63,424 nt of DNA. Origin: an uncultured Gemmatimonadales bacterium (lineage in GTDB: Bacteria > Gemmatimonadota > Gemmatimonadetes > Gemmatimonadales > GWC2-71-9). The notes under the pieces are model-generated. The model did not search any database. It had not been told where the DNA came from and saw only the letters and a program-made list of their open reading frames with translations. Where the stretch lies: positions 1-63,424 of the forward strand of contig CAWJMT010000006.1 in assembly GCA_963844035.1 (NCBI GenBank), written 5' to 3'. This document shows, one piece after another, positions 1-63,424 of the stretch (positions are counted from its first letter, which is position 1; every line of letters begins with the position of its first letter). The position numbers and the translations under genes are program-made.

Positions 1-1
1 C

Positions 2-460
2 CCTGCCAACCCAGGCTCTATTCCTCCAGCGCGGTTGGAGGCATGGACTCGAGAGGGAGTGGTGGAATGCTGGGGCCATCAGAGCGACATGGCCAGTGTG
101 TTGGCGCGTGCCAACATCGTTGCACTCCCTTCGTACCGCGAGGGATTGCCGAAGGTGCTTTTGGAGGCGGCCGCTTGTGGTCGCGCCATCGTCACGACGG
201 ACGTACCGGGGTGTCGAGAGATCGTTCGCTCAGGCGTCAACGGATTGCTGGTTCCTGCGCGCGACTCCCGCAGTCTCGCCGATGCAATCGCGACGCTGCT
301 TGAGTCGCGAGAATTGAGAGAACGGTTTGGACGTGCGGGCCGAACCATGGTGGTCAAGGAATTCGCTGAGGAGGTTGTGGTTGAGAAGACTATGGCGCTC
401 TACCGTACCATCCTGCGCGATAGGTGGCCAAGCACGTTTGAAGTCAAGACTGAGGTTTGA
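2..460 (+). CDS. GT4-family glycosyltransferase, C-terminal part (5'-truncated by window edge)
   Basis: PSYREGLPKVLLEAAACGRAIVTTDVPGCRE is the GT4 E-x7-E motif; frame is open from the window start. Confidence 0.9.
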   Translation, partial: PANPGSIPPARLEAWTREGVVECWGHQSDMASVLARANIVALPSYREGLPKVLLEAAACGRAIVTTDVPGCREIVRSGVNGLLVPARDSRSLADAIATLLESRELRERFGRAGRTMVVKEFAEEVVVEKTMALYRTILRDRWPSTFEVKTEV

Positions 461-1481
<1,021 letters not shown>

Positions 1482-1497
1482 ACCAGCAAGTAGCACA

Positions 1498-4400
1498 TCA
1501 CCCACCGGCTACGGGTGCTCGATGCAGTACCGCGCCATCGCTCGAACGCCGCCCGGGAGTACCCGATTCTACGAACCCCGGGGCGCGCGGCGCCCACACG
1601 TCCAGGACTGCGCTCGCGCTGATATTCCCGATCGCATCCACGCTGCGGTACTCAACTCGACACTGGCCCACCGGCAGGACGTCAGACGCCGCCACGGGTT
1701 GCCAAGCTCCGCCGTTCAGCTCGCCGTTCGAAGTGTTCGTGGTTCGGAAACGTCGACGAAAGCGTAACGACGTACACGGAGTCCTCGACCTGCAGCTCCT
1801 GCACGACGCACACCCAGCGTGGGGAAGGCGACCGTCGCCGTCACCGGGCGTAACGCTGAGGGGGTCGTTGAACGGCGAGTACAGGGCGAGCCGCGGCACA
1901 TCGATCTGGACCAGACGCGTAGTCCAGCCGCCGATCCCACAACACGGTTGTAGAGCTGGCTCCCCATGATCACCATCCCATCGGGATGGCCTCGTTCATG
2001 TAGGTGTCGACCGCTATGTAAGGCTCGGGTCGAAGCTCGGACCGGCAACTTCTTGCGCGCGCAGGCGACTCGGCCTGCCCGTTTGTGCTGAGCGTAAGCA
2101 GGTCAGCGGGAGACAACGGGTCCCCGGTGCCGTCCAGGAGGTACTCCTCATTGAACGTCGGGTCTTCGTACACCCACCGACCTAGCTCGGGAATGAACAC
2201 CACTGCAGGATCGTGATCGAGCGTCGCAGCCGAGCATACCGTGCAGCCCGGCGGCCGCCCACAGCGCGTTCGCGATGATCGCCTGATAAGCTGCAGAGCG
2301 TGTAGTGATAGGACTGGATGTCGCGGATGCGGTAGCGCGCTCCCGCGACGTGCACCATCATCCCGTCATCCGCCCGAGTCCCCGTGACTGGGTCGAGCGT
2401 CCCGAGGAGCCGGTCGAGCATCGCATAACCTTCGTAGTGCTGGCCGCCCCAGTACGTGCATGTCGCTCATCCCACTTCTGCGGGCGACCGGCACGCGGTT
2501 CACGTCGGCCCACGTCTTCCCCGGCGGAAGCACGCTGAGATTGCTCGTGCTGCCGTCCGGATGAATCGCCGGATCCAGGGTGAATCGCCGTTCGCGCCAC
2601 CCAGTCGCGGATGCGCCCGGGCGCGATCCAGGTTGCTCGTGGGGTTGCCGTACGCCGCGAAAATGTCATTGACCAGGGGACGCAACGCGAGGATCAGCGG
2701 ATTTGCCAGGTCCTCGCCAACGAAGGTGATCCGCGGGTCCAGCGGCTGGGACAGCGCCATGAAGCCGAGCGACAGCGTCAACGGATGAGACGCACCCGCG
2801 AGGCTGACCGAGTCCCCGGTCGAGACAATCACCGGAACCCGAGCCTGTACCGCTCCGAGCGTGAACACGAGCGTGTCGTACCCCGAGCGCGCGATGCGCG
2901 CGTCGCCGCAGCCGCCACTCGTCACCGTCCCGTCGAACACTGCCAACGAGCGTGGCGTGTTGAACAATCGGAAACCCGTTCCTGTCGAACGCCTGACAGG
3001 CGAGCGGCAGGGTCGCGCCGGCGGGCAAGGCCACGATCGGCTTGCCGGAGTCCACTGCCACCGTCAGCGCCGTCGCCACCTGGTCGACCACGACAACGGC
3101 CTGTCCTGTGACGCCACTCTCGGGATCTCGAGCGGTGAGCAGCGCCTGCCCGGGGCCTACCGATCTCACCCGCCCATCGGGCAGGAGCGCTGCGATTGTA
3201 GAATCGTTGACAGAGTAGTCGAGCTGTGCACCGGTCACGACTGACCCCAACCGGTCCCGCGCCGTGGCAACACCGATGCTTGCCGTATCGGCGATCGCGT
3301 CAAATCGAACCTGCGTCACCGGCAGCGTGATGGAGGCAACGCGCTGCTGCACCACCACGTCGGCGGTCGCGGTAATGCCGGTCGCGGAGTCCCGCACCGT
3401 CACCACCGCCACGCCGGGAGCCACAGCAGTGAGCGTCCGACCGGAGACGAACCTGGCAACCTGTGCGTTGCTCACCTGGTAGCTCAGCGACGGCTGCAGG
3501 ACCTCGACGTTCAAGCTGTCGCGGGCGATCGGGTGAACGGTCGCCGTATCCAGCAGCGCGTCGAAGCGGACTGTGTCCAGCGTGAGCGACGTGATGCGCT
3601 GCCGCACGCCGACGACGATCGTCGCAGTCGCCGAGCCGATGGCGAGGCGCAGCTCGGTTGCTCCCGGTGCCAGCGAGCGAACCTGGTCGTTCGTGACCGC
3701 TACTTTGCTCGTGTCGACGATCGAGATCGCCGCCGTCGTGTCCGCGACGATCCGGCCGCGGTCGTCCCGGACCGTGTACACGACCGGCCGCTCGGCGCCC
3801 ACGGCTGTGAACGAGATGGTATCAGAAGCGGGAACGATGGCGGCAACGTACTGGGTGACGTGGAGGGGAAACTCGGCGGCGATGCCGTTACTAGCCACAT
3901 GGACATTGCTGCGACCGCGCCTTGCGCCGATCACGCTCGCGCCGACGACGGTGCCGATACCTGAATCCCCGAGCGAGACCGCCAGATCGGGCGCGGGGAA
4001 CACGTTGCCGTAGGGGTCGATCGCGTTGACGCGAATCGGCAGCGTGTCGCCGAGCCGGAGCACTGCCGGCGTGTCGAGGGCAACGCGAAGCTCGGAAACA
4101 ATGTGCGGGACGGCCCGGGCCTGGATCGTCGACCTGTGCTTCGGTCCCGGGCAGTCGCACGGCGACCTGCAGTTGCTGGACCTCGCCGGCATCAGTCCCC
4201 AGCACCCAACCCGTGAGCGCCACTCCCGCATCATCCGTTTGGAGCCATGGCGCGACGAGCTGCGCGCCCCGGCTCAGCACGGTCCACTCGACCGTCGCGC
4301 CCGGAATCGGAACGCCGTCGCCATCCGTCACCCGGATCCTGACATCGGACACCGGCTCGCCCGGCGCGCCGAGCATGATGACGCCGGGCCCGCCGTCCTC

Positions 4401-4503
4401 CACGGCAATGCGCACCGCCCCGGGGCCCATCGGGATCCCCGTGGCACGCGCATAAAGCCGCGAGCAGAACTAATCGGTGCACGCACTGCCTGGCTGTGGG
4501 CAT
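1498..4503 (-). CDS. Large lipoprotein with Ig-like (Big_1/Big_2) repeats and a C-terminal transglutaminase-like Cys-His-Asp domain; several frameshifts
   Basis: N-terminus VLLAALCAC (lipobox-like); Ig repeats (RDRLGSVVTGAQLDYSVNDSTIA); reconstructed CSYQAIIANALWAAAG...DHDPAVVFIPELGRWVYEDPT at ~2160-2300. Confidence 0.65.
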
Positions 4504-4665
4504 AGCAACCAGCCAATTGGCAGGAAGCGAACCGCCCTAAGGGCCGGCAGTCATTGTGCACTTAAGTCATTGTCCTATTGAGTGTTACAGGCGAGAGCGG
4601 TTGATGTCGGAACACGCAGTCGTACCCCAAACTGCATAAACCTTTGCGGTTCACAGCCGGACTAA

Positions 4666-4683
4666 GCGTGAGCTACGTCACGC
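4666..4683. promoter_or_regulatory. CRP/FNR-like palindrome GCGTGA-N6-TCACGC upstream of the Ig/transglutaminase gene
   Basis: Perfect inverted repeat in an intergenic region, resembling TGTGA-N6-TCACA. Confidence 0.5.
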
Positions 4684-4752
4684 ACGAGAAATTCGGATGG
4701 GCGGGGAGTAAAGTCGGAAGTCGATGAATTTGGGAGGAGGTCGTGTGCGCCC

Positions 4753-5601
4753 TTAGTACGCCCCCCGGCGCCGGACCACCACCGGCACAGTTAGAGCCAG
4801 GATCTCCACATCCAACCACACCGACCAGCGCTCGATGTATTCGCGGTCAAGCTGCACAACCTCCTCAAAGTCAACCACCTCACTTCTGCCCCGCACCTGC
4901 CACAAGCCCGTAATCCCTGGCTTCACGCGCAGCCGCTCAAAATGGTGCTTCTCGTACGAGTACAGGTCGGCCTCGAAGAATGGCCGCGGCCCAACGAGCG
5001 ACATGTCACCCATCAGCACGTTCCAGAACTGCGGCAGCTCGTCGATGCTCCACTGTCTGAGCTTGGCGCCGAACCGGGTTACCCGTGGATCGTTGGGAAT
5101 TTTGAAAAGACGCGGATCCCCCGTGTGATTCAAATGCGCCAACAGGTGCTTCTCGCCGTCCGCTCCATCCCGCATGGTTCGGAACTTGAGGAGGTTGAAC
5201 GGCCTGCCGCGCAGTCCAACACGCCGCTGGGAAAAAATGATTGGTCCCAAGGACTCTGCCTTGATCAGCAAAGCCACAACGACAAATACCGGGCTGAGGA
5301 TGAGGAGTGCCGCGACGGAACCGACGACGTCGATGGAGCGCTTGGCGACGCGCCGCCATCCCGTTAGGCTCGGCGTCGCCAGCGAACCAAACGGCAACTC
5401 TACAACCGGCTGCACCTCACGCCACACCTGGCGCAGCGCGGGGTCAGGCGAGCGATGCGGGAGCGCCAGAGGCGCCCACGCAACTGGCGCCGTCGTCTCG
5501 TTGCGCTCTGCCGGCAGAGATTCCAAGTGATCAGATCCGCTAGGGTGGCGGAGCAGCGGGACGAACAACCGCCCGCTCGTAACTTCGTGTGTCACCAGCA
5601 C
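4753..5601 (-). CDS. Priming sugar transferase (Bac_transf / phosphoglycosyl transferase); start uncertain
   Basis: KRSIDVV, KFRTM, DPRVTRFG, DELPQFWNVLMGDMSLVGPRP, KPGITGLWQV. Confidence 0.9.
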   Translation of the reverse strand: MLVTHEVTSGRLFVPLLRHPSGSDHLESLPAERNETTAPVAWAPLALPHRSPDPALRQVWREVQPVVELPFGSLATPSLTGWRRVAKRSIDVVGSVAALLILSPVFVVVALLIKAESLGPIIFSQRRVGLRGRPFNLLKFRTMRDGADGEKHLLAHLNHTGDPRLFKIPNDPRVTRFGAKLRQWSIDELPQFWNVLMGDMSLVGPRPFFEADLYSYEKHHFERLRVKPGITGLWQVRGRSEVVDFEEVVQLDREYIERWSVWLDVEILALTVPVVVRRRGAY

Positions 5602-5818
5602 TACGACGTCTCACCCACAATATAGGAAATCGTTCCGGTCCGGGAAATACAACAGCGTCACCGGAACACGTCACGAAGATGTCACGAATGCGGTGAGAGG
5701 GCCGGATGCGGACGAGCGAGGGTCCCGATTCTGGCAGATCAATGAGTTGAGGCACAACGACTTAAGAGGGCGACTGAGGGCCATTGACTCGGCGCTCCCG
5801 CCGAGCCGACATTGCGCC

Positions 5819-6057
5819 GTGGATGCTACCTACCGCGCCGACCTGCGCGAGCTGAACGAGCTGAACTTCGCGCGCTTCGACGCGAAGCTGGAGCAGCGGC
5901 TCGCAGAATCCGACGCGAAGTGGGAGCGCCGGATCGCTGAGCTCAGGGCTGATCTCCGAGTCGAGATCCAGACGGCGCGCGCCGACCTCATCAAATGGAT
6001 GTTCGCCTTCTGGGCGCCCACCGCCTGGGGATCGGGGTCCTGCTGCTCCGGCGCTGA
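5819..6057 (+). pseudogene. Fragment of a small coiled-coil DUF1640-like protein with a C-terminal hydrophobic tail
   Basis: DATYRADLRELNELNFARFDAKLEQRL...ADLIKWMFAFW; N-terminus appears to be missing; frameshift near 6025. Confidence 0.45.
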
Positions 6058-6114
6058 TCAGGTCGGGTCCCCCTTCGCATCGCGGAACGGGTCAGGGCGT
6101 TCAGCGGCAGGGTC

Positions 6115-6137
6115 GAGCCGCGGTCCAGCCGCGGCTC
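6115..6137. terminator. GC hairpin at the 3' end of the minus-strand heptose operon
   Basis: GAGCCGCGG-TCCAG-CCGCGGCTC inverted repeat overlapping the stop at 6136-6138; no clear U-tract. Confidence 0.35.
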
Positions 6138-7256
6138 AGGGGGTGAGGTCCACCCGCTTCAGCACCCCGAGCTGCTCCATGCGCGCATGCGCCTCGGTCG
6201 CGGCGTCGTGAAAGTCCGGCGACGCCAGCGCCCATTCCACGTAGCTCTGTACGACCCCCTTGAGCTCGTCCTCCACGCTCCAGCCGCACGCCTTCAAGCG
6301 CGACAGGTCGGATCGTACGTGGCGCGTGTCGCCCACGCGGTACATGCCGCTCGGCCGCGGCTCCGAGGGCGCCCCCACGACCTGGGCCACCAGGGCGGCA
6401 AGCTCCAGGACGTTCACCGATCGATCGCCCCCCACATTGAATGAGCGGTACGCCATCCCGGGGTTGTCGAGCGGCAACAGGTTGGCACGCACCACGTCGC
6501 GGATCCCCACGTAGTCACGCAGCTGGCGTCCATCCTCGTAGATGAGCGGTGGTGCCTTGCTGCCCATCTGCACGGTGAAGCTGCGCAACGCGCCCGAGTA
6601 CGCATTCCTGAATGACTGCCTGGGTCCCTGCACGATGGAGTAGCGGAACGCCACACTGGGAATCCGGTAGCGACGCGCCAACAGCGTCGCGAGGTCGTCC
6701 TGATCGCGTTTCGAGAGTCCGTACGCGTTGTGGGGATGCATGACGGCTTCGTCGGTCCACGCCGGCTCGACCGGTCCGTCGCACTTGGGGCAGCGATGCT
6801 CCCACTCACCCTTCTGCAGCTGCTCCTCCGGGCGCGGCCCGGGGTAGACCGCCTGGTGCACCGCGCACGGTACTTCCCTTCGCCGTACACCGCCTGCGAC
6901 GAGGCGACGACGACGAGCTGCACCTGGCGGAACTCGGCGAGGATCAGCTCGTACAGCAGCGCCGTTCCCCCGGAATTGGTGGTGAAGAACGTGCTGAAGT
7001 CGGGCAGATAGTCCTGGTAGGCCGCCATGTGGTACACCACGCTCACGTCCCGCAAGGCGCGGCGCATGCACTCGGGATCCCGCACGTCCCCCTTGATGAA
7101 GTCCACGTCCTTGGGGACGTAGGCGGGCACGCGGCCGTCGTGCACCGGGGGCTTGAGGAGGTCGACCACGCGAACGCGAAACCCCCGCGCCAGGAGGGCA
7201 TCCACGGTGTGGGAGCCGATGAAGCCCGCTCCGCCGGTGACCAGCGCTATCGCCAT
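6136..7256 (-). CDS. NAD-dependent epimerase/dehydratase (extended SDR), frameshift ~6865
   Basis: MAIALVTGGAGFIGSH, VASSQAVYGEG, YGLSK, DGRQLRDYV, YRVGDTRH; TGATG coupling with the upstream gene. Confidence 0.88.
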
Positions 7257-7906
7257 CAGTACGCTCCACGCCTGCCCAGGACTGCGGCGACGGTCTTGAG
7301 AAGAATCGCGCCATCGAGCAGCAGGCTCCACTCCTCGATGTAGCGAATGTCCAGTTTGACCCACTCATCGAAGTCCCGGATGTCGGCGCGGCCGGACACC
7401 TGCCATAAACAGGTCATCCCCGGTGTGACGGCCAGTTTCCGGCGCTGCCACGGCTGGAACTGCACCCATTCGGACTGGAGCGGCGGCCGAGGGCCCACCA
7501 GACTCATGTCACCCTTGAGTACGCTCCAGAGCTGGGGCAGCTCGTCGAGACTGTAGCGCCTGAGCACGCGCCCGATGCGGGTGACGCGCGGGTCCGCTTC
7601 CATCTTGAAGACCGGCCCGCTCATCAGATTGCGGCCCGCCAGCTCGCCCTGGAGCGCCTCGGCGTTCCGCACCATCGTCCGGAACTTGTAGCCGGTGAAA
7701 TAGCGCCCGCCCCGGCCCACGACCCGCCACGGATACAAGACCGGACGGCCCGAGTCGATCACAACGAACAGCGCGATGGCGGCAAACAGGGGAGCAAGCA
7801 CCAGCAACCCGACGCCCGCGATCACTACGTCCGCGAACCGCTTGATCGCGAGCTGCGCAAGGCCGGCAACGGAGTGGTAGCGGGGTGGCAGCTGCTCCGT
7901 GCTCAC
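7256..7906 (-). CDS. Small PglC-like phosphoglycosyl transferase
   Basis: KRFAD, YKFRTM, DPRVTRIG, LDELPQLWSVLKGDMSLVGPRP, PGMTCLWQV; GTGA overlap at 7903-7906. Confidence 0.88.
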   Translation of the reverse strand: MSTEQLPPRYHSVAGLAQLAIKRFADVVIAGVGLLVLAPLFAAIALFVVIDSGRPVLYPWRVVGRGGRYFTGYKFRTMVRNAEALQGELAGRNLMSGPVFKMEADPRVTRIGRVLRRYSLDELPQLWSVLKGDMSLVGPRPPLQSEWVQFQPWQRRKLAVTPGMTCLWQVSGRADIRDFDEWVKLDIRYIEEWSLLLDGAILLKTVAAVLGRRGAY

Positions 7907-8493
7907 ACCGCGCGGATTGATCGTCGCGTCGCGCCGGACGCGGCGTCCCGGAGCGCGTACGCCAGAACGTGATGCAGCACCGTGTGCACCGACTCCACCC
8001 AGCCATAGTCCCCGCTGGGGACCACCACGGGCACATCGACCAGCGCGGCGGCGCGGCCGCCATCGCGGCCCAACAACCCGACCGACGTCATCCCCTTCTC
8101 CCGCGCCACCTCGAGCAGCGCGATCAGGTTGGGAGAGGAGCCGCTCACCGAGATGACGATCAGCCCGTCCCCGTCGCGCCCGAGGACTTCGAGCTGCCCG
8201 GCGAACACGCGATCGAACGAGGCATCGTTGCCCCACGCGGTGATCAGCCCCGGATTGTCGGACAGCGACACCGCGCGGACACCCGCCGCCTTTTGCAGGT
8301 CGAGCGCGAGGTGCGACGCCGTGGCGGCGCTGCCGCCATTCCCCGCCGTGTAGATGACCCCGTCCCGACTCCGCACGTCGGCGAGTGCGTTCACCGCCCG
8401 CACCAAGGACCCGACGTCGACGGACTTCAAGGCCGCCGCTGCCTCGCCCAGTAGCCCCGCGAGATCGCTCTGCCGCTTCGTGCCCCCGCTCAC
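7903..8493 (-). CDS. gmhA: Phosphoheptose isomerase (SIS domain)
   Basis: GNGGSAATASH, ITAWGND, ISVSGSSPN, GRDGG, VESVH. Confidence 0.8.
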   Translation of the reverse strand: MSGGTKRQSDLAGLLGEAAAALKSVDVGSLVRAVNALADVRSRDGVIYTAGNGGSAATASHLALDLQKAAGVRAVSLSDNPGLITAWGNDASFDRVFAGQLEVLGRDGDGLIVISVSGSSPNLIALLEVAREKGMTSVGLLGRDGGRAAALVDVPVVVPSGDYGWVESVHTVLHHVLAYALRDAASGATRRSIRAV

Positions 8494-9941
8494 GGGCGAA
8501 TCCAGACCGACCGCGAGCCGTCTTCCTGGACCACCGGCTCCGTCGCGGGAACGGAGGGAGCGGCCTCGGGAAGCGCCCGGGCAGACGCGCCGGGCTCCGG
8601 CTGCGGCTGTTCCCAGCGCGCCAGTCCATCCTTGCGGCCCAGCAGCCGCCGCGTCAGCTCGCGGGCGGTTTGCAGCAGAATCTGCGCGTCGAGGGTGACG
8701 GTGTAGTTGCGGATGTAGAACAGGTCGAGGGCGACTCGCTCTTCCACCGGAAGCTCACGGCCGCGCAGCCGCCACAGCCCCGTCACCCCCGGGCGCATCG
8801 CGCACAGATTCGCGAGCCACGGCTCATGGGCCCCCAGCTCGTCCAGCAGCATCGGGCGGGGCCCGACCAGGCTCATGTCGTGGCGCAACACGTTCCACAA
8901 CGCGGGCAGCCGGGCGACCACGGGAGACGGCTTGAGGCGCCGATCGAAGCCGACGACGTTGAACGGCTTGCCCTGCACACCGAGCACGGGACGCCGTTCG
9001 AGCAACGGCACGCCGCGCACCCACGCCTTGATCCTCCAGTACGCCCAGACCGGCAGCAGCAGTACGAGCAGCGTCGCCGCCCCAAGCCGGTCCATGGCGC
9101 CCTTCGCCACCCCGTTCACACCCGAAAGCCGCGTATGGTTCAACGACAGCATCGGGACGTACCCGATGTGGCTCAGCTCGGCCGACGTGGTGAGCAGATC
9201 GTAGAACGTCGGCGAGATGCGGGCTTCGATCGGCGAGTCGGGGCGGGTCACCAGCTCCGCCAGCAGGCGCTGGCTCTCCCACGCGAGCGCGCCGCCGATG
9301 ATGATGACTTCATCGGCGCCCAGCTCGGCGGCCTGCTCGAGCACGTTGGCGGGATGGCCGACGACGGTCAGCCCCGCCACGATCTCGGTTCCGGGCCGCT
9401 GGTAGTCGTCGAGGAAGCCTAAGACCCGAGTCCCATGCAATCGAGGATTGTGCAGCTGCTCCGCCACGGCGATGCCCTGCTGGTTGGCGCCGGCGATGAG
9501 GACCTTGCGGACCAGGTAGCCCCGCCGCCGCGCCCACAGCGCCGCCTGCCGCCACAGCAACCGGCCGAGCGAGAGGCAGCCGATGGCGCTCGCCCATGCC
9601 GCCACGAGCCAGCCCCGCGAGACGAGGGGCGGCCCGCCGCCGAAGTAGCTCAACACGATGACGGTCAGCACGCCGTACGTCGCCACCGTGGCGATCACCG
9701 GATACACGCGGTGGCCGCCGAACAACGCCCAGCGCCGGTACATCCCGAGCTGCCAGCCGAGCGCCACCGTGAGCACCGCGACCGCCAAGGCGAGCAGCGG
9801 ATACACCGGCCACAGGACGCCGGCGACCTGGATTTCGCCGAATCCAAACCGCGCCCCGGCGGCCAGGGTGTAGGCGACGATGACCGCGAGCACGTCGCCC
9901 GCGATGACGCCTATGCGGAGGCTGCGCCAGTGACGATCCAT
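8490..9941 (-). CDS. WcaJ/WbaP-like membrane protein with a degenerate catalytic domain
   Basis: Four N-terminal TM helices, Rossmann-like VLIAGA segment, DMSLVGPRP and RPGVTGLW kept; KFRSM and DELPQ replaced (GFDRR, ARLPAL). Confidence 0.8.
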   Translation of the reverse strand: MDRHWRSLRIGVIAGDVLAVIVAYTLAAGARFGFGEIQVAGVLWPVYPLLALAVAVLTVALGWQLGMYRRWALFGGHRVYPVIATVATYGVLTVIVLSYFGGGPPLVSRGWLVAAWASAIGCLSLGRLLWRQAALWARRRGYLVRKVLIAGANQQGIAVAEQLHNPRLHGTRVLGFLDDYQRPGTEIVAGLTVVGHPANVLEQAAELGADEVIIIGGALAWESQRLLAELVTRPDSPIEARISPTFYDLLTTSAELSHIGYVPMLSLNHTRLSGVNGVAKGAMDRLGAATLLVLLLPVWAYWRIKAWVRGVPLLERRPVLGVQGKPFNVVGFDRRLKPSPVVARLPALWNVLRHDMSLVGPRPMLLDELGAHEPWLANLCAMRPGVTGLWRLRGRELPVEERVALDLFYIRNYTVTLDAQILLQTARELTRRLLGRKDGLARWEQPQPEPGASARALPEAAPSVPATEPVVQEDGSRSVWIRP

Positions 9942-10981
9942 CGTCCCTCAGGATAAGTGAGGCCGGGCACATCCGGCATCGAATTCACGAGCACCTGGGC
10001 TCCGCCGTCGTCGAAATGGAATCCGAGCCGTGCCAGACCCTCGGCTTCGAGCACGCGGGTCACCGCCGCCTGATTCTCAGGCTCACAATAGAGAAGGAAG
10101 AATCCTCCCCCACCCGCTCCGGCGATCTTGCCGCCGACCACCCCGTGCTCGAGCGCCAGCTGATAGAGCCGGTCGATGCGCTCGTTCGAGACGCCGCGGG
10201 CGAGCTGCTTCTTGCGCTGCCATGAATCGTGCAGGATCTCGCCCACGCGCCGCAAGCGTCCTTCCTCGAGCGCCTCGCGGACCTCCAACGCGTCCCGCTT
10301 GATGCCGTGCAAATTCTCGATCACTCTGGGGTCTTCGCTCGCCGACGCCTGGCGCTGCTCGGTGAGAATCGTAGCCGCGTTGCGTGAGGATCCCGTGAAG
10401 AACAGTAGAATGTTCTGCTCGAGGCGGCTGCGAATCTCGAGCGGCAAGCGCAGCGGCGTGACGGTCGTGCCGGTGGGCTCAAAGTGGATGCAGTTGAGCC
10501 CCCCGAACGACGTGGCGAACTGGTCCTGCAGGCCGATCGGCCGGCCCAGCTTGACGATCTCGATGTACGACGCCAGCTCGGCGGTCTCCTGCTTCGATGC
10601 GCGGCGCTGACACAGCGTAGCGAGCGCTTTGACCAGCGCGACCGCGACGGTGGACGAGCTGCCGAGCCCGGTGCCCGGCGGGATTTCACTCGCGGTAAAG
10701 ACGGCCAACCCCCGGCGCACTCCAAATTCGTGCAGGATCGCCTTCAGGTAACCGAGATCCCCTTCGAGGGACAGCTCTTCACCCGCGGCGCGGCGCTCGA
10801 ACGTACGAAAATCGGAGGACGTGATCTGCACCGCATCATCGTTGGTACGGCTCAGGAATACGTAGAAGTACTTGTTGATGGTGGCGCTGACGACGAGCCC
10901 GCCGTGCTTGGCGTAGTACGCCTCGAGGTCCGTCCCTCCGCCCGCAAACGAGATCCGGAGCGGCGCGCGCGCGATCAGCAC
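9911..10981 (-). CDS. hddA: GHMP sugar kinase, D-glycero-alpha-D-manno-heptose 7-phosphate kinase-like
   Basis: RAPLRISFAGGGTD, IPPGTGLGSSS, GLQDQ, GGKIAGAGGGG. Confidence 0.8.
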   Translation of the reverse strand: MLIARAPLRISFAGGGTDLEAYYAKHGGLVVSATINKYFYVFLSRTNDDAVQITSSDFRTFERRAAGEELSLEGDLGYLKAILHEFGVRRGLAVFTASEIPPGTGLGSSSTVAVALVKALATLCQRRASKQETAELASYIEIVKLGRPIGLQDQFATSFGGLNCIHFEPTGTTVTPLRLPLEIRSRLEQNILLFFTGSSRNAATILTEQRQASASEDPRVIENLHGIKRDALEVREALEEGRLRRVGEILHDSWQRKKQLARGVSNERIDRLYQLALEHGVVGGKIAGAGGGGFFLLYCEPENQAAVTRVLEAEGLARLGFHFDDGGAQVLVNSMPDVPGLTYPEGRWIVTGAASA

Positions 10982-11679
10982 CTCAACCCCCGCGCCAGCT
11001 CGAGCCGCTCATGCGAGCCGAAGTCGAGCACCATCTCCTCCGTCGGGCTGGCGAGCAAATGGCAGCCGCCGCGCAGCATCGCGGGGAACAGGTCGTGGGC
11101 AAAGTCTTGCGCGCCGGCGGGCGACAGGTACCGCAACACGGCGGGGCCGCACACATAGATGCCGGCGTTCGCCCACGGGGAGAATACTGCGTCGGCCCGG
11201 GGCTTCTCCACGAACCGCGTGATGCGTAGCGTCTCGTCGAACGCGACGATCCCGGCACGGGTCGGATCGTCCACCCGGGTGAGTACGACGGTCGCATCGG
11301 CGGCGGCCGCGTGGTGCGCCTGGAGCACGGGAGCGAGATCGAGATCGGTGAGGACGTCACCATAGAGCACAACGAAAGCGTTTGCCGGCCGCAAGAACTC
11401 GCGCAACGGCCGCAGCGCGCCGGCGGTGCCGAGGATCTCGGTCTCGAGCGAGTAGGTCACCTGAACGCCGAACCGCGACCCGTCGCCCACGAACTGGCGC
11501 AGCACGTCGGGATGCGCGTGGAGGTTGATCGCGACGTCGGTCACGCCCTGACGCCGCAGCCAGCGCAGCGCGTGCGCGATCGCCGGCTCTCCTCCTATTT
11601 CCACCATCGGCTTCGGCCGGTCGTCCGTCAGCGGGCTCAGCCGCGTTCCGTGTCCCCCGGCGAGCAACAACGCCTTCAC
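10975..11679 (-). CDS. Sugar-1-phosphate nucleotidyltransferase (HddC/guanylyltransferase-like)
   Basis: LLAGGHGTRLSPLTDDRPKPM, LGTAG, YGDV, FVEKP, NAGIY. Confidence 0.85.
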   Translation of the reverse strand: MKALLLAGGHGTRLSPLTDDRPKPMVEIGGEPAIAHALRWLRRQGVTDVAINLHAHPDVLRQFVGDGSRFGVQVTYSLETEILGTAGALRPLREFLRPANAFVVLYGDVLTDLDLAPVLQAHHAAAADATVVLTRVDDPTRAGIVAFDETLRITRFVEKPRADAVFSPWANAGIYVCGPAVLRYLSPAGAQDFAHDLFPAMLRGGCHLLASPTEEMVLDFGSHERLELARGLRC

Positions 11680-12380
11680 GCGGTCGAGCTCTCCGGTCCG
11701 GTCGCCGGGAACTCGTGCTGCAGCGAGCGGTCCTCGCCCACGCGCCGCGCCTCGAACCGGGCGTGATCGATCACCACCCCGTCCCCGTTCCCCATGTGCA
11801 GTCGTTTGTATTGGTTGAGCGGCAAGCCCAGCGCCGTCAGCACCGCTACGCGGATCGGCGCGACGTGGCTGACGAGCAGCACCGGGTGCGGCTGATGGGC
11901 AGCGTCGCGTACGGCAGCGTCAATCCGGGTGGCAACGGCGGCCAGTGTCTCGCGTCCGTCCAGCACCAGCCGGTCCGGGAGCTCGCACCACACAGCGTGG
12001 GCGCTGGGGAACTGGCGCGCGACTTCTTCTTCAGTCATCCCCTCCCAGGGGCCAAGCTGCATTTCGTTCAATCTTGCGTCGGTGCGAATTGGTGCACCGA
12101 GAACCCGGCCCACGACGTCTGCGCTTTCACAGGCCCGGGGGACTTCGCTGGTCCAGATTTCCGCGACACCGCAGTGGGCCAGTCGCGACGCGAGGGCTCG
12201 CATCTGAGTGCGGCCCGCGTCCGTGATCGGCTCACGACTGTATCCGGCGTAGCGACCTTCCAGGTTGGACTCGGTCTGGCCGTGGCGCGCGAGGTACACG
12301 AGCGAGGAGGGTTGCGAATTTGGACTGGCGTGGCGCGCGCGCCCCGTCGGTAGGGACCACGTCGCCGTTTCCCGTCTCAC
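11676..12380 (-). CDS. Histidine phosphatase (PGAM family); start uncertain
   Basis: YLARHGQT, LNEMQLGPWEG, GRETL, LLVSH; GTGA overlap with the nucleotidyltransferase. Confidence 0.85.
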   Translation of the reverse strand: MRRETATWSLPTGRARHASPNSQPSSLVYLARHGQTESNLEGRYAGYSREPITDAGRTQMRALASRLAHCGVAEIWTSEVPRACESADVVGRVLGAPIRTDARLNEMQLGPWEGMTEEEVARQFPSAHAVWCELPDRLVLDGRETLAAVATRIDAAVRDAAHQPHPVLLVSHVAPIRVAVLTALGLPLNQYKRLHMGNGDGVVIDHARFEARRVGEDRSLQHEFPATGPESSTA

Positions 12381-12545
12381 GTCGCCGGGCAGAGGGTCCA
12401 CGAAGCTCAGGCCTCCAACTCGTTGTCTTACATGGCCGAAAGGGCACGGCGACGTTACAGGATCGTTTCGCAATATACCGCCTAAGGGAGCGGGTGACAG
12501 CCCCGCTCGATTCTGCAACGCACGGCGGACAGGTGCACCAATACC

Positions 12546-12573
12546 TTGACGTACCATCACTTGCGGCTAGGTT
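12546..12573 (+). promoter_or_regulatory. Possible sigma70-type promoter for the export operon
   Basis: TTGACG-N16-TAGGTT about 95 bp upstream of ATG 12669. Confidence 0.3.
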
Positions 12574-12668
12574 ACGCCGCTTGTCGCGCGCCCTGAGCGT
12601 TCACGCCCCGTCACGCCCTGACCGCATCAGAAGCCCTCGTCCTCGACGGACACGCTAGCGGTGGGCAA

Positions 12669-14936
12669 ATGAACGCCGAACCAACCCGCAAGATGAAGCT
12701 AGTACTTCCTTTCGCCGTTACCCCGCTCGTGCTCGCCGGTGCCCTCGTCATCGGATGGGGTACGGCCGCTGGCGCCCAGCAACTTCCCCCCGCGTCCCAA
12801 GTACAGGAGCTCCTTAAGAATCCGCAGGTTGCGGAGTTGCTGCGCGACCGCCTGAAACAGTCCGGTATGACCGCCGACCAGGTTCGCGCGCGGCTCAAGT
12901 CGGCGGGATATCCCGACACCCTGTTGAACAGCTTTCTCGGCGGTGGCGGGGATGCGGAGATAACTGCTATGGAGCTCGAGGCGATGCAGGTCCTGGGCGT
13001 CGCTCCCATGGCACAGCCATCCCAGCCCGTTGACACCGGGCTCGTTGCCGGGACAGGAAACAGGATCTCGCCGCAGGACTACGCTGCCGGCAACTACGTG
13101 TTCGGTACAGACGTGTTCATGCGCGGCGACGCCGCGTTCCTTCCCCTGCTCGCCGGTCCGGTACCGCCGGACTACCGGCTCGGGCCCGGGGACGAGATCG
13201 TGCTGATCCTCACGGGAGACGTCGAGCTCGCGTACACGCTGCCGGTGACGCGCGAGGGGTTCATTCTTATTCCCCACGTCGGACAGGTGTTCATCAATAC
13301 GCTGTCCTTCCAGCAGGCTGAAGACTTGTTGCGCTCGAGGCTCAGCCGGGTCTACTCCGGGCTCAAGGGAGGCGCCGGCGCCACAACGCGCATGTCTATC
13401 TCGATGTCGAACGTGCGCGTCAACCAGGTCTACGTGCTCGGCGAAGTGTTCCAGCCCGGCGCCCAACAGATCAGCGCCCTCGGCACCGTGCTCACGAGCT
13501 TGTACGCAGCAGGCGGGGTGACAACCAACGCCAACCTGCGCGAGATCGAGGTGCGGCGACTCGGGAAAATCGTGGACACGCTCGATCTGTACGACTACCT
13601 GCTCCAGGGCGACAGCCGCAGGGACATCCGGCTCGAGATGGGAGACGTGGTGTTCGTGCCGATTCGCGGCCGGCGGGCCCGCGTGACGGGCGCGGTGAAA
13701 CGGCCGGCGATCTACGAGGTGCGAGCACGGGAGACCCTCTCTGACCTCTTCAAGGCGGCGGGGGGCTTTCGACACGACGCCGCGGTGCGGCGCGTATCGG
13801 TGTACCGCCTCCTGCCGCCCGCCGCCCGCTCGAACGCGACACCGGTGCGCGTGGTAATCGACGTCCCCCTCGCCACCGACCCGTCGGCGGCGGCGGCACG
13901 ACAGCCTGCGGGGGGCGGGGCAGGTCTTGGGGGCGTGATCATCCCCGCGCTGGGGCTCGAGGATGGCGATTCGGTCGTTGTGGACGCAGTGCCCCCCCCA
14001 GGGGGCGAATTCTTTGTGGTGGTCCGAGGGATGGTGCAACAGCCCGGGATCTTCCCGTGGCACAATGGAATGACCATCCGGGACGCCATTCTTCTCGCGC
14101 GCGGCCCGGTGGTCGGAGCGGACCTCCGGGAGGCAGAGGTCGCACGCATGCCGCAAGACCGCTCCAGCGGACAGCTCGCGACCACGATGCGCGTGCCACT
14201 CGACTCGAGTTATCTCTACAACCGCGATTCGAGCGGACGCTACTTCGGCCCGCCGGGAGTGGCCTTCCCGCAAGCAGGGGTTCCCGAGACCGAGCTGCAT
14301 CCGTACGACATCGTGCTGATTCTGAAGCAGCCGGAATTCGACTATCAACGCACGGTGCTGGTGGTGGGTCAGGTTCGCTATCCCGGCGCCTACTCGCTGC
14401 GTGATAAGGGCGAGCGTCTGGCCGATATCATCGAGCGGGCCAAGGGCCTCACCGCGCAGGCCTACCCGCAAGGAATTCGTTTTGTGCGGCAGGTCGGTAA
14501 CGTCGGGCGGGTCAACGTGGACCTGCCGCGCGCCTTGAAGGACCCCACGTCGCGCTACAACATCATCCTGCAGCCGGGTGACTCGATCGAGATCCCGGAG
14601 TACCAGCCTGCCGTCAAGGTGACCGGCGCCGTGAACTCACCGGGAAGCGTGCTCTGGAAAGAGGGCGAACGCCTCGAGTATTACGTCAACGCGGCGGGCG
14701 GGCTCAGCTACAAGGCGGACAAAGGGCGGGTGAGCGTGCGCTTCGCGAACGGTGAGGTCCGTACCAGGCACCGCTCCCTCTTCCACTTGAGTGACCCCAA
14801 GCCGGGACCCGGATCCGAGGTGATGATCCCGGAGAAGGACATGACAAAGGGCGTTAACTGGATCGTGTTGACGAGCGCGATCAGCGGCATCGTGACGAGC
14901 CTGGTGGCACTCGTCGTCCTGTTGAACCAGCTGTGA
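12669..14936 (+). CDS. Polysaccharide export outer-membrane protein with multiple SLBB domains (Wza/KpsD-like)
   Basis: Signal peptide, DYRLGPGDEI, repeated V.V.G.V..PG SLBB motifs, C-terminal hydrophobic helix. Confidence 0.9.
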   Translation: MNAEPTRKMKLVLPFAVTPLVLAGALVIGWGTAAGAQQLPPASQVQELLKNPQVAELLRDRLKQSGMTADQVRARLKSAGYPDTLLNSFLGGGGDAEITAMELEAMQVLGVAPMAQPSQPVDTGLVAGTGNRISPQDYAAGNYVFGTDVFMRGDAAFLPLLAGPVPPDYRLGPGDEIVLILTGDVELAYTLPVTREGFILIPHVGQVFINTLSFQQAEDLLRSRLSRVYSGLKGGAGATTRMSISMSNVRVNQVYVLGEVFQPGAQQISALGTVLTSLYAAGGVTTNANLREIEVRRLGKIVDTLDLYDYLLQGDSRRDIRLEMGDVVFVPIRGRRARVTGAVKRPAIYEVRARETLSDLFKAAGGFRHDAAVRRVSVYRLLPPAARSNATPVRVVIDVPLATDPSAAAARQPAGGGAGLGGVIIPALGLEDGDSVVVDAVPPPGGEFFVVVRGMVQQPGIFPWHNGMTIRDAILLARGPVVGADLREAEVARMPQDRSSGQLATTMRVPLDSSYLYNRDSSGRYFGPPGVAFPQAGVPETELHPYDIVLILKQPEFDYQRTVLVVGQVRYPGAYSLRDKGERLADIIERAKGLTAQAYPQGIRFVRQVGNVGRVNVDLPRALKDPTSRYNIILQPGDSIEIPEYQPAVKVTGAVNSPGSVLWKEGERLEYYVNAAGGLSYKADKGRVSVRFANGEVRTRHRSLFHLSDPKPGPGSEVMIPEKDMTKGVNWIVLTSAISGIVTSLVALVVLLNQL

Positions 14937-15923
14937 CCTCCGCGGACAGCCAGCGCGAGATCACCCTCAGCGAGCTCGTGTTGCTGATATGGCAGCACTG
15001 GCGGCAGCTCGCCTGGGCGATGGTCCTGGGGCTTGTCGTCGGTGGTGGCGTGTCGAAGTTTTTCCTGCCGCGATGGTTCGAGGCGCGGGCGTTGTTTGTG
15101 GGCGTCGGCACGAGCCGCCTCAACCTCATGCAAAACCTGGGCGGCCTCGGCGCAATCGCCGGCCAGCTCGGCCTGTCGGGCCTCGGAGGCACGGACGCGA
15201 CCCTGTCCCCGTACTTCTACGCGGACCTCGTCAAGACCGACACGATCCTGCGCCAGCTCGCGAACGTTCAGATCCCGGACTCCGCCAACCCCGCCGCGCC
15301 CGGAAAACCGCTCCGCGTCATTCTGAAGATCGGCGGGAAGTCCACCGCTGACAGCATCTATCGCGCGACACGGCGGCTACGCGGCATGATCGTGGTGGAC
15401 CTCACGACCCGTACCGGCGTCATCAAGGTCACGTTCACCGCCCGTCGCCCCTATGTCGCGGCCCTCGCTGCGGACACACTGCTCGGCCTGGTCAACGGGT
15501 TCGTGGGGCGAGACCTGCGGACGCGAGCCGGGGCGACGCGCCGCTTCCTGCAGGATCGCCTGGACCAAATCGAGATCGAGCGGGTCGAGGCGCAGAACAA
15601 GCTGCAACGCTTCCTGGAGACCAACCGCGAGTACAAGAACTCCCCGTCGCTCTCATTCCAGCAAGCCCAGCTGCAGCGTGAAATGGAGCTGAAGCGAGAC
15701 CTGTATACGTCCGTCGCGAGGTCGCTGGAAGAGGCTCGAATGAATGAGGCGCGCGACACGCCCGCAATTTCCGTGATCGACCGGCCCCGCATGCCTACGC
15801 GCTCCTCCAGCCCCAACTCCCGGCTCAACGGTGCCGTGCTGGCGCTGCTCGCCCCGCTGGTGTGGCTCGCGATCATCCTGTTCCGCCGCCTGGAGCCCTT
15901 GCACGCCCGCCCGCCCCCGGTGA
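14933..15923 (+). CDS. Wzz-like chain-length determinant / polysaccharide co-polymerase
   Basis: EITLSELVLLIWQHW, two TM helices, coiled coil, ISVIDRP...SSP; reads through into the next gene as given. Confidence 0.75.
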
Positions 15924-17218
15924 GGAAGCGCACCACCGCCAGGGTCAAGCGAGTCGGATGGCAGCTGGTCCTGGCCATGCTCGCCGCCCTGCAGGTGTTC
16001 GGCACGTTTACCGCTTTTACCGACAGCTTATACCTCTTGAAGTGGGTGGCGGGAGTCGGCATCGGGTTCTGCTTTTTCCTGCTGGGGCATTGCCGCATAT
16101 CGCGCGAGCTGTCGCGTGAATTTGCGATGCTGACCGCAATTCTCGTGATTGGTCTGGTGGCGCAGTTCGGGGACGCGATCGATGGTCGAGCGTTTGAACT
16201 CGCATTGACGTACACCCTGACCGGATGCGCCACGTTTCTCGTGGCTCCCGCCGCATTGCGTCGTCGCTCAGTGCAGCGGATCGTGTGGCCCGGACTGCTC
16301 CTGGGCGTGACGCTGGGCACGCTCGTCGGCGAGTATCTGGGCATGCAAGACCTCTTGAGCGCGATCTCGACAACCTCAGGCCGGTTGCGTTATTTCGGAG
16401 CGTTCTACCAGCCGAATGCGGCCGGAACCGCCGGGCTGATCGGACTGACGCTCGCTGCGGCGTCGATCGAAGCCAGGCGCCGGTGGTGGTACCTCGGGAC
16501 CCTGCCCATCTTCGTCGCGGTCATGATTCTGGCGGACTCTCGCGGATCCCTCCTCGCCGCGATGGCATTCGCCGCTGCGTTGCCGCTGCTTCGCCTGGCA
16601 CGATGGCCCCCGCAACGGGTCGCGATCACGCTGTGCCTGGGCGCGATCGGCATGGTCGTGGTTGGTACCTGGATCGCAGGCAGGATGCATTGGCCCGAAC
16701 CGGGACAGTGGCAGCCTGAGTTGAACCGGATCAGCACCGGGCGTCTGACCAACTGGGGCGAGGCCCTGGGTTATCTGGAGAGCCCGTTCCGGTGGATGTT
16801 CGGATTGGGATTGAGCAGGAATTTCTCGTTCACCTTCCTGGAGACGGATTTCCCGGTACCGGTCCGGGGGTCCAACGCCGACAATTTCTTCGTCGACCTG
16901 CTGGGGCGGACGGGCCTCGTGGGTCTCGGCCTGTTCCTGGCCATCATCGCGTCCCTCGCGCTGAAGCTGTGGCGCGGCCTGCGGCAGGGCCCGCCGCGCA
17001 GCGTTTCCCGCTGCGTCCTCGGTCTCGCGGTACTCATCTCAACCGTTGTCCTCGGCGCCACCAACAGCATCATCTTCACGTGGGCGTGGTTGCAGGCGAT
17101 TGTTGCGTGGCCCCTGATCGGGGCCACCGCGACTCATGCCGCCCGCGCGGCGCGGACGGATCGCGTGAGTCGCGCACCGGCCGTCGAGAGCACCTTACGC
17201 GCGCCACCTCGCCCGTGA
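15920..17218 (+). CDS. O-antigen polymerase/ligase family protein (Wzy-like)
   Basis: About 10 TM helices, RLRYFGAFYQPN, DSRGS, STGRLTNW, FGLG, DNFFV. Confidence 0.75.
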   Translation: MRKRTTARVKRVGWQLVLAMLAALQVFGTFTAFTDSLYLLKWVAGVGIGFCFFLLGHCRISRELSREFAMLTAILVIGLVAQFGDAIDGRAFELALTYTLTGCATFLVAPAALRRRSVQRIVWPGLLLGVTLGTLVGEYLGMQDLLSAISTTSGRLRYFGAFYQPNAAGTAGLIGLTLAAASIEARRRWWYLGTLPIFVAVMILADSRGSLLAAMAFAAALPLLRLARWPPQRVAITLCLGAIGMVVVGTWIAGRMHWPEPGQWQPELNRISTGRLTNWGEALGYLESPFRWMFGLGLSRNFSFTFLETDFPVPVRGSNADNFFVDLLGRTGLVGLGLFLAIIASLALKLWRGLRQGPPRSVSRCVLGLAVLISTVVLGATNSIIFTWAWLQAIVAWPLIGATATHAARAARTDRVSRAPAVESTLRAPPRP

Positions 17219-18554
17219 CGTCACCACCGGCCGCTGCCGTACGTCGGGAGCGGCTCGACGCCGCGATCTACTTCGCGGGCACCCTGTTTCAACGCCTCAG
17301 CCTGTTCTTGGCGCTGCCGCTGCTGCTCCGCACCCTGTCAGCGGCCGAATATGGTACGTTCGGGTTGCTGCAGAGCGCGGTGAACCTCCTGCCCGCCATT
17401 CTCACCCTCAACCTTCCCGCTACTGCCACTCGGCTTTTTTTTGACGGCGCTACCGAGGGCGAGCGCCAGGCGATCGCCACCAGGCTCACCGTGCTGTCGG
17501 GATCCGTCGGCCTCGTCGGCGGCGCGGTGGTGTGGCTGTGCGCCCACGCGTACCGCGGCCAAGCCGCCGCGTTCCTGGGAGTACCGGACGACCAGGCGAT
17601 GCTGGTCACCACGCTGGTCCTCGTGGGAGCGCTGGGCGCCAACCACCTCCAGGTCGCCTGGGGCCTGTGGGTTGCGCAGAACCGCGCACTCCACACCGCT
17701 ACTGCGCTTTCGCTCAACGGCCTGCTCTTTCTCGGAGGGGTAGCGGGATTGGCGGCCACGCATCGTCTCGGGGCGATCACCGCAATCGGCGCCTACGCGT
17801 GTGCGACGGCCCTGGTGGGAATTATCGCCAACATCCTGGCACTCAAACGGTGGACCGGTGGCGGCGGGTCGTACGGGGCGCTGGGCCGCGAGGCGCTGCG
17901 GGTCAGCCTGCCGGTACTGCCCTACTTGTTCGCCGTTTGGGGGCTCGGTGCGGGCGGCCGCTGGATCGCCCGCGCGACGCTGACGTTGGAGGATACCGGA
18001 AACTTCACCCTCGCCTCGCAAGTCGCGATCATGCTCGGGCTGGTGGGTCGCTCAGCCTACGACGCCTGGTCGCCCCGCGCCTTCGCCATGTTCGCAGATG
18101 GCCGCTTCGTCGAGGCACGGGAGTACTTGCGCACGCGCGCGCGGCTGACGCTCGCGGTCGTGGGCGGGTTGGGCATCGTGACCGCCCTGGGCTTCGTCGT
18201 GTTCCTGCCACGGTTCGCGCCCAGCTATACCCGAGTCGCAAGCCTCGTTCCCATCGTGGCGTTCGCGCCGTTGTTCGACGTCGCCCACATGTCGTACCAC
18301 ACGGAGCTGATGGGGCTCAAGGTCGCGAGACCGATCGCCACCTACACGATTGCGACGCTGCTAGTGTTCGTCGTTCTGGGGGTCGGGGGCGCGCACCTGC
18401 TCGGTCTGTGGGGACTGGCCGTGGCGTACGTGCTCGCGTACGCCGCACAGTGGCTCCTCGCGGCCCGCGCCGTTCACCAGGTGCGCCGCGCCGCGGCGGT
18501 TTCCCGGGCACCGACGGACGCGCCGAACGAACTAGAGACCCCGCCCTGGATTGG

Positions 18555-18558
<4 letters not shown>
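17215..18558 (+). CDS. Oligosaccharide flippase (Wzx-like)
   Basis: LPLLLRTLSAAEYG start motif, about 12 TM segments; GTGA overlap. Confidence 0.8.
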
Positions 18559-21624
<3,066 letters not shown>

Positions 21625-21636
<12 letters not shown>

Positions 21637-22743
21637 GACGCTAAGACGCGCTCCACGTCGACCGCGGCCTTGTCCCACGTGTAGTGGGACCGCACCCGGC
21701 TTGCGGCCGCGCGCAAGACGTCGGGAGCGTGCTCGCGCGCGCAGCGCCTGCGCACCGCATCGGCAAGCGCCGCAACGCTGAAATCCGGCGGCGACCCAGC
21801 CGCAGCCCCCCAACACTTCGATCACCGCTTCGGCCGGCGAGGCGGCCACCGGACAACCGACCGCCATCGCCTCGATCATGGGGATCCCGAATCCTTCGAA
21901 CTCGCTGGCGGAGACCAACGCCGCCGCGCCGCTGAACAACCCCTGCATCGCCGTCCGCGCCAGGCGCGGCAGCACGCGCACCCGCTCGGCCACGCCCTGG
22001 CGTGCCGCCGAGGCGAGCAGCGCCGGCACCGCATCCCGCTCGCCCGCGTACGTTCCGGCAATGACGAGATGAAGGTCGGAAAACTCGCGGCTGAGGGAGG
22101 CGAATACGTCGAGTACGACGGGTAAACGTTTATGCGGGTACGTACCGGCGACCGACAGGAGGTAGCGCGGCGGCAGTTCGAGATCGCGCACCGTTGCATC
22201 GGACTCCGCCACAAACTCGGCGTCCAGACCGGGGGACGCGACTGACACCCGTTCCTCCGGCACCGCGAGGCGTCGCACGATGTCGCGCCGGCAAAATTCG
22301 GAAATGGTGACGATGTGCGCGGCCCGCTCCGCGATCTTGCGATACGCCCAGCGGTGGTACAGCCGCTTGTGCCATGAGAAGTCGGTCAGGTTGGACAGCA
22401 GCAGCAGATCGTACACGGTCACCACGGCGCGGGGCGCCTTCCACCGGGGCACGAACAGGTGGGGAAAGAACACGGTGTCGAGACCGCGCTCGAGCGCCAG
22501 GCGCCTCAGACCGGTCTGCTCGAACGCCACCCGCAACGCCCGCCGGTCCGGATCGGGGCCGCACAACACGATGCTCGCCGCCGGCGGCAGCGACTCCCTC
22601 CACAGGCGCTCGTAGCGGGGTGGCACGAACAGGGTGTAGCGATTGGGGGCCCGTACGGTCAGCGCCTTCGCGAGACCCACGGTGTACGTCCCGGCACCCG
22701 CGATCCGGTGCGGCGAGAACGCCAGCAGACTGATCCCGATCAA
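21625..22743 (-). CDS. GT4 glycosyltransferase; C-terminus frameshifted
   Basis: VVTVYDL, TISEF, PHKRL, SEFEGFGIPMIEAMAVGCPV. Confidence 0.88.
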
Positions 22744-23513
22744 GGGACTCGAGCGGGCGCCGTAAACGAGTAGCTGCGATCGTCGAGGTAGAGTGCGGTC
22801 GGCTCCTCGCCCTCATTCTCTATAGCGTGGCCGCTCCGCGCATATCCGATGGACTCGAGCAGGTTCAGCAGCTCGGCGCGATCCACGCCGCGGTGCACCT
22901 CCACGACCAATCGCGGTGTGAACTCGCGCAACAACCCGGTCATCCCTCTGAGGGCTTCGAGCTCCATCCCCTGCACGTCGATCTTGATTCCATCGATCCG
23001 CCGCTGCCCCCCACACAGGTGGTCCCAGGCCCAATCGAGGCGGGTGGTGAGAAACGCGGCGACGTGGTTGCCGTCCGCCGCGACCGTGTGGTCGAGCATC
23101 CCACGCACCGTGGGAAGAGAGTTCACCGCCAATGCCTCCGGAGCGCCCAGGCCGAGGGGCAGCACGATCAGCTGCGGGAGATTGTTCACCTGTTGCGTCT
23201 GCGCCAAACATCCGGCGGTCCGAAGTTCCGGCTCGAACGCGAACACTCGTCCGCGCGATCCCACGAGCCGGCTCAGCGCAACCGCGGTATAACCATAGTG
23301 CGCTCCGACATCGAGCCAGGTCTCACCCGCGCCCACGTTCTGCTCGAACCACTCGAGCAGCGCGCGCTCGGTGCGCCCGAGGATCGCGCCGGGGTAGTCG
23401 TGCCACGAGGTCACGATTTTGAACCCGCGCAGGCGTCCACCGAGGATGCGATGGGCGCGCAGCGACTTCGGCATGAAGCGACGAATCTGTGCTTTGAGAC
23501 CGGAGTGGCTCAC
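22740..23513 (-). CDS. FkbM-family methyltransferase
   Basis: LDVGAHYG, VFAFEP, IKIDVQGME. Confidence 0.85.
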   Translation of the reverse strand: MSHSGLKAQIRRFMPKSLRAHRILGGRLRGFKIVTSWHDYPGAILGRTERALLEWFEQNVGAGETWLDVGAHYGYTAVALSRLVGSRGRVFAFEPELRTAGCLAQTQQVNNLPQLIVLPLGLGAPEALAVNSLPTVRGMLDHTVAADGNHVAAFLTTRLDWAWDHLCGGQRRIDGIKIDVQGMELEALRGMTGLLREFTPRLVVEVHRGVDRAELLNLLESIGYARSGHAIENEGEEPTALYLDDRSYSFTAPARVP

Positions 23514-23628
23514 AAGGGCGAAATATGGGTAGGCCCGCACCACAATCCAGGCCCGGACGCTTGACGGAGCAATGTTTGGACGCGAACGTTGGCGCCGTTT
23601 CCGGGCCACAATTCGTGCGAGGAGATGC

Positions 23629-24054
23629 ATGGACGTAAATGGAACGCCGCACGTCGAGCACATCGGGGACCGGGACCGGCCGTTCGCCATCATTCTGCGG
23701 GCGGAGTATGAGCCGCAGTCGATCGAGTTCCTGACGACGAACGACCAGACGCTCCAGCTCGGCGTGATGCGCAGGCCCGGGGGGTACGTCATCGCCCCGC
23801 ACCTCCACAAGCCCGCCCCCCGCACCGTCTCGGACGGGTACGAAGCTCTGTTTGTCGCGCGGGGTCGCGTCGAGGTCACGTTTTACAATGAACGTCGCGA
23901 GCGTGTGACGACGCGGGAGCTGGGCCAGGGCGACACCATACTCCTCATGACCGGGGGACATGGATTCCGGGTGCTCGGAAGACTGCAAGATGATCGAAGT
24001 GAAGCAGGGGCCCTACTAAGTAGCGACCGCGAACGGTTCACGCCCGAGCCATGA
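23629..24054 (+). CDS. Cupin-fold hypothetical protein (sugar-cluster associated), frameshift near C-terminus
   Basis: IAPHLH...EALFVARG...GGHGF...EVKQGPY cupin-like motifs; GGAG RBS; ATGA coupling to the aminotransferase. Confidence 0.65.
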   Translation: MDVNGTPHVEHIGDRDRPFAIILRAEYEPQSIEFLTTNDQTLQLGVMRRPGGYVIAPHLHKPAPRTVSDGYEALFVARGRVEVTFYNERRERVTTRELGQGDTILLMTGGHGFRVLGRLQDDRSEAGALLSSDRERFTPEP

Positions 24055-25210
24055 GCGCTCCCGCGCCGGGTCTGCGCCGCATCCCCGTGTGCGAGCCATT
24101 TCTCGGCGCGCGCGAAGCCGAGTACGTGGCCCAGTGCCTCAAGAGCACCTGGATTTCGTCCGCCGGACAGTTTCTCTCCCAGTTCGAGGCGGACTTCGCG
24201 CGCTACTGCGGATGCGCGCACGGCATCGCCACGACGAGCGGGACCACCGCCCTGCACCTCGCGATCGCCGCCCGGGGTCTCGGGCCCGGTGACGAGATCA
24301 TCATGCCGACCTTTACCATCGCGGCTCGACCGTGTTCGCCGCGCTGTACGCCGGCGCGACGCCGGTGCTGGTGGACGTCGAGCCCGATACGTGGACGATC
24401 CGCGTCGATGAGGTGGCGGCGAAAGTGGGACCGCGCACCCGCGCGATCCTCCCGGTCCACATGTACGGCCACCCCTGCGACATGAATCCGCTGCGGGAGC
24501 TGGCGACGCGCCACAACCTCTGGGTGCTCGAGGACGCCGCGGAAGCCCATGGCGCCGAGTACCACGGACGCAAGTGTGGCGGCCTGGGCGACGCGGCCTG
24601 CTTCAGCTTCTACGCCAACAAGATCCTGTCGACCGGTGAAGGCGGGATGGTCGTCACCAATGACGCGTCCTTCGCCGAACAGTGCCGCTCGCTCAAGAAC
24701 CTCGGGTTCAACCGCGAGCGGCGCTTCCTGCACGATTCGGTCGGCTTCAACTACCGGATGACCAATCTCCAGGCGGCCATCGGGCTCGCACAACTGGAGG
24801 CGGTGGAAGCAGCACGTGGACGCGCGACGCCGTCACGCGGCCAAGTACACCGCGGCGCTGCGCGGACGTCGAAGGCCTGCGCCTCCCGGTGGAGCGCCCG
24901 TGGGCCCGCAACGTCTATTGGATGTACGGCGATGGTGGTCGAGGACTCGTTCGGGTGTTCGCGAGACGAATTGATGGCGGGGCTGGCCGAGCGGGGCGTC
25001 GAGACGCGGACCTTCTTCATGCCCATGCACGAGCAGCCGGTATTTCACGAACGGGGGCTGTTCCGCGGTGAGCATTACCCCGTCGCGTCCGACATCGGGC
25101 GCCGGGGCCTGTACCTGCCGTCATCCACCGGCTTGAGCGACGCCGACCTCACCTACGTGGTGGACGCGGTTCGCGACGTTCAGCGCGCGGCGCGCAGCCG
25201 GGCCTTGGTC
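24051..25210 (+). CDS. DegT/DnrJ/EryC1/StrS sugar aminotransferase (perosamine synthase-like); frameshifted, end approximate
   Basis: WISSAG, TSGTTALHLA, PVHMYGHPCDM, EDAAEAHG, FSFYANKILSTGEGG, GFNYRMTNLQAAIG, GLYLPS. Confidence 0.88.
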
Positions 25211-26467
25211 GTCTTCCAGCGCCCCCCTGAGCACCCGCCGGTAGTCCTCCGGCGTATACCGGGCCAGCACCTCCGCTCCACGGCGGATGAGCGCCGCGCG
25301 CTCATCGCTCGAACGTCAGCAGGCGCCGCAGGCCCTCCGCGATCGCTTCGGCAGCTCCGCGGATCGACCAGAATCGCCGCCCCATCGGTCTGCTCGCGAA
25401 TTCCCGCGAATGTCCGACGTCACCACCGGGCATCCCATCGCGAACGCTTCCACGCACCGGGATATTGGTAGGCCCGAAAAACGTGGGCATGACCAGGCCG
25501 GCAGCGTCGGCGTACAGCGCGGACATGTCTGGATCGGGAATGAATCCCAGGTAGCGCACCTGACCGGCCACGCCGAGCCGGTGCGCGGCACGCATAGCGG
25601 CCGCGAACGTGCGCCGCCGCAACGACCCCGAGTGCGAACCGCCGAGTACCAGTGTCGGCGTGAGCCGCGCCGTCTGCTTCAGATGGTGCAACGCCTCGAT
25701 CAAACGCAGGTGGTTCTTGTGCGGCCAGAACTGCGCCGGGTAAAACAGGTAGCCACTGCTCAATCCGTACCGCCGCCGGACGCTCTGGCGCTCGTCCTCA
25801 CTGACCCCCGGCCGCACGGTGGACGCCGGAAGCACCGGGAGGACCACCACGCGGTTCGCATCGAGCCCGGTATCCCCGTAGAACTCGAGCAGCTGATCTC
25901 GACCGGTCTCGGAATCGACGAGGAGGGTCTGGGCCGTCCGGGCGGCGTTGCGGAAATAGTACTCGCGCCGCTCGAACTCACCCCACGCGGTGATTTCGGG
26001 GAACTCCGTGTACACGCGATGATTGAGGTCGGCAATGCTGACCATCGCCGGGATCCGGGTCTCAATCGCCGGCCGCGGTGCGGACCGGGTAGACCACCAG
26101 GTCGAGTCCCCGGTCCCGATACCACCGCTCCAGTGCGCCATCGAGCGCGCGGCTCGCGCGTCGGGTTTCTCACCACGCTGTTCGCGCGCAGCAGCGCCGC
26201 GCGATACCACACCTGCCGAGCCAGCTGCTCCCCCACCAGCGCGACGCCCGCCTCCCGCACCAGGTCCTTGGGCCCGGTCGGTAAGACGCCACTCGACCAC
26301 CGGCCGCCGAGCAGCGAGTGCAGCGGAACATCGGTCCTGCGGCGGTGCAGCACGACCACGTCGTCCTCCAGCTCGAGCCCCCGCAGCATCTCGAGCAACG
26401 TCATCATGTACGGGAAAATGCCGCCGCTCGATCTGGATGCGTGGGCGTAGATGCCGATCCGCATCAC
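25180..26467 (-). CDS. GT4 glycosyltransferase, frameshifted
   Basis: YLFYPAQFWPHKNH, MPTFFGPTNIP, EAFAMGCPVVTSD. Confidence 0.8.
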
Positions 26468-26508
26468 GTTGCCCGCCGCATGGGCGCGCCATAGATTCTG
26501 CCGCGCCT

Positions 26509-27287
26509 GTGAGTATCCCCCCGCCTTCGACGCTGTTCGGCGACCGCTACGCCGAGATGTACGACGCGGTGTATGCCTCGAAAGACTACGCGCGCGAATG
26601 CGACCGCATCGAAGCGGCGTTCCGGCACACGACGCGCCCCGTGCAATCCATCCTCGACCTGGGCTGCGGGACCGGGAATCACGCGATCCCCCTGGCCGCC
26701 CGCGGATACCGTGTCACGGCGTGGATCGCTCGGCGGGGATGCTGCAACGCGCCCGCGACAAGGCCGCCGACGGCCCAGCGGGCGTCGAGTTCGTGCTCGG
26801 CGACCTGCGCGACCTGCGCCTGGGCCGGATGTTCGACGCGTGCATCGTCATGTTCGCCGTGCTGGGATACCAGACGACCAACGAGGAGGTCGCCGCGGCG
26901 CTCGACACGGTGCGGCGGCACCTCGAGCCGGGCGGAGTGCTGGTCTTCGATGTCTGGAACGGCATGGCCGTGCTCACCATCGGGCCGAGCGACCGGACGC
27001 GAATCGTGCCGAGTGAGGCGGGACAGATCGAGCGGCACACGTCGGGTACCCTGGATCTGCGACGGCACCTCTGTCACGTCCACATGCGCCAGATGCTCGT
27101 CGCAGGGGACAGAATCATCTCCGAAACGGAAGAGACACACGCCATGCGGTACTTCTTCCCGATGGAGTTGGACCTGCTGCTCGATCACGCGGGCTTCGAC
27201 GTGGCGGAGATGACGCCGTTCGACCACCCGCAACAGCCGCTCGACGCCAGCGCGTGGAACATGCTGGTCGTGGCGCGGCGCCGCTGA
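26509..27287 (+). CDS. Class I SAM-dependent methyltransferase, frameshift ~26715
   Basis: YDAVYASKDY, ILDLGCGTGNH, GVDRSAGML, HLEPGGVLVFD. Confidence 0.85.
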
Positions 27288-28562
27288 GGCCAGGCGGGAC
27301 GCGGGCCCGCACGATCCGCCGCAGCGCGCGCTGCACGCGGCGCCACTGGGCCGCGACGGCTTTGTGCGGGGCGAGAAGCTTCTCGCGGTCGCGCGGCCAC
27401 ACCAGCCAGAGCAGCGCCGCCAGCACCTCCCGGGGCGACGCCAGCCAAACGAACCGCTCCCGCAGCGCCGGATAGGGGTGCAGCCGCGGCGCCGTGGCGG
27501 GCGTCATGCCACGCACCAGCCGCCGCAATCGCCGCGGTGCGGCTCCCGCAATCCCCGCCAGAACGCGCCGGTCGATCGTGCCGGGCACCAGACGCTCGGC
27601 GAGATCGAGCGCGGGATACACGAACCGGCCCGACTCCGTTCGGGCGACGAGATCGGCAAACGCCTCCCAGCGATCGGGGTGCCCGGCGAAGTCGCGCTGC
27701 GCGACCAGCACGAGCTCGATGAGCCGCATCAGCGTGATGCTGTAGAAGTGGCTCGACGCATGCAACGCGAGGTAGGTGAACAACAGCGGCTGCGCCAGCA
27801 CCAGAACCGGCCGGGAAAACTCCTGCCACACTTCGCCGGCCGACAAGTCTGGAGTGCCGAGTCCGGTCTCCAGCCCCTCGAACACGAGGCGATCGAGCGA
27901 CTGATGCATGTCGATGGCCCAGGGCGCGTCGGCGTGCACGTACTCGAGGGTCGGGATGCGCCGGCGCCCCGGCGGCGCCCATGCGCTGTGGCGTGGTTGG
28001 CTGGGATGGTTCGATTCAACGAGACCCAGGCCGCGCAGCACGTCGCGCGCCGGCGACCAGTCGTCGGGCCGCACGAGCAGGTCGATGTCGGATGACAAGC
28101 GCGTGCCGGGCTCCGGGAAGTAGCAGTATCCGGTGTGCATCCCCTTGAGCACCCAGACATCCACGCCGCGTGCCGGCGAGGGCGACGATCGCTCGCTCCA
28201 GCTCGTAGCGCAGCGACGCGGCGCGGCGGCGCCCGTGATCCAGGTGCGTGGCGAACAATGCCGCGACATCCGGCTCGGCGGTCACGCGGCCGGTCTCGCA
28301 CCAGAATCCCGATCAGCGATCCCACGCCGGCCGGGAAGGCCGCGATGCCGAGTGCGCGGGTCCCCGGCCACGCCGGGGAGTGTAAGGTCACGGGGCCCGG
28401 CGCGCCGCTCAACACCGCCGCGACGACCCGAGCCAGCTCTACCTCCGCCGCCCGAAATGCGGACACGGGAACGTCGGGCCAGAGATCCCGTGCGTGGAGC
28501 GTCCTGCCAGACAGCGCGATCCGCCGGTCGATTTCCTCCTGGGGCTCTTCCTGGCGTTCCGT
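27115..28562 (-). CDS. Uncharacterised nucleotidyltransferase family protein (NTP_transf_5-like); frameshifted, ends uncertain
   Basis: VLKG...YFPEPGTRLSSDIDLLV, IDMH, LALHASSH. Confidence 0.7.
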
Positions 28563-30289
28563 TAGGAGCCTCCTCCCCCGATGAACCCTTCCTTCTCGAG
28601 ATACAAGAGGATCTCCTGCGCGGCTTCCGCGGGCGTGTTGTTCGCGGTGTCGATCACCAGTTCGGCGTCGGTCGGCGCCTCGTAGGGATCGGAGATCCCC
28701 GTGAATTCCTTGACGAGGCCGGCCCGGGCTTTGGCATACAGTCCCTTGCGGTCGCGTCCTTCGCACACTTCGATCGACGTGGCGGCGTGCACAAGAATGA
28801 ATCCGCCCGTGGGATCGATCATCGCGCGCACGTCCTTGCGGGTCTTGTCGTAGGGCGCGATCGGCGCGCAAATCGCGATGCCGCCGTTCTTCGTGATCTC
28901 AGAGGCCACATACCCGATGCGCCGGATGTTGATGTCGCGGTGCTCCTTCGAAAATCCGAGCTCCGAGGAGAGATTCTTGCGCACCATGTCCCCGTCCAGC
29001 AGCGTCACCGCGCGACCGCCCAGCTCGAGCAGCTTGACCAGGAGTACGTTGGCGATCGTGGACTTGCCCGACCCCGACAGTCCCGTGAAGAACACGGTGA
29101 ACCCCTGGCGGGCGCGGGGCGGTGAGCTGCGGCGCAGCTCCTTTTCAACCGCGGGGAACGTGAACCACGGTGGCAGATCGATCCCCAGCTGCAGTCGGCG
29201 GCGTTGCTCGGTCCCCGAGATGTCGATCGTCTCCGCCCCCGCCGGCACCGCATCCTCGGGGACGTAGGTGTCCAGCTTGGGCACGTACAGCATCTGCTTG
29301 AAGGGCACCATCGCGATGCCCAGCTCCTTCTGGTGCCGCTCGAGCAGCTGCTGCGCGTCGTACGGGCCGTAGAACGGCTTGCCGCTCGAGTCCTTGCCGG
29401 GCCCGGCGTGATCCCGCCCGACGATGAAGTGGGTGCAGCCGTAGTTCTTGCGGATGATCGCGTGCCACACCGCCTCCCGCGGCCCACCCATCCGCATCGC
29501 GAGGCCGAGCAGCGACAGCATCGCGGAGTTGGGCGGATAGCTCGACATCAGCGCCTCGTAGCAGCGCACGCGCGTGTAGTGGTCCACGTCCCCCGGCTTC
29601 GTCATGCCGACGACCGGATGGATCATCAGGTTCGCGCCGACCTCCTTCGCCGCCCGCAGCGTCAACTCCTGATGCGCCCGATGCAACGGGTTCCGGGTCT
29701 GGAACGCCACCACGGTACGCCAGCCCCGGCGCGCGAATTCGGCGCGGACTTCGGCGGGGGTGCGCCGCAGCGCCTGGAAGTCGTAGTGCAGCGGAGGTTG
29801 CAGGCCCTCGATCTTGCCGCCCACGTACACCGGATGCGCGCGGTCGAGCAGGTGTGCCACGCCCGGGTGTTCCTTATTCGTGGTGCCGAACACCGCCTGC
29901 GCCTCTTTCTCGCGATCGGGGCTCCACAGGTCTTCGATGTGCAGCGCCGCCAGCATGACCCCCTCGGCATCCCGCAGCGCCAGCATTCCTCCCGCCTGGA
30001 GCTTGTCGGCGAACTCCTTGGGAACGTCGAGCGTGATCGGCATCGGCCAGAGCGCGCCGCTCGCGAGCTTCATCTCCGCACACACCCGCTCGTAGTCGGC
30101 CCGGCGCAGAAACCCCGTGAGCGGCGAAAACGCGCCGTCCATCAGCAGCTCCAGGTCGCAGATCTGGCGGGGGGTGAGGTCCCAGGAAGGCCAGGCGCGC
30201 GAGCTGTCGCGCAGCTCCGCCTGCCGCGCGGCGCCGGCAATGAGATTCACGAGCGCTCCGCCGTGGGGCGCGATGAGATGGTCGGTCAT
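28562..30289 (-). CDS. sat/cysC: Bifunctional sulfate adenylyltransferase / adenylylsulfate kinase
   Basis: FQTRNPLHRAH, GRDHAG, TGLSGSGKST, LLDGD, RDRKGLY, FTGISDPYE. Confidence 0.96.
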   Translation of the reverse strand: MTDHLIAPHGGALVNLIAGAARQAELRDSSRAWPSWDLTPRQICDLELLMDGAFSPLTGFLRRADYERVCAEMKLASGALWPMPITLDVPKEFADKLQAGGMLALRDAEGVMLAALHIEDLWSPDREKEAQAVFGTTNKEHPGVAHLLDRAHPVYVGGKIEGLQPPLHYDFQALRRTPAEVRAEFARRGWRTVVAFQTRNPLHRAHQELTLRAAKEVGANLMIHPVVGMTKPGDVDHYTRVRCYEALMSSYPPNSAMLSLLGLAMRMGGPREAVWHAIIRKNYGCTHFIVGRDHAGPGKDSSGKPFYGPYDAQQLLERHQKELGIAMVPFKQMLYVPKLDTYVPEDAVPAGAETIDISGTEQRRRLQLGIDLPPWFTFPAVEKELRRSSPPRARQGFTVFFTGLSGSGKSTIANVLLVKLLELGGRAVTLLDGDMVRKNLSSELGFSKEHRDINIRRIGYVASEITKNGGIAICAPIAPYDKTRKDVRAMIDPTGGFILVHAATSIEVCEGRDRKGLYAKARAGLVKEFTGISDPYEAPTDAELVIDTANNTPAEAAQEILLYLEKEGFIGGGGS

Positions 30290-30355
30290 GATAAGGAATC
30301 CACTGCTACTCCCGGATCTCTAGGGGTTGATGACGGGACGTTGTTCACGTCTGAC

Positions 30356-30470
30356 GCCGCGAGTGATCCGCGGCTGAAGCCGCGGCTCGGCGTCTGCCGC
30401 TCAAGCGGCGGTGCTACGCCCGTTTACGGGCAGCGGCCGAGCCGCGAGTTTACTCGCGCACTGCTACGGG
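30356..30470. repeat. Cluster of GC palindromes (REP/BIME-like) between hflX and sat/cysC
   Basis: CCGCGGCTGAAGCCGCGG, GCCGCTCAAGCGGC, GCCCGTTTACGGGC, CGCGAGTTTACTCGCG; GTAG tetranucleotides precede two hairpins on the minus strand. Confidence 0.6.
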
Positions 30471-30503
30471 GGACAAACTAGTGGCGTCAGCCCCGCAGGG
30501 GAA

Positions 30504-31856
30504 TCATCCGAGAATCTCGACTCCCACCCCTTCGTGCCGGAGCCTGCCGAGCAGGCTGGCCTGCACCCGGGCCGTGACGACCACGACCCCATCGACGTGT
30601 TCCTGCCCCATCACTTCTGCGTCCCGGTGCAACGCCGCGAGCAGCTTCCCGTCGCCCAGCGGCACTCGCACCTTGGCAATCGGACGGAGGGCTTGGGCAG
30701 AGGCACGGAGGGCGTTGCGGAGTCCTTCGATGCCGAGGTCGGTCGACGACGGTTGAGGACGGTCGGGGGCGACAGACGTGAGAACCGCATGTGGGAATCG
30801 CTCGCGGGCACCCTCCAGGAAAGCAGGTGGGTCGGGAAGGAGGTCAGCTTTATTGAAGACGTAGATGACGCGCTTTCGCTCGAGCGGTACCCTTCCCTCT
30901 TCCCTCTTCCCTCTTCCCTCTTCCGCATTCCGCAATAGTTCCAGGTCAACGACCCTCGCCTGGTCTTCCCATGCTGCATGCGACGCGTCGATCACGTGGA
31001 GTAACAAGTCCGCCTCCGAGGCTTCTTCGAGGCTGGCGCGGAACGAGGCGACCAGGTGGTGGGGCAACTTACGAATGAAGCCCACGGTGTCCGTGATGCG
31101 CACCCGGTACCCGCCGCCGACGTCCACTTCGCGCGCGACGGTGTCGAGGGTGGCAAACAGGCGGTCCTCGACGAACAGGTCGTCCCCGGAGAGCGCGCTG
31201 AGCAAGCTCGACTTGCCCGCGTTGGTGTAGCCGACCAGGGCAGCGCTGGGCAGCATGCGCCGGCCCATCCGTTGATTCGCCCGATGATCGGCGACGTCCT
31301 CCAGCCGGCGTTTGAGCACGCCGATCTTGCGCCGGATCGCGCGCCGGTCGGTCTCGAGCTGCGTCTCACCCGGTCCCCGTAACCCGATGCCGCCGCGAAT
31401 GCGCGACAAGTGCGTCCACATGCGTGTGAGCCGGGGCAGCAGGTACTCGAGCTGCGCGAGCTCCACCTGCATCTTCGCCTCGGCGCTGCGTGCGCGGCTG
31501 GCGAAGATGTCGAGAATGACCTCGGTGCGATCCATGATGCGCATGCCGAGCGCCTTCTCCAGGTTGCTGCCCTGCACCGGCGACAGCGCCTCATCGAATA
31601 GCACCAGCGTCGCGCCCGCGTTTTGGAGCACGTCCTTGAGCTCGTCGACTTTGCCTTGACCGATGTAGTAGTTCGGGGTGGGAGCTTCGATGCGCTGGAT
31701 CGCCCGGCCGACCACTCCGGCGCCCGCCGTATCGGCGAGCCGCGCCAACTCGTCCAGATGCTCTGCGACCTGTGCGGCGTCGTCCGAACCCTTGCGTGGG
31801 GCGCCGACGAGAAAGGCGCGCTCGACGGGGGGATGGACGTCTATGAGTTGGCGGAT
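30504..31856 (-). CDS. hflX: GTPase HflX
   Basis: ERAFLVG, GQGKV, GPGETQLETDRR, GYTNAGKS, DRLFATLD, DTVGFI, NKAD. Confidence 0.96.
   Translation of the reverse strand: MRQLIDVHPPVERAFLVGAPRKGSDDAAQVAEHLDELARLADTAGAGVVGRAIQRIEAPTPNYYIGQGKVDELKDVLQNAGATLVLFDEALSPVQGSNLEKALGMRIMDRTEVILDIFASRARSAEAKMQVELAQLEYLLPRLTRMWTHLSRIRGGIGLRGPGETQLETDRRAIRRKIGVLKRRLEDVADHRANQRMGRRMLPSAALVGYTNAGKSSLLSALSGDDLFVEDRLFATLDTVAREVDVGGGYRVRITDTVGFIRKLPHHLVASFRASLEEASEADLLLHVIDASHAAWEDQARVVDLELLRNAEEGRGKREEGRVPLERKRVIYVFNKADLLPDPPAFLEGARERFPHAVLTSVAPDRPQPSSTDLGIEGLRNALRASAQALRPIAKVRVPLGDGKLLAALHRDAEVMGQEHVDGVVVVTARVQASLLGRLRHEGVGVEILG
30735..30764. repeat. Imperfect 10-bp tandem repeat x3 inside hflX
   Basis: gaggtcggtc gacgacggtt gaggacggtc. 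Confidence 0.7.
30892..30924. repeat. 7-bp tandem repeat (CTTCCCT) x4.7 inside hflX
   Basis: Read directly; encodes EEGRGKREEGR. Confidence 0.95.
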
Positions 31857-31935
31857 ACCGGGCGACCTCCAACGAGCAGTGGCGCGCTAGCGAAACCTAG
31901 TGATCCCCGAGCGGCGGGGCGAGCGTGCTGGGAAG

Positions 31936-31953
31936 TGTAACATATCTGCAACA
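31936..31953. promoter_or_regulatory. Putative sigma54-activator binding site (TGT-N12-ACA)
   Basis: TGTAACATATCTGCAACA; weak GG-N10-GC motif at 32038-32052 downstream. Confidence 0.5.
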
Positions 31954-32136
31954 GTGCGGGCTCGGGCTCCCAGCCGGGTGAAAAAATTTGGCCAGGCAAT
32001 TCCGCTTCGGAGTCGCCTGTTTCTTGCAATCCGCGCCCGGCATGTGGAACGCGGGAAGAAGGGTGAAGAGCTACGTCGGCCGGCCCCAGGCCGCCGTGAG
32101 TCCGGCTCCGCTGCCCGCGCCTGTCGCCGCGGGCAA

Positions 32137-32641
32137 ATGCCCGGGTCCTGTTCCCGGACGAATTCACCAAAGACGACGAACGATCTGCCGGCGGCCCCCA
32201 CCAGGCGCCGCGCCTTTGGCAGGGTCTCGGGCGCGTCTCACGGCTACAGCGCGTTGGGACTGCTCGCGGGGTCGGGCCTGATCTACCTCGGTGCCGTGCT
32301 GGCACCCGCCATCGCACATCCCCTCACCCCCGACCCGGCCAAGCCGGCGGCGCTGGTGCCGACGCCGCTCGAGCGCCTGGATCGGACTCGCCGACACGCT
32401 GGCCCTGGCGACTGGCGCGTTCGACCTGCGCCTGCGCCTGTTCCAAGGCCACCAGATGCAGTGTTCCGACCTCGCCCGCGGCCTCGTGGTCGTCGAGGAA
32501 CGGTGGGCGGAATACAGCGCGGCGCGGGCAGGAGTCGGAACGGTTCAAGACTCGGCCCGCATCACCCTCGACCGGACGCTGTACGCCGGCGTGGACGCCA
32601 CGGAACGCCAGTTCGAGCGCTCCAAGTGTCCGAGACCGTGA
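32137..32641 (+). CDS. Hypothetical membrane/secreted protein; frameshifted, start uncertain
   Basis: Hydrophobic segment ALGLLAGSGLIYLGAVLA, then helical C-terminus ending SKCPRP; GTGA coupling to next gene. Confidence 0.5.
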
Positions 32642-34149
32642 GCCGGCCCTCATGGAGCCGCGCGGCGCGAACCCTCGTGCTGTGCGGCATCGCGGGCGGG
32701 TGGGCGCCAGGCGGCGGCTCAGGGTACTGATCCGCTGCGCAAGACCGACGTGGTTCGCCTGCTCGCGAGCCCCGTGATCAGCCGGAGCGAGATTGCGGCG
32801 CTGATTCGGCGCAACTGCCTCGCGTTCAGCCCTACGGAGCGGGACTGGGCCGATCTGCAGAGCCTGGGAGCGGATCCGGAAGTCCTCGGCAGCGTCAGCG
32901 CCTGCACGGACCGGAGCAAAGCTCGCGAGATCGCACCCGCCAGCGCGTTCACGGTTGTCCCTCTCACCACACGCATTGTGACCCCGCCCGACACGGACGC
33001 GAGCGTTCGCATCCAGGTCAAGCGAGGCGGCATCGCAGAAGCCGGCGTCGCGCTCATACTGCGTGGTGCCAGCGACATCCAGGGTGTCACCGACCAACGT
33101 GGTATGGCTGAGTTCGCCCTGCGGGCGGGACGGGTGGCAGGCACGTATTCGCTCAGCGTCCGCCTCGCGGGGGCGGCGCCTTCGTCCCGGGACCCCGTCG
33201 TCGAACTCGTCGTCCAACCTGCCGCACCCGCAGTGGCGGAGTTCGCGCCGACCCGGGTGACCATGGACTCGGCCGACGCTGGGCCGGTGAATCTCGAGGT
33301 GGTGGTCAGGGATGCCTTTGGAAACGCGGTGCCGGGCGAGGCGGTGGGGCTGCGCGGTGAAGACCCCGAGATGAACCTGAGCCTCGAGGGGGTGCGCACC
33401 GACTCACTCGGTCGCGCCGTATTCGTGATCGCGCCCCGGACAATCCGGCGCGCGGGCCCGGTGGCGATTGTGGTGCGTGAAGCGACGCTGGCTTCACTGC
33501 GCGCGGCGTTCGCGGTTCCGGCCAGCTCGCAGAGTCGCTTTGTCGCGGGGAGCGAGCAGGTCGGCATGGCGGGAACGCAGGTGAACGCTCCGCTCGTGTT
33601 TCAGGTGAGAGCCGGGTCGGGGCGGCCGCTCGCCGGCCGCGTGGTGGCATTCACCGCTCAGAACGCCGAGGTCACGCCGGACCATGCGATTTCGGACGGA
33701 GCCGGCCTCGCTCAGGTTCAGGTGACGCTGGGGCCGAAGGCCGGCGCTGCCGTCGTGATCGCGTCCGTGGATTCAGTGCAAACGAAGGCGACGCTCGCAG
33801 GTCCAGCCTGCGGGGCCGGCCACCGTGATCATCGAGCACAATCAGGGTGCGGGTCGACGGTGGGCACCTCGCCGTTCCCGCCGATGCGCCATTCGCGCTC
33901 AGTATCTCCGCCCAGGACGAGTACGGCAACGCGGCACCCGTCGCAGGCCTCGCGCGTGTGCTCGAGCAGATGCGGAATCGGTTCAACGCGCGTTCGACGC
34001 TGCTCAGAATGGAAAGCGTGCAGTCGGACAACTGGGTGACGACGGTGACGTTCAGACCATTGCGACGGGGTACGGCGGCGTTGACGCTCGCGGATGCCAC
34101 CGTATCGGTGGACGTGGGGGGCCGCGCCGGCCCGGGTTCTAGCCGCTAG
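32638..34149 (+). CDS. Secreted protein with a small N-terminal helical domain and invasin-like Ig (Big_1) domains; frameshifted
   Basis: Signal-like N-terminus; VTDQRGMAEF, VRDAFGNAVPG, RTDSLGRAVF, ISDGAGLAQV, QDEYGN. Confidence 0.65.
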
Positions 34150-34584
34150 GCGCGACGGTCGGTCGCCGGACGCTCCGCCGCCCGCGACACCAGGGCGAGC
34201 CAGGCCGTGATCTGCGGTAGGGAAAACGGCTTGCGGAAGGTCGTGTGGTGTCCCCGTTCCAACCACACCCGCACGTCGGGGGCGTCGGCCTCGCCCGTGA
34301 TGAACGCGATGCGCCCTTCGAGGTACGGCCAGCGGTGGATGATGACGAGGTACAACGCCAGCCCCGAAATCCCCGGCAACCGGACGTCCAGCAGGATCCC
34401 ATCGGGCGACTCCGAGGCGAGCCGCGCATAGGCCGCATCGGCGTCGGCCACCGTCAGCACGCGATACCCCATCGGGGTCAGCACACTCTCGAGCGCCGAC
34501 CGGAGCGATGCGTCGTCGTCCACGATCAGGAGCGTATGCGGGAGGCCGAGCAGCGGGCCGCTTCGCCGGGGAGTGGGGGCACAT
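34146..34584 (-). CDS. Single-domain response regulator (REC)
   Basis: LLIVDDD, ILLDVRLPGISG, FITG, RKPF; TAATG coupling with the kinase. Confidence 0.85.
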
Positions 34585-35787
34585 TATTTCTGGGGGCGGC
34601 GCGTCCGCGCGCCCGCCGGGGACGCGGTGCGCGGGGGCTGACACATCGGAAGATTCAGATCGAAGTAGAAACGAGTGCCCCACCCGCGGCGGGTTTCGAC
34701 CTGTAGCTGGGAGTCCATCGCGGCCACCAGCTTCTGGCACATCGCGAGCCCGAGGCCGGTCTGCGAGAACGCCTGCTCGCTGCGCCCGGAGCTGCGCCGC
34801 AGCGGTTGATACAGGCTGCTGACGATCTCTGGATCGATGCCCCGTCCACTGTCCCGCACGGCGAACTGAATGCCGGACGGCTCCCTTCTCCTCCGTCACG
34901 ATCTCCACGTACCCCTCGCCCGTAAACTTGAGGGCGTTCGTGGTGAGGTTGAGGAGCACGCGGCTCAACGCCACGGGATGACCCATGCGATAGTCGGAGG
35001 TCGGAGGCAGCAGCCGGACGGCCAACCGCTTTTCTTCCGCGATCGGTCTCACGATATCGCGCACCGACTCGAGCATGGCGGTCACGGAGAACGGCGTCGG
35101 CTCCTTCTCCATCAGCTGGTCCCCACCGCGCGCCAACTCGATGACGTCGCTCGCGACCGAGCTGAGACCGAGTGCCGCACCGTAGATGAGGCCCAGCTGG
35201 CGACGCTGCACATCGTTCACCGGGCCGCTCTGCTCTCGCTGCAGGGTCTCCGCGAGAAACAGGATGGACGTGAGCGGTGACCGAAGGTCGTGCGCGATCG
35301 CCACGAGCAAGTCGAGCCCGTTGGTCCCCGATACGCGGTCGGAGAAATGCTGGGCCCAATCGCCCTCGGACGCTTCGCGGACGCGCTCGAGGCCTGTGAG
35401 GATCGCGGGGATCTCGGTGTGTGTGGCCCTGGCATCCGACCAGCCGCGGATCACTTCGGCGCGGAACAACTCCAGCACGCGGCGTCCGTGGACCGAGCGC
35501 AGTCGCTCGTCCACCGCGACGGCTCTGTCCTCATCGGCCTGGATCTGTTGCAGGGTTCCGGCGAGCAGGCTGACGAGGCACGCCACCTCGGCGGCATCGG
35601 CCGTGTCGCTTCCCGCGGCGTGCCAGGCCTCAATGACTCCGTCGGCCGCTATCTGAAGTACGGGCGAGAGCGGGCCGACCGGGTCGTCGCCGGCCTTGAC
35701 CACCTTCGAAAACGAATGGCCGCCCCCTCCCGAACCGGCAGCTCGGGCGCGCGCGACCTGCGGACCTGAACTTCGATTTTGCGGCAT
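34584..35787 (-). CDS. Soluble sensor histidine kinase (HisKA + HATPase_c), frameshift ~34885
   Basis: AHDLRSPLTSI, NLTTNALKFT, DSGRGI, TGLGL, GWGTRF; no TM helix seen. Confidence 0.88.
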
Positions 35788-35837
35788 TGAACCGTGATAA
35801 GGGCAGGGGTGAATATGTCCCGGCCCCGGCCAGTCCG

Positions 35838-36950
35838 CTAGACGGGAGCTTGGGGTCCACCACCCAGGAGGGTGGGATCCTGACCACGAAACCGGGGGGG
35901 GTGGAGAAACCGGTCCTGGTGGGACATGGCCGGGGTGTATTGGCGAATGTGCGGCAAGCTCGTCTCGACGCAGGCAGTCTGGAACGCCGTGGAGGCTCGG
36001 GTGAGCAGGTCCTGAGCCCGAACCCGGGTGGCACCCGCGTCGTCCACGGCCTCAAACCCTCCCCGCACCTTCACCGGCGGCACATCCGAGCCCGCGGGTG
36101 TGCGCGTCTCAACCAGCCACGCGAGCCGCTGCGCCAGCCGTGCAGCCCCGATCGCCCGGGTGCCGGGAGCGAGTACCGCGAACTCCGTCTCGCTCCAGCG
36201 CCCGATCACATCCGACAGGCGGCCGTGGTTGCGGAGCACTTTCGCAACGTGCTGCAGCACGCGCGCTCCACCGGGCGTATCCTGCTCAGGACTGGGGTCA
36301 ACGCCGAGCACGACGCATGCAAGTGACTGGTGGTGCCGCTCCGCCTCGGCCAGCAGCTCGCGCGCCCGGTACTCGATACCGCGCACCGCGTAGAGCCCGC
36401 TGACGGTGTCGAGCAGCCCGTCCGTGCGGGCCCGGTCCGCCTCCACCTTCACGCTCACGAATCCGTCGATCCTGGCGATCAGCTCCTGCGCGTTCAGCGG
36501 GAACGCCAACACGTCCCAAGCGCCGGCACGCAGGCCCGCGACGCGATGCTCGACCAAGGCAGGGGCGCCGGAGACGATGATAATCGGCGTCCCCGCCGGA
36601 ATGGTCGCGTCCTGACGGAGTCGGCGGCACGTCTCGACGGCATCGGCCTGGGGTGACCCGACGAGAATGATGTGCCACTCGCCCCCGGGGCCGACCTCCG
36701 GGGCAGGCGCGTCATCGGCCGCCTGCACCACGTCGTAGCCGGCCGGTGCGAGGATGCTCTCCAGTGCGCCCCCGCACCACTCGTCTGCCCCGACAATGAG
36801 CGCACGCCGAACGGAGGGCCGCGGTTGGTGCGAGCTCAGGATCTCTCCCCAGGCAAAAAGGGTGGTACGTGACGACGGCGCAGCGCGGGCGCGCAGCCGA
36901 TAGACACTCCGTGGGGGAGCGGCTCGGCGAGGAGAGTCGCTGATACTCAC
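35838..36950 (-). CDS. Pseudo-receiver + degenerate GGDEF protein; ends uncertain
   Basis: REC-like fold lacking the Asp (IILVG) and Lys (AFP); DTVSGLY...RLSDVIGRWSETEF. Confidence 0.8.
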   Translation of the reverse strand: MSISDSPRRAAPPRSVYRLRARAAPSSRTTLFAWGEILSSHQPRPSVRRALIVGADEWCGGALESILAPAGYDVVQAADDAPAPEVGPGGEWHIILVGSPQADAVETCRRLRQDATIPAGTPIIIVSGAPALVEHRVAGLRAGAWDVLAFPLNAQELIARIDGFVSVKVEADRARTDGLLDTVSGLYAVRGIEYRARELLAEAERHHQSLACVVLGVDPSPEQDTPGGARVLQHVAKVLRNHGRLSDVIGRWSETEFAVLAPGTRAIGAARLAQRLAWLVETRTPAGSDVPPVKVRGGFEAVDDAGATRVRAQDLLTRASTAFQTACVETSLPHIRQYTPAMSHQDRFLHPPRFRGQDPTLLGGGPQAPV

Positions 36951-37031
36951 GCGTAACGATGAATAGCGGATCGGGCACTGCGATACTAGGGGAACTACCA
37001 GGGGGGCAACAGGGGAATACCCGGGTGGCGA

Positions 37032-37712
37032 TCAGGCGCTGATCATGCCCTCGCGAATCGCGTAGCGGACCAGGCCCGCGGTCGTGTGGATGTTCAACTT
37101 TTCCATGACTCGCGCTCGATGAAACTCGGCGGTTTTGACGCTGATCCCCAGCTCACCGGCGATTTTCCGTGTTGCCTTCCCTTCCGCCACCAGCTTGATG
37201 ACCTGTTGTTCCCTGGGAGTGAGCCGGTCCCCCGCCGGCGTATTCGCCGCCAAGCAGGCGTCGATGACCGCCTGAGACGCACCGGGACCGAGCGACATCC
37301 CCCCGTCCCAGACCTCCCGAATGGCCCGCAGAAGCTCGTCCGCCCCCTGGCTCTTGTCCACGAAGCCGCGCACGCCCGCCCGCAGCGCATCGAGCGCGAA
37401 CCGGCCGTCCAGTGCGGTCAGCAGCAGAACCACGGTCCGCGGGGACACGGTGGCGATCTCGCGCGCGGCATCGACCCCGTTCAACACGGGCATGGCCACG
37501 TCGAGCACGGCCACATCCGGGCGCACCTTGCGGGCCGCGTTCACCGCCGCCCGGCCGTCCGCCGCTTCGGCCACGATCTGAAGCCCCTGGAACTCCAGTA
37601 GGGCCTTCAGGCCCTGCCGGAGGGTCTGATGGTCATCGGCGAGCAGGACGCGGAGCGCTTTGCCTTTACGCGCCGCGTCGCTGCTGACGCGTCGTCGGGG
37701 TGCCGGATACAT
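37032..37712 (-). CDS. NarL/LuxR-family response regulator
   Basis: VLLADDH, VLDVAMPVLNG, LTPREQQV, LGISVKTAEFHR. Confidence 0.93.
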   Translation of the reverse strand: MYPAPRRRVSSDAARKGKALRVLLADDHQTLRQGLKALLEFQGLQIVAEAADGRAAVNAARKVRPDVAVLDVAMPVLNGVDAAREIATVSPRTVVLLLTALDGRFALDALRAGVRGFVDKSQGADELLRAIREVWDGGMSLGPGASQAVIDACLAANTPAGDRLTPREQQVIKLVAEGKATRKIAGELGISVKTAEFHRARVMEKLNIHTTAGLVRYAIREGMISA

Positions 37713-37830
37713 GGGTGTCTCGGAACGGTATGTGCGGAGCGAACTACGGGCAAGCAGGGGGCGGTGCACAGCCGTGTAACTGGCCGGGCTGTGCTCGCTT
37801 ACAAGATCTGTCTGACGGTGTGGGCGGTGA

Positions 37831-38613
37831 TCAGGGAGTGATCACCAGATCACCGTGATGGTGTAGATGGTGATCGGGATCGTCAGCAGAATCGCTACCG
37901 TCTGGACGGTGGTGTACCAATCGCGCTTGCCGCGGAATGTACAGCCGGTCGCCGGCACGGAGGTTGAGCGCGTCGAAGGTGCGCCCGGAGCGCACCGCGT
38001 TCTCCAGCGTGAAGCCATGCAGCACGGTCACGCCGGCGCGCTCGACGCGCGCCTTCCCGAGGTGCGCGTTCCGGGTCAGTCCGCCGGCCGCCGTCAGCGC
38101 ATCCATGATGGGCATCTCCGGCGCGAGGGCATAGAACCCCGGGTGGGCCACGTCGCCTTCGATGGCCACGCGAATCAACGGCTGCACGCTCACCACCGGC
38201 GTCCGAATGTAGCGCGCGAGTGCATAGGTCAGGCGGTCCGGAAGCTCGGTGCGCAGCACGCCCGTCAGCGGGATCACTCCGATCTGAGGCAGGCTCAGAC
38301 TCGTTCATCATCCCCACCGTGAAGGTGTCGGAGAGCTCCTTTTCGCCCTCCACGATGATCAGGATGCGGTCGCCCGGGCGGAAATCGCCGCTGTCCAGGC
38401 GCGCGCGGATCAAATTCGCTGCATCCCCGGACGCCCTCGCGCAGCTGCTGTTCCAGCATCGCGCGCGTGGCGTAGGCGGGGCCAGGATTGCCGCTGCTGC
38501 GCGGCGGCGGCGGGGAGGAATCCGAGCAACAGGCACCCGGCCACCCCCACCCACCGGGTGCCGACGACGAGGCTGCTGACAATCCCGGGCAGGACTCGGC
38601 GGCCCACCATCAT
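37831..38613 (-). CDS. Small SLBB-domain polysaccharide export protein, frameshifted
   Basis: Signal peptide, GDFRPGDRI, IPLTGVLRTEL, IEGDVAHPGFY, DALTAAGG, LRAGDRLYIP; ATGA overlap with the glmS stop. Confidence 0.75.
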
Positions 38614-40430
38614 TCGACGGTGACGCTCTTGGCGAGATTTCGCGGGCGGTCGACGTCGCAACCACGCAGTACCGCAATGTGGTACGCGAGGAGCTGTAAC
38701 GGAATTACCGTCACGAGCGGAGACAGCAGTGGGCTTGTCAGGGGAACCCGGAGCTCGTGGTCGACCAACCCGCGAAGATCGCCGTTGCCCTCGGTGGTGA
38801 TGGCGATGATGCGGCCGCCTCGCGCCTTCACTTCCTGCATGTTCGACACAACCTTGGGATAGACCTCGTCCTTCGGGGCGACGAAGACCACCGGCATCTC
38901 CTCGTCGATCAAGGCGATCGGCCCGTGCTTCATCTCGGCCGCCGGGTAGCCTTCGGCGTGGATGTAGCTGATTTCTTTCAGCTTCAGCGCCCCCTCCAAC
39001 GCCACCGGGAAGTTCACCGCCCGGCCAAGATACAAGAAATTCCGCTGGTGTGCGTACTCCTGCGCCACCGCCTGGACTTCGGATTCGAGCGCGAGTGCCT
39101 GACCGATCACGACGGGCAGATTGTTCAGCTGATCGGCGAAGGCTTCTCCCTCCGCCACCGAGAGACCGCGCTGGCGGCCGAGGTAGAGGGCGAACAGGGC
39201 CAGCGCGGCGATCTGCGAGGTGAACGCCTTGGTGGACGCCACCCCGATTTCCGGACCGGCGTGCAGGTAGATGCCCCCGTCCGCCTCCCGCGCGATGGTG
39301 CTCCCCACCACGTTCACGATGCCCAGCACGCGGGATTGGCTGGCGCGCGCCGCCCGCATCGCCTCGAGCGTGTCCGCCGTCTCTCCCGATTGGGAGATCG
39401 CCAGCGTCAGGGTGCCCGGCTGCTCGGGGTGCCGGCGGTAGCGGTACTCCGACGCATACTCTACGGCGACCGGAATGCGCGCCAGCTCCTCGATGAGGTG
39501 CCGACCCACGAGGCCGGCGTGCCACGACGTCCCGCACGCCAGAATGACGATGCGCTGCACGTCGGCACACGCCTCGGGCGTGAGGTTCAAGCCGTTCAGC
39601 CGCGCGCCTCCCTGCACCAGGCGGCCGCGCAGGGTCGCCCGCACGGTCTCCGTCTGCTCGCTGATCTCCTTGTGCATGAAGTGCTCGAAACCCCCCAGCT
39701 CGATGGCTTCGAGGTCCCAGGCAATGTCGTCCACCGCGCGCAGCTGCACGCGCTCTTCGCGGTCCAGCACGTGGTAGCCGTCCGGGGTCAGGACGGCCAC
39801 ATCCCCGTCGTCGAGGTAGACGACCGAGCGGGTGTGCTCGAGCACCGCCGAGGCGTCCGAGGCGACGAAGTACTCGTCGTCGCCCACGCCGAGCAGCACC
39901 GGAGAGCCGCGCCGCGCGACCACGATTTTTCGAGGCTCATCCGACGAGATGACGGCGAGACCGTACGTACCGTCCACGTGCTGCAGCGCGGCGATTACCC
40001 GCGCCTCGAGCGAGTCCCCCGGGGCATCCTCGATGAGATGCGCAAGGACTTCCGTGTCCGTGTCCGTTCCGATGTGGTGGCCGGCCTGCTGCAGTGCCGC
40101 CCGCAGCGTGTCGGCGTTTTCGATGATCCCGTTGTGCACGAGCGCCAAACGCCCGGTGCAATCGGTGTGCGGGTGCGCGTTGCGTCCGGTGGGCGCTCCG
40201 TGCGTCGCCCAGCGCGTATGGGCGATGCCGCACGTCCCGATCACCGGCTGCTGCGTGAGCAGCTCGTCGAGCCCGCGAACGCGTCCGGCGAGCTTGCGGG
40301 TCACGACGCCGACGCCGTTTTGGATCGCCACGCCCGCCGAGTCATAACCGCGGTACTCCAGGCGGTTCAGGCCTCTGACGAGAATGGGAGCCGCTTGACG
40401 AGATCCGAGGTAGCCGACGATGCCGCACAT
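38610..40430 (-). CDS. glmS: Glutamine--fructose-6-phosphate aminotransferase
   Basis: MCGIVG, EYRGYDSAG, HTRWATHG, SQSGETADT, VASTKAF, PRNLAKSVTVE. Confidence 0.98.
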   Translation of the reverse strand: MCGIVGYLGSRQAAPILVRGLNRLEYRGYDSAGVAIQNGVGVVTRKLAGRVRGLDELLTQQPVIGTCGIAHTRWATHGAPTGRNAHPHTDCTGRLALVHNGIIENADTLRAALQQAGHHIGTDTDTEVLAHLIEDAPGDSLEARVIAALQHVDGTYGLAVISSDEPRKIVVARRGSPVLLGVGDDEYFVASDASAVLEHTRSVVYLDDGDVAVLTPDGYHVLDREERVQLRAVDDIAWDLEAIELGGFEHFMHKEISEQTETVRATLRGRLVQGGARLNGLNLTPEACADVQRIVILACGTSWHAGLVGRHLIEELARIPVAVEYASEYRYRRHPEQPGTLTLAISQSGETADTLEAMRAARASQSRVLGIVNVVGSTIAREADGGIYLHAGPEIGVASTKAFTSQIAALALFALYLGRQRGLSVAEGEAFADQLNNLPVVIGQALALESEVQAVAQEYAHQRNFLYLGRAVNFPVALEGALKLKEISYIHAEGYPAAEMKHGPIALIDEEMPVVFVAPKDEVYPKVVSNMQEVKARGGRIIAITTEGNGDLRGLVDHELRVPLTSPLLSPLVTVIPLQLLAYHIAVLRGCDVDRPRNLAKSVTVE

Positions 40431-41050
40431 GTCAGTCCATGTCTCCTTTGGTGGTCTCGAGCAGCGGACCCGCCGCGCTCACGAGTCCGAAGCGGGCGAG
40501 CTGCAGGTGCTTCCGCAGCAGGCGCTCCGCGAATCCCTCCGCCGTGACAATGGCGCCGCAGGCGCCGCATATCAGATCCCCAAGACGCCGCGCGCCCCAC
40601 ACGCGCGCCCCGGACGCGTCATCCCGCCCGGCCACTCCGTCGTGGCGATATGGCTCTCACACCGTTCACAGAACATCCGCGAGGTTTTGTCTCCTTCCCA
40701 TGCGCGGCCATGTGTCAAGATTTGGGCCCACCACGCCCGGGGCGGTTCCCCCTCGGAAACTGACTGGTGTCGCAGGACTTACGGGCGGACGGCCGCGCGC
40801 TGATCGACGCCCCGCCCCGATCGCGTTGCAGGTTCGTGTCAGGGACCGCCGGTGCTGTGGTCGCGGCGCATCAGTTTCACGATGACGCCGCGCGACCGGG
40901 CCCCGAATCGTCTGCTCGCGACGCGGCGGGGTCGTGCGCGGCTCGCGCATGAGTCCTGCATGCAGTAGTCACGCGCGGCACCCCGGCACGGCGAGCACCA
41001 GTCCCTCTCCACCGCTGCCCGCGCAATTCACCATTTGAGGAGATGGGACC

Positions 41051-41986
41051 GTGCAGACAAAGATGGGCCCCGCTCGCCCGGCGGTGGTTCTCGTCGCGAG
41101 CAAACAGGAATGGACCAGCCGCTCGCTCGAGAGCATTCTTGCTCCCAGCGGTTACGTCGTCCTCGCGAGCTACACGGCGCAAGGCACGCTGCTCCGCGCC
41201 AAGCGCGACCAGCCCGATGCGATCATCGTCGACGCGCACCTTCCCGACTCGAGCGGCCACGACCTGTGCAAGCGCTTGCGCTCCGAGGGACTGATCACGC
41301 CCAGCACGCCGCTCCTCGTCACCCTGCCCAAGCCCGCGACCCGGCGCGACCGGTTGGCCGCACTCCGTGCGGGCGCCTGGGAGTGCCTGAGCGAGCCGTT
41401 CGACGCGGAGGAGACCCGCGCCATCCTGGACGCGCTGGTGCCGGCCAAACTCGATGCCGACCAGGCGCGCTCCGAGGGTCTGATCGACGATGCGACGGGG
41501 CTCTACAATATTCGGGGGCTCACGCGCCGGGCCCGCGAGCTCGCCTCGCACGCCACCCGCACCCGGGCGCCGCTCGCCTGCGTCGTCCTCGCCCCCGAGC
41601 CGAATCCCGACTCGACGCCGGCCAGCGGAGAAACGCCCTGGCCGGTCGTGCGGCAAGTCGCACGGCACCTGAAAGCGACCGGGCGGCGCTCCGATGCGAT
41701 CGGACGCCTTGGGGCCGGTACGTTTGCCGTGGTTGCGATGGATACCAATGCGGGACAGGCGCGCCAGCTGGCGAGCCGCTTGTGCGACGGGCTTCTCGCC
41801 GCGAACGAGACCGGATTCCAGATGCACGCCGGGTGTCACGGCGTGAGCGACTTCCATGCGGCGTCGATCGACGCCGTCGAGCTGATGTTTCGAGCGACCG
41901 CCGCGCTGCGACAGGCGCGGACCGATCCCGCCGGTGGCTGGCTGCGGGACTTCGAAGACAGCGACGCCCGGCCCCGCCCCGCCTAG
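41051..41986 (+). CDS. Pseudo-receiver + degenerate GGDEF protein (paralogue of 35838-36950)
   Basis: REC-like (VLVASK, IIVD, LSEPF); DDATGLYN...RRSDAIGRLGAGTF. Confidence 0.85.
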   Translation: MQTKMGPARPAVVLVASKQEWTSRSLESILAPSGYVVLASYTAQGTLLRAKRDQPDAIIVDAHLPDSSGHDLCKRLRSEGLITPSTPLLVTLPKPATRRDRLAALRAGAWECLSEPFDAEETRAILDALVPAKLDADQARSEGLIDDATGLYNIRGLTRRARELASHATRTRAPLACVVLAPEPNPDSTPASGETPWPVVRQVARHLKATGRRSDAIGRLGAGTFAVVAMDTNAGQARQLASRLCDGLLAANETGFQMHAGCHGVSDFHAASIDAVELMFRATAALRQARTDPAGGWLRDFEDSDARPRPA

Positions 41987-44388
41987 AGCATCCCTCGGCG
42001 CCCGCGGGCCTCGACCGCCGATCCCTCATCCGTAGCGGAGTACCCGGTCAAGTAGGTGTAGTGCTCGTACCCGCCCCCGGGCCGTACATCGTTCACAATC
42101 GCGCCCAACAGTCTGATCGGCAGGTGCTCCAACGCTCCCAGCTTGGTCCGGGCGAACTCGAGGTTCGTCGTCCCGCTGCGGAGCACCAGCAACACGCTGC
42201 CCGTGATCGAACCCAGCGTATACGGGTCGACGCCCGAGCCGAGCGGCGGGCTGTCCACCAGGATCACCTGGTACCCGCTGCGCAGCCGCGCCATGATCTC
42301 CACCATCGCTTCGGAGGCAAGCAGCTCGGGTGAATCGCGAAACCGACTGCCGGCGCCGATGAAGTCGAGCGACGGCCACGCCGTCTTCTGGATGATCCCG
42401 TTGAGCGGTACCTGACCGGCGAGCGCGTCGGTCAACCCCGACTTGCGTGACGCCCCGAGCGCGCGGTGCAACGCTCCGCGACGGGCGTCGCCATCGATGA
42501 GCAGTGTGCGATATCCAGCTTCCGCGTAGGCCAGTGCAAGATTGGCGGACACGAGGGATTTGCCGTCTCCGGCGCCCGGACTCGTGATCGTGCACACAAT
42601 CGGCGCCGTCGGGCCAAAGGCGTGAGTCAGATTCAGCCGGATGGTGCGCATCGCTTCGATGACGTGGTGGACATGCGCATCGTCGGGCCCGGCTCCACGA
42701 TCCTGCACGTGGGGCAGCACCCCCAGGATCGAGAGCCCCATCTTGCTCGTCACCTGCGAGGGGTACCGCATCCGTGGATCCACGTTGTCCGCCAGCACAG
42801 CGCCCGCCAGCCCAAGGCCCAACCCGGCGGCAAAGCCCATGACGATCAACCGCGAAGCAGTGTCCTTGAGCGGCTCCTGAGGAGGCACCGCCGCATCGAG
42901 CACGCGTATGTCCGCGACGCTGCTCGCCTCCGCGAGGCGCGCTTCGTCGTATCGTTGCTGCACGCTCGTGTAGAGACCGGCCGCCATGTCCATGTCGCGA
43001 TGCAGCCGCGCCTCTTCGAGCATTCGCTGCGGGACTCCCTGCAGCTCGCGACTCCCGAGCGCGATCTGCGGTCCCAACGACCGCTCGCGTGCGGCAAGCT
43101 CTGTCAGGAGCAGCGCGGGCCAAATTGGGAACCGTGCCCCGCTCCAGGACCTCGATGCGCTTCGTCGCCTGCTGTACGGACGGATGATCCTCGGTGTAGG
43201 TGTACAGCAGCGCGCGCCGCTCGGCCTGCTTGACCATCAACTCCCGCAGGGCCTGACTCAGGTCGCCGGAGCGCTGCACGGCTCCGATGAAGGTCAAACC
43301 CTCGATGGAGCCGCCTGAATCGCCCAACTGCGCCAACACACGTTCGATGGCCTCCCGGTCACGATGCAACTGGTCGCGCTCGAGCTTCAAAGCGAAGAAG
43401 TCCCCGTACGCCGGGGATTTGCCCTGCGGTGCCGCCGCCACGTTGACGTCGGGAGCCAACGTGATCGTGCGAACGCGGAATGCCTCAAACGCACGCTCCG
43501 CGCGATGCAGGTCCATGCCGGCCGCTCCCAATTGGTCGCTCAGGAGCTTTGCCACCTCGGTCAGCTTGGCCCGCTTCAAGTCCGTCGCGACCGCGACGTA
43601 GCGATGCGCGACCGCATTGACGGTCTTCGCGACCTGGGTCGGATCCTGACCCGTGAGGGACAGTCGCAGGAAGGTCGCCGTCCGGATCCATCGTGACGGT
43701 GAGACCCTCCCCCAACGCCTTTGCCGCATCGCGCAACGGCCGAACCGTGAAGGTCAGCTCGCTGCCCGGTTTGAGGACGTCCGCTGCCGGGGCCCATTGA
43801 AAGCCGAGCTCCCGGCCGATCGAGTCTCCAACGCTGCCGCGCTGCAGCTCCGCACCGTCCCGGTTCTGCAGCGAGAAGGTGTCTCCCGCCTGCGCCACCA
43901 CCAGCCGATACACGCCAGGATGGAAGACTTCGCCGACCGTGAACGACGAGAAAGACCGCGCCGGTCCCAGGCGCAGGCCGCAGATAGAATCGGAGATCCC
44001 GGGCTACTTCGTCGAGCACGACGTAGGATCGCAGCAGGTTCACCCAGGCGTACGAGTCGAAAAGCTGGTTGCTCCCGATCGGCCCGCGACTGCCACCGTT
44101 GCCACCGTTGCGAGGCTCGCTGGATTGAATCCAGATGGTCGCCTGCGCCTGATACTTGGGAGGAAGCAGGTGGGCCCCGCCCACGCCACCGAGCGTTCCC
44201 AGTACGGTGACCGCGAGGATCCACCACTTGAACCGCCATACCGCCGCCACCTAGCGCCGCCAATCGAGGCCTTCCTCCGGCGCGACGCCGACCGGGTCGA
44301 GCATCGCCGCCCGAGCGGCGTGCGGCACGTAAGGGGCGAGACTGCGCGAGGTGTCGGGATGAGCGTCGTCGGACATGATTTCTGGCAT
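41983..44388 (-). CDS. wzc: Polysaccharide biosynthesis tyrosine autokinase; frameshifts and one in-frame TAG near 44251
   Basis: DWRR.VAAVWRFKWWI, YTEDHPSV, TSPGAGDGKS Walker A, LIDGDARR, LVDSPP, C-terminal Tyr cluster YEHYTYLTGY. Confidence 0.88.
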
Positions 44389-44400
44389 GCCCAACCTCTA

Positions 44401-44416
44401 CGCAAGGGCGATGCCT
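44401..44416 (-). promoter_or_regulatory. Putative sigma54 -24/-12 promoter of wzc
   Basis: AGGCATCGCCCTTGCG (GG-N10-GC with TTGC). Confidence 0.6.
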
Positions 44417-44476
44417 TGACGTGGGCGGGCGGCTGGGACCTGCGTCACAGCGGCCTTGGTCAAGCATTGCGATTAT

Positions 44477-44536
44477 TGTGGCACACCAGCGACATTGCCG
44501 AGTGAGGGCCGGATGACCTGTCGTACATCCGCCACA
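44477..44536. promoter_or_regulatory. Tandem putative activator sites (TGT-N12-ACA x2, 42 bp apart)
   Basis: TGTGGCACACCAGCGACA (44477-44494) and TGTCGTACATCCGCCACA (44519-44536). Confidence 0.6.
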
Positions 44537-44693
44537 TCGCTCTTGACAGCTGGCCGAACTGCCTATATGACATTGACTTACTGAACCGATCCTCCCGGCG
44601 CGAACCGGCCCGATCCGTGCCAGAGAGTGTCTCAGTGGCCCCGTAGTAAGCGCACTCGAGCGCTTACCCCTGGCATGGAGGTTGTGGAAGCTG

Positions 44694-46228
44694 ATGCGCG
44701 CAACGACGCCGGACACCGAACCCGCAGCCGGCCAGACCCGGACTGCCCCCTCGCGCGATGTGGTGGGGTTACCGCAGTTGACCCCCGAGATGAAGGCGAG
44801 CTATCCGCCTCCTGGTGGCGGACGACGAGCGCACGCTCCGGGAGAGCTGCGCGAGCGTGCTCGAGTACGAGGGCTACCAGGTCAGCGTATGCGGCCGCGG
44901 CGACGAGGCGCGCGAGATGTTGAAGCGCAAGAAGTTCGATGTCGTGCTGCTGGATCTCTACATGCCGGAGGTCCCCGGCATGAAGCTGCTGCGGACCTGC
45001 CTGGAGGCGCACCCCGACACGATCGTCATCGTTATCACGGGCAACCCGTCGGTCGACTCGAGTCTCGAGGCCCTGCGTGCCGGCGCCTGGGACTATCTCC
45101 CCAAGCCGTTTTCGGCGACGCACCTGCAGATCCTGCTGGGCCGGGCCGCTCATGCGATCATGGTGGCCCGCGAGTCGCACGCGCTGCAGGCCGACTTCGC
45201 CCGTGAGCACGGGAACAGCGAGCGGGTCACGGTACTGGGAGCGGCGCCGGCGTTCCGCCGGGCCGTCGATCTCGCGCGCCGCGTGGCGCCGACCGACGCC
45301 TCCGTCTTTATCACCGGCGAAAGCGGCTCCGGCAAGGAGCTGATCGCGCAGTTCATCCACCACCACAGCCGGCGCAGCAGCCGGCCGTTGGTGGCCGTCA
45401 ACTGCGCGGCGCTCCCCGAGGCGCTGCTCGAGTCGGAGATGTTCGGTCACGTGAAGGGCGCGTTTACCGGCGCCGTGCGCGACAAGCCCGGCCTGCTCGA
45501 GGCGGCGAACGGCGGCACCTTGCTGCTCGACGAGCTGGTCGAGATGTCGAAGCCGATTCAGGCCAAACTGCTCCGCGTGATCCAGGACGGCGTGGTGCGG
45601 CGCGTGGGCAGCGAGACGACGGACGCGGTCGTGAACGTGCGCTTCATCGCCGCGACCAACTGCATTCCGGAGGAGGCGGTCAAGGCCGGGACGCTGCGCG
45701 AGGACCTGTACTATCGGCTGCGCGTTGTCCCGATCCACGTGCCGCCGCTGCGGGAGCGTCCCGGGGATGTGCGTCTGCTGGTGCAACACTTCCTGGGGCA
45801 GTACTGGGTCCGCCACCGGGGACCCGGCACCCCCCTCCCCCAGCTCACCGACGCGGCGGTTCGCTCGCTGCGCGCGCGTGCCTGGAAGGGCAACGTGCGC
45901 GAGCTCGAAAACGTCGTCGAGCACATGGTCGTCCTGCTGGAGCCGGGCGCTCCGATCCGGCCCGAGGACATCCCCGCCTTGGGAGAGCAGGTCAGCGACG
46001 AGGGCCGCCCGTATCTGCCTTCCGAAGTGACGACCGAAGAGCCCTACTACGCCGCCCGGGATCGCCTGGTCGCGGCCTTCGAGCTGCACTATCTCACGCA
46101 GCTGGTGACGGAAGCGGGTGGGAACATGTCGCGAGCCGCACGCGTCGCCGGCGTGGATCGCACCACGTTGTACCGTCTCATGGAGCGGCACGGGCTTGCA
46201 GCGCAAGATTCCGACGTCGGAGGAGTGA
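44694..46228 (+). CDS. Sigma54-dependent response regulator (REC-AAA+-Fis HTH); both termini reconstructed over frameshifts
   Basis: VADDE, LLDLYMP, GESGSGKE, NCAAL, GAFTGA, REDLYYRL, WKGNVREL, AGVDRTTLYR. Confidence 0.93.
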
Positions 46229-46244
46229 CGGCGGACACATTTCT

Positions 46245-46284
46245 TGTAGCACCCCACCCACAAGCGCCGTGGCGCCGTGCGACA
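46245..46284. promoter_or_regulatory. Putative activator sites upstream of the sugar transferase
   Basis: TGTAGCACCCCACCCACA (46245-46262) plus CGTGGCGCCGTGCGACA (one base short). Confidence 0.5.
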
Positions 46285-46346
46285 AACCGGTGCCGACCCT
46301 GCTCCAAATAGCGTTGATTTGAGCCTAGCCGCCTCATCGGCGGCAG

Positions 46347-46362
46347 AGGCACGGCGCCTGCA
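46347..46362 (+). promoter_or_regulatory. Putative sigma54 -24/-12 promoter
   Basis: AGGCACGGCGCCTGCA (GG-N10-GC). Confidence 0.6.
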
Positions 46363-46397
46363 TATGACACCGCCGTGCCCATCGATCGAGTCCCCTC

Positions 46398-47100
46398 GTG
46401 ACCAGTGTTCGGATCCCCCAGGCGAGCGCCCGGTACCGGCGCGTGTCCCAGCGCGAGCCGTCCGAAGGGGTGCGCCGTGCCTTGAACGTGACCGTCGCGG
46501 CGACCGGCGTCATCCTCACCGCCCCCGCCATGGCGGCCATCGCGCTGCTCATCAAGCTGACGTCGCGCGGCCCGGTCTTCTACACGCAGCTGCGCGTCGG
46601 TATCGACCGCCGCACGCCGGGAGAGCCCACGGGCAACTCCCGCCGCCACGTTGACCACGGCGGCAAGCCCTTCAAGATCTACAAGTTCCGTACGATGACC
46701 GCTCGCGACGAAGCCACAGCGCGACGAGGTCTGGGCCGCGCGCCAGGACCCGCGGGTGACGTCCATCGGCCGGATTCTCCGCCAGTATCGGCTCGACGAG
46801 CTGCCGCAGCTCCTCAACGTGCTGCGGGGCGAAATGGACGTTGTCGGCCCCCGGCCCGAGCAGCCGTCGATCTTCGCCCGGCTGCGGCAGGAGATCCACC
46901 GCTACGAAGAACGCCAGCGCGTGCGGCCGGGCATCACCGGCTGGGCGCAGATCAACCAGAGCTACGACAGCTGCGTGGACGACGTGCGGCGCAAACTCCA
47001 GTACGACCTCGAATACATCCACCGCCAGTCCGCCCTCGAGGACCTGAGGATCATGGTGCGGACGCTCCCGGCAGTGATCCTCAAGCGCGGCGGCTGGTAG
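46398..47100 (+). CDS. Priming sugar transferase (Bac_transf), frameshift ~46720
   Basis: YKFRTM, DPRVTSIG, LDELPQLLNVLRGEMDVVGPRPE, RPGITGWAQI. Confidence 0.9.
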
Positions 47101-47204
47101 TCGGCTCGCTCCGTTCACCTCGTAGACCATGACGTTGAGCGCGGACCTGATGCAATGATGTGACACCCGCGCCCGCCAAAGCAGGCACCCCCCCCTGAGA
47201 ACCC

Positions 47205-48624
47205 GTGTCCTCCAAGCACAACCGTGGTCCAGTTCCTGCGTTGCTCGCCCGCATGAACGAGATTTCCGCGCCGCCAACGCTCGCAGGTCGCGCCCCCGAG
47301 GCGAACGTCGCGCAACGCACGTTCGCCAAGTCCAAGGTGCTGCAGGCGATCGCTCACGAGCTCGTCCCGGGCGGGTGTCACACGTACGCCAAGGGGGACG
47401 ACCAGTACCCGGAGCTGGCCCCCGGATTCATCGCGCGCGGCCGCGGCTGTCACGTGTGGGATGCGGATGGCGACGAGTACATCGAATACGGCATGGGGCT
47501 GCGTTCGGTCACCCTGGGACACGGCCACCCCTCCGTGGTGGATGCCGCGTACCGGGCGATGCTCAACGGCACCAACTTCACGCGCCCGTCGCCGTTCGAG
47601 GTCGAGTGCGCGCAGGCGTTCCTGAGCCTGATCGACGGAGCGGAGATGGTGAAGTTCGCCAAGAACGGCTCCGATGCGACGACCGCCGCCGTGAAGCTGG
47701 CCCGCGCCTACACCGGGCGCGACATGGTCGCGATCTGCGGGGAGCACCCATTCTTCTCGACCGACGACTGGTTCATCGGCAGTACGCCGATGGCAGCGGG
47801 GATCCCCCAGGCCATCCAGCAGCTGACGGTCAAGTTCCACTACAACGACCTGGAGAGCGTGCGGGCGCTGTTCGACCAGCATCCGGGGCGAATTGCCTGC
47901 GTGATGATGGAAGCGGCCACCTCCGTCGGGCCCGCGGATGGCTTTCTCGATCAGGTCCAGACCCTGTGCGCCGCCCACGGCGCGTTGTTCATTCTCGACG
48001 AGACGATCACCGGATTCCGTTTCCACCTGGGCGGCGCGCAGAAGCTCTACGGTGTGACTCCGGATCTCTCGACGTTCGGCAAGGGGATGGCCAACGGGTT
48101 CCCGCTCGCCGCCCTGGCCGGCAAGCGCCACATCATGGAGCGGGGCGGCCTGCGCCACACGGAGCGAGCGGGTGTTCCTGCTCTCCACCACGCACGGCGC
48201 GGAGACGTCCGCCCTGGCGGCCGCCATCGAGACGATGCGGATCTTCCGGGACGAGGGCGTGGTGGACGTGCTGCGGGCTCAGGGCGAGCGCCTGCGGCGG
48301 GGCGTCACCGAGGCCGCGTGCGCCAGCGGGCTGGAGCAGCACGTCGGCGTGCTCGGCAATCCGGCGAATCTCGTGTACTTCACGCGCGACCGCGACGGCC
48401 TGCCGTCACAGCCGTTCCGGACGCTGTTCCTGCAGGAGCTCATCCGTCACGGCGTGCTTGCGCCGTCGTTCGTCGTGAGCCATGCGCACCAGAACGATGA
48501 CATCGACCGCACCATCGACGCGGTGGCGGAGGCCCTGACGGTCTACCGGAGAGCACTCGACGACGGGGTGGAGCACTACCTGGTCGGCCGAGCGGTCAAA
48601 CCTGTTTTTCGGAGATTCAACTGA
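47205..48624 (+). CDS. Class III PLP aminotransferase (GSA-aminomutase-like, polysaccharide-cluster type), frameshift ~48165
   Basis: PGGCHTYAKGDDQYP, KNGSDAT, LDETITGFR, TFGKGMANG, STTHGAE. Confidence 0.85.
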
Positions 48625-49922
48625 TGGCAACCGCAGTCCAGGCGCCCGCGGGCGCCGCCGAGCCCGTCTTGGCCGCACCCACGTCCGCCGCGTGCCGCGC
48701 CTGCGGCACGCCGCTGCAACACAGCTTCGTGGACCTCGGCATGTCGCCGCTGTGCGAGAGTTACCTGCGCGCCGACCAGCTCAACGGGATGGAGCCGTTC
48801 TATCCGCTCCACGTCTACGTCTGCGAGCGCTGCTTCCTCGTGCAGCTCCAGGAGTACGTGAGTCGCGAGGCGATCTTCAGCGAGTACGCCTACTTCTCGT
48901 CCTACTCCGACAGCTGGCTCGCCCACGCGCGCGCGCTACACGGACCGGATGATCGAAGAGCTGCGGCTTGACGTCCGCGAGCCGGGTCGTCGAGCTGGCG
49001 AGCAACGACGGCTACCTGCTCCAGTACTTCGTGCAGCGCGGCATCCCCGCGCTCGGCATCGAGCCCGCGGCGAACGTCGCGGCCGTTGCGGTCGAGAAGG
49101 GCGTGCCGACGCTCGTCGAGTTCTTCGGGCGGGAGACCGCCTCGAAGCTCGTCCGGCGGGGAGAGCAGGCCGACCTGTTGATCGGCAACAACGTCCTGGC
49201 CCAGGTGCCCGACCTCAACGACTTCGTGGCCGGGATGAAGATCGCTGCTCGCGCCGCGCGGGGTCATCACGATCGAGTTTCCGCATCTCATGCGGCTCGT
49301 CGAGGACAACCAGTTCGACACGATCTACCACGAGCACTTCTCGTATTTCTCCTGCTACTCCGTCGAGCAGATCTTCGCGGCGCACGGGTTGAGCGTCTTC
49401 GACGTGGACGAGCTGACGACGCACGGCGGCTCGCTGCGGATCTTCGCCTGCCACGCCGAGGACCCGATGCGGCCGGTCACGCCCCGGGTCGACGGGCTGC
49501 GCGCCCGCGAGCGCGAAGCCGGCCTCGACACGCCTCGACGTACTACGCTCAGTTCGGCGAGCGCGTGCGAGAGACCAAGCGGAAGCTGCTCGAGTTCCTG
49601 ATCGACGCGAAGCGCGCGGGGAAGACCGTCGTCGGCTACGGCGCGCCCGGGCAAGGGCAACACCCTGCTCAACTACTGCGGCATCCGGACGGACTTCCTC
49701 GACTACACGGTCGACCGCAACCCCTACAAGCACGGCCGGTACCTGCCCGGCACGCACATCCCGATCTACGCACCGGAGCGGATCGCGCGAGACCAGGCCG
49801 GACTACGTCTTGATTCTGCCGTGGAACCTGCAAGGACGAGATCATGAGCCAGCTGGCCTACATCCGCGAATGGGGCGGGCAGTTCGTCGTGCCGATTCCC
49901 GGAAGTTCACGTCAGCCCCTGA
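48624..49922 (+). CDS. NDP-hexose C-methyltransferase-like protein; several frameshifts
   Basis: CRAC..CERC Zn motifs, YAYFSSYS, ELASNDGYLL, FDTIYHEH, THGGSLR, GYGAPG, ILPWN. Confidence 0.88.
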
Positions 49923-49932
49923 GGCGATTCGC

Positions 49933-50483
49933 ATGATCTTCACGGAGACCGCCCTCGCCGGCGCCTACGTCATCGAGCCCGAGCGGCTCGAGGACGACCG
50001 GGGCTTCTTCGCCCGGACGTGGTGCGAGCGGGAGTTCGTGGCGCACGGGCTCGAAACGCGCATCGTGCAGTGCAGCATCTCGCTCAACCGGCGCGGCGGC
50101 ACGCTGCGGGGCATGCACTACCAGGCAGCGCCCCACGAGGAGGTCAAGCTCGTGCGCTGCACGCGCGGGGCGATCTACGACGTGATCATCGACCTGCGGC
50201 TGGAGTCGCCCACATTCGGCCAGCACGTCGCGGTCGAGCTGACCGCCGACAACCAGTGCTCGCTGTACATCCCGCAGGGGTTCGCGCACGGATTTCAGAC
50301 GCTGGAAGACGGGACCGAGGTCCTCTACCAGATGTCCGAGTTCTACGCGCCCGGGCTCGGCCCGCGGCGTTCGCTGGAACGACCCCGCGTTCGGCATCCG
50401 CTGGCCCGCTCGCCGACCCGATCATGCTGAATCGCGATCGGAACTACCCGGACTTCCGCCGGGCGGACCTGGTCGCGCTGTGA
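49933..50483 (+). CDS. rfbC: dTDP-4-dehydrorhamnose 3,5-epimerase family
   Basis: DDRGFFAR, GTLRGMHYQ, KLVRCTRGAIYDVIIDLR, GFAHGFQTL, RWNDP. Confidence 0.88.
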
Positions 50484-51798
50484 CCGCGTCGCTCCGTCGC
50501 TGCCCCGGCGGTCACCCTCGGCGAGCAGATGCACGGGCTGATCGCCGAGCTCTATCCCATCTGCCGCAGCATCACCGGCGATGGCGTACGCGAGACCCTG
50601 CGCCGGCTGCAGGACGACATTCCGCTCGAGATCCACGAGGTCCCGACCGGCACGCGCGTGTTCGACTGGACGGTCCCGAAGGAGTGGAACATCCGCGACG
50701 CGTACGTCCGGAACTCGCGCGGCGAGCGCGTCGTCGACTTCCAGCAGTCCAACCTCCACGTCGTGAACTACAGCGTGCCCGTGCGAGCGCACGCTGACGC
50801 TCGCGGAGCTGAGGCCGCATCTCCACAGCCTGCCGGACCATCCCGACTGGATCCCGTATCGGACGACGTACTACCAGGAGAACTGGGGCTTCTGCCTGAC
50901 GCACCGCCAGCTCGCCGAGCTGCCGGACGACACCTACGACGTCGTGTATCGACTCGACGCCTCGCGCCGGGTCACCTGACCTACGGGGAGTGCTACCTGC
51001 CCGGGCGAGCGGCGGACGAGATCCTGATCTCCTGCCACGCCTGCCATCCGTCGCTGGCCAACGACAACCTGTCGGGCGTCGCGGTGGCGGTCGCGCTCGC
51101 GCGGCACCTCGGCACGGCGCCACGGCGCTACTCGTACCGCTTCCTGTTCATTCCCGGCACGATCGGCTCGATCACGTGGCTCGCCCTGCACGAGGCCGAG
51201 GCAGCGCGGATCCGCCACGGTCTCGTGCTCACGTGCGTCGGCGACCCCGGCACGCCCACGTACAAGCGGAGCCGCCGCGGCGACACGCTCGTCGACCGCG
51301 CCGCGCAGCACGTGCTCGAGCGCGCGGGCGGCGAGCACGAGCTGCTCGACTTCTCCCCGTACGGCTACGACGAGCGCCAGTACTGCTCGCCGGGGTTCGA
51401 TCTCGCCGTCGGCTGCTTCATGCGGACCCCGCACGGCCGGTACCCGGAGTACCACACCTCCGGCGACGATCTCGCCTTCGTCTCGCCCGAGAGCCTCGCG
51501 GACACGTTCGCCAAGGTGCGTGACGATCCTGGAGGTCGTCGAGCAGGACGCGCGCTATGTCAATCAGAACCCCAAGTGCGAGCCGCAGCTCGGGAAGCGC
51601 GGGCTGTACACCGCCGTGCGGGGCGGTGCCCTGCCCGACTACGAGTTCGCGCTGCTGTGGGTGCTCAATCTGTCCGACGGGCGCCACAGCCTGCTGGACA
51701 TCGCGGAACGGTCGCACATGCCCTTCGGCGCGGTCCGGCAGGCCGCCGAGGCATTGGTGGCACATGGCTTGCTTCGGCCGGAGCACACCGGCGCATGA
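50480..51798 (+). CDS. DUF4910-like aminopeptidase-fold protein with C-terminal HTH, frameshifted
   Basis: YPICRSITGDG, DWTVPKEWN, CHPSLANDNLSG, GYDERQYCSPG, YPEYHTSGD, CEPQLGKRGLY. Confidence 0.85.
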
Positions 51799-52580
51799 CC
51801 ACACTGCGGGTGGGGGTCGTGCAGATGGAGATCGCCGACGGGCTGGCCCAGCGCAACCTCGATCGCGCCGTCGCGCTGATTCACGCTGCGCCGCATGCCG
51901 ACCTGTACCTGCTGCCCGAGCTGTGGTCGACCGGATATGCGCACGCCGCGTGGCGCCGCAGCGCGGAGACGGAGACACCCGCCCTGGGCGAGGCGCTGCA
52001 GCGCTTGAGCACCGAGCGGGGCGCCCGCATCGCCGGGAGCATGATCTCCCTCGACGAGCAGGGGCGGCTGACGAATCGCCTGTGGCTGTTTGCACCCGAT
52101 GGTCGCGCGCCCGCGACCTACGACAAGGGGCACCTGTTTTCGCCGCTCCAGGAAGACCGCTACCTCGCCGCGGGAACGCGCCGGGTGCGGGTCGACATCG
52201 ACGGCTGGACGGCGGCGCTGAGCATCTGTTTCGACCTCCGCTTCCCCGAGATGTACCGCGGGGATGCACTCGACGGAGCGAACCTGTTTCTCGTGGTGGC
52301 GGAATGGCCCGCCGCGCGGTCCAGCGCGCTCCGCGTGCTCGCACGGGCTCGCGCGATCGAGAACCACGCGTTTCTGGCGCTGTGCAACCGCTGCGGGGTC
52401 GCCGCCGACGGGATGGCATTTGGCGGCGGATCGGCGCTGTTCGCACCCGACGGCTCGGTGGTCGCGGACGCCGGTGCGCACGAGCAAGTCCTCGTCGGCA
52501 CGCTGGATCCGCAGGCCGTCGCTGCGGCGCGCACCCTGGCCCCTGTGCTCGAGCTGCGGCGGGCGGGCCTCGACTGGTGA
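51795..52580 (+). CDS. Carbon-nitrogen hydrolase (nitrilase superfamily amidase)
   Basis: E-K-C triad: LPELWSTGY, YDKGHLF, ICFDLRFPE; ARAIEN. Confidence 0.9.
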   Translation: MTTLRVGVVQMEIADGLAQRNLDRAVALIHAAPHADLYLLPELWSTGYAHAAWRRSAETETPALGEALQRLSTERGARIAGSMISLDEQGRLTNRLWLFAPDGRAPATYDKGHLFSPLQEDRYLAAGTRRVRVDIDGWTAALSICFDLRFPEMYRGDALDGANLFLVVAEWPAARSSALRVLARARAIENHAFLALCNRCGVAADGMAFGGGSALFAPDGSVVADAGAHEQVLVGTLDPQAVAAARTLAPVLELRRAGLDW

Positions 52581-52605
52581 ACCCGACTCGACCGGAGGTA
52601 GCGAC

Positions 52606-53689
52606 GTGAAGGTCTTGGTGACAGGTCACAACGGCTACATCGGCTCCGTCATGGTCCGCATGGTGCAAGCCGCGGGGCACGACGTCGTCGGATTGGATAC
52701 CTACTTCTTCGAGGACTGCACGCTCGGTCCGCCGACGACCGACGTCCCGGCGCAGCGGCTCGACCTGCGGGACGTCGAGCCGGCGCACCTCGGGGGATTC
52801 GACGCGGTCATCCACCTGGCGGCGCTCTGCAACGATCCGTTGGGCGACCTCGATCCGGAGATCACGTACGACATCAACCACCGCGCCTCGGTCCGCCTCG
52901 CACGGGCCGCCAAGGCCGCGGGGGTACAGCGCTTTCTGTTCGCGTCCTCGTGCAGCCTGTACGGCGTCGCCGGAGAGGACATGCTCGATGAGCAGGCCGC
53001 CTTCAACCCGATCACGGCGTACGGGCGATCGAAGGTGCTGGTGGAGCAGGACGTGGCTCCACTCGCCGACGACCGCTTCACCCCGACGTTCCTGCGCAAC
53101 GCGACGGCGTACGGCGTGTCGCCGCGGCTGCGCGCCGACGTCGTCGTCAACAACCTGGTGGCGGCGGCGCACACGACGGGCGAGATCCTCGTCCAGAGTG
53201 ACGGTACGCCCTGGAGACCGCTCGTCCACGTGGAGGACTTCTGCCGCGCGTTCCTGGCGGTGCTGCACGCCCCGCGGCCGCTCGTGTCCAACGTGGCCTT
53301 CAACGTCGGGCGCAGCGAGGAGAACTACCGGGTCAGCGAGCTCGCCGAGTTCGTGCGGCAGGCAGTCCCCGGCAGCCGCGTGACGTACTCCCCGAATGGG
53401 GCGCCCCGACCCGCGCAGCTACCGGGTCGACTGCTCGAAGATCGCGGCGACGCTGCCGGAGTTTCAGCCGCAGTGGACGGTGCCACGCGGGATCAAGCAG
53501 CTGGTCGAAGCGTACCGCACCAACGGCCTGACGAGCGAAGACTTCGGCGGGAGCCGGTACATGCGCGTGAGACAGATCCAGGGATTGCAGCGAGCAGGGC
53601 GAGTGGACGGCCAGCTGCGCTGGCAGCCCGCCGCGACCGAATCGCTCGGCGGCGCCCTGGCCACCAGTGACACGGGAGCGGCGATATGA
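52606..53689 (+). CDS. NAD-dependent epimerase/dehydratase, frameshift ~53400
   Basis: VTGHNGYIG, HLAALCNDP, ASSCSLYG, YGRSK, RNATAYG, DGTPWRP. Confidence 0.9.
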
Positions 53690-54549
53690 AGGTCGTTCTG
53701 TTCTGCGGGGGTCTCGGCATGCGGCTGCGGGACTACGCCGACAACGTGCCCAAGCCCATGGTGCCGATCGGGTATCGACCGATCATCTGGCATGTGATGA
53801 AGTACTACGCCCACTTCGGGCACAAAGACTTCATTCTGTGCCTCGGCTACCGTGGAGACATGATCAAGCACTACTTCCTCAATTATGAAGAGTGCGTCTC
53901 GAACGATTTCGTCTTGACCGACGGTGGCGCGAAGCGCGAGCTGTTGAACAGCGACATCAGCGACTGGCGCATCACGTTCGTTGAGACCGGCCTGAATTCC
54001 AACATCGGGCAGCGGCTCAAGGCGGTGGAGCCGCACCTGGCCGGCGAGGAGATGTTCCTCGCGAACTACTCGGACGGGCTCTCGGACCTCCCGTTGCCCG
54101 ATCAGATCGAGCATTTCCGGACGCACGACGCGGTGGCGAGCTTCCTGTCCGTCAGGCCGAACCTGAGTTATCACTTCGTGACCACGGACAATGGTGGTCG
54201 GGTCACGAGCTTCCGCGACATCGCGCAATCCGGTCTCCGCGTGAATGGCGGCTTCTTCGCCCTCAAGCAGGACATCTTCCGCTACATGAAGGATGGCGAC
54301 GAGCTGGTGCTGGAGCCCTTCGAACGCCTCGTGCGCGCGAAGCAGCTGCTCGCCTACGATTACGACGGCTTCTGGCTCCCCATGGACACCGCCAAGGACA
54401 AGAAGCGCATTGACGACCTGTACGCGCAGGGGAACCCACCCTGGGAGGTCTGGCGCAGGGATGCCGCAACGCCCCGAACCGACGGCCTCCGGCTTCCCTC
54501 GCGTTCTACTGCATTGCGGCCGTTGGTGCATGCTGCCTCTGACGCTTAA
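53686..54549 (+). CDS. Glucose-1-phosphate cytidylyltransferase-like
   Basis: LFCGGLGMRL, PKPMVPIG, LCLGY, NGGFF, GFWLPMDT. Confidence 0.85.
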   Translation: MKVVLFCGGLGMRLRDYADNVPKPMVPIGYRPIIWHVMKYYAHFGHKDFILCLGYRGDMIKHYFLNYEECVSNDFVLTDGGAKRELLNSDISDWRITFVETGLNSNIGQRLKAVEPHLAGEEMFLANYSDGLSDLPLPDQIEHFRTHDAVASFLSVRPNLSYHFVTTDNGGRVTSFRDIAQSGLRVNGGFFALKQDIFRYMKDGDELVLEPFERLVRAKQLLAYDYDGFWLPMDTAKDKKRIDDLYAQGNPPWEVWRRDAATPRTDGLRLPSRSTALRPLVHAASDA

Positions 54550-55191
54550 CACGCCGGCCGGCCGAGCCACACGGATCTTGTGCCTCGGCGCGCATTCGGA
54601 CGACATCGAAATCGGCTGCGGCGGGACCGCTGTTGCGGCTGCTCGCTGACCGCCCCACGACGGAAGTCCACTGGGTGGTGTTCAGCGCTGCGGGCCCGCG
54701 TGCCAACGAGGCACGCAAGAGCGCGCGGCTGTTTCTCGCCGGCGCCAAGCGGCGGCGCGTGGTGGTGAAGCGGTTCCGCGATGGCTTCTTCCCGTACGAC
54801 GGTGCCAAGATCAAGGACGCCTTCGAGGCGCTGAAGGCCATTCCAGAGCCGGACGTGATCTTCACGCACTACGGGGCCGATCGGCACCAGGATCACCGGG
54901 TGATCTCGGAGCTCACGTGGAACACGTTCCGTAACCACATGATTCTCGAGTACGAAATCCCCAAGTACGATGGGGACCTGGGCTCGCCCAACGTGTTCGT
55001 ACCGCTCGATGAGGCGACCCGGCCGCCGCAAGACGAGCCACCTCTCGTCGGCGTTTGTGTCGCAGCGGGGCAAGCAGTGGTTCTCGGATGACACGTTCGC
55101 TGGGCTGATGCGGCTGCGCGGCGTCGAAGCGTGTGCCCCGAGCGGCTATGCCGAGGCGTTCTACGCGCGCAAGGTCGTGGTCGGCGCATGA
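54530..55191 (+). CDS. PIG-L family deacetylase, frameshifted
   Basis: LGAHSDDIEIGCGG, DRHQDH, YEIPKYDGD, AEAF. Confidence 0.88.
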
Positions 55192-55979
55192 CCGGTCTAC
55201 TCTGCGGGAATTGATCCAGCGTCGCGAGCTCCTCTACATCCTCGTGTGGCGGGAGATCGCGGTGAAGTACAAGCAGTCGGTGATGGGATTCCTCTGGGCG
55301 ATCCTGATGCCCGCGCTGATCGTGATGGCGGGGATCGTCGTCAAATACGCGTTCGCCACCGTGTCCGGCCAGCCGCTCAGCAGCGCCGACATCGCGAATG
55401 TGAGCGTGAAGGCGGTTCCCTGGGCGTTCTTCGTGTCTTCGATCCGGTTCGCCACCAACAGCCTGGTCACCAATCGTGACCTGGTGACCAAGGTGTACCT
55501 GGCCCGGGAAGTCTTTCCGGTCGCCTCGGTGATGGCCCAGTTCGTGGACTTCGCCGTTGCCGCCGCCCTCCTGGCCGTGGTGCTGGTCATCGCCGGAGTG
55601 GGGTTCAGTCGTCCAGCTCATCTGGGTACCGGTCCTCGTGCTCCTGCTTGCCCTGCTCTGCATCGGCCTGGGGATCTTTCTCTCGGCCGCGAGCCTGTTC
55701 TTCCGGGACGTCAAGTACATGGTCGAGGCGGTCATTACGTTCGCCATCTTTTTCACCCCGGTGTTCTTCGACGTGGCCATGCTTCGGCAGGTGGGCGGAC
55801 ATCCTCATGCTGAATCCGGTCGCGCCGATCCTCGAGGGCCTGAGCGCCGCGGTCGTCTATCACCGCGTGCCGCCCGTCGGGTGGGTAGCGTACAGCGCTG
55901 CCGTCGGCCGCGCTGATCTGGTTCCTGGCGAACGCGTTCTTCCGGCAGGATGGAGCCCTATTTCGCGGAGACGATCTAG
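55188..55979 (+). CDS. wzm: ABC-2 polysaccharide transporter permease, frameshifted
   Basis: REIAVKYKQSVMGFLWAIL, KVYLARE, FFRDV, FTPVFF, LNPVA. Confidence 0.85.
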
Positions 55980-55987
55980 GACATCCT

Positions 55988-57214
55988 ATGAGTGACGTCG
56001 TACTCGAGATGGATCACGTCTCCAAGAAGTTCAGGCGGGGAGAGATTCACGATTCCCTGCGTGATCTCATTCCGGCCCTGACCGGCGGCATGTTGCGACG
56101 CAGCCGGCAGGGCCCACCCGACAAGCGGGAATTCTGGGCCCTGGACGACGTGTCGTTCCAGGTCCGCCGGGGAGACGCCTTCGGCATCATCGGACGCAAC
56201 GGCGCCGGCAAGAGCACGATCCTCAAGCTGCTCAGCGGCATCATGAAGCCCACGAAGGGCGCGCTCCGCGTCAAGGGCTCGCTCTCGGCTCTGATCGAGG
56301 TGAGCGCCGGGTTTCATCCGGACCTGACCGGTCGGGAGAACATCTTCTTGAGCGGCGCCATCCTCGGCATGTCGCGCGAGGCGATCCGCGCGAAGTTCGA
56401 CGAAATCGTGGAGTTCTCGGGACTCGCTGAGTTCATCGACACGCCGGTCAAACGCTACTCGTCAGGGATGTTCGCGCGCTTGGGGTTTTCCGTCGCGGCG
56501 CACGTCGAGCCGGATGTGCTGATCATCGACGAGGTCCTGAGCGTGGGCGACTACCTCTTCCAGCAGAAGTGCGTCGAGCGCATGCATACCGTCCTGGCGA
56601 ATGGCGCGACGATCGTGTTCGTGTCCCACAATCTGCGGGCCGTGTCCGACCTGTGTACCCGCAGCCTGTTGCTCAATCGCGGTCGCGCGGTGATCGATCG
56701 GGCCGACCAACGACGTCATGCAGCGCTACCTGAACGGCAGCGACGGCCCCCGGCGGCCCGCCGACCGACCAGGAAGCGTTCGTGGCTCGCACTACGGTTC
56801 GGGATGAGACCGGCGAGGGCTTTGAACTTCGAGTCCGGGACAGAAGGTCTGGGTGGACGTGGAAGTCGCCGCCCGCGTTCCGTGCCGCGGCCTGGCGGTC
56901 GTGCTCGAGTTCAGGGACGAGAACCACTACGAAGTGTTCAACACCTCGACGGAGCGTCTCGGGCATCCTGCCTTCGCGATGGAGGCGGGGGAAACGGTCC
57001 ACTGCAGCTTTCGAGCTGGACCTGCACCTGGCGCCCGGGCACCTTCAACCTGGGAGTGTCGGTATACCGGTACGACATCGCGAAGGCATACGATCGCGTG
57101 TGCCCCGCCGCGACCATCTTCGTCACCTGCGACCGCGACGTCCGCGGCGCCGTGAACCTCTACCCCACCGCGGTGGTGCACGCGGACGCGACCGGCGACT
57201 CGCCCCGGCTGTAA
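55988..57214 (+). CDS. wzt: ABC polysaccharide transporter ATPase with C-terminal Wzt-C domain, frameshifted
   Basis: FWALDDVSF, GRNGAGKST, TGREN, YSSGMFARL, IIDEVLSVGD, VSH. Confidence 0.9.
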   Translation: MSDVVLEMDHVSKKFRRGEIHDSLRDLIPALTGGMLRRSRQGPPDKREFWALDDVSFQVRRGDAFGIIGRNGAGKSTILKLLSGIMKPTKGALRVKGSLSALIEVSAGFHPDLTGRENIFLSGAILGMSREAIRAKFDEIVEFSGLAEFIDTPVKRYSSGMFARLGFSVAAHVEPDVLIIDEVLSVGDYLFQQKCVERMHTVLANGATIVFVSHNLRAVSDLCTRSLLLNRGRAVIDRADQRRHAALPERQRRPPAARRPTRKRSWLALRFGMRPARALNFESGTEGLGGRGSRRPRSVPRPGGRARVQGREPLRSVQHLDGASRASCLRDGGGGNGPLQLSSWTCTWRPGTFNLGVSVYRYDIAKAYDRVCPAATIFVTCDRDVRGAVNLYPTAVVHADATGDSPRL

Positions 57215-57260
57215 CACGCCTGCCACACTTCCAGGGAATGCCTGACGCAGGATAGCCGCA
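57210..57260. promoter_or_regulatory. Tandem putative activator sites, 33 bp apart
   Basis: TGTAACACGCCTGCCACA (57210-57227) and weaker TGACGCAGGATAGCCGCA (57243-57260). Confidence 0.5.
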
Positions 57261-57276
57261 CCACGGCCCCGCTTGC

Positions 57277-57292
57277 GGGCATGGACCTTGCC
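57277..57292 (+). promoter_or_regulatory. Putative sigma54 -24/-12 promoter of the Big_2 lipoprotein genes
   Basis: GGGCATGGACCTTGCC (GG-N10-GC with TTGC). Confidence 0.6.
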
Positions 57293-57358
57293 CCCCCGTG
57301 TGGACAACTCAAGTGGACAGTCGGTCTCGAACATCCCACAGGGCAAGGAGTTGTCGTT

Positions 57359-58021
57359 ATGGAACGCGGACGCCTGATCTCCAAAGTCCTCACCGTCGCA
57401 TGCCTGATGGCGCTAGTCTCCTGCGGCGACCAGAGTACGGTCAGTCCGCCGCCCCCCGGCACGACGGCCACGCTCAGCGTCACTGCCGACCTGTCGGGCA
57501 CACTGGTGGCGACCGTGGTGGTGGACGTGTCGGCGGCCGACATACCGACGGCCCTGGTTTTCAACATTCCCATCGTAAACGGTGTCGCCTCCGGCACCTT
57601 CACCATCCCGGCCGGCTCGAATCGGACCATCGTGATTCGAGGCTTTGATGCCGGAGGGGTGCAGACACACACCGGGACGGTTACCACCACCGTTCAGGCG
57701 GGCAACAATGCCAGCCTGTCGCTGGTCCTGACGCCCCTGACCGGCGATCTGCCGATCACCGCGACCCTCGGGCACTACGTCGTCACCGTGACCCCGGCCT
57801 CACCCAGCTTGTTGGTGAACGGCACGGTGCAGCTCACGGGGACGATCAAGGATTCCAATAACCAGCCGGTGGTAGGGGTCGTCTCCTGGGCCACGAAGAA
57901 TCCCGGTGTGGCGATCGTCGATGCCGCGGGGCTCGTAACCGCTACCGGTGCCGGTACCACCAGCATCACGGCGGTTTACCAGGGCGTTGCGGGTACCGCT
58001 ACCGTCACCGTCACCCCGTAG
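57359..58021 (+). CDS. Lipoprotein with an N-terminal beta domain and a Big_2 domain
   Basis: AAGGAG RBS; lipobox LVSC; VTVTP...TVQLT...VSWATKNPGVAIVDAAGLVTA. Confidence 0.8.
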   Translation: MERGRLISKVLTVACLMALVSCGDQSTVSPPPPGTTATLSVTADLSGTLVATVVVDVSAADIPTALVFNIPIVNGVASGTFTIPAGSNRTIVIRGFDAGGVQTHTGTVTTTVQAGNNASLSLVLTPLTGDLPITATLGHYVVTVTPASPSLLVNGTVQLTGTIKDSNNQPVVGVVSWATKNPGVAIVDAAGLVTATGAGTTSITAVYQGVAGTATVTVTP

Positions 58022-58032
58022 GGTGGAGCGCC

Positions 58033-59948
58033 ATGCGCCGAGGGTTCGCCGGGGCGCTCGTGGCCCTGCTCGCGCTGAGCGCGTGCGTGGACCACGAGAC
58101 CGCGGGGCCCGACATCAACGCGGGACGCGCGGTGCTGTCGATACGGGCGAACGTCGCCGGTACCGCCGTCGCGATGGTGGTGGTCGAGGTCACGGCACCC
58201 GACATCGCGACGCCGGTCGTCACGAACATCGCGACGGTCGGAGGTGTCGCCGACGGCGCCATCAGTGTCCCCGCGGGCTCGAATCGCACCATTACGCTGC
58301 GCGCCTATGATGCGGGCGGCGTGCAGACGCACACCGGATCAGCCACCCTCAACGTCCAGGCCGGGACGAACCCGGCCATCTCCATCGTGCTGGCGCCCCT
58401 CGCGGGGAGTGTGCCGATCACCGTGACGCTGGGAAGCTTCAAGGTGACGGTGACGCCGGCCACGGCCACGCTGGCGGCCGGAGACACGCTGCACCTCACC
58501 GCGACGGTGCTCGACGCCACCAACAACCCGGTCGCGGATCAGGTCACGTGGGCCACACTCGGGGCGAGCGTGGCCACGGTCGTCAGCACGGGACCGCAAA
58601 CGGCCCGCGTCACCGGCAGTGGGATCGGGACAGATCACGGTGGTCGCCGTGTATGGCGGAATCGCCGGGTCGGCGACGATCACCGTCCACACGACCGGCG
58701 GCACTGTACCCGGTCCACGTGGAAGCGGGCAAGCGCTACCTGATCGACGCCCACGGGAATCCGTTCTTGATGCAGGGCGATGCCGCCTGGTCCCTGATCG
58801 TGCAGCTGACCAACGAGCAGGCCGAGCAGTACCTCGAGGATCGGCGGCAGAAGGGGTTCAACACGGTGCTCGTGAACCTGATCGAGCACGAGTATTCCGC
58901 CAATCCCCCGAAGAATGTCTACGGCGACGCGCCCTTCCTCACGCCGGGCGACTTCTCGACACCCAATGAGGCGTACTTCGCCCACGCCGCATACGTGATC
59001 AATCTGGCGGCCCAGAAGGGCATGCTGGTCCTGCTCACCCCCGCCTACATGGGCGGCGGCGGAGGGTCCGAGGGCTGGTATCAGGAGATGGTGGCCAACG
59101 GGACGACGAAGCTGAGCAACTACGGGACCTACCTGGCCAATCGGTTCCGGTTCTACGACAACATCGTCTGGGTCGAGGGCGGCGACTACGACCCACCCGA
59201 CCTCAACCTGCTGCGCGCGATTCCCAACGCGATCCGCGCGGTGGAGCCCGAAGTGGCTGCACACCTTCCACGGGTCCCGAGGCACCTCGGCCCTGGGCTT
59301 CGCTGGGTCGCGGTGGAGCCCTGGCTGCAGCTCAACGACATCTACACGGACAGGACAGACGTCATCGCCAACGCCTTCCAGGAATACGGGCGCTCGACGA
59401 TGCCCTTCTTCCTGATCGAGGCCATCTACGAGAATGAGAATGGCGCCGGCGAGTGGACGGTGCGGCAGCAGGCCTATCAGACGGTGCTGTCAGGGGGCAC
59501 GGGGCACGATCATGGGCAATCGCCCGATCTGGCTCTTCGACACCGGCTGGCAGCTGGCACTCGATAGCCCCGGCGCGCAAGCATCGCTCGCGCACCTCCC
59601 GGCGCTCCTGGCTGGCCGCGCCTGGTGGACGATGGTGCCGGACACCAATCACACCGTGCTCACCGCCGGCGTCGGCACCGGAGCCGACGAGGCCGCGACC
59701 GCCCGGGCTAGCAACGGCTCGTTCGTCCTGGCGTACTTGCCCAGCGCGCGCGCTGTGACGATCAACATGGCACAGCTCAGCGGCCCCAACGTGGTCGCCC
59801 GCTGGTACGATCCCACCAACGGCGACCTACACGCCTGTCGCCGGCTCGCCCTTCGCGGCGAGCGGGTCCAGCAGTCTTCCCATCGGCCGGAGCGAACAGC
59901 AACGGGGACGACTATGACTGGGTGCTGGTGCTGGAGTCCTCGCCCTAA
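58033..59948 (+). CDS. Lipoprotein: Big_2 + DUF4038 (apiosidase/GH140-like) + collagen-binding-like C-terminus, frameshifted
   Basis: Lipobox LSAC; RYLIDAHGNPFLMQGDAAWSL, YLEDRRQKGFN, PNEAYF, IVWVEGGD, FFLIEAIYE, ARWYDP, DWVLVLE. Confidence 0.78.
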
Positions 59949-60003
59949 CCCGGGAGGCAGTCAACTCCATATTGCTCAAGTACTTCTCCATTGCCATGGC
60001 CGC

Positions 60004-60046
60004 CGTGTTATGGGTCACCGACCCAAATCCACACCGCGGCCATCTT
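60004..60046 (+). promoter_or_regulatory. CRP/FNR-like box plus -10-like CATCTT (class II geometry)
   Basis: CGTGT-TATGGG-TCACC at 60004-60019; CATCTT at 60041-60046; block conserved at 62419-62462. Confidence 0.45.
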
Positions 60047-60059
60047 TGCACCCAGAGCA

Positions 60060-60151
60060 CGCTGCCTCAGAGCATAGCCGCCGAAAGGCGGTGACGCAGA
60101 GCCACGGGGCTACCGCGAGCCACGCTCGCCATGTCCGCCGGGCCGCCAGCG
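60060..60151 (+). ncRNA. GEMM-I (c-di-GMP-I class) riboswitch aptamer, A20 variant
   Basis: P1 CGCTG/CAGCG; P2 GCCGCC-GAAA-GGCGGT; GACGCAGAGC junction; P3 with CTAC...CATG receptor-like motif; ends GCCGGGCCGCC; 5' of a Big_2 gene. Confidence 0.85.
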
Positions 60152-60190
60152 ATCGACGAAGCTCAACCCACGTCGAATGGTGGCCTGACG

Positions 60191-62325
60191 ATGACCTTCA
60201 AACACAAGCTGTCGCGTCGACTCGCCTCCATGAGGGGTGCGCCATGGCTCGTTGCATCCACCGTCGCGCTCGGGTCGTGCGAGGTGCCCATCGCCACCCC
60301 CACTGATCCAAGTCACCAGGTCGTCCAGGTCGTCGTCGTCCCCGAAAGTGTCAGCGTCGATCCACTGCAACAGATGAAGTTTGCGGCCTATGGCCGCACC
60401 GCGCAGCGGCGACAGCTCGGCTGTCACCGTCACCTGGAGCGCAACCGGCGGCCAGCATCACGCCCGACGGAATGTTCGCCGCCGATACCGCGGCCGGAGA
60501 CTTCGTGGTCTCGGGTGCCAGCGCCCCGCTCCAGCTTTCGGCGTCTTCACGGGTACGCGTCCGGCAGCGCGCCGTCGCAACGGTGAGCGTGAGTCCGGCG
60601 TCGGCGAGTGTGCCAGCCGGGCAGACGGTGCAGCTCACGGCGACCCCGCGGGATGCGAGCGGGAACGCGCTCACGGGCCGGGTCGTGACGTGGGCCAGCA
60701 ATAGCACCGCCGTCGCGACGGTGAGTGGCGAGCGGGCTCGTGACCGGCGTGAGCGCCGGGTCGGCGACGATCACGGCCACGAGCGAAGGGAAGAGCGGCA
60801 CGGCGGCGGTCACCGTGACGTTGGCGCCGGTCGCGTCGGTGAGCGTGAGTCCGGCGTCGGCGAGCGTGGCGGCGGGACAGACGGTGCAGCTCACGGCGAC
60901 GCCGCGCGATGCGAGTGGCAACGCGCTGGCCGGGCGGGTGTGACTTGGGCGAGCAGCAACACGGGCGGTGGCGACCGTGAACGGCAGCGGCCTGGTGACC
61001 GGCATCGCCGTCGGGTTGGCCACGATCACGGCGACGAGCGAGGGGAAGAGCGGCACCGCGGCGCGTCACCGTGGTGCCGGTCGCGTCAAACGCGGCCTTT
61101 CCGCTCCACGTGGATGCGGGGAAGCGCTACCTGGTCGACGCGCAGGGGAATCCCTTCCTGCTGCGGGGCGACGCCCCGTGGTCGCTGATCGTGCAGCTGA
61201 CCAACGCAGAAGCCGAGCAGTACCTCGAGGATCGGCGGCAGAAGGGGTTCAACACCGTGCTCGTGAACCTGATCGAGCACCAGTTTTCCGCCAATCCTCC
61301 GAAGAATGTCTACGGCGACGCGCCCTTCCTCACGCCGGGCGACTTCTCGACGCCCAACGAGGCGTACTTCGCCCACGCCGCCTACGTGATCAATCTGGCG
61401 GCCCAGAAGGGCATGCTGGTCCTGCTCACCCCCGCCTACATGGGGGCCGGCGGAGGGTCCGAGGGCTGGTATCAGGAGATGGTGGCCAACGGGACGACGA
61501 AGCTCAGCAACTACGGGACCTATCTGGCCAATCGCTTCCGGGCCTACGACAACATCGTCTGGGTCGAGGGCGGCGACTACAACCCGCCCAACCTCACCCT
61601 CCTGCGCGCCATTCCCAACGCGATCCGCGCGGTGGAGCCCGAAGTGGCTGCACACCTTCCACGGGTCCCGGGGCACCTCGGCCCTGGGCTTCCTGGGCAC
61701 GGCGGAGCCCTGGCTCCAGGTCAATGACATCTACACGGATCAAACGACCGTCGTGGCCAAGGCCTTCCAGGAATACGGCCGCTCGACGATGCCCTTCTTC
61801 CTGATCGAGGCCATCTACGAGGGCGAGGGTGCCAGCGAGGCGGCGGTGCGGCAGCAGGCGTATCAGACGGTGCTGTCAGGGGGCACGGGGCACGTCATGG
61901 GCAACCGCCCGATCTGGCTGTTCGGCAGCGGCTGGCAAACGGCGCTCAACAGCCGCGGGGCACGCACACTCTCGTACCTCCCGGCGCTGCTGACCGGCCG
62001 CGCCTGGTGGACGCTGGTGCCGGACATCGCTCACACCGTGCTCACCGCCGGCGTCAGCACCGGGAGCGACCAGGCCGCGACCGCCCGGGCGAGCGACGGC
62101 TCGTTCGTCCTCGCGTACCTGCCGAGCGCGCGCTCGGTGACGGTCAACCTGGCGCAGCTCAGCGGCCCCAATGTGGTCGCCCGCTGGTATGATCCCGCCA
62201 ACGGCACTTACGCGACCATCGCCGGCTCGCCCTTCGCGGCGAGCGGGACACGCACCTTCGCATCGGCCGGGGCGAACAGCAGCGGCTTCAGCGACTGGGT
62301 CCTGGTGCTCGAGTCCTCGCCGTAA
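60191..62325 (+). CDS. Lipoprotein: tandem Big_2 repeats + DUF4038 (GH140-like) + collagen-binding-like C-terminus, frameshifted
   Basis: Lipobox LGSC; VSVSPASASV.AGQTVQLTATPRDASGN x2; catalytic module near-identical to 58705-59948. Confidence 0.78.
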
Positions 62326-62418
62326 GGCGCTAAGCCTCGCATCACCGATCGCCCGGCGGGGCGTCCGTTGATCGGTCACGCCGTCCCAGTAAGACCCCCG
62401 ACACATTACCACAACGAT

Positions 62419-62462
62419 CGTGTTGTGGGTCACTGATCCAAACCTCCACTCATCGCCATCTT
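62419..62462 (+). promoter_or_regulatory. Second CRP/FNR-like box plus CATCTT
   Basis: CGTGT-TGTGGG-TCACT at 62419-62434; CATCTT at 62457-62462. Confidence 0.45.
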
Positions 62463-62651
62463 CGCACCCAGTTCTTCGCAAGCAGGTGGCACGCCGATGT
62501 CGATAATCCAGTTGGACGACATCCACACGGGCGATTGGACGCCGCAATTCCTCAGGTATCTTGCGTGCGTCGGCGCGCCACGTGCTCCGCGATGTGCCGA
62601 TCATCGCTTGAGACGGTGCCTAGATCGTAGGTCGGAGTTCTTCAGTACTAC

Positions 62652-62742
62652 CGCTGCCAAGAGCATAGCCGCCGAAAGGCGGTGACGCAGAGCTACGGGA
62701 CTACCGCGAGTCACGCTCGCCATGTCCGCCGGGCCGCCAGCG
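62652..62742 (+). ncRNA. GEMM-I (c-di-GMP-I class) riboswitch aptamer, A20 variant (second copy)
   Basis: Same architecture as 60060-60151; the three stem substitutions only exchange Watson-Crick and G-U pairs. Confidence 0.87.
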
Positions 62743-62748
62743 ATCGAC

Positions 62749-62789
62749 GAAGCGGGAAGCACGTCGAATGGTGGTCCGCTTCTTTTCTT
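62749..62789 (+). terminator. Putative intrinsic terminator in the riboswitch expression platform
   Basis: GAAGCGG (62749-62755) pairs with CCGCTTC (62776-62782), followed by TTTTCTT. Confidence 0.55.
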
Positions 62790-62813
62790 GGTGGACAACG
62801 GTGGGAGCCTACC

Positions 62814-63424
62814 ATGACCTTCAGTCGCACGCCGTCGCGTCGTTTCGCGCTCATGCGGGATGCACTGTTACTGCTTGTGTCCGTCTTCGCGTTCGGGTCG
62901 TGCGACACTCCCACTGCCCCACTCCCAGAGTATCGGTGGTACCTACCAGCGTCCCGTCGCAACCGTGCGCGTGAGCCCGACCTCGGCAAGTGTGATGGCG
63001 GGACAGACGGTCCAGCTCACTGCGACCCTGCGAGACGCCTACGGAAACAGACTCACCGGCCGCGTGGTGACCTGGACAACGAGCAATGCGGCCGTAGCGA
63101 CGGTGAGCAATATCGGGTTAGTGACGGGCGTGGCTGCCGGCTCAGCCACGATCACCGCCACGAGCGAGGGGAAGAGCGGGACCTCGGCCGTTACGGTGAC
63201 GGCGGTGCCAGTGGCATCGGTGAGCATGAGTCCGGCCTCCGGCAGTGTGCCGGTGGGACAGACACTCCAGATCACCGCCACCCCGCGGGATACGGGCGGC
63301 AGCGCGCTCACCGGCCGAGTGGTGACCTGGACCAGCAGCGATGCGGGCGTCGCAACCGTGAGCGGCAGCGGGTTGGTGACCGGCGTGGCCGCCGGATCCG
63401 CCACCATCACGGCGACGAGCGAGG
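62814..63424 (+). CDS. Lipoprotein with tandem Big_2 repeats (3'-truncated by window edge, frameshift ~62935)
   Basis: GGGAG RBS; MTFSRTPSRRF...FAFGSC lipobox; GQTVQLTATLRDAYGNRLTGRVVTWTTSN repeats. Confidence 0.8.
   Translation, partial: MTFSRTPSRRFALMRDALLLLVSVFAFGSCDTPTAPLPEYRWYLPASRRNRAREPDLGKCDGGTDGPAHCDPARRLRKQTHRPRGDLDNEQCGRSDGEQYRVSDGRGCRLSHDHRHERGEERDLGRYGDGGASGIGEHESGLRQCAGGTDTPDHRHPAGYGRQRAHRPSGDLDQQRCGRRNRERQRVGDRRGRRIRHHHGDER

Follow-up and report, generated by a model that had tools for sequence, protein, structure and literature searches.

In an uncultured Gemmatimonadales bacterium (GWC2-71-9; assembly GCA_963844035.1, contig CAWJMT010000006.1), positions 1-63,424 of the forward strand, the 63,424-nucleotide stretch analysed here as the window, probably contain an exopolysaccharide (EPS) superlocus with two control layers: a sigma54 regulon without an exosortase, and Big_2 surface-enzyme genes under predicted 3',3'-cGAMP RNA switches. 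The EPS genes are likely switched on via the sigma54 activator of a conserved gene block. An earlier note had read the locus as one integrated circuit; the parts it listed (sigma54 activator, palindrome with -24/-12 motifs, dead REC-GGDEF proteins, A20 GEMM-I riboswitches, CRP-like boxes) are all found in the window (Table 1), and the cyclic-dinucleotide components belong to the same superlocus as the sigma54 regulon. Indels interrupt many of the window genes and are most probably errors of the assembly.

Signalling through cGAMP that Hypr GGDEF enzymes make and riboswitches read has been characterised in Geobacter, Myxococcus and Bdellovibrio; cGAMP itself has been described mainly in Geobacter-like bacteria. 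To our knowledge, almost nothing is known of regulation in Gemmatimonadota. The genome supplies a candidate synthase, and the locus adds predicted RNA readers with a defined output in the form of surface glycan enzymes encoded next to EPS genes; every component lends itself to tests in vitro or in E. coli that need no culture of the organism. If the reading is true, such signalling reaches a new phylum and is tied to matrix remodelling.

Table 1. Features of the superlocus (positions of the window)
Feature	Position	Strand	Remark
TGT-N12-ACA activator box, matrix score 16	31936..31953		before unknown ORF and Big_1 protein gene; similar distance in relative L095
Non-canonical -24/-12-like element (CG..GC)	32013..32027	+	weak
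Secreted Big_1/invasin-like protein, frameshifted	32654..34142	+	
Single-domain receiver	34146..34523	-	found in no relative locus examined
HisKA-HATPase kinase, frameshifted	34584..35787	-	H-box intact; no membrane segment seen; adjoins activator in most relatives
Degenerate REC-GGDEF 1	35838..36950	-	pseudo-receiver without phosphoacceptor Asp; RxxD kept; SETEF
NarL/LuxR response regulator	37032..37712	-	family-level neighbour
Wza/SLBB polysaccharide export protein, frameshifted	37831..38600	-	5' end approximate
GlmS	38610..40430	-	
Degenerate REC-GGDEF 2	41063..41986	+	R208, D211, R239 invariant or nearly so; GAGTF; receiver without acidic pocket and Lys
Wzc (Wzz + GNVR + tyrosine kinase), frameshifted	41983..44388	-	
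Sigma54 -24/-12 element for wzc	44402..44416	-	
Two TGT-N12-ACA boxes	44477-44494, 44519-44536		between wzc and activator
Sigma54 enhancer-binding protein REC-AAA-HTH8	44790..46311	+	GAFTGA intact; nearest NCBIfam family PrsR (TIGR02915), below cut-off
TGT-N12-ACA box	46245..46262		before priming transferase; overlaps activator ORF tail in this assembly
Sigma54 -24/-12 element for priming transferase	46347..46361	+	
Priming polyprenyl glycosylphosphotransferase, frameshifted	46398..47100	+	exosortase next in many relatives, not here
Nucleotide-sugar, modification and wzt-type ABC transporter genes	47205..57214	+	
TGT-N12-ACA box, score 17	57210..57227		box and -24/-12 also before orthologue in relatives G081, G089
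Sigma54 -24/-12 element for Big_2 lipoprotein 57359	57277..57291	+	
Big_2 lipoprotein	57359..58021	+	
Frameshifted lipoprotein with Big_2, apiosidase-like (DUF4038) and collagen-binding-type domains	58033..59948	+	putative fusion
CRP/FNR-like box	60004..60019		67 nt upstream of A20
GEMM-I aptamer, A20 = 60071, C92 = 60146	60061..60187	+	anti-aptamer helix ends 3 nt before ATG; predicted translational ON switch
Frameshifted lipoprotein with Big_2 repeats, an apiosidase-like and a collagen-binding-type domain	60191..62325	+	89% DNA identity to previous copy
CRP/FNR-like box	62419..62434		243 nt upstream of A20
GEMM-I aptamer, A20 = 62662, C92 = 62737	62652..62790	+	overlaps helix and U-tract; predicted terminator-type ON switch
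Big_2-repeat lipoprotein	62814..63424	+	cut by contig end

The sigma54 regulon

Each of the five TGT-N12-ACA boxes in the window is followed after 49-102 nt by a -24/-12-like element. A matrix built from relatives only gave five box sites in positions 31001-63424 against 0.46 expected, with a maximum of three in 100 Markov simulations. Across the genome, the bare palindrome was not enriched (378 copies with N12, 355 with N9 and 372 with N15). Pairs of a box and a -24/-12 element numbered 11 in the genome and 1 in 3.4 Mb of simulated Markov sequence, the -24/-12 search pattern having been written after the sites had been seen. The density of boxes is 0.095/kb in 380 kb of relative superloci and 0.017/kb genome-wide in the source genome; 15 of the 36 boxes in those superloci are paired with a -24/-12 element. 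Seven of ten relative loci have a box before wzc, and 10 of 17 have one before the priming transferase, which in the other seven is operon-internal behind wza. The box with its -24/-12 element marks a small regulon. This regulon is conserved, with paired sites in the window and in relatives, and, as had been proposed, it connects genes for EPS export and priming with the gene of a Big_2 lipoprotein. The proposal held for wzc and the priming transferase; among the four Big_2 lipoproteins it held for 57359 alone, which box and element directly precede and 58033 follows after 11 nt, and the two riboswitch-led genes have neither box nor -24/-12 element.

The activator, a histidine kinase and the priming transferase accompany the I-site-only REC-GGDEF protein in 17/18 relative loci from three families, Wzc in 16/18 and Wza in 15/18. 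This core is what survived of the supposed HK/REC/REC-GGDEF/NarL/glmS/wzc/activator block; the full order did not, glmS being present in 5/18 loci, the lone REC in 0/20 and NarL only within the family. The source genome contains rpoN and encodes eight sigma54 activators, so the boxes are assigned to the activator of the block by linkage. From the sites and their conservation, both observed, we infer that a soluble kinase would phosphorylate the PrsR-like activator, which would bind the boxes and open sigma54 promoters of wzc, of the priming transferase with its sugar genes and of one Big_2 lipoprotein operon.

Degenerate REC-GGDEF proteins

Both REC-GGDEF proteins have lost the GGDEF motif (SETEF, GAGTF) and retain RxxD, which agrees with their earlier description as catalytically dead. 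Of the residues of the second protein, R208 and D211 are found in 120/120 homologues and R239 has a conservation of 1.0, while the GGDEF positions vary; the three residues align with R359, D362 and R390 of PleD. RxxD and the distal Arg are kept and GGDEF and the metal Asp lost, the pattern of an I-site-only receptor, and degenerate REC-GGDEF 2 is predicted to be a c-di-GMP receptor. PopA, PelD and SgmT are I-site-only GGDEF receptors, and PelD controls EPS. The degenerate active site with conserved RxxD and distal Arg is common to them and to the proteins described here, which differ in having a single pseudo-receiver with GGDEF. The I-site-only proteins likely bind c-di-GMP and would tune the sigma54 pathway. 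At E<=1e-25, this new family of predicted receptors occurs in 74 of 151 phylum genomes, all of the same class, and in none of 44 genomes of seven more distant families.

Riboswitch-led Big_2 genes

The two A20 GEMM-I riboswitches and the CRP-like boxes claimed for the Big_2/DUF4038 genes are present. RF01051 matches 60061-60150 and 62652-62741 with covariance-model scores of 56.8 and 51.7 bits (gathering threshold 35). The marks of GEMM-Ib, A20, A47 and C92, occur in both aptamers, where positions 47, 48 and 92 presumably follow Vc2 numbering. Position 20 of this numbering is taken from PMC6140456. An anti-aptamer helix is significant in 21/29 A20/G48 aptamers (17 with a U-tract) against 1/12 other aptamers, and a CRP-like box lies between -100 and -40 in 13/26 leaders against 45/497 control windows.

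The riboswitch genes have a CRP-like site and a predicted A20 ON switch and no sigma54 box, and therefore form a second layer; the single circuit of the earlier note is not retained. Transcription of the leaders probably depends on a CRP-type activator. Ligand bound to the A20 aptamer would block the overlapping terminator or ribosome-site helix and turn the gene on. The output would be lipoprotein-anchored Ig stalks with glycan-acting heads.

The candidate cGAMP synthase

A MASE1-Hypr GGDEF protein is encoded outside the window and unlinked to it (contig C27, 68675-70081). It has all three marks of a cGAMP synthase given in the available text of PMC6456294, namely Ser/Thr at 348, GGDE[F/Y] with Asp, and a residue other than Arg at 304. 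The best PDB match is GmGacA (6D9M), with Y304, S348 and GGDEF aligned. Among 120 homologues, position 348 is Ser in 98, Thr in 2 and Asn in 20, position 304 is Tyr in 114, and GGDEF is found in 120. The enzyme and the A20 switch co-occur in 17/26 family genomes against 4/60. The structure of the aptamers is observed, and from this co-occurrence we infer that cGAMP is their likely ligand; the MASE1-Hypr protein is a candidate cGAMP synthase and a plausible ligand source, from which cGAMP would likely come.

The association has exceptions. Nine of the 26 A20 genomes have no S-type MASE1 enzyme among the GGDEFs examined, three of them having an N348 sister enzyme, and in family f3 the Hypr pattern occurs in 12/27 genomes and the A20 switch in only 2. 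Counted by genus, it is weak (6 with both, 5 with A20 only, 4 with Hypr only, 19 with neither; p=0.045, kin not being independent). The RxxQ/N motif of cGAMP-specific HD-GYP proteins (10.1101/600031) occurs as RxxQ in the C11/C25 and C12 proteins of the source genome; this pattern does not track the system, because it is found in 76/86 family genomes.

Compared with the Geobacter GacA/GEMM-Ib pathway as far as covered in the available text of PMC6456294, the Hypr GGDEF with S348 and Y304 and the A20 GEMM-I ON switches (predicted here) before surface-protein genes are the same. The enzyme described here differs by a MASE1 membrane sensor where GacA has a receiver domain, and the targeted genes code for Ig-stalk glycan enzymes within an EPS locus and not for electron transfer; the aptamer subtype has a covarying G at position 48, and the phylum is another.

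Relation to PEP-CTERM loci

The lack of exosortase and PEP-CTERM tail noted for the window extends to the source genome (83.7% complete). No exosortase or EpsI was found in it, and behind the priming transferase the sequence is contiguous, with another gene in that place. A tail scan gave 0 PEP-CTERM tails in the source genome, while a similar scan recovered 15 in relatives; a separate PEP-CTERM search of the source genome also gave 0, its control likewise having no match. An exosortase is present in 78/201 genomes of the order, mostly beside the block, and in many relatives it stands with EpsI directly after the priming transferase (TIGR02602 and TIGR02914 passed in relative G195). PEP-CTERM proteins occur in 5/5 exosortase-positive relatives, and 5/15 PEP-CTERM genes of relatives carry the box (score at least 13); there the activator would also open PEP-CTERM gene promoters.

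The locus is thus more than the analogue it had been called, with Big_2 proteins in place of PEP-CTERM ones: the source genome is an exosortase-less variant, and its Big_2 proteins are no PEP-CTERM replacement. In its strict form, in which a system of independent origin sorts Big_2 lipoproteins to the surface as partners of EPS, the older view, already weakened, is highly improbable. It can draw on the absence of exosortase from the source genome and genera g30, g33 and g31, on the richness of g30 and g33 in A20 switches and on a boxed Big_2 orthologue in g30. However, in 24/37 genomes with both located, no more than about 10.5 kb separates an exosortase from the dead REC-GGDEF, and exosortases coexist with A20-riboswitch Big_2 genes without exclusion (7/26 vs 24/60 genomes, p=0.33).

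The sigma54 regulon probably works like the PrsK/PrsR-PEP-CTERM loci. The PEP-CTERM/EpsH system with PrsK-PrsR-PrsT, to the extent of the available text of Haft et al. 2006 (PMC1569441), likewise has an NtrC-like activator and kinase near EPS genes and a short motif upstream of the sigma54 site, alike in arrangement and distance (32-92 nt there, 49-102 nt here) and unlike in sequence; relatives have the EpsH-family exosortase and EpsI in the locus with boxed PEP-CTERM genes. Of 93 families, TIGR02915 matches the activator best, which in contrast to PrsR scores below the cut-off (360.1 against 502.6 bits). Unlike the transmembrane PrsK, the kinase has no hydrophobic segment apparent in its translation and no PrsK family match among 18 NCBIfam matches. 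The motif of PMC1569441, found only in Proteobacteria according to its available text, is a 17-mer ending in TTTACA, whereas an 18-nt TGT..ACA palindrome is used here; the source genome further differs by lacking exosortase and PEP-CTERM and by its added dead REC-GGDEFs and riboswitches. PrsR-like sigma54 control of EPS and PEP-CTERM genes would thereby be extended beyond Proteobacteria, and the regulon persists without the exosortase.

One messenger, two messengers or co-location

Tentatively, the locus may belong to a two-messenger matrix programme of Gemmatimonadales. c-di-GMP, through I-site-only receiver-GGDEF proteins, would gate a polymer-synthesis sigma54 regulon derived from the exosortase locus; cGAMP made by MASE1-Hypr would switch on Ig-stalk glycan enzymes via the A20/G48 riboswitch subtype, and ordered A20-then-G20 tandems would be cGAMP AND c-di-GMP gates. 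Already in the two-layer reading given at the outset, polymer synthesis would be tied to c-di-GMP and phosphorylation, polymer remodelling or release to cGAMP.

Rather unlikely is a reading with c-di-GMP as the only messenger: in vivo the A20 aptamers would sense it, as bispecific or lower-affinity receptors, and the S348 enzyme would be a cyclase or have no bearing on them. The locus would then be of a conventional type, a c-di-GMP biofilm locus that has a sigma54 activator, similar to the Myxococcus eps locus. An A at position 20 leaves the choice of ligand undecided: the G20A variant of Vc2 takes both (53 and 120 nM), and bispecific examples exist among natural A20 aptamers (PMC6140456), so that c-di-GMP binding is possible. 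The many canonical GGDEFs of the source genome, the A20 genomes without S-type enzyme and the G20 aptamers about 30 kb from the block in relative G033 fit this explanation. By the available text of PMC4877007, an NtrC-like activator (EpsI/Nla24) that itself binds c-di-GMP is required for EPS in Myxococcus xanthus; an NtrC-like activator with EPS and cyclic-dinucleotide control (proposed here) are shared, while the candidate receptors here are separate I-site-only REC-GGDEFs. Against a single messenger, A20 and G20 are both kept, in this order, in 10 tandems from 6 genomes, which suggests different ligands; MASE1-Hypr occurs in only 1/24 family genomes with G20 but no A20, and the enzyme has the full set of Hypr marks.

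Somewhat less unlikely is a mere surface-gene superlocus that gathers EPS, surface-lipoprotein and signalling genes, where the sigma54 regulon and riboswitch genes are independently controlled and the dead GGDEFs have another target. It is favoured by the riboswitch leaders without box and -24/-12 element, by relative G158, in which the riboswitch is unlinked to the block on a single contig, by varying gene order and by varying lipoprotein heads (apiosidase-like here, PL14-like in several relatives). For the two-layer reading, 12 relatives have an A20 switch and a degenerate REC-GGDEF on one contig, no more than 52 kb apart. Integration is favoured by the dead GGDEF adjoining wzc or the activator in 17/18 loci, by a G20 switch heading a dead REC-GGDEF gene in relative G031, and by the interleaving of box-bearing and switch-bearing Big_2 genes in the window.

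Organization and conservation of the locus

The system around the sigma54 activator is real and conserved, and it represents a variant of known systems in which a PrsR-like EPS regulon occurs together with Hypr/GEMM-Ib signalling. Genes, conserved boxes and promoter elements, switch architecture and signature residues can be read directly from the DNA. A kinase would act through the activator on sigma54-dependent transcription of the polymer genes, with c-di-GMP entering through the I-site REC-GGDEF proteins. Cyclic GMP-AMP (cGAMP) would act through riboswitches on surface glycan enzymes, the division being one between polymer synthesis and remodelling. This two-layer description as a whole is moderately probable. 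None of the papers found that connect Gemmatimonadota with cGAMP, with c-di-GMP and riboswitch or with PEP-CTERM, among them PMC11406998, describes the system; Kellenberger 2015, Nelson 2015 and Hallberg 2016 may list Gemmatimonadota sequences.

The gene labels of the earlier note were confirmed by Pfam. Its gene block was compared within up to 20 kb around 20 chosen degenerate REC-GGDEF matches, 18 of the 41063 type (17 genomes) and two of the 35838 type. The core of the block recurred in most of the 18 loci, with the activator, kinase and priming transferase in 17/18, Wzc in 16/18 and Wza in 15/18. The remainder did not: glmS was present in 5/18 and the lone receiver in 0/20, and NarL was confined to the pair of 35838-type loci plus the genomes G081 and G089.

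The genome (3.47 Mb, 83.7% complete) contains the window as one entire contig, C6. For two of its proteins, most homologues that bear a name are labelled Gemmatimonadales or Gemmatimonadetes, and the Atlas protein clusters are largely from Gemmatimonadota, which points to this taxon. Single-base indels disrupt many window genes, and these breaks are read as assembly errors because the same genes are intact in relatives. In four DNA runs, which contained related strains only and these in short pieces, one contig is without the extra base at 60404, a weak hint of such errors.

Positions of features in the window (plain coordinates, contig C6) and on other contigs of the same genome (C2 to C27) or of relative G031
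Position	Strand	Feature	Remark
1-30300		Second polysaccharide cluster	Wza and Wzc-like protein of its own plus two priming transferases
23191		Box matrix match	Weak, coding; sole match in 1-30300
35838-36950	-	Degenerate REC-GGDEF	RxxD kept
41063-41986	+	Degenerate REC-GGDEF	RxxD kept
44790-46311		REC-AAA-HTH8 activator	Receiver Asp and GAFTGA both present
50529-52580		Single ORF, DUF4910 and carbon-nitrogen hydrolase	Fusion or assembly artefact
57359		Lipoprotein	
60061		A20 riboswitch	
60191		Riboswitch-led lipoprotein	N-terminal extension
60404		Extra base	
62652		A20 riboswitch	
C2:51662, 79062, 83213		Box plus -24/-12 pairs	Within second EPS and Big_2 cluster
C2:65180, C2:67894		Riboswitch-led lipoproteins	N-terminal extension
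C2:70736-71035		Tandem aptamers	A20 with terminator, then G20 beside ribosome site
C2:89734		CRP-like gene	Among unrelated genes near contig end; unassigned to boxes
C4:128837-129307		GGDEF	Possible second cGAMP source
C5:42113-42195		G20 riboswitch	Upstream of type IV pilin gene
C11:1-8513, C25:32443-40956		8.5 kb common at 93% identity	RxxQ REC-HD-GYP inside; duplication or strain mixture
C27:68675-70081 (locus L010:6676-8082)		MASE1-GGDEF	Candidate cGAMP synthase
G031:C15:51622 (locus L150)		G20 riboswitch directly heading degenerate REC-GGDEF gene	Possible feedback

A probable sigma54 regulon

The palindrome TGT-N12-ACA, for which the earlier note asked for a genome-wide scan, fails that test in its bare form: it is not enriched (12 copies in the window, 378 in the genome), and N9 and N15 spacers are as frequent. 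A box matrix trained on 19 sites, all from relatives, found five sites in 31001-63424 against 0.46 expected, and 58 in the whole genome against about 30. Eleven of these 58 are paired with a -24/-12-like element (one expected), a ratio that is optimistic as the pairing pattern was defined post hoc. In the relatives, the box lies upstream of wzc in 7/10 loci and a GG-N10-GC element in 8/10. It precedes the priming transferase in 10/17 loci; in the other seven the transferase stands directly behind wza. In G081 and G089, a box plus -24/-12 also precedes the orthologue of lipoprotein 57359. A small sigma54 regulon extending to one Big_2 operon is very probable, supported by the conserved boxes and elements at these three positions. 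No intergenic box was found in 1-30300, and a scan of 57000-63424 with sigma70 and terminator consensus patterns stayed at background level.

The genome has rpoN and eight sigma54 activators; that the window activator binds the boxes is proposed from linkage. The RpoN box of its RpoN appears canonical. About 110 nt past the box before the priming transferase, 7/10 boxed relative loci (L076-L086) have a sigma54 element with C replacing G at -25 (CGCAY-N5-TTGC).

Degenerate REC-GGDEF proteins

The view that the REC-GGDEF proteins are catalytically dead was upheld. Among the best 120 of 1262 homologues, the GGDEF positions are variable and the metal-binding Asp is absent, while two residues, R208 and D211, never vary and a third, R239, has a conservation of 1.0. 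These three residues align with the I-site positions 359, 362 and 390 of PleD; PleD R313 is not retained. Acidic pocket and conserved Lys are both missing from the receiver, and in the copy at 35838 the phosphoacceptor Asp is gone as well. Judged from these residues, the proteins are likely to be c-di-GMP receptors acting via the I-site. At E<=1e-25, the family occurs in 74/151 phylum genomes and in none of the seven most distant families.

Relation to exosortase loci

The closest NCBIfam family of the activator is PrsR, with a score under the cut-off, and the locus would work in like manner to PrsK-PrsR as presented in the available text of PMC1569441. Exosortase, EpsI and a PEP-CTERM tail were not found in this genome at its 83.7% completeness. 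Exosortase is present in 78/201 order genomes, and lies at most about 10.5 kb from a dead REC-GGDEF in 24 of the 37 exosortase genomes where both were located. In these 24 it typically directly follows the priming transferase; G195 carries EpsH and EpsI. PEP-CTERM genes were found in 5/5 exosortase-positive genomes tested, and of 15 distinct ones parsed, five have a box score >=13 and seven a -24/-12-like element that precedes the start by 60-95 nt. Because exosortase, EpsI and boxed PEP-CTERM genes accompany the block in relatives, the locus is an exosortase-type EPS locus, of which this genome has an exosortase-less variant. Its state probably reflects loss of exosortase rather than gain elsewhere.

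The earlier note had regarded the locus as an analogue using Big_2 proteins instead of PEP-CTERM. This was abandoned, as the locus of relatives itself carries exosortase and a substitution is not reflected in the distribution (exosortase in 7/26 family genomes with an A20 switch vs 24/60 without; p=0.33).

The riboswitch layer

Both c-di-GMP-I aptamers of the window exceed the Rfam gathering score and have A at Vc2 position 20 (A20) and the C92 equivalent. Genome-wide there are nine such aptamers, five with A20, all five upstream of Big_2 genes (C6, C2). The A20 pattern occurs in 44/201 order genomes and the G20 pattern in 93/201, the latter including G107, flagged unpublished and used for this tally alone. 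Ahead of counting, the A20 match in G132 (L064) was removed as false; G092 and the second matches of G003 and G148 were counted on matched bases alone. A20 is mostly accompanied by G48, and in 22/30 fetched A20 loci an aptamer of this subtype leads a gene whose product begins like a lipoprotein. Eight of these proteins were scanned, revealing Big_2 in seven and weak PL14 matches in three; the two of the window bear apiosidase-like heads, not PL14.

A significant complement to the aptamer 3' strand lies downstream of 21/29 A20/G48 aptamers, 17 with a U-tract, compared with 1/12 other aptamers. By its sequence, this leader layout is that of ON switches. The helix of the 62652 switch has a U-tract and is itself non-significant (p=0.11). 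That of the 60061 switch is significant (p=0.02); with no U-tract and its end 3 nt ahead of the ATG, it suggests a translational mode of control. The A20 leaders have no sigma54 box. A CRP-like box lies at -100..-40 in 13/26 leaders against 45/497 control windows, and a CRP-family gene is present on contig C35.

In 12 relatives (G004, G016, G031, G054, G081, G084, G089, G110, G134, G136, G191, G195) an A20 switch and a dead REC-GGDEF share a contig and lie no more than 52 kb apart, many fragmented genomes not being decidable; the two are unlinked in single-contig G158.

The riboswitch-led lipoproteins, including those of L049-L072, share the extension M-[TP]-[FY]-x-[HYF]-K-L-[SA]-x-R-L, a possible export signal. 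Its matches stand behind an A20 switch in 3/3 cases in this genome and in 14/16 further distinct cases in the fetched loci, a biased set. The A20-then-G20 order has 10 occurrences in six genomes. Table 2 in the available part of the tandem-riboswitch survey PMC9481103 has no cGAMP/c-di-GMP pair; one could hide among its 347 c-di-GMP-I doublets.

Candidate cGAMP source and ligand

Of the 19 GGDEF matches in the genome, the one at C27:68717, in the MASE1-GGDEF, has Ser at the cyclase Asp position, and its Y304, S348 and GGDEF align with the Geobacter Hypr enzyme 6D9M, its top PDB match. These positions are the three Hypr determinants described in the accessible text of PMC6456294 and make the protein a candidate cGAMP synthase. 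It belongs to a 100/99 clade spanning three families, and its close homologues carry the names Gemmatimonadales, Vicinamibacteria and Binatia.

After removal of non-GGDEF matches, MASE1-Hypr was found in 17/26 family genomes with an A20 switch vs 4/60 without. The association is weak at genus level (p=0.045), nine A20 genomes have no MASE1-Hypr among the GGDEFs examined, and in family f3 it is often present without an A20 switch. A20 aptamers may also be bispecific, according to the part of PMC6140456 available. With these points weighed, cGAMP is slightly favoured as the working ligand of the A20 switches. No CD-NTase/SMODS was found in the genome as a cGAMP source. RxxQ HD-GYPs (cf. the accessible part of 10.1101/600031) are present and were rejected as a marker of the system, being near-universal in the family. 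The GGDEF on C4, whose N-terminus is rich in Cys and which has Asn at 348 and Phe at 304, is sister to the MASE1-Hypr clade (96/87).

Follow-up and report, generated by a model that had tools for sequence, protein, structure and literature searches.

A conserved palindrome and predicted sigma54-type promoters accompanying an NtrC-type activator and exopolysaccharide genes in Gemmatimonadales

The window analysed here, a stretch of 63,424 nucleotides from an uncultured Gemmatimonadales bacterium, carries a gene for an NtrC-type enhancer-binding protein (44694..46228, plus strand), in which domain searches identified a receiver (REC) domain, an AAA+ domain with GAFTGA and a Fis-type HTH domain with the helix DRTTLYRL. 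The gene contains two apparent 1-bp assembly insertions; PF00158 scored 217.9 bits in the window, and PF00072, PF00158 and PF02954 were all above cut-off in the orthologue of a related locus, L085. The sequences GAFTGA, GESGSGKE, LLLDE and LLDLYMP are present, and we take the GAFTGA motif, the Walker A and B motifs and the receiver aspartate to be intact. The recognition helix, DRTT(L/F)YRL, was found in 71 of 73 activator orthologues, and the genome of the window encodes seven other sigma54 activators. Domain searches also identified a wzc-type polysaccharide co-polymerase/tyrosine kinase, divergent from the activator gene and split by frameshifts into several pieces (41983..44390, minus strand, start approximate), a wza-like export gene with SLBB domain (37831..38300, minus) and a gene for a receiver with a degenerate GGDEF domain (RR-GGDEF; 41051..41986, plus), which lacks the GGDEF motif and shows QEW where the acidic residues of the receiver are expected. 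A profile search placed a frameshifted wcaJ/wbaP-type priming sugar transferase at 46398..47100 (plus). A frameshifted histidine kinase with HisKA and HATPase_c domains (34584..35787, minus; 66% identity to the L085 kinase) is orthologous to a kinase whose gene lies immediately downstream of the activator gene in most relatives (55 of 66 loci). Lastly, Pfam and homologues in a same-genus genome (G002) indicated a small membrane protein and an Ig-like (Big_1) protein, a likely target, at about 32100..34150 (plus, frameshifted). Real pseudogenisation of the locus is unlikely, because a 95%-identical relative is free of these indels and core genes, rpoN included, are broken in this assembly too.

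The first-pass annotation had proposed TGTNGCA-N4-TGCNACA palindromes paired with -24/-12 promoters. None of its five main sites matches that consensus exactly (one or two mismatches each), and the conserved form is the 18-bp TGTnGC-N6-GCnACA, from a matrix built de novo on 47 orthologous wzc/activator gaps with the genome of the window left out. De novo discovery in 28 orthologous upstream regions, again without the genome of the window, gave a log-likelihood of 244 for the palindrome versus 45-52 in three shuffles, and the same palindrome was recovered from the 47 wzc-divergent loci, a panel that overlaps in part with the 28 regions. The best width was 18-20 columns, with 165 at 17 columns versus 244 at 18. 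All seven sites and four GG-N10-GC motifs first listed were found at their positions, and the five main sites are the top five matches in the window under a matrix trained on relatives only. These had been singled out as exact TGT-N12-ACA sites; the window in fact holds 12 such sequences, but the five score 12.7-16.7 bits and the other seven 2.5-10.0.

The strongest site, at 31936..31953 (16.7 bits), lies in the gap where hflX and a two-gene unit diverge, and G002, G004 and G005 have a site at the equivalent place (three of four same-genus loci examined); in G003 a different gene and no site is found there. Two sites identified by the matrix and by alignment of relatives lie between wzc and the activator gene, at 44477..44494 (14.4 bits) and, 42 bp away, at 44519..44536 (14.2 bits); in a relative of about 95% identity, none of 20 substitutions falls within these sites or their two boxes (p about 0.04). 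The site before wcaJ, 46245..46262 (12.7 bits), is matched by a site of at least 10.6 bits before wcaJ in 12 of 12 loci examined. Next to it, 46268 had been described as a weaker site, a description that needs revision: it scores -7.4 in the 18-bp register and is a half-site with 17-bp spacing (46268..46284), only its right half being in register, and the same form occurs in L047. Both 46245 and 46268 fall inside an open reading frame of the sequence as assembled (44815-46311), and since the ~95%-identical contig lacks the surplus bases found here at 44800 and 46195, the gene limits 44694-46228 first given are right and these sites are intergenic. The site at 57210..57227 (13.4 bits) has a 17.2-bit counterpart in L047, where the distance to the box is likewise 67 bp. 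Additionally, the matrix pointed to two sites not listed before: a weaker one at 40856..40873 (10.8 bits) and a candidate at 47148..47165 (12.6 bits). In a locus related to the first (L241, genome G072), a site lies 89 bp ahead of the RR-GGDEF box that corresponds to the one at 40945. The candidate is upstream of an aminotransferase gene and is followed by a GG box (47225-47240), with an ATG in frame with that gene at the predicted +3.

In our view it is extremely improbable that these sites arose by chance in intergenic DNA richer in AT, and for the five main sites this explanation is refuted. It draws on the low information of the palindrome (10 bits), on the 378 exact TGT-N12-ACA sequences in the genome, and on two elements that do resemble chance: the box at 32038, and the weaker site proposed at 57243, which scores 8.9 bits and is absent from the one homologous promoter seen (L047). 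Against it stand the de novo recovery in relatives, the positional conservation at each cluster and the specificity of the N6 spacer, which gave nine matches versus 0-3 at other spacers from N3 to N9 (strict pattern, genome of the window), together with periodic spacing and co-occurrence with the activator. Of the 62 pairs of sites measured in relatives, 26 have a spacing of 19-24 bp, 18 of 41-46 bp and only four of 28-34 bp, in steps of about 21-22.5 bp; of the pair spacings of 23, 33 and 42 bp noted earlier, 42 and about 22 are thus typical of relatives, but 33 is not. The window has six matches of at least 12.5 bits, where the rate in the remaining genome predicts 1.6 (Poisson p 0.006), and only two of 200 column-shuffled matrices gave five or more window matches. 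Furthermore, 37 of 55 held-out sites of at least 13 bits, training gap excluded, were intergenic versus 12.4% intergenic DNA; the intergenic ones mostly precede wza/RR-GGDEF, wcaJ and other sugar genes. The palindrome is real, conserved across Gemmatimonadales, and lies in front of surface-polysaccharide genes.

The distribution of the motif across genomes bears on the protein that binds it, although all cross-genome p-values overstate because related genomes are not independent. The activator was found in 28 of 40 relatives; a wzc orthologue accompanies it in all 28 and is absent from 11 of the 12 genomes without it. On sequence grounds, the activator belongs to a conserved wzc/wza/wcaJ/RR-GGDEF/kinase module. 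The pattern TGTNGYA-N4-TRCNACA was dropped, since its rarity (16 of 41 genomes) left it without discriminating power and its control was similar. In the genome of the window, the reversed-pattern control is about as common as the strict pattern (7 versus 9). Across 200 sampled genomes, 386 strict matches were counted in the 121 with the activator (3.2 each) versus 61 in the 79 without (0.8 each), an excess with the same direction within each taxonomic layer; the reversed-pattern control gave 251 and 121, respectively, and in families f2 and f3 with the activator the control (80) exceeds the motif (57). The adjacent GAFTGA activator had been suggested as the cognate factor, and the roughly four-fold difference agrees with this.

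It is unlikely that the palindrome is instead bound by another, more widespread regulator (another sigma54 activator or an unrelated factor) with the adjacent activator as only one target, although several observations speak for it. In G004 (98% complete), where the activator and wzc were not found, conserved sites and boxes precede the hflX-divergent gene and a second operon; in family f1, activator-less genomes have 1.6 strict matches on average; no sigma54-like box lies near 23 of the 32 strong intergenic sites in the genome of the window; and motif likeness need not imply binding-domain likeness, according to a Desulfovibrio study (PMC4641369). Set against these are the four-fold excess of matches with the activator, the location of the densest site clusters next to its gene, and the 29 other activators compared from five activator-less genomes, which are at most 42% identical and have different helices. 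In addition, the G002 contig breaks off within glmS, immediately ahead of where the module is expected, and the absence of the module there is probably an assembly gap.

Tandem enhancer sites with -24/-12 boxes, as first proposed, were also the outcome of unbiased motif discovery in relatives. After masking of the palindrome, the strongest de novo motif in 47 relatives was a -24/-12 box on the wzc strand, and a sigma54-type box was found de novo downstream of held-out sites (111 versus 57-63 shuffled). In the window, this de novo motif and alignment place a sigma54 box facing wzc at 44401..44416 (minus, AGGCATCGCCCTTGCG), and comparison with relatives supports boxes, with GG in the window, before wcaJ (46347..46362, plus, AGGCACGGCGCCTGCA) and before genes for Ig-like (Big_2) proteins from 57359 (57277..57292, plus, GGGCATGGACCTTGCC). 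A matrix trained on wzc boxes alone scores 46347 and 57277 poorly, and the promoter classes differ. Boxes were scored with a pilin-derived matrix (pass mark 8.5 bits). Three further boxes had gone unlisted or been misplaced. For the 31936 site, the motif at 32038 had been taken as promoter, a choice we replace: it scores 5.0 bits and is not conserved, and a box 77 bp past the site with C at -25 (32013..32028, plus, TCGCCTGTTTCTTGCA) scores 11.7 bits and aligns with its counterpart in G002; in G004 and G005 an AG form is found further downstream. A second box with C at -25 precedes the RR-GGDEF gene (40945..40960, plus, GCGCATGAGTCCTGCA), as indicated by relatives. The third faces the activator gene (44606..44621, plus, CGGCCCGATCCGTGCC) and is conserved in six of seven aligned gaps, this copy scoring 7.4 bits, below the pass mark. 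Six bp past the second site, alignment suggests a candidate sigma70 -35 hexamer, TTGACA (44543..44548, plus), for basal activator expression; it is kept in five of seven aligned gaps and carries one substitution in the 95% relative. Activator sites beside a sigma70 -35 and upstream of the sigma54 box of the own operon are typical of NtrC autoregulation of the glnAp1/p2 type; in contrast, the sites here also face the divergent wzc promoter, and both motif and function are different.

The base at -25 of the predicted promoters was unexpected. Only 14 of 47 wzc boxes pass the pilin-derived matrix, with GG in all 14, and only 20 of 47 activator-facing regions pass, with G at -25 in 19. Among RR-GGDEF upstream regions 40 of 53 pass, with C at -25 in 32 and GG in three; wza boxes have A in 17 of 21 and GG in three; and 11 of 12 wcaJ loci pass, with C in six, G in three and A and T in one each. 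The predicted wza and RR-GGDEF promoters keep a fixed non-G base at -25, per gene. Pilin promoters of the same order have GG in 28 of 30 (44 upstream regions examined), rpoN is present in the genome of the window and its RpoN box is identical to that of solved sigma54 chains, and a lineage-wide relaxation at -25 was rejected on these two counts. P-II genes, a second promoter control, were uninformative, as they lie mostly inside operons and gave 12 upstream regions from 27 loci. Downstream of the wza boxes, an in-frame ATG lies at the predicted +3 to +10 in 14 of 17 loci, which favours promoters; purine-rich, ribosome-site-like stretches after several boxes, at or before the predicted +1, speak against them.

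These patterns could also arise if the activator drove only the GG promoters (wzc, itself and some wcaJ) and the AG/CG boxes were operators of a second dimeric protein recognising GCAY-N5-RTGC, an explanation that we regard as quite unlikely. The fixed rather than random -25 base, the departure from T at -15 in wza boxes (G in 15 of 21), the conserved spacer of the RR-GGDEF box and its near symmetry in some genomes all fit an operator, as do the canonical pilin promoters and RpoN box and the Desulfovibrio promoters (GG in 84 of 87, TG in three, AG/CG in none, in a set found with a GG-weighted matrix). However, the AG/CG boxes point towards their genes and, like GG boxes, lie 80-125 bp from palindromes, those of wza retaining T at -26; orthologous wcaJ promoters switch between GG, CG, AG and TG, and the pilin paralogues of the genome of the window have GG, GG and AG. 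Moreover, the module contains no conserved DNA-binding candidate for this role.

On balance, the NtrC-type activator encoded next to these sites is probably the protein that binds TGTnGC-N6-GCnACA. From there it would activate sigma54 promoters at distances of 60-125 bp, namely those of a Wzy-type exopolysaccharide module (wzc, wza, wcaJ), of the receiver-GGDEF gene, of genes for Ig-like surface proteins and probably of the activator gene itself. The sensor-less kinase may phosphorylate the receiver domain of the activator, and dimers bound to the phased sites could then form the AAA+ ring that opens the closed complex of sigma54. The 44477/44519 sites would act on both the wzc promoter and the oppositely oriented activator promoter, so that the activator would raise its own expression above a basal level set by a sigma70 promoter. 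The fixed non-G bases of wza, RR-GGDEF and most wcaJ promoters could represent weak sigma54 sites that fire only with this activator bound close by, and such variants may rank the genes and shield them from the seven other activators.

Among the closest known systems is PrsK/PrsR with the PEP-CTERM box in Proteobacteria (TIGR02915/02916; PMC1569441, PMC9850573), which, in the sections of these papers available, likewise has an NtrC-type activator and a kinase in an exopolysaccharide locus, and a palindrome, sometimes repeated, about 63 nt before the -24/-12 box. Exosortase and EpsI-like genes, a possible further likeness, lie in the module in 12 of the loci examined in relatives, and exosortase TIGR02602 is above cut-off in L085. 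In the genome of the window (84% complete, frameshifted), exosortase and PEP-CTERM were not found, the PEP-CTERM search being positive in no control genome. However, in those sections the PEP-CTERM box is a 17-nt motif ending in TTTACA, unlike the 18-nt palindrome here, and PrsR has different targets, whereas here the export and priming genes themselves are preceded by sites. The activator is not PrsR (TIGR02915 360.1 bits in the window and 375.9 in the intact L047 copy versus a cut-off of 502.6), and the kinase is short and not PrsK (TIGR02916 at best 86 bits in the genome of the window versus 300; no match at 1e-30 for the L085 kinase). SypG of the Vibrio fischeri syp locus is also a phosphorylated REC-AAA-HTH activator in a polysaccharide locus with several sigma54 promoters and a shared upstream sequence; its site, TTCTCANNNTGMDWN, differs from our palindrome, it is under a multi-step phosphorelay, and the portion of the article at hand mentions no non-GG promoters (PMC10162802). 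In Desulfovibrio, where regulons were likewise found by co-localisation of activators and sigma54 promoters, DVUA0057, DVU0110 and a TGT-N12-ACA group (for example DVU3023 and DVU0653) share TGT...ACA half-sites and tandem copies; in the excerpts of that study, the exopolysaccharide regulators DVUA0057 and DVU0110 have 17-bp sites versus 18 bp here, the 18-bp sites seen have CC/GG or AA/TT as inner bases versus nGC/GCn here, and the recognition helices are unlike DRTTLYRL (PMC4641369). The architecture is known; the family and the motif are new. Among the best matches listed in the literature outside subscription journals, none dealt with this regulon or with sigma54 promoters lacking GG.

A wider reading, possible although we hold it at somewhat less than even, is that an autoregulated activator runs exopolysaccharide export in Gemmatimonadales through a distinct promoter class, in which each gene would have its own non-G base at -25 (A in wza, C in RR-GGDEF, mixed in wcaJ) under an unchanged sigma54 that reads GG elsewhere. 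The reputedly near-invariant GG would then act as a dial for tuning and insulation per gene, and some transcripts may have very short leaders. For the control of surface polysaccharides in an abundant and little-studied soil phylum, the present analysis offers a first motif together with its predicted activator and targets. Several predicted promoters are without the usual GG, so standard searches would miss them, and if the AG/CG boxes are sigma54 promoters, an entire regulon escapes any search weighted for GG. In that case, naturally occurring variants at -25 that answer to a single activator would allow a direct test of how sigma54 affinity contributes to activator specificity.

Our comparative analysis indicates that the Gemmatimonadales sigma54 regulon is real. 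A de novo search of 28 orthologous upstream regions, with the source genome G000 left out, recovered the palindrome TGTTGCG-N4-CGCAACA with a log-likelihood of 244 versus 45-52 for three shuffles, and a second panel of 47 wzc-divergent loci, which overlaps the first in part, yielded TGTnGC-N6-GCnACA (10 bits). All sites listed in the first-pass annotation are present in the window, and the five exact ones that it singled out among 12 TGT-N12-ACA matches (31936, 44477, 44519, 46245 and 57210) are the top five with the 47-locus matrix, the remaining seven scoring 10 bits or less. Six window matches reached at least 12.5 bits versus 1.6 expected, and column shuffling produced five or more in 2 of 200 matrices. 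In 1.1 Mb, training gap excluded, 37 of 55 sites of at least 13 bits were intergenic over a background of 12.4% (p 4e-21, overstated by kinship), mostly preceding wza/RR-GGDEF (receiver plus degenerate GGDEF), wcaJ and other sugar genes. Once the palindrome was masked, the strongest wzc-strand motif of the 47 loci was yGGtaCc-N4-TTGCa, a -24/-12 box. Sites in relatives' gaps are paired (n=62) at 19-24 bp (26), 41-46 bp (18), 54-72 bp (14) and, in only 4 cases, 28-34 bp, that is, in steps of two helical turns.

The module order in relatives is wcaJ, wza (leftward), RR-GGDEF (rightward), wzc (leftward), and activator plus kinase (rightward). Where the flank was long enough (74 loci), wzc is divergent from the activator in 47, and in 55/66 the activator is directly followed by the kinase; the window kinase, 66% identical to the relatives' orthologue, is 9 kb away. 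Twelve loci additionally carry an exosortase and an EpsI-like gene. In a second arrangement the activator has no neighbouring wzc and the RR-GGDEF gene runs straight into activator and kinase (L043, L051, L086, L088, L094, L097, L100, L102, L104, L107, L108, L111), and most of these loci keep an RR-GGDEF box with a non-G at -25. Gemmatimonadota taxa are named in the titles of 78/79 loci, and the relatives of G000 are Gemmatimonadales; L036, whose contig title names a Burkholderiales MAG, has the module too, with a 79% identical activator and Gemmatimonadales-like promoters, possibly through mis-binning or transfer.

G000 (3.47 Mb, 84% complete) contains frequent single-base indels, many of them in the window contig (C6), and many split genes, rpoN among them. 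As assembled, the activator ORF is 44815-46311 and spans sites 46245 and 46268. Because extra bases at 43114, 43676, 43954, 44800 and 46195 are absent from a ~95% identical contig of an independent run, the limits first proposed, 44694-46228, are borne out by those at 44800 and 46195, and gene breaks in the window should not be taken as pseudogenes.

Sites 44477/44519 and box 44416(-) are conserved in relatives, and none of the 20 substitutions in the 95% relative falls within the two sites or two boxes (p about 0.04). TTGACA directly follows 44519 in 5/7 aligned gaps, and a second box, 44606, faces the activator in 6/7. Upstream of wcaJ (46245 + 46347), all 12 loci have a site of at least 10.6 bits, and L047 has a box at almost equal distance from it; 46268, listed as a weaker site, is a 17-bp half-site. 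L047 also keeps 57210 and 57277 at the same 67 bp separation and, as the sole homologue examined, lacks a counterpart of the weaker 57243. Site 31936 is conserved in 3/4 same-genus loci examined; the promoter that alignment supports is 32013, which has CG at -25/-24, rather than the proposed 32038. The first-pass annotation missed site 40856 with box 40945 upstream of RR-GGDEF; 47148 with 47225 is an additional candidate pair. A perfect TGGCAC-N5-TTGC (51758-51773) lies where a coding piece ends, immediately upstream of gene 51795; accompanied at 51671 by a palindrome that scores weakly (7.6 bits), it is a possible internal promoter.

Regarding the protein that binds, the activator was found in 28/40 relatives, all with a wzc orthologue, which is likewise absent from 11/12 relatives without activator. 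Across the phylum, the 121 of 200 genomes with an activator held 386 strict palindrome matches versus 61 in the 79 others (reversed-pattern control, 251 versus 121), tallies that count G172, a genome not yet published, and hold with it removed. The helix DRTT[LF]YRL is retained in 71/73 activator orthologues. Two genomes have sites and no detected activator: in G002 the contig stops inside glmS, just short of the expected module, and in G004 the activator was not found. G000 encodes seven other activators. From sequence, we infer that the adjacent activator binds the palindrome.

In G000, 11 site and box pairs were counted, compared with 1-4 when 12 shuffled matrices were used. They include pairs at L032:9063 and 13214 (G000 C2:51662, 55958), in a second cluster of polysaccharide genes that encodes an asparagine-synthase-type amidotransferase, GT1 and ATP-grasp; one palindrome there faces a box on each strand. 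By a relaxed pattern, boxes accompany 9/32 strong intergenic sites, compared with 1/26 sites in coding DNA and 10% of intergenic positions drawn at random. None was found near the other 23/32, and the gene caller misses coding DNA in frameshifted G000. Three near-identical stretches (L119:2001, L120:2001, L128:2001; C35, C28, C3) place a strong palindrome (15-18 bits) ~60 bp upstream of an apparent tRNA gene, assigned by eye, with no sigma54 box by the relaxed pattern. Canonical boxes precede three heat-shock-like genes (C5:58499(-), C3:156379(+), C35:49903(-)), whose N-termini we take to resemble dnaK, clpB and a small heat-shock protein, which suggests that heat shock is under sigma54 control in this lineage.

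With a box matrix built from pilin promoters and blinded at -25 and -15, the -25 base proved gene-specific: A in 17 of 21 passing wza regions (of 26), C in 32 of 40 for RR-GGDEF (of 53), and C 6, G 3, A 1, T 1 among 11 for wcaJ (of 12). G stands in all 14 passing wzc regions (of 47), which deviate at -23/-22 instead, and in 19 of 20 activator-facing ones (of 47); coding controls passed in 1/47 and shuffles in 4/79. Gemmatimonadales pilin promoters are canonical (GG in 28/30). Among seven pilin matches in G000, L176 (C4:159654-161454) holds three tandem near-identical genes that have separate boxes at 85-91 bp (GG, GG, AG). The RpoN box is identical to that of solved sigma54 chains. Low sigma54-site affinity is associated with tighter control, and the simplest reading is that AG/CG boxes would be deliberately weak sigma54 sites needing bound activator. 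Alternatively, non-GG boxes could be an operator for a second protein, as the boxes are symmetric in part and some precede ribosome-site-like stretches. Predicted leaders are just 3-10 nt long at wza loci L061-L103 and at window 47225-47253, where translation would be near-leaderless if the boxes concerned are sigma54 promoters; 14/17 wza loci have an in-frame ATG between predicted +3 and +10. Desulfovibrio promoters have GG in 84/87, as counted from the published listing (PMC4641369).

Systems that work alike are PrsK/PrsR at PEP-CTERM loci (PMC1569441, PMC9850573), SypG (PMC10162802, PMC5552954) and Desulfovibrio DVUA0057/DVU0110 (PMC4641369). Activators of this type are known to include a group with TGT-N12-ACA motifs (PMC4641369). 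Identity with PrsR was ruled out by score (360-376 versus 502.6 bits), the lack of PrsK and a different motif length. Control of the cell exterior is a recognised role of sigma54 (PMC3162934; see also PMC5095919, PMC11997794), and no paper on the Gemmatimonadales regulon was among the top matches listed in our literature search. The architecture is already known, and the activator family and motif are new; the standout feature is the conserved, gene-specific loss of the -25 G, which would merit a specialist's second look.

Follow-up and report, generated by a model that had tools for sequence, protein, structure and literature searches.

Two A20 GEMM-I riboswitches upstream of surface-lipoprotein genes in an uncultured Gemmatimonadales bacterium: candidate dual sensors of c-di-GMP and 3',3'-cGAMP

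The window, meaning the whole 63,424-nt stretch of DNA that was analysed, carries two GEMM-I riboswitch aptamers, each followed by a gene with a lipoprotein-type leader (Table 1). The gene under copy 1 encodes Big_2 Ig-like repeats, an apiosidase-like catalytic domain and a Collagen_bind_2 domain (Pfam), and its product matches the apiosidase in PDB entry 8T9W (E 7e-22). It is split over several frames in the assembly; one base at 61641 is absent from relatives' contigs, and the frame breaks are consistent with an assembly indel at this position. The gene under copy 2 runs into the contig end, and its continuation was not found on any other contig of the genome. A paralog upstream of copy 1, which has no riboswitch match of its own in the Rfam scan of the window, is 88.8% identical to the copy 1 gene over 1239 nt of the catalytic part (blastn). 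Reading the sequence alone had suggested surface glycosidase/adhesin targets, in line with the Ig-like-repeat surface lipoproteins and the apiosidase-like glycosidase domain identified by Pfam. The Ig-repeat glycosidase lipoproteins are encoded next to an exopolysaccharide cluster.

Table 1. Features of the riboswitch locus, in coordinates of the window
Feature	Position	Strand	Basis and remarks
Upstream paralog	58033..59948	+	lipoprotein, Big_2, apiosidase-like domain (Pfam)
GEMM-I aptamer, copy 1	60060..60151	+	RF01051 51.7 bits, alignment positions, fold
Copy 1 pocket	A20 60071, A47 60098, G48 60099, C90 60144, C92 60146	+	alignment
Copy 1 P1	CGCUG/CAGCG	+	fold
Copy 1 expression platform (predicted)	60153..60190	+	inner hairpin 60153-60158/60171-60176, then anti-P1 strand 60178-60187
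Gene under copy 1	60191..62325	+	lipoprotein-type leader (MTFKHKLSRRLA...LGSC), Pfam on ORF pieces
GEMM-I aptamer, copy 2	62652..62742	+	RF01051 56.8 bits, alignment positions
Copy 2 pocket	A20 62662, A47 62689, G48 62690, C90 62735, C92 62737	+	alignment
Copy 2 expression platform (predicted)	62744..62789	+	inner hairpin, anti-P1 strand 62769-62778, U-tract 62779-62789
Gene under copy 2	62814..63424	+	lipoprotein-type leader (MTFSRTPSRRFA...FGSC), Big_2 repeats E 2.4e-32; truncated by contig end

The two aptamers are the only Rfam matches in the window. Using cmscan, copy 1 (60061-60150) matched RF01051 (c-di-GMP-I) at E 3.4e-7 and copy 2 (62652-62741) at E 1.9e-8, both above the gathering score of 35 bits and aligned over the full length of the model (1-87 of 87), as expected from the proposal of two GEMM-I riboswitches that the covariance model was to check. 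Folding energy alone was without significance for the aptamers (z −0.38 and −0.72), so that the identification of both rests on the covariance model. Consensus alignment and predicted fold place a P1-P2-P3 junction and a GNRA (GAAA)-capped P2 in both copies. The repeat that carries them spans 115 nt with 93% identity, and the aptamers differ by C/T at 60103/62694, G/A at 60109/62700 and C/T at 60120/62711, with pairing kept at each of these stem positions in the predicted fold, as had been claimed; J1/2 is one nucleotide longer in copy 1 (7 nt) than in copy 2 (6 nt).

Position 20, the model column directly before the first P2 pair (G20 in Vc2), is A in both copies. The G of canonical c-di-GMP-selective GEMM-I is replaced by the A20 of GEMM-Ib, equivalent to A14 in Gs1761 according to PMC6140456. 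The sequence-only reading was correct on this base and on the retention of A47 and C92. The first P2 pair is G21-C46 in both copies, not C-G as in Gs1761, where C-G is a feature of the selective type example that may not define the GEMM-Ib family. Position 48 is G instead of A. A novel base contact by G48 was set aside, as a compensatory G48-C90 pair is simpler: C90 is present in 62 of 63 G48/A20 elements, with the remaining one unparsed, and U90 in 56 of 71 G20/A48 elements; such a pair fits the A42-U73 register given for Gs1761 (PMC6274999).

Both copies belong to a conserved Gemmatimonadota subfamily, characterized by A20 plus the G48-C90 pair, which was found in 61 of 401 genomes, its carriers being spread over five families of the class. 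Position 20 is A in 58 of the 59 G48 elements from relatives, and C92 is retained in 62 of 63 subfamily members, implying that a guanine is demanded in the ligand. This argues against sensing of another purine cyclic dinucleotide or of a signal from an unrecognised synthase, for which one could invoke the carriers without a known cGAMP source, two DAC-domain matches in the host genome, and a family-wide Fe-S GGDEF protein whose specificity site is either Asn or Ser. Where c-di-AMP binding was shown, it needed a G20A/C92U double mutant (PMC7288161). Such a ligand, or alternatively decay of copy 1 into a non-switching duplicate, is very improbable. Decay could be suggested by the absent U-tract and the longer J1/2 of copy 1; against it, the short platform of this copy recurs in short-read contigs from three studies, and its anti-P1 strand is perfect.

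The two copies are predicted to differ in expression platform, with a U-tract terminator in copy 2 and a buried ribosome site in copy 1. The anti-P1 strand of copy 2 forms 8 of 8 pairs with the aptamer 3' strand and is accompanied by 6 U in 8 nt; the fold has −73.7 kcal/mol unconstrained and −64.5 kcal/mol with P1 enforced. These values suggest an intrinsic terminator that buries C92 and a ligand-ON response. A scan for sigma-70 promoters and short-hairpin terminators gave nothing at either copy; the copy 2 terminator was missed by the short-loop scan because its long stem is built from the aptamer strand. In copy 1, the anti-P1 strand also pairs at 8 of 8 positions with the aptamer 3' strand and encloses a putative Shine-Dalgarno sequence, GGUGG (60179-60183), with no U-tract. 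The unpaired probability of this site was calculated to be 0.01 in the free RNA and 0.40 with P1 formed, and its duplex with the genome's 16S tail has −6.3 kcal/mol, pointing to a translational ON switch. An assembly deletion as the cause of the absent U-tract was ruled out by short-read contigs, including one from a relative that covers 60083-60300 without gaps. None of the sequencing runs listed as carrying these elements is an RNA run.

Across the subfamily, a perfect 8-nt anti-aptamer strand was found in 37 of 63 members (1.1 in shuffles, 2 of 71 G20/A48 elements), and strand plus U-rich tail in 34 of 63 (0.3 in shuffles, 0 of 71 G20/A48 elements). A first terminator test was set aside as non-specific, with shuffles scoring 47.9 of 63. 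One variable position and the base it meets in the terminator covary (A-U 11, A-C 5, G-C 50, G-U 8, G-A 1; 75 elements scored and 7 of 82 left unscored), and all 16 scored elements from other families have the U-rich tail. The downstream strand of A20/G48-C90 elements is thus predicted to invade P1, yielding ligand-ON switches. With no ligand bound, this strand would pair with the aptamer 3' strand including C92, forming the terminator in copy 2 and hiding the ribosome site in copy 1, while ligand would close P1 first and free expression.

Which ligand does so was considered from the pocket and from the signalling enzymes of the genome. In the available part of PMC6140456, cGAMP is bound by every A20 aptamer with data: Vc2 G20A binds cGAMP at 120 nM and c-di-GMP at 53 nM, Cbe 1-2 at 463 nM and 30 nM, respectively, and Gs1761 binds cGAMP at 0.53-70 nM. 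Considering that A20 is present in the pocket and a predicted cGAMP-making enzyme in the genome, a response to both messengers is likely, and our preferred interpretation, to which we assign nearly even chances, is that both elements are dual c-di-GMP/3',3'-cGAMP ON switches for the surface-lipoprotein genes. A20 would pair with the adenine of cGAMP or, when protonated, with guanine, so that either signal could act. Of the cGAMP (or dual) control proposed earlier, the dual version is favoured and the notion of a cGAMP sensor less so, owing to the Vc2-like first P2 pair, which resembles the bispecific G20A mutant, and to near-complete genomes that keep the subfamily intact with no recognisable cGAMP synthase.

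Cyclic GAMP-selective GEMM-Ib switches as in Geobacter, forming with a MASE1-Hypr writer and an RxxQ eraser a regulon apart from the G20 c-di-GMP switches, are accordingly unlikely. The fixation of A20 in the subfamily, a platform like that of the cGAMP-ON pilM switch, and the writer and eraser signatures of the host genome would fit such switches, as would nine ordered A20-then-G20 tandems in five genomes, which are most sensible with two ligands. On the other hand, selective Gs1761 has C15-G40 as first P2 pair (PMC6274999) where the present elements have G-C, changes in lower P2 affect selectivity (PMC9262584), and carriers with no recognisable synthase would have no use for a selective switch.

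The candidate synthase is a MASE1-GGDEF protein of the host genome (Pfam; contig C27) whose best PDB match is GacA, 6D9M, with Y304, N339, S348 and D374 aligned. Its GHLVGS aligns with GHLVGS of 6D9M, placing Ser at GacA 348 (PleD D344), the cross-dimer residue at GacA Y304 is non-Arg (ANYR vs FNYR), and the signature motif is RFGGDEF, that is, GGDEF rather than GGEEF as the Hypr rule has it (PMC6456294, which also gives the roles of the Hypr residues, including cross-dimer position 304). The search for a Hypr GGDEF enzyme thus had a positive outcome, and the protein probably makes 3',3'-cGAMP, judging from these residues; a D-to-S change alone did not lead canonical enzymes to produce cGAMP (PMC6456294). 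Leu replaces Phe in its DxDxF motif. The tree used in the analysis came from a quick search with SH-aLRT support only, and 2 loci yielded no domain for it. A CD-NTase as cGAMP source was discounted, as SMODS was not found in the host genome (83.7% complete). The host also encodes a REC-HD-GYP protein (C11/C25) with LHDVG, GYP and RPYQ, i.e. intact HD and GYP motifs plus Rxx(Q/N), in which RPYQ aligns with RPYK of PmGH. Five of six tested RxxQ/N enzymes degraded cGAMP and three of six appeared selective (10.1101/600031).

In the family (n = 151), a Ser-GGDEF was found in 27 of 43 riboswitch carriers and in 18 of 108 non-carriers, leaving 16 genomes with the riboswitch alone and 90 with neither; taking one genome per genus, the counts were 12 with both, 6 with the riboswitch alone, 10 with Ser-GGDEF alone and 50 with neither. 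The odds ratio within the family is 8-15, although the association is concentrated in few genera and related genomes are not independent. The RPYQ phosphodiesterase, present in 118 of 151 family genomes, showed no association with the riboswitch in the family (33/10/85/23 for both, riboswitch alone, RPYQ alone and neither) and was dropped as co-occurrence support because it is near-universal; the Asn-GGDEF was dropped for the same reason. In other families the Ser motif occurs in 1 of 14 carriers and 5 of 220 non-carriers; among these carriers RPYQ was found in 0 of 14 and the Fe-S GGDEF ortholog in none. In five carriers that are 95-99% complete, 0 of 43 GGDEF matches combine Ser/Thr with an intact motif, and SMODS occurs in 2 of 30 carriers. 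With 13 of 14 other-family carriers devoid of the Ser motif and five near-complete genomes devoid of the enzyme, the subfamily seems to work in some carriers independently of any recognisable cGAMP source.

This distribution could be due to elements that act in the cell as ON switches for c-di-GMP only, with A20 a long-standing feature of the subfamily that, through a protonated adenine, weakens c-di-GMP binding to a useful level, and with the Hypr-type enzyme either signalling elsewhere or co-occurring through shared ancestry and lifestyle. Outputs of c-di-GMP typically include adhesin-like and exopolysaccharide-linked genes, and the target genes here are of this kind. The spread of the subfamily over five families with intact platforms, the Vc2-like G21-C46 pair, the 11 host GGDEF matches whose specificity site is Asp, and the tighter binding of c-di-GMP than of cGAMP by Vc2 G20A and Cbe 1-2 (PMC6140456) point the same way. 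However, the host genome has an enzyme with the complete Hypr signature, an A20 aptamer that encounters cGAMP should bind it, and the within-family odds ratio holds in genomes of the host's own family that are new in the phylum sample, where 15 of 23 carriers have the Ser motif. We regard the c-di-GMP-only explanation as a lesser though real possibility.

Among known systems, the dual reading has its closest counterpart in Vc2 (RF01051; PDB 3MUM and 4YB1 as cited in PMC6140456) and its bispecific G20A mutant, which share the fold, A20, G21-C46, A47, C92 and the GAAA-capped P2. The present elements are natural, not engineered, and have G48-C90 in place of A48-U90; Vc2 is reported to be a translational OFF switch (PMC9262584), whereas ON switches are predicted here. 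Both ligands are also bound by natural A20 aptamers from beyond Geobacter, namely Cbe 1-2 of Clostridium beijerinckii (PMC6140456) and a cluster-3 element of Desulfobacca acetoxidans (PMC9481103); here, by contrast, candidate Hypr synthase and RxxQ phosphodiesterase signatures lie in the same genome, and the aptamers form a multi-copy subfamily that has a platform and a target gene family of its own. With Gs1761/pilM and GacA of Geobacter, the locus and its genome share an adenine in the specificity position, a terminator burying the ligand-pairing C, the same anti-aptamer ON logic (PMC9262584) and a synthase with Y304/S348/GGDEF. They differ in the orientation of the first P2 pair, in phylum, in targets (cytochromes or pili there, Ig-repeat glycosidase lipoproteins here) and in the coexistence of G20 switches, one in tandem. 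The sensor domain of GacA is REC, that of the host synthase a membrane MASE1 domain. PmxA-type phosphodiesterases share HD, GYP and RxxQ with the host REC-HD-GYP protein, which differs in its REC input, its near-universality in the family and its lack of a tie to the riboswitch.

Our literature search, with the founding PNAS papers outside its reach, returned no description of such cGAMP riboswitches in Gemmatimonadales; the papers surveyed characterise cGAMP riboswitch signalling together with its writer in Geobacter, and for Hypr enzymes they add Myxococcus and Bdellovibrio. Should the dual reading be true, an uncultured Gemmatimonadales lineage puts cGAMP to a different output, surface glycosidase/adhesin-like lipoproteins, with MASE1 as a new sensor input for its synthesis. 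The subfamily would also offer a natural experiment on what beyond A20 sets GEMM-I selectivity, since near-identical aptamers are found both where a Hypr enzyme is encoded and where none is, and the same aptamer is predicted to act on transcription in copy 2 and on translation in copy 1; each part is short and accessible to in vitro or E. coli work. In the proposed scheme, the MASE1-Hypr enzyme would write cGAMP, c-di-GMP could damp its synthesis through the RxxD I-site, removal of cGAMP would fall to the REC-HD-GYP(RxxQ) protein, and Ig-repeat lipoproteins with glycosidase domains would be the output.

A bolder extension, which we put forward tentatively and consider doubtful, is that part of the Gemmatimonadales runs a full 3',3'-cGAMP circuit of MASE1-Hypr writer, RxxQ HD-GYP eraser and A20/G48-C90 reader, in which the ordered A20-then-G20 tandems would serve as two-input cGAMP/c-di-GMP logic gates, of no particular gate type. 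On the same doubtful footing, the core Fe-S GGDEF protein, toggling between Asn and Ser, would back the synthase, and Ig-repeat glycosidases beside exopolysaccharide clusters would be the output. The host genome also carries four G20 aptamers, one of them directly behind an A20 copy. In G20 elements, formation of P1 never leaves the ribosome site more open; it makes the site less accessible in 2 of the 9 tandem elements and in 6 of the 12 single ones, with 1 of 22 unparsed.

The genome under study (G000; 3.47 Mb, 83.7% complete), whose contig C6 is the window and whose nearest named relatives are Gemmatimonadales, contains nine GEMM-I elements, five with A20 and four with G20. Rfam returned exactly two matches in the window, both c-di-GMP-I (RF01051) and both above the 35-bit cut-off, confirming the pair of GEMM-I riboswitches (copy 1 and copy 2) proposed by the sequence-only reading. 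The Vc2 numbers G21, C46, A48 and U90 were checked for agreement with the numbering of Gs1761 and with the alignment from Rfam. In the alignment both copies have A at the base preceding the first P2 pair and retain A47 and C92, as had been claimed (PMC6140456 equates Vc2 G20 with Gs1761 A14); the three differences noted between the aptamers are real, with pairing kept in each, and J1/2 has one base more in copy 1. By eye, a ~55-nt stretch 5' of copy 1 (60005-60056) recurs in degenerate form at 62418-62471, some 180 nt 5' of copy 2, and may be a duplicated promoter region.

Coordinates of riboswitches, target regions and cyclic-dinucleotide enzymes (C-numbers, contigs of G000; L-numbers, loci)
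Feature	Location	Strand	Details
Copy 1 aptamer, c-di-GMP-I	window 60061-60150		Rfam, 51.7 bits
Copy 2 aptamer, c-di-GMP-I	window 62652-62741		Rfam, 56.8 bits
Copy 2 U-tract	window 62779-62789		
Exopolysaccharide/capsule region	window 4756-57211		sugar transferases, export protein, Wzy, flippase, tyrosine-kinase-like protein
Degenerate GGDEF domain	window 35979-36413	-	inside exopolysaccharide region
Degenerate GGDEF domain	window 41645-41923	+	inside exopolysaccharide region
A20/G48 riboswitches with U-tract terminators	C2:65030, C2:67735	+	5' of Big_2 lipoprotein genes
Tandem, A20/G48 then G20	C2:70736-71035 (halves 70736/70944); L030	+	before lipoprotein gene
G20 riboswitch	C5:42113-42195	-	immediately 5' of ORF beginning MNRKGFTLIELL
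Fe-S (PF04060) + GGDEF protein	C4:128837-129307; L329:8820-9977	- (C4)	Asn at GacA S348 site, Phe at 304
Second HD-domain protein, RTYQ	C12:103055-103546	+	Gln at RxxK position; HD and GYP intact

A GEMM-I match was found in 127 of the 151 genomes of the family. The relatives' sample comprised 137 of the 142 non-own matches listed (a further 191 lay outside the listing) and three from their flanks; these 140 elements divided into 58 A20/G48, 10 A20/A48, 63 G20/A48 and 1 G20/G48, the remaining eight being unresolved by the parser and scored as A48 in pairing and platform counts. With the nine own elements added to the matches listed, C90 was present in 62 of 63 A20/G48 elements (one unparsed) and U90 in 56 of 71 G20/A48 elements. 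Considering that these counts fit the A42-U73 pair of Gs1761 (PMC6274999), G48-C90 is, by its sequence pattern, a compensatory pair and a mark of lineage. The strict A20/G48 pattern occurred in 43/151 family genomes and in 61/401 phylum genomes, spread over five families, with zero in controls. Triple tandem A20/G48 arrays, each unit with its own terminator strand, were seen at L153 and L158 (G047 C3:4761-5163 and C36:1983-2385). In a separate GEMM-I subtype (GCACACCCGG...; L164, L214, L244, L249, G000 C4:363377), position 20 is A or G depending on the genome, which suggests that this specificity base has switched repeatedly between G and A.

Among the matches listed and own elements, a downstream strand with perfect pairing to the 8 nt surrounding C92 was present in 37 of 63 subfamily (A20, G48-C90) members, followed in 34 by at least four U in 8 nt; shuffled controls gave 1.1 and 0.3, and G20/A48 elements 2/71 and 0/71, respectively. 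Five positions 5' of C92 lies a variable base that shows covariation with the base opposite it in the terminator. Aptamer and terminator are predicted from sequence to be mutually exclusive in the subfamily, like those of the cGAMP-ON pilM switch described in PMC9262584. Copy 1 has no U-tract, and its anti-aptamer strand holds GGUGG, 7 nt 5' of the ATG at 60191, for which folding gave an open-probability of 0.01 in the free fold (buried) versus 0.40 with P1 formed. The short copy 1 platform is spanned by short-read contigs of three studies, ruling out an assembly deletion as its cause.

G000 has 19 GGDEF matches, with the specificity site occupied by Asp in 11, Ser in one and Asn in one, and absent in six. 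The search for a Hypr (cGAMP-making) GGDEF enzyme, suggested together with the riboswitches, yielded a candidate in the Ser protein, encoded on C27 (468 aa, MASE1+GGDEF). Its best PDB match is the Geobacter synthase GacA (6D9M), whose signature residues are described in PMC6456294; Y304, N339, S348 and GGDEF align, an RxxD I-site is present, and Leu replaces the usual Phe in the DxDxF motif. Of 80 related loci (11 without parse), 45 retain Ser, and in a quick tree the clade (SH-aLRT 99) takes in both Gemmatimonadales and Acidobacteriota. On the Acidobacteriota side, Ser348/GGDEF proteins whose position 304 is Tyr or His (L036-L083) form a large clade that groups with the Gemmatimonadales MASE1 enzymes. 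Since the motif occurs in all three same-genus genomes, contamination is unlikely.

The Asn protein falls within a core clade of Fe-S-GGDEF proteins present in 119/151 family genomes; in 27 rows inspected, the site holds Asn or Ser, never Asp, and position 304 never Arg. The Asn form is absent from all 11 genomes with the Ser form, and this Fe-S GGDEF (PF04060) is a candidate second non-canonical cyclase. G000 also encodes a putative cGAMP eraser, a REC-HD-GYP protein with RPYQ, which appears twice, on overlapping contigs C11 and C25; the ends of C11, C25 and C19 share overlaps of 93-95% identity, and the assembly therefore holds duplicate entries for some genes. SMODS was not found in G000 at its 83.7% completeness. 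The subfamily is real and conserved and represents a new form within a known riboswitch class; G000 itself encodes enzymes that bear the sequence signatures of cGAMP metabolism. We found no paper joining Hypr GGDEF with a Gemmatimonad (supplements of Kellenberger 2015, Nelson 2015, Hallberg 2016, Ren 2015 and Smith 2009/2010 may list the lineage), with cGAMP in Acidobacteria, or with asparagine; matches for a Gemmatimonad c-di-GMP riboswitch and Gemmatimonadota cGAMP were unrelated by title, and eight supplementary files of PMC6456294 contain no Gemmatimon, Acidobacter or Cabther entry.

Within the family, the riboswitch tracks the Ser-GGDEF writer: 27 genomes have both, 16 the riboswitch only, 18 Ser-GGDEF only and 90 neither (odds ratio 8.4), with P values overstated by non-independence of kin. 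The same classes numbered 12/6/10/50 at one genome per genus, 25/18/9/99 when only the MASE1 type, picked out by eye, was counted, and 29/18/16/104 for own-family genomes within the phylum sample. In the 16 family carriers without Ser, the MASE1 ortholog was not seen in 15 and present with Asn in one; 14 have the Asn-type enzyme. Outside the family the link fails, the Ser motif occurring in just 1/14 other-family carriers (pattern search), RPYQ in 0/14 and the Fe-S GGDEF enzyme in none; SMODS was present in 2/30 carriers tested. In five carriers of 95-99% completeness, 0/43 GGDEF matches had Ser/Thr with an intact motif, by patterns whose fixed spacing can miss variants, and riboswitches and platforms were intact.

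The nearest measured pocket to the window copies is that of Vc2 G20A (A20 with G21-C46), whose binding values are 53 nM for c-di-GMP and 120 nM for cGAMP; those for natural Cbe 1-2 are 30 and 463 nM (both from PMC6140456). Gs1761 is selective and has C15-G40 (PMC6274999), whereas the window copies have G21-C46, and cGAMP selectivity seems improbable for them; another ligand or explanation is highly improbable. By analogy with the measured pockets, the copies may well be dual c-di-GMP/cGAMP aptamers, a reading we hold tentatively; a response to c-di-GMP only is less likely. A bispecific aptamer would account for carriers with and without a Hypr enzyme alike: it would run on c-di-GMP where cGAMP is not made, and where the enzyme exists, as in G000, cGAMP would be a second input.

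Ordered A20-then-G20 tandems comprise 9 of 22 elements of the G20 subtype concerned, in five genomes, the A20/G48-then-G20 order recurring in G109, G100, G058 and G084. Table 2 of PMC9481103 does not include them among its two-ligand pairs, and folding of the tandems gave no switching direction for the G20 half.

The genes under both copies encode lipoproteins with Big_2 repeats, that under copy 1 adding apiosidase-like and Collagen_bind_2 domains; with identity taken from domains, the surface glycosidase/adhesin-type targets foreseen were thus found. The target genes stand where an exopolysaccharide region ends; that region encodes export, Wzy, flippase and glycosyltransferase proteins and an ABC transporter, along with sugar-modifying enzymes and ATP sulfurylase/APS kinase, and the degenerate GGDEF domains within it are possible cyclic-dinucleotide receptors. 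Frameshifts in the target region resemble indels introduced by assembly; the one at 61641 was checked. Among the matches listed and own elements, a gene with a leader of the shared M..F.FKLS type stands behind 39/63 subfamily members versus 2/71 G20/A48 elements, and another riboswitch is next downstream in 12/63. Glycosyltransferase-like ORFs adjoin both A20/G48 riboswitches with U-tract terminators on C2. The start of the ORF behind the G20 riboswitch on C5 resembles a type IV pilin leader.
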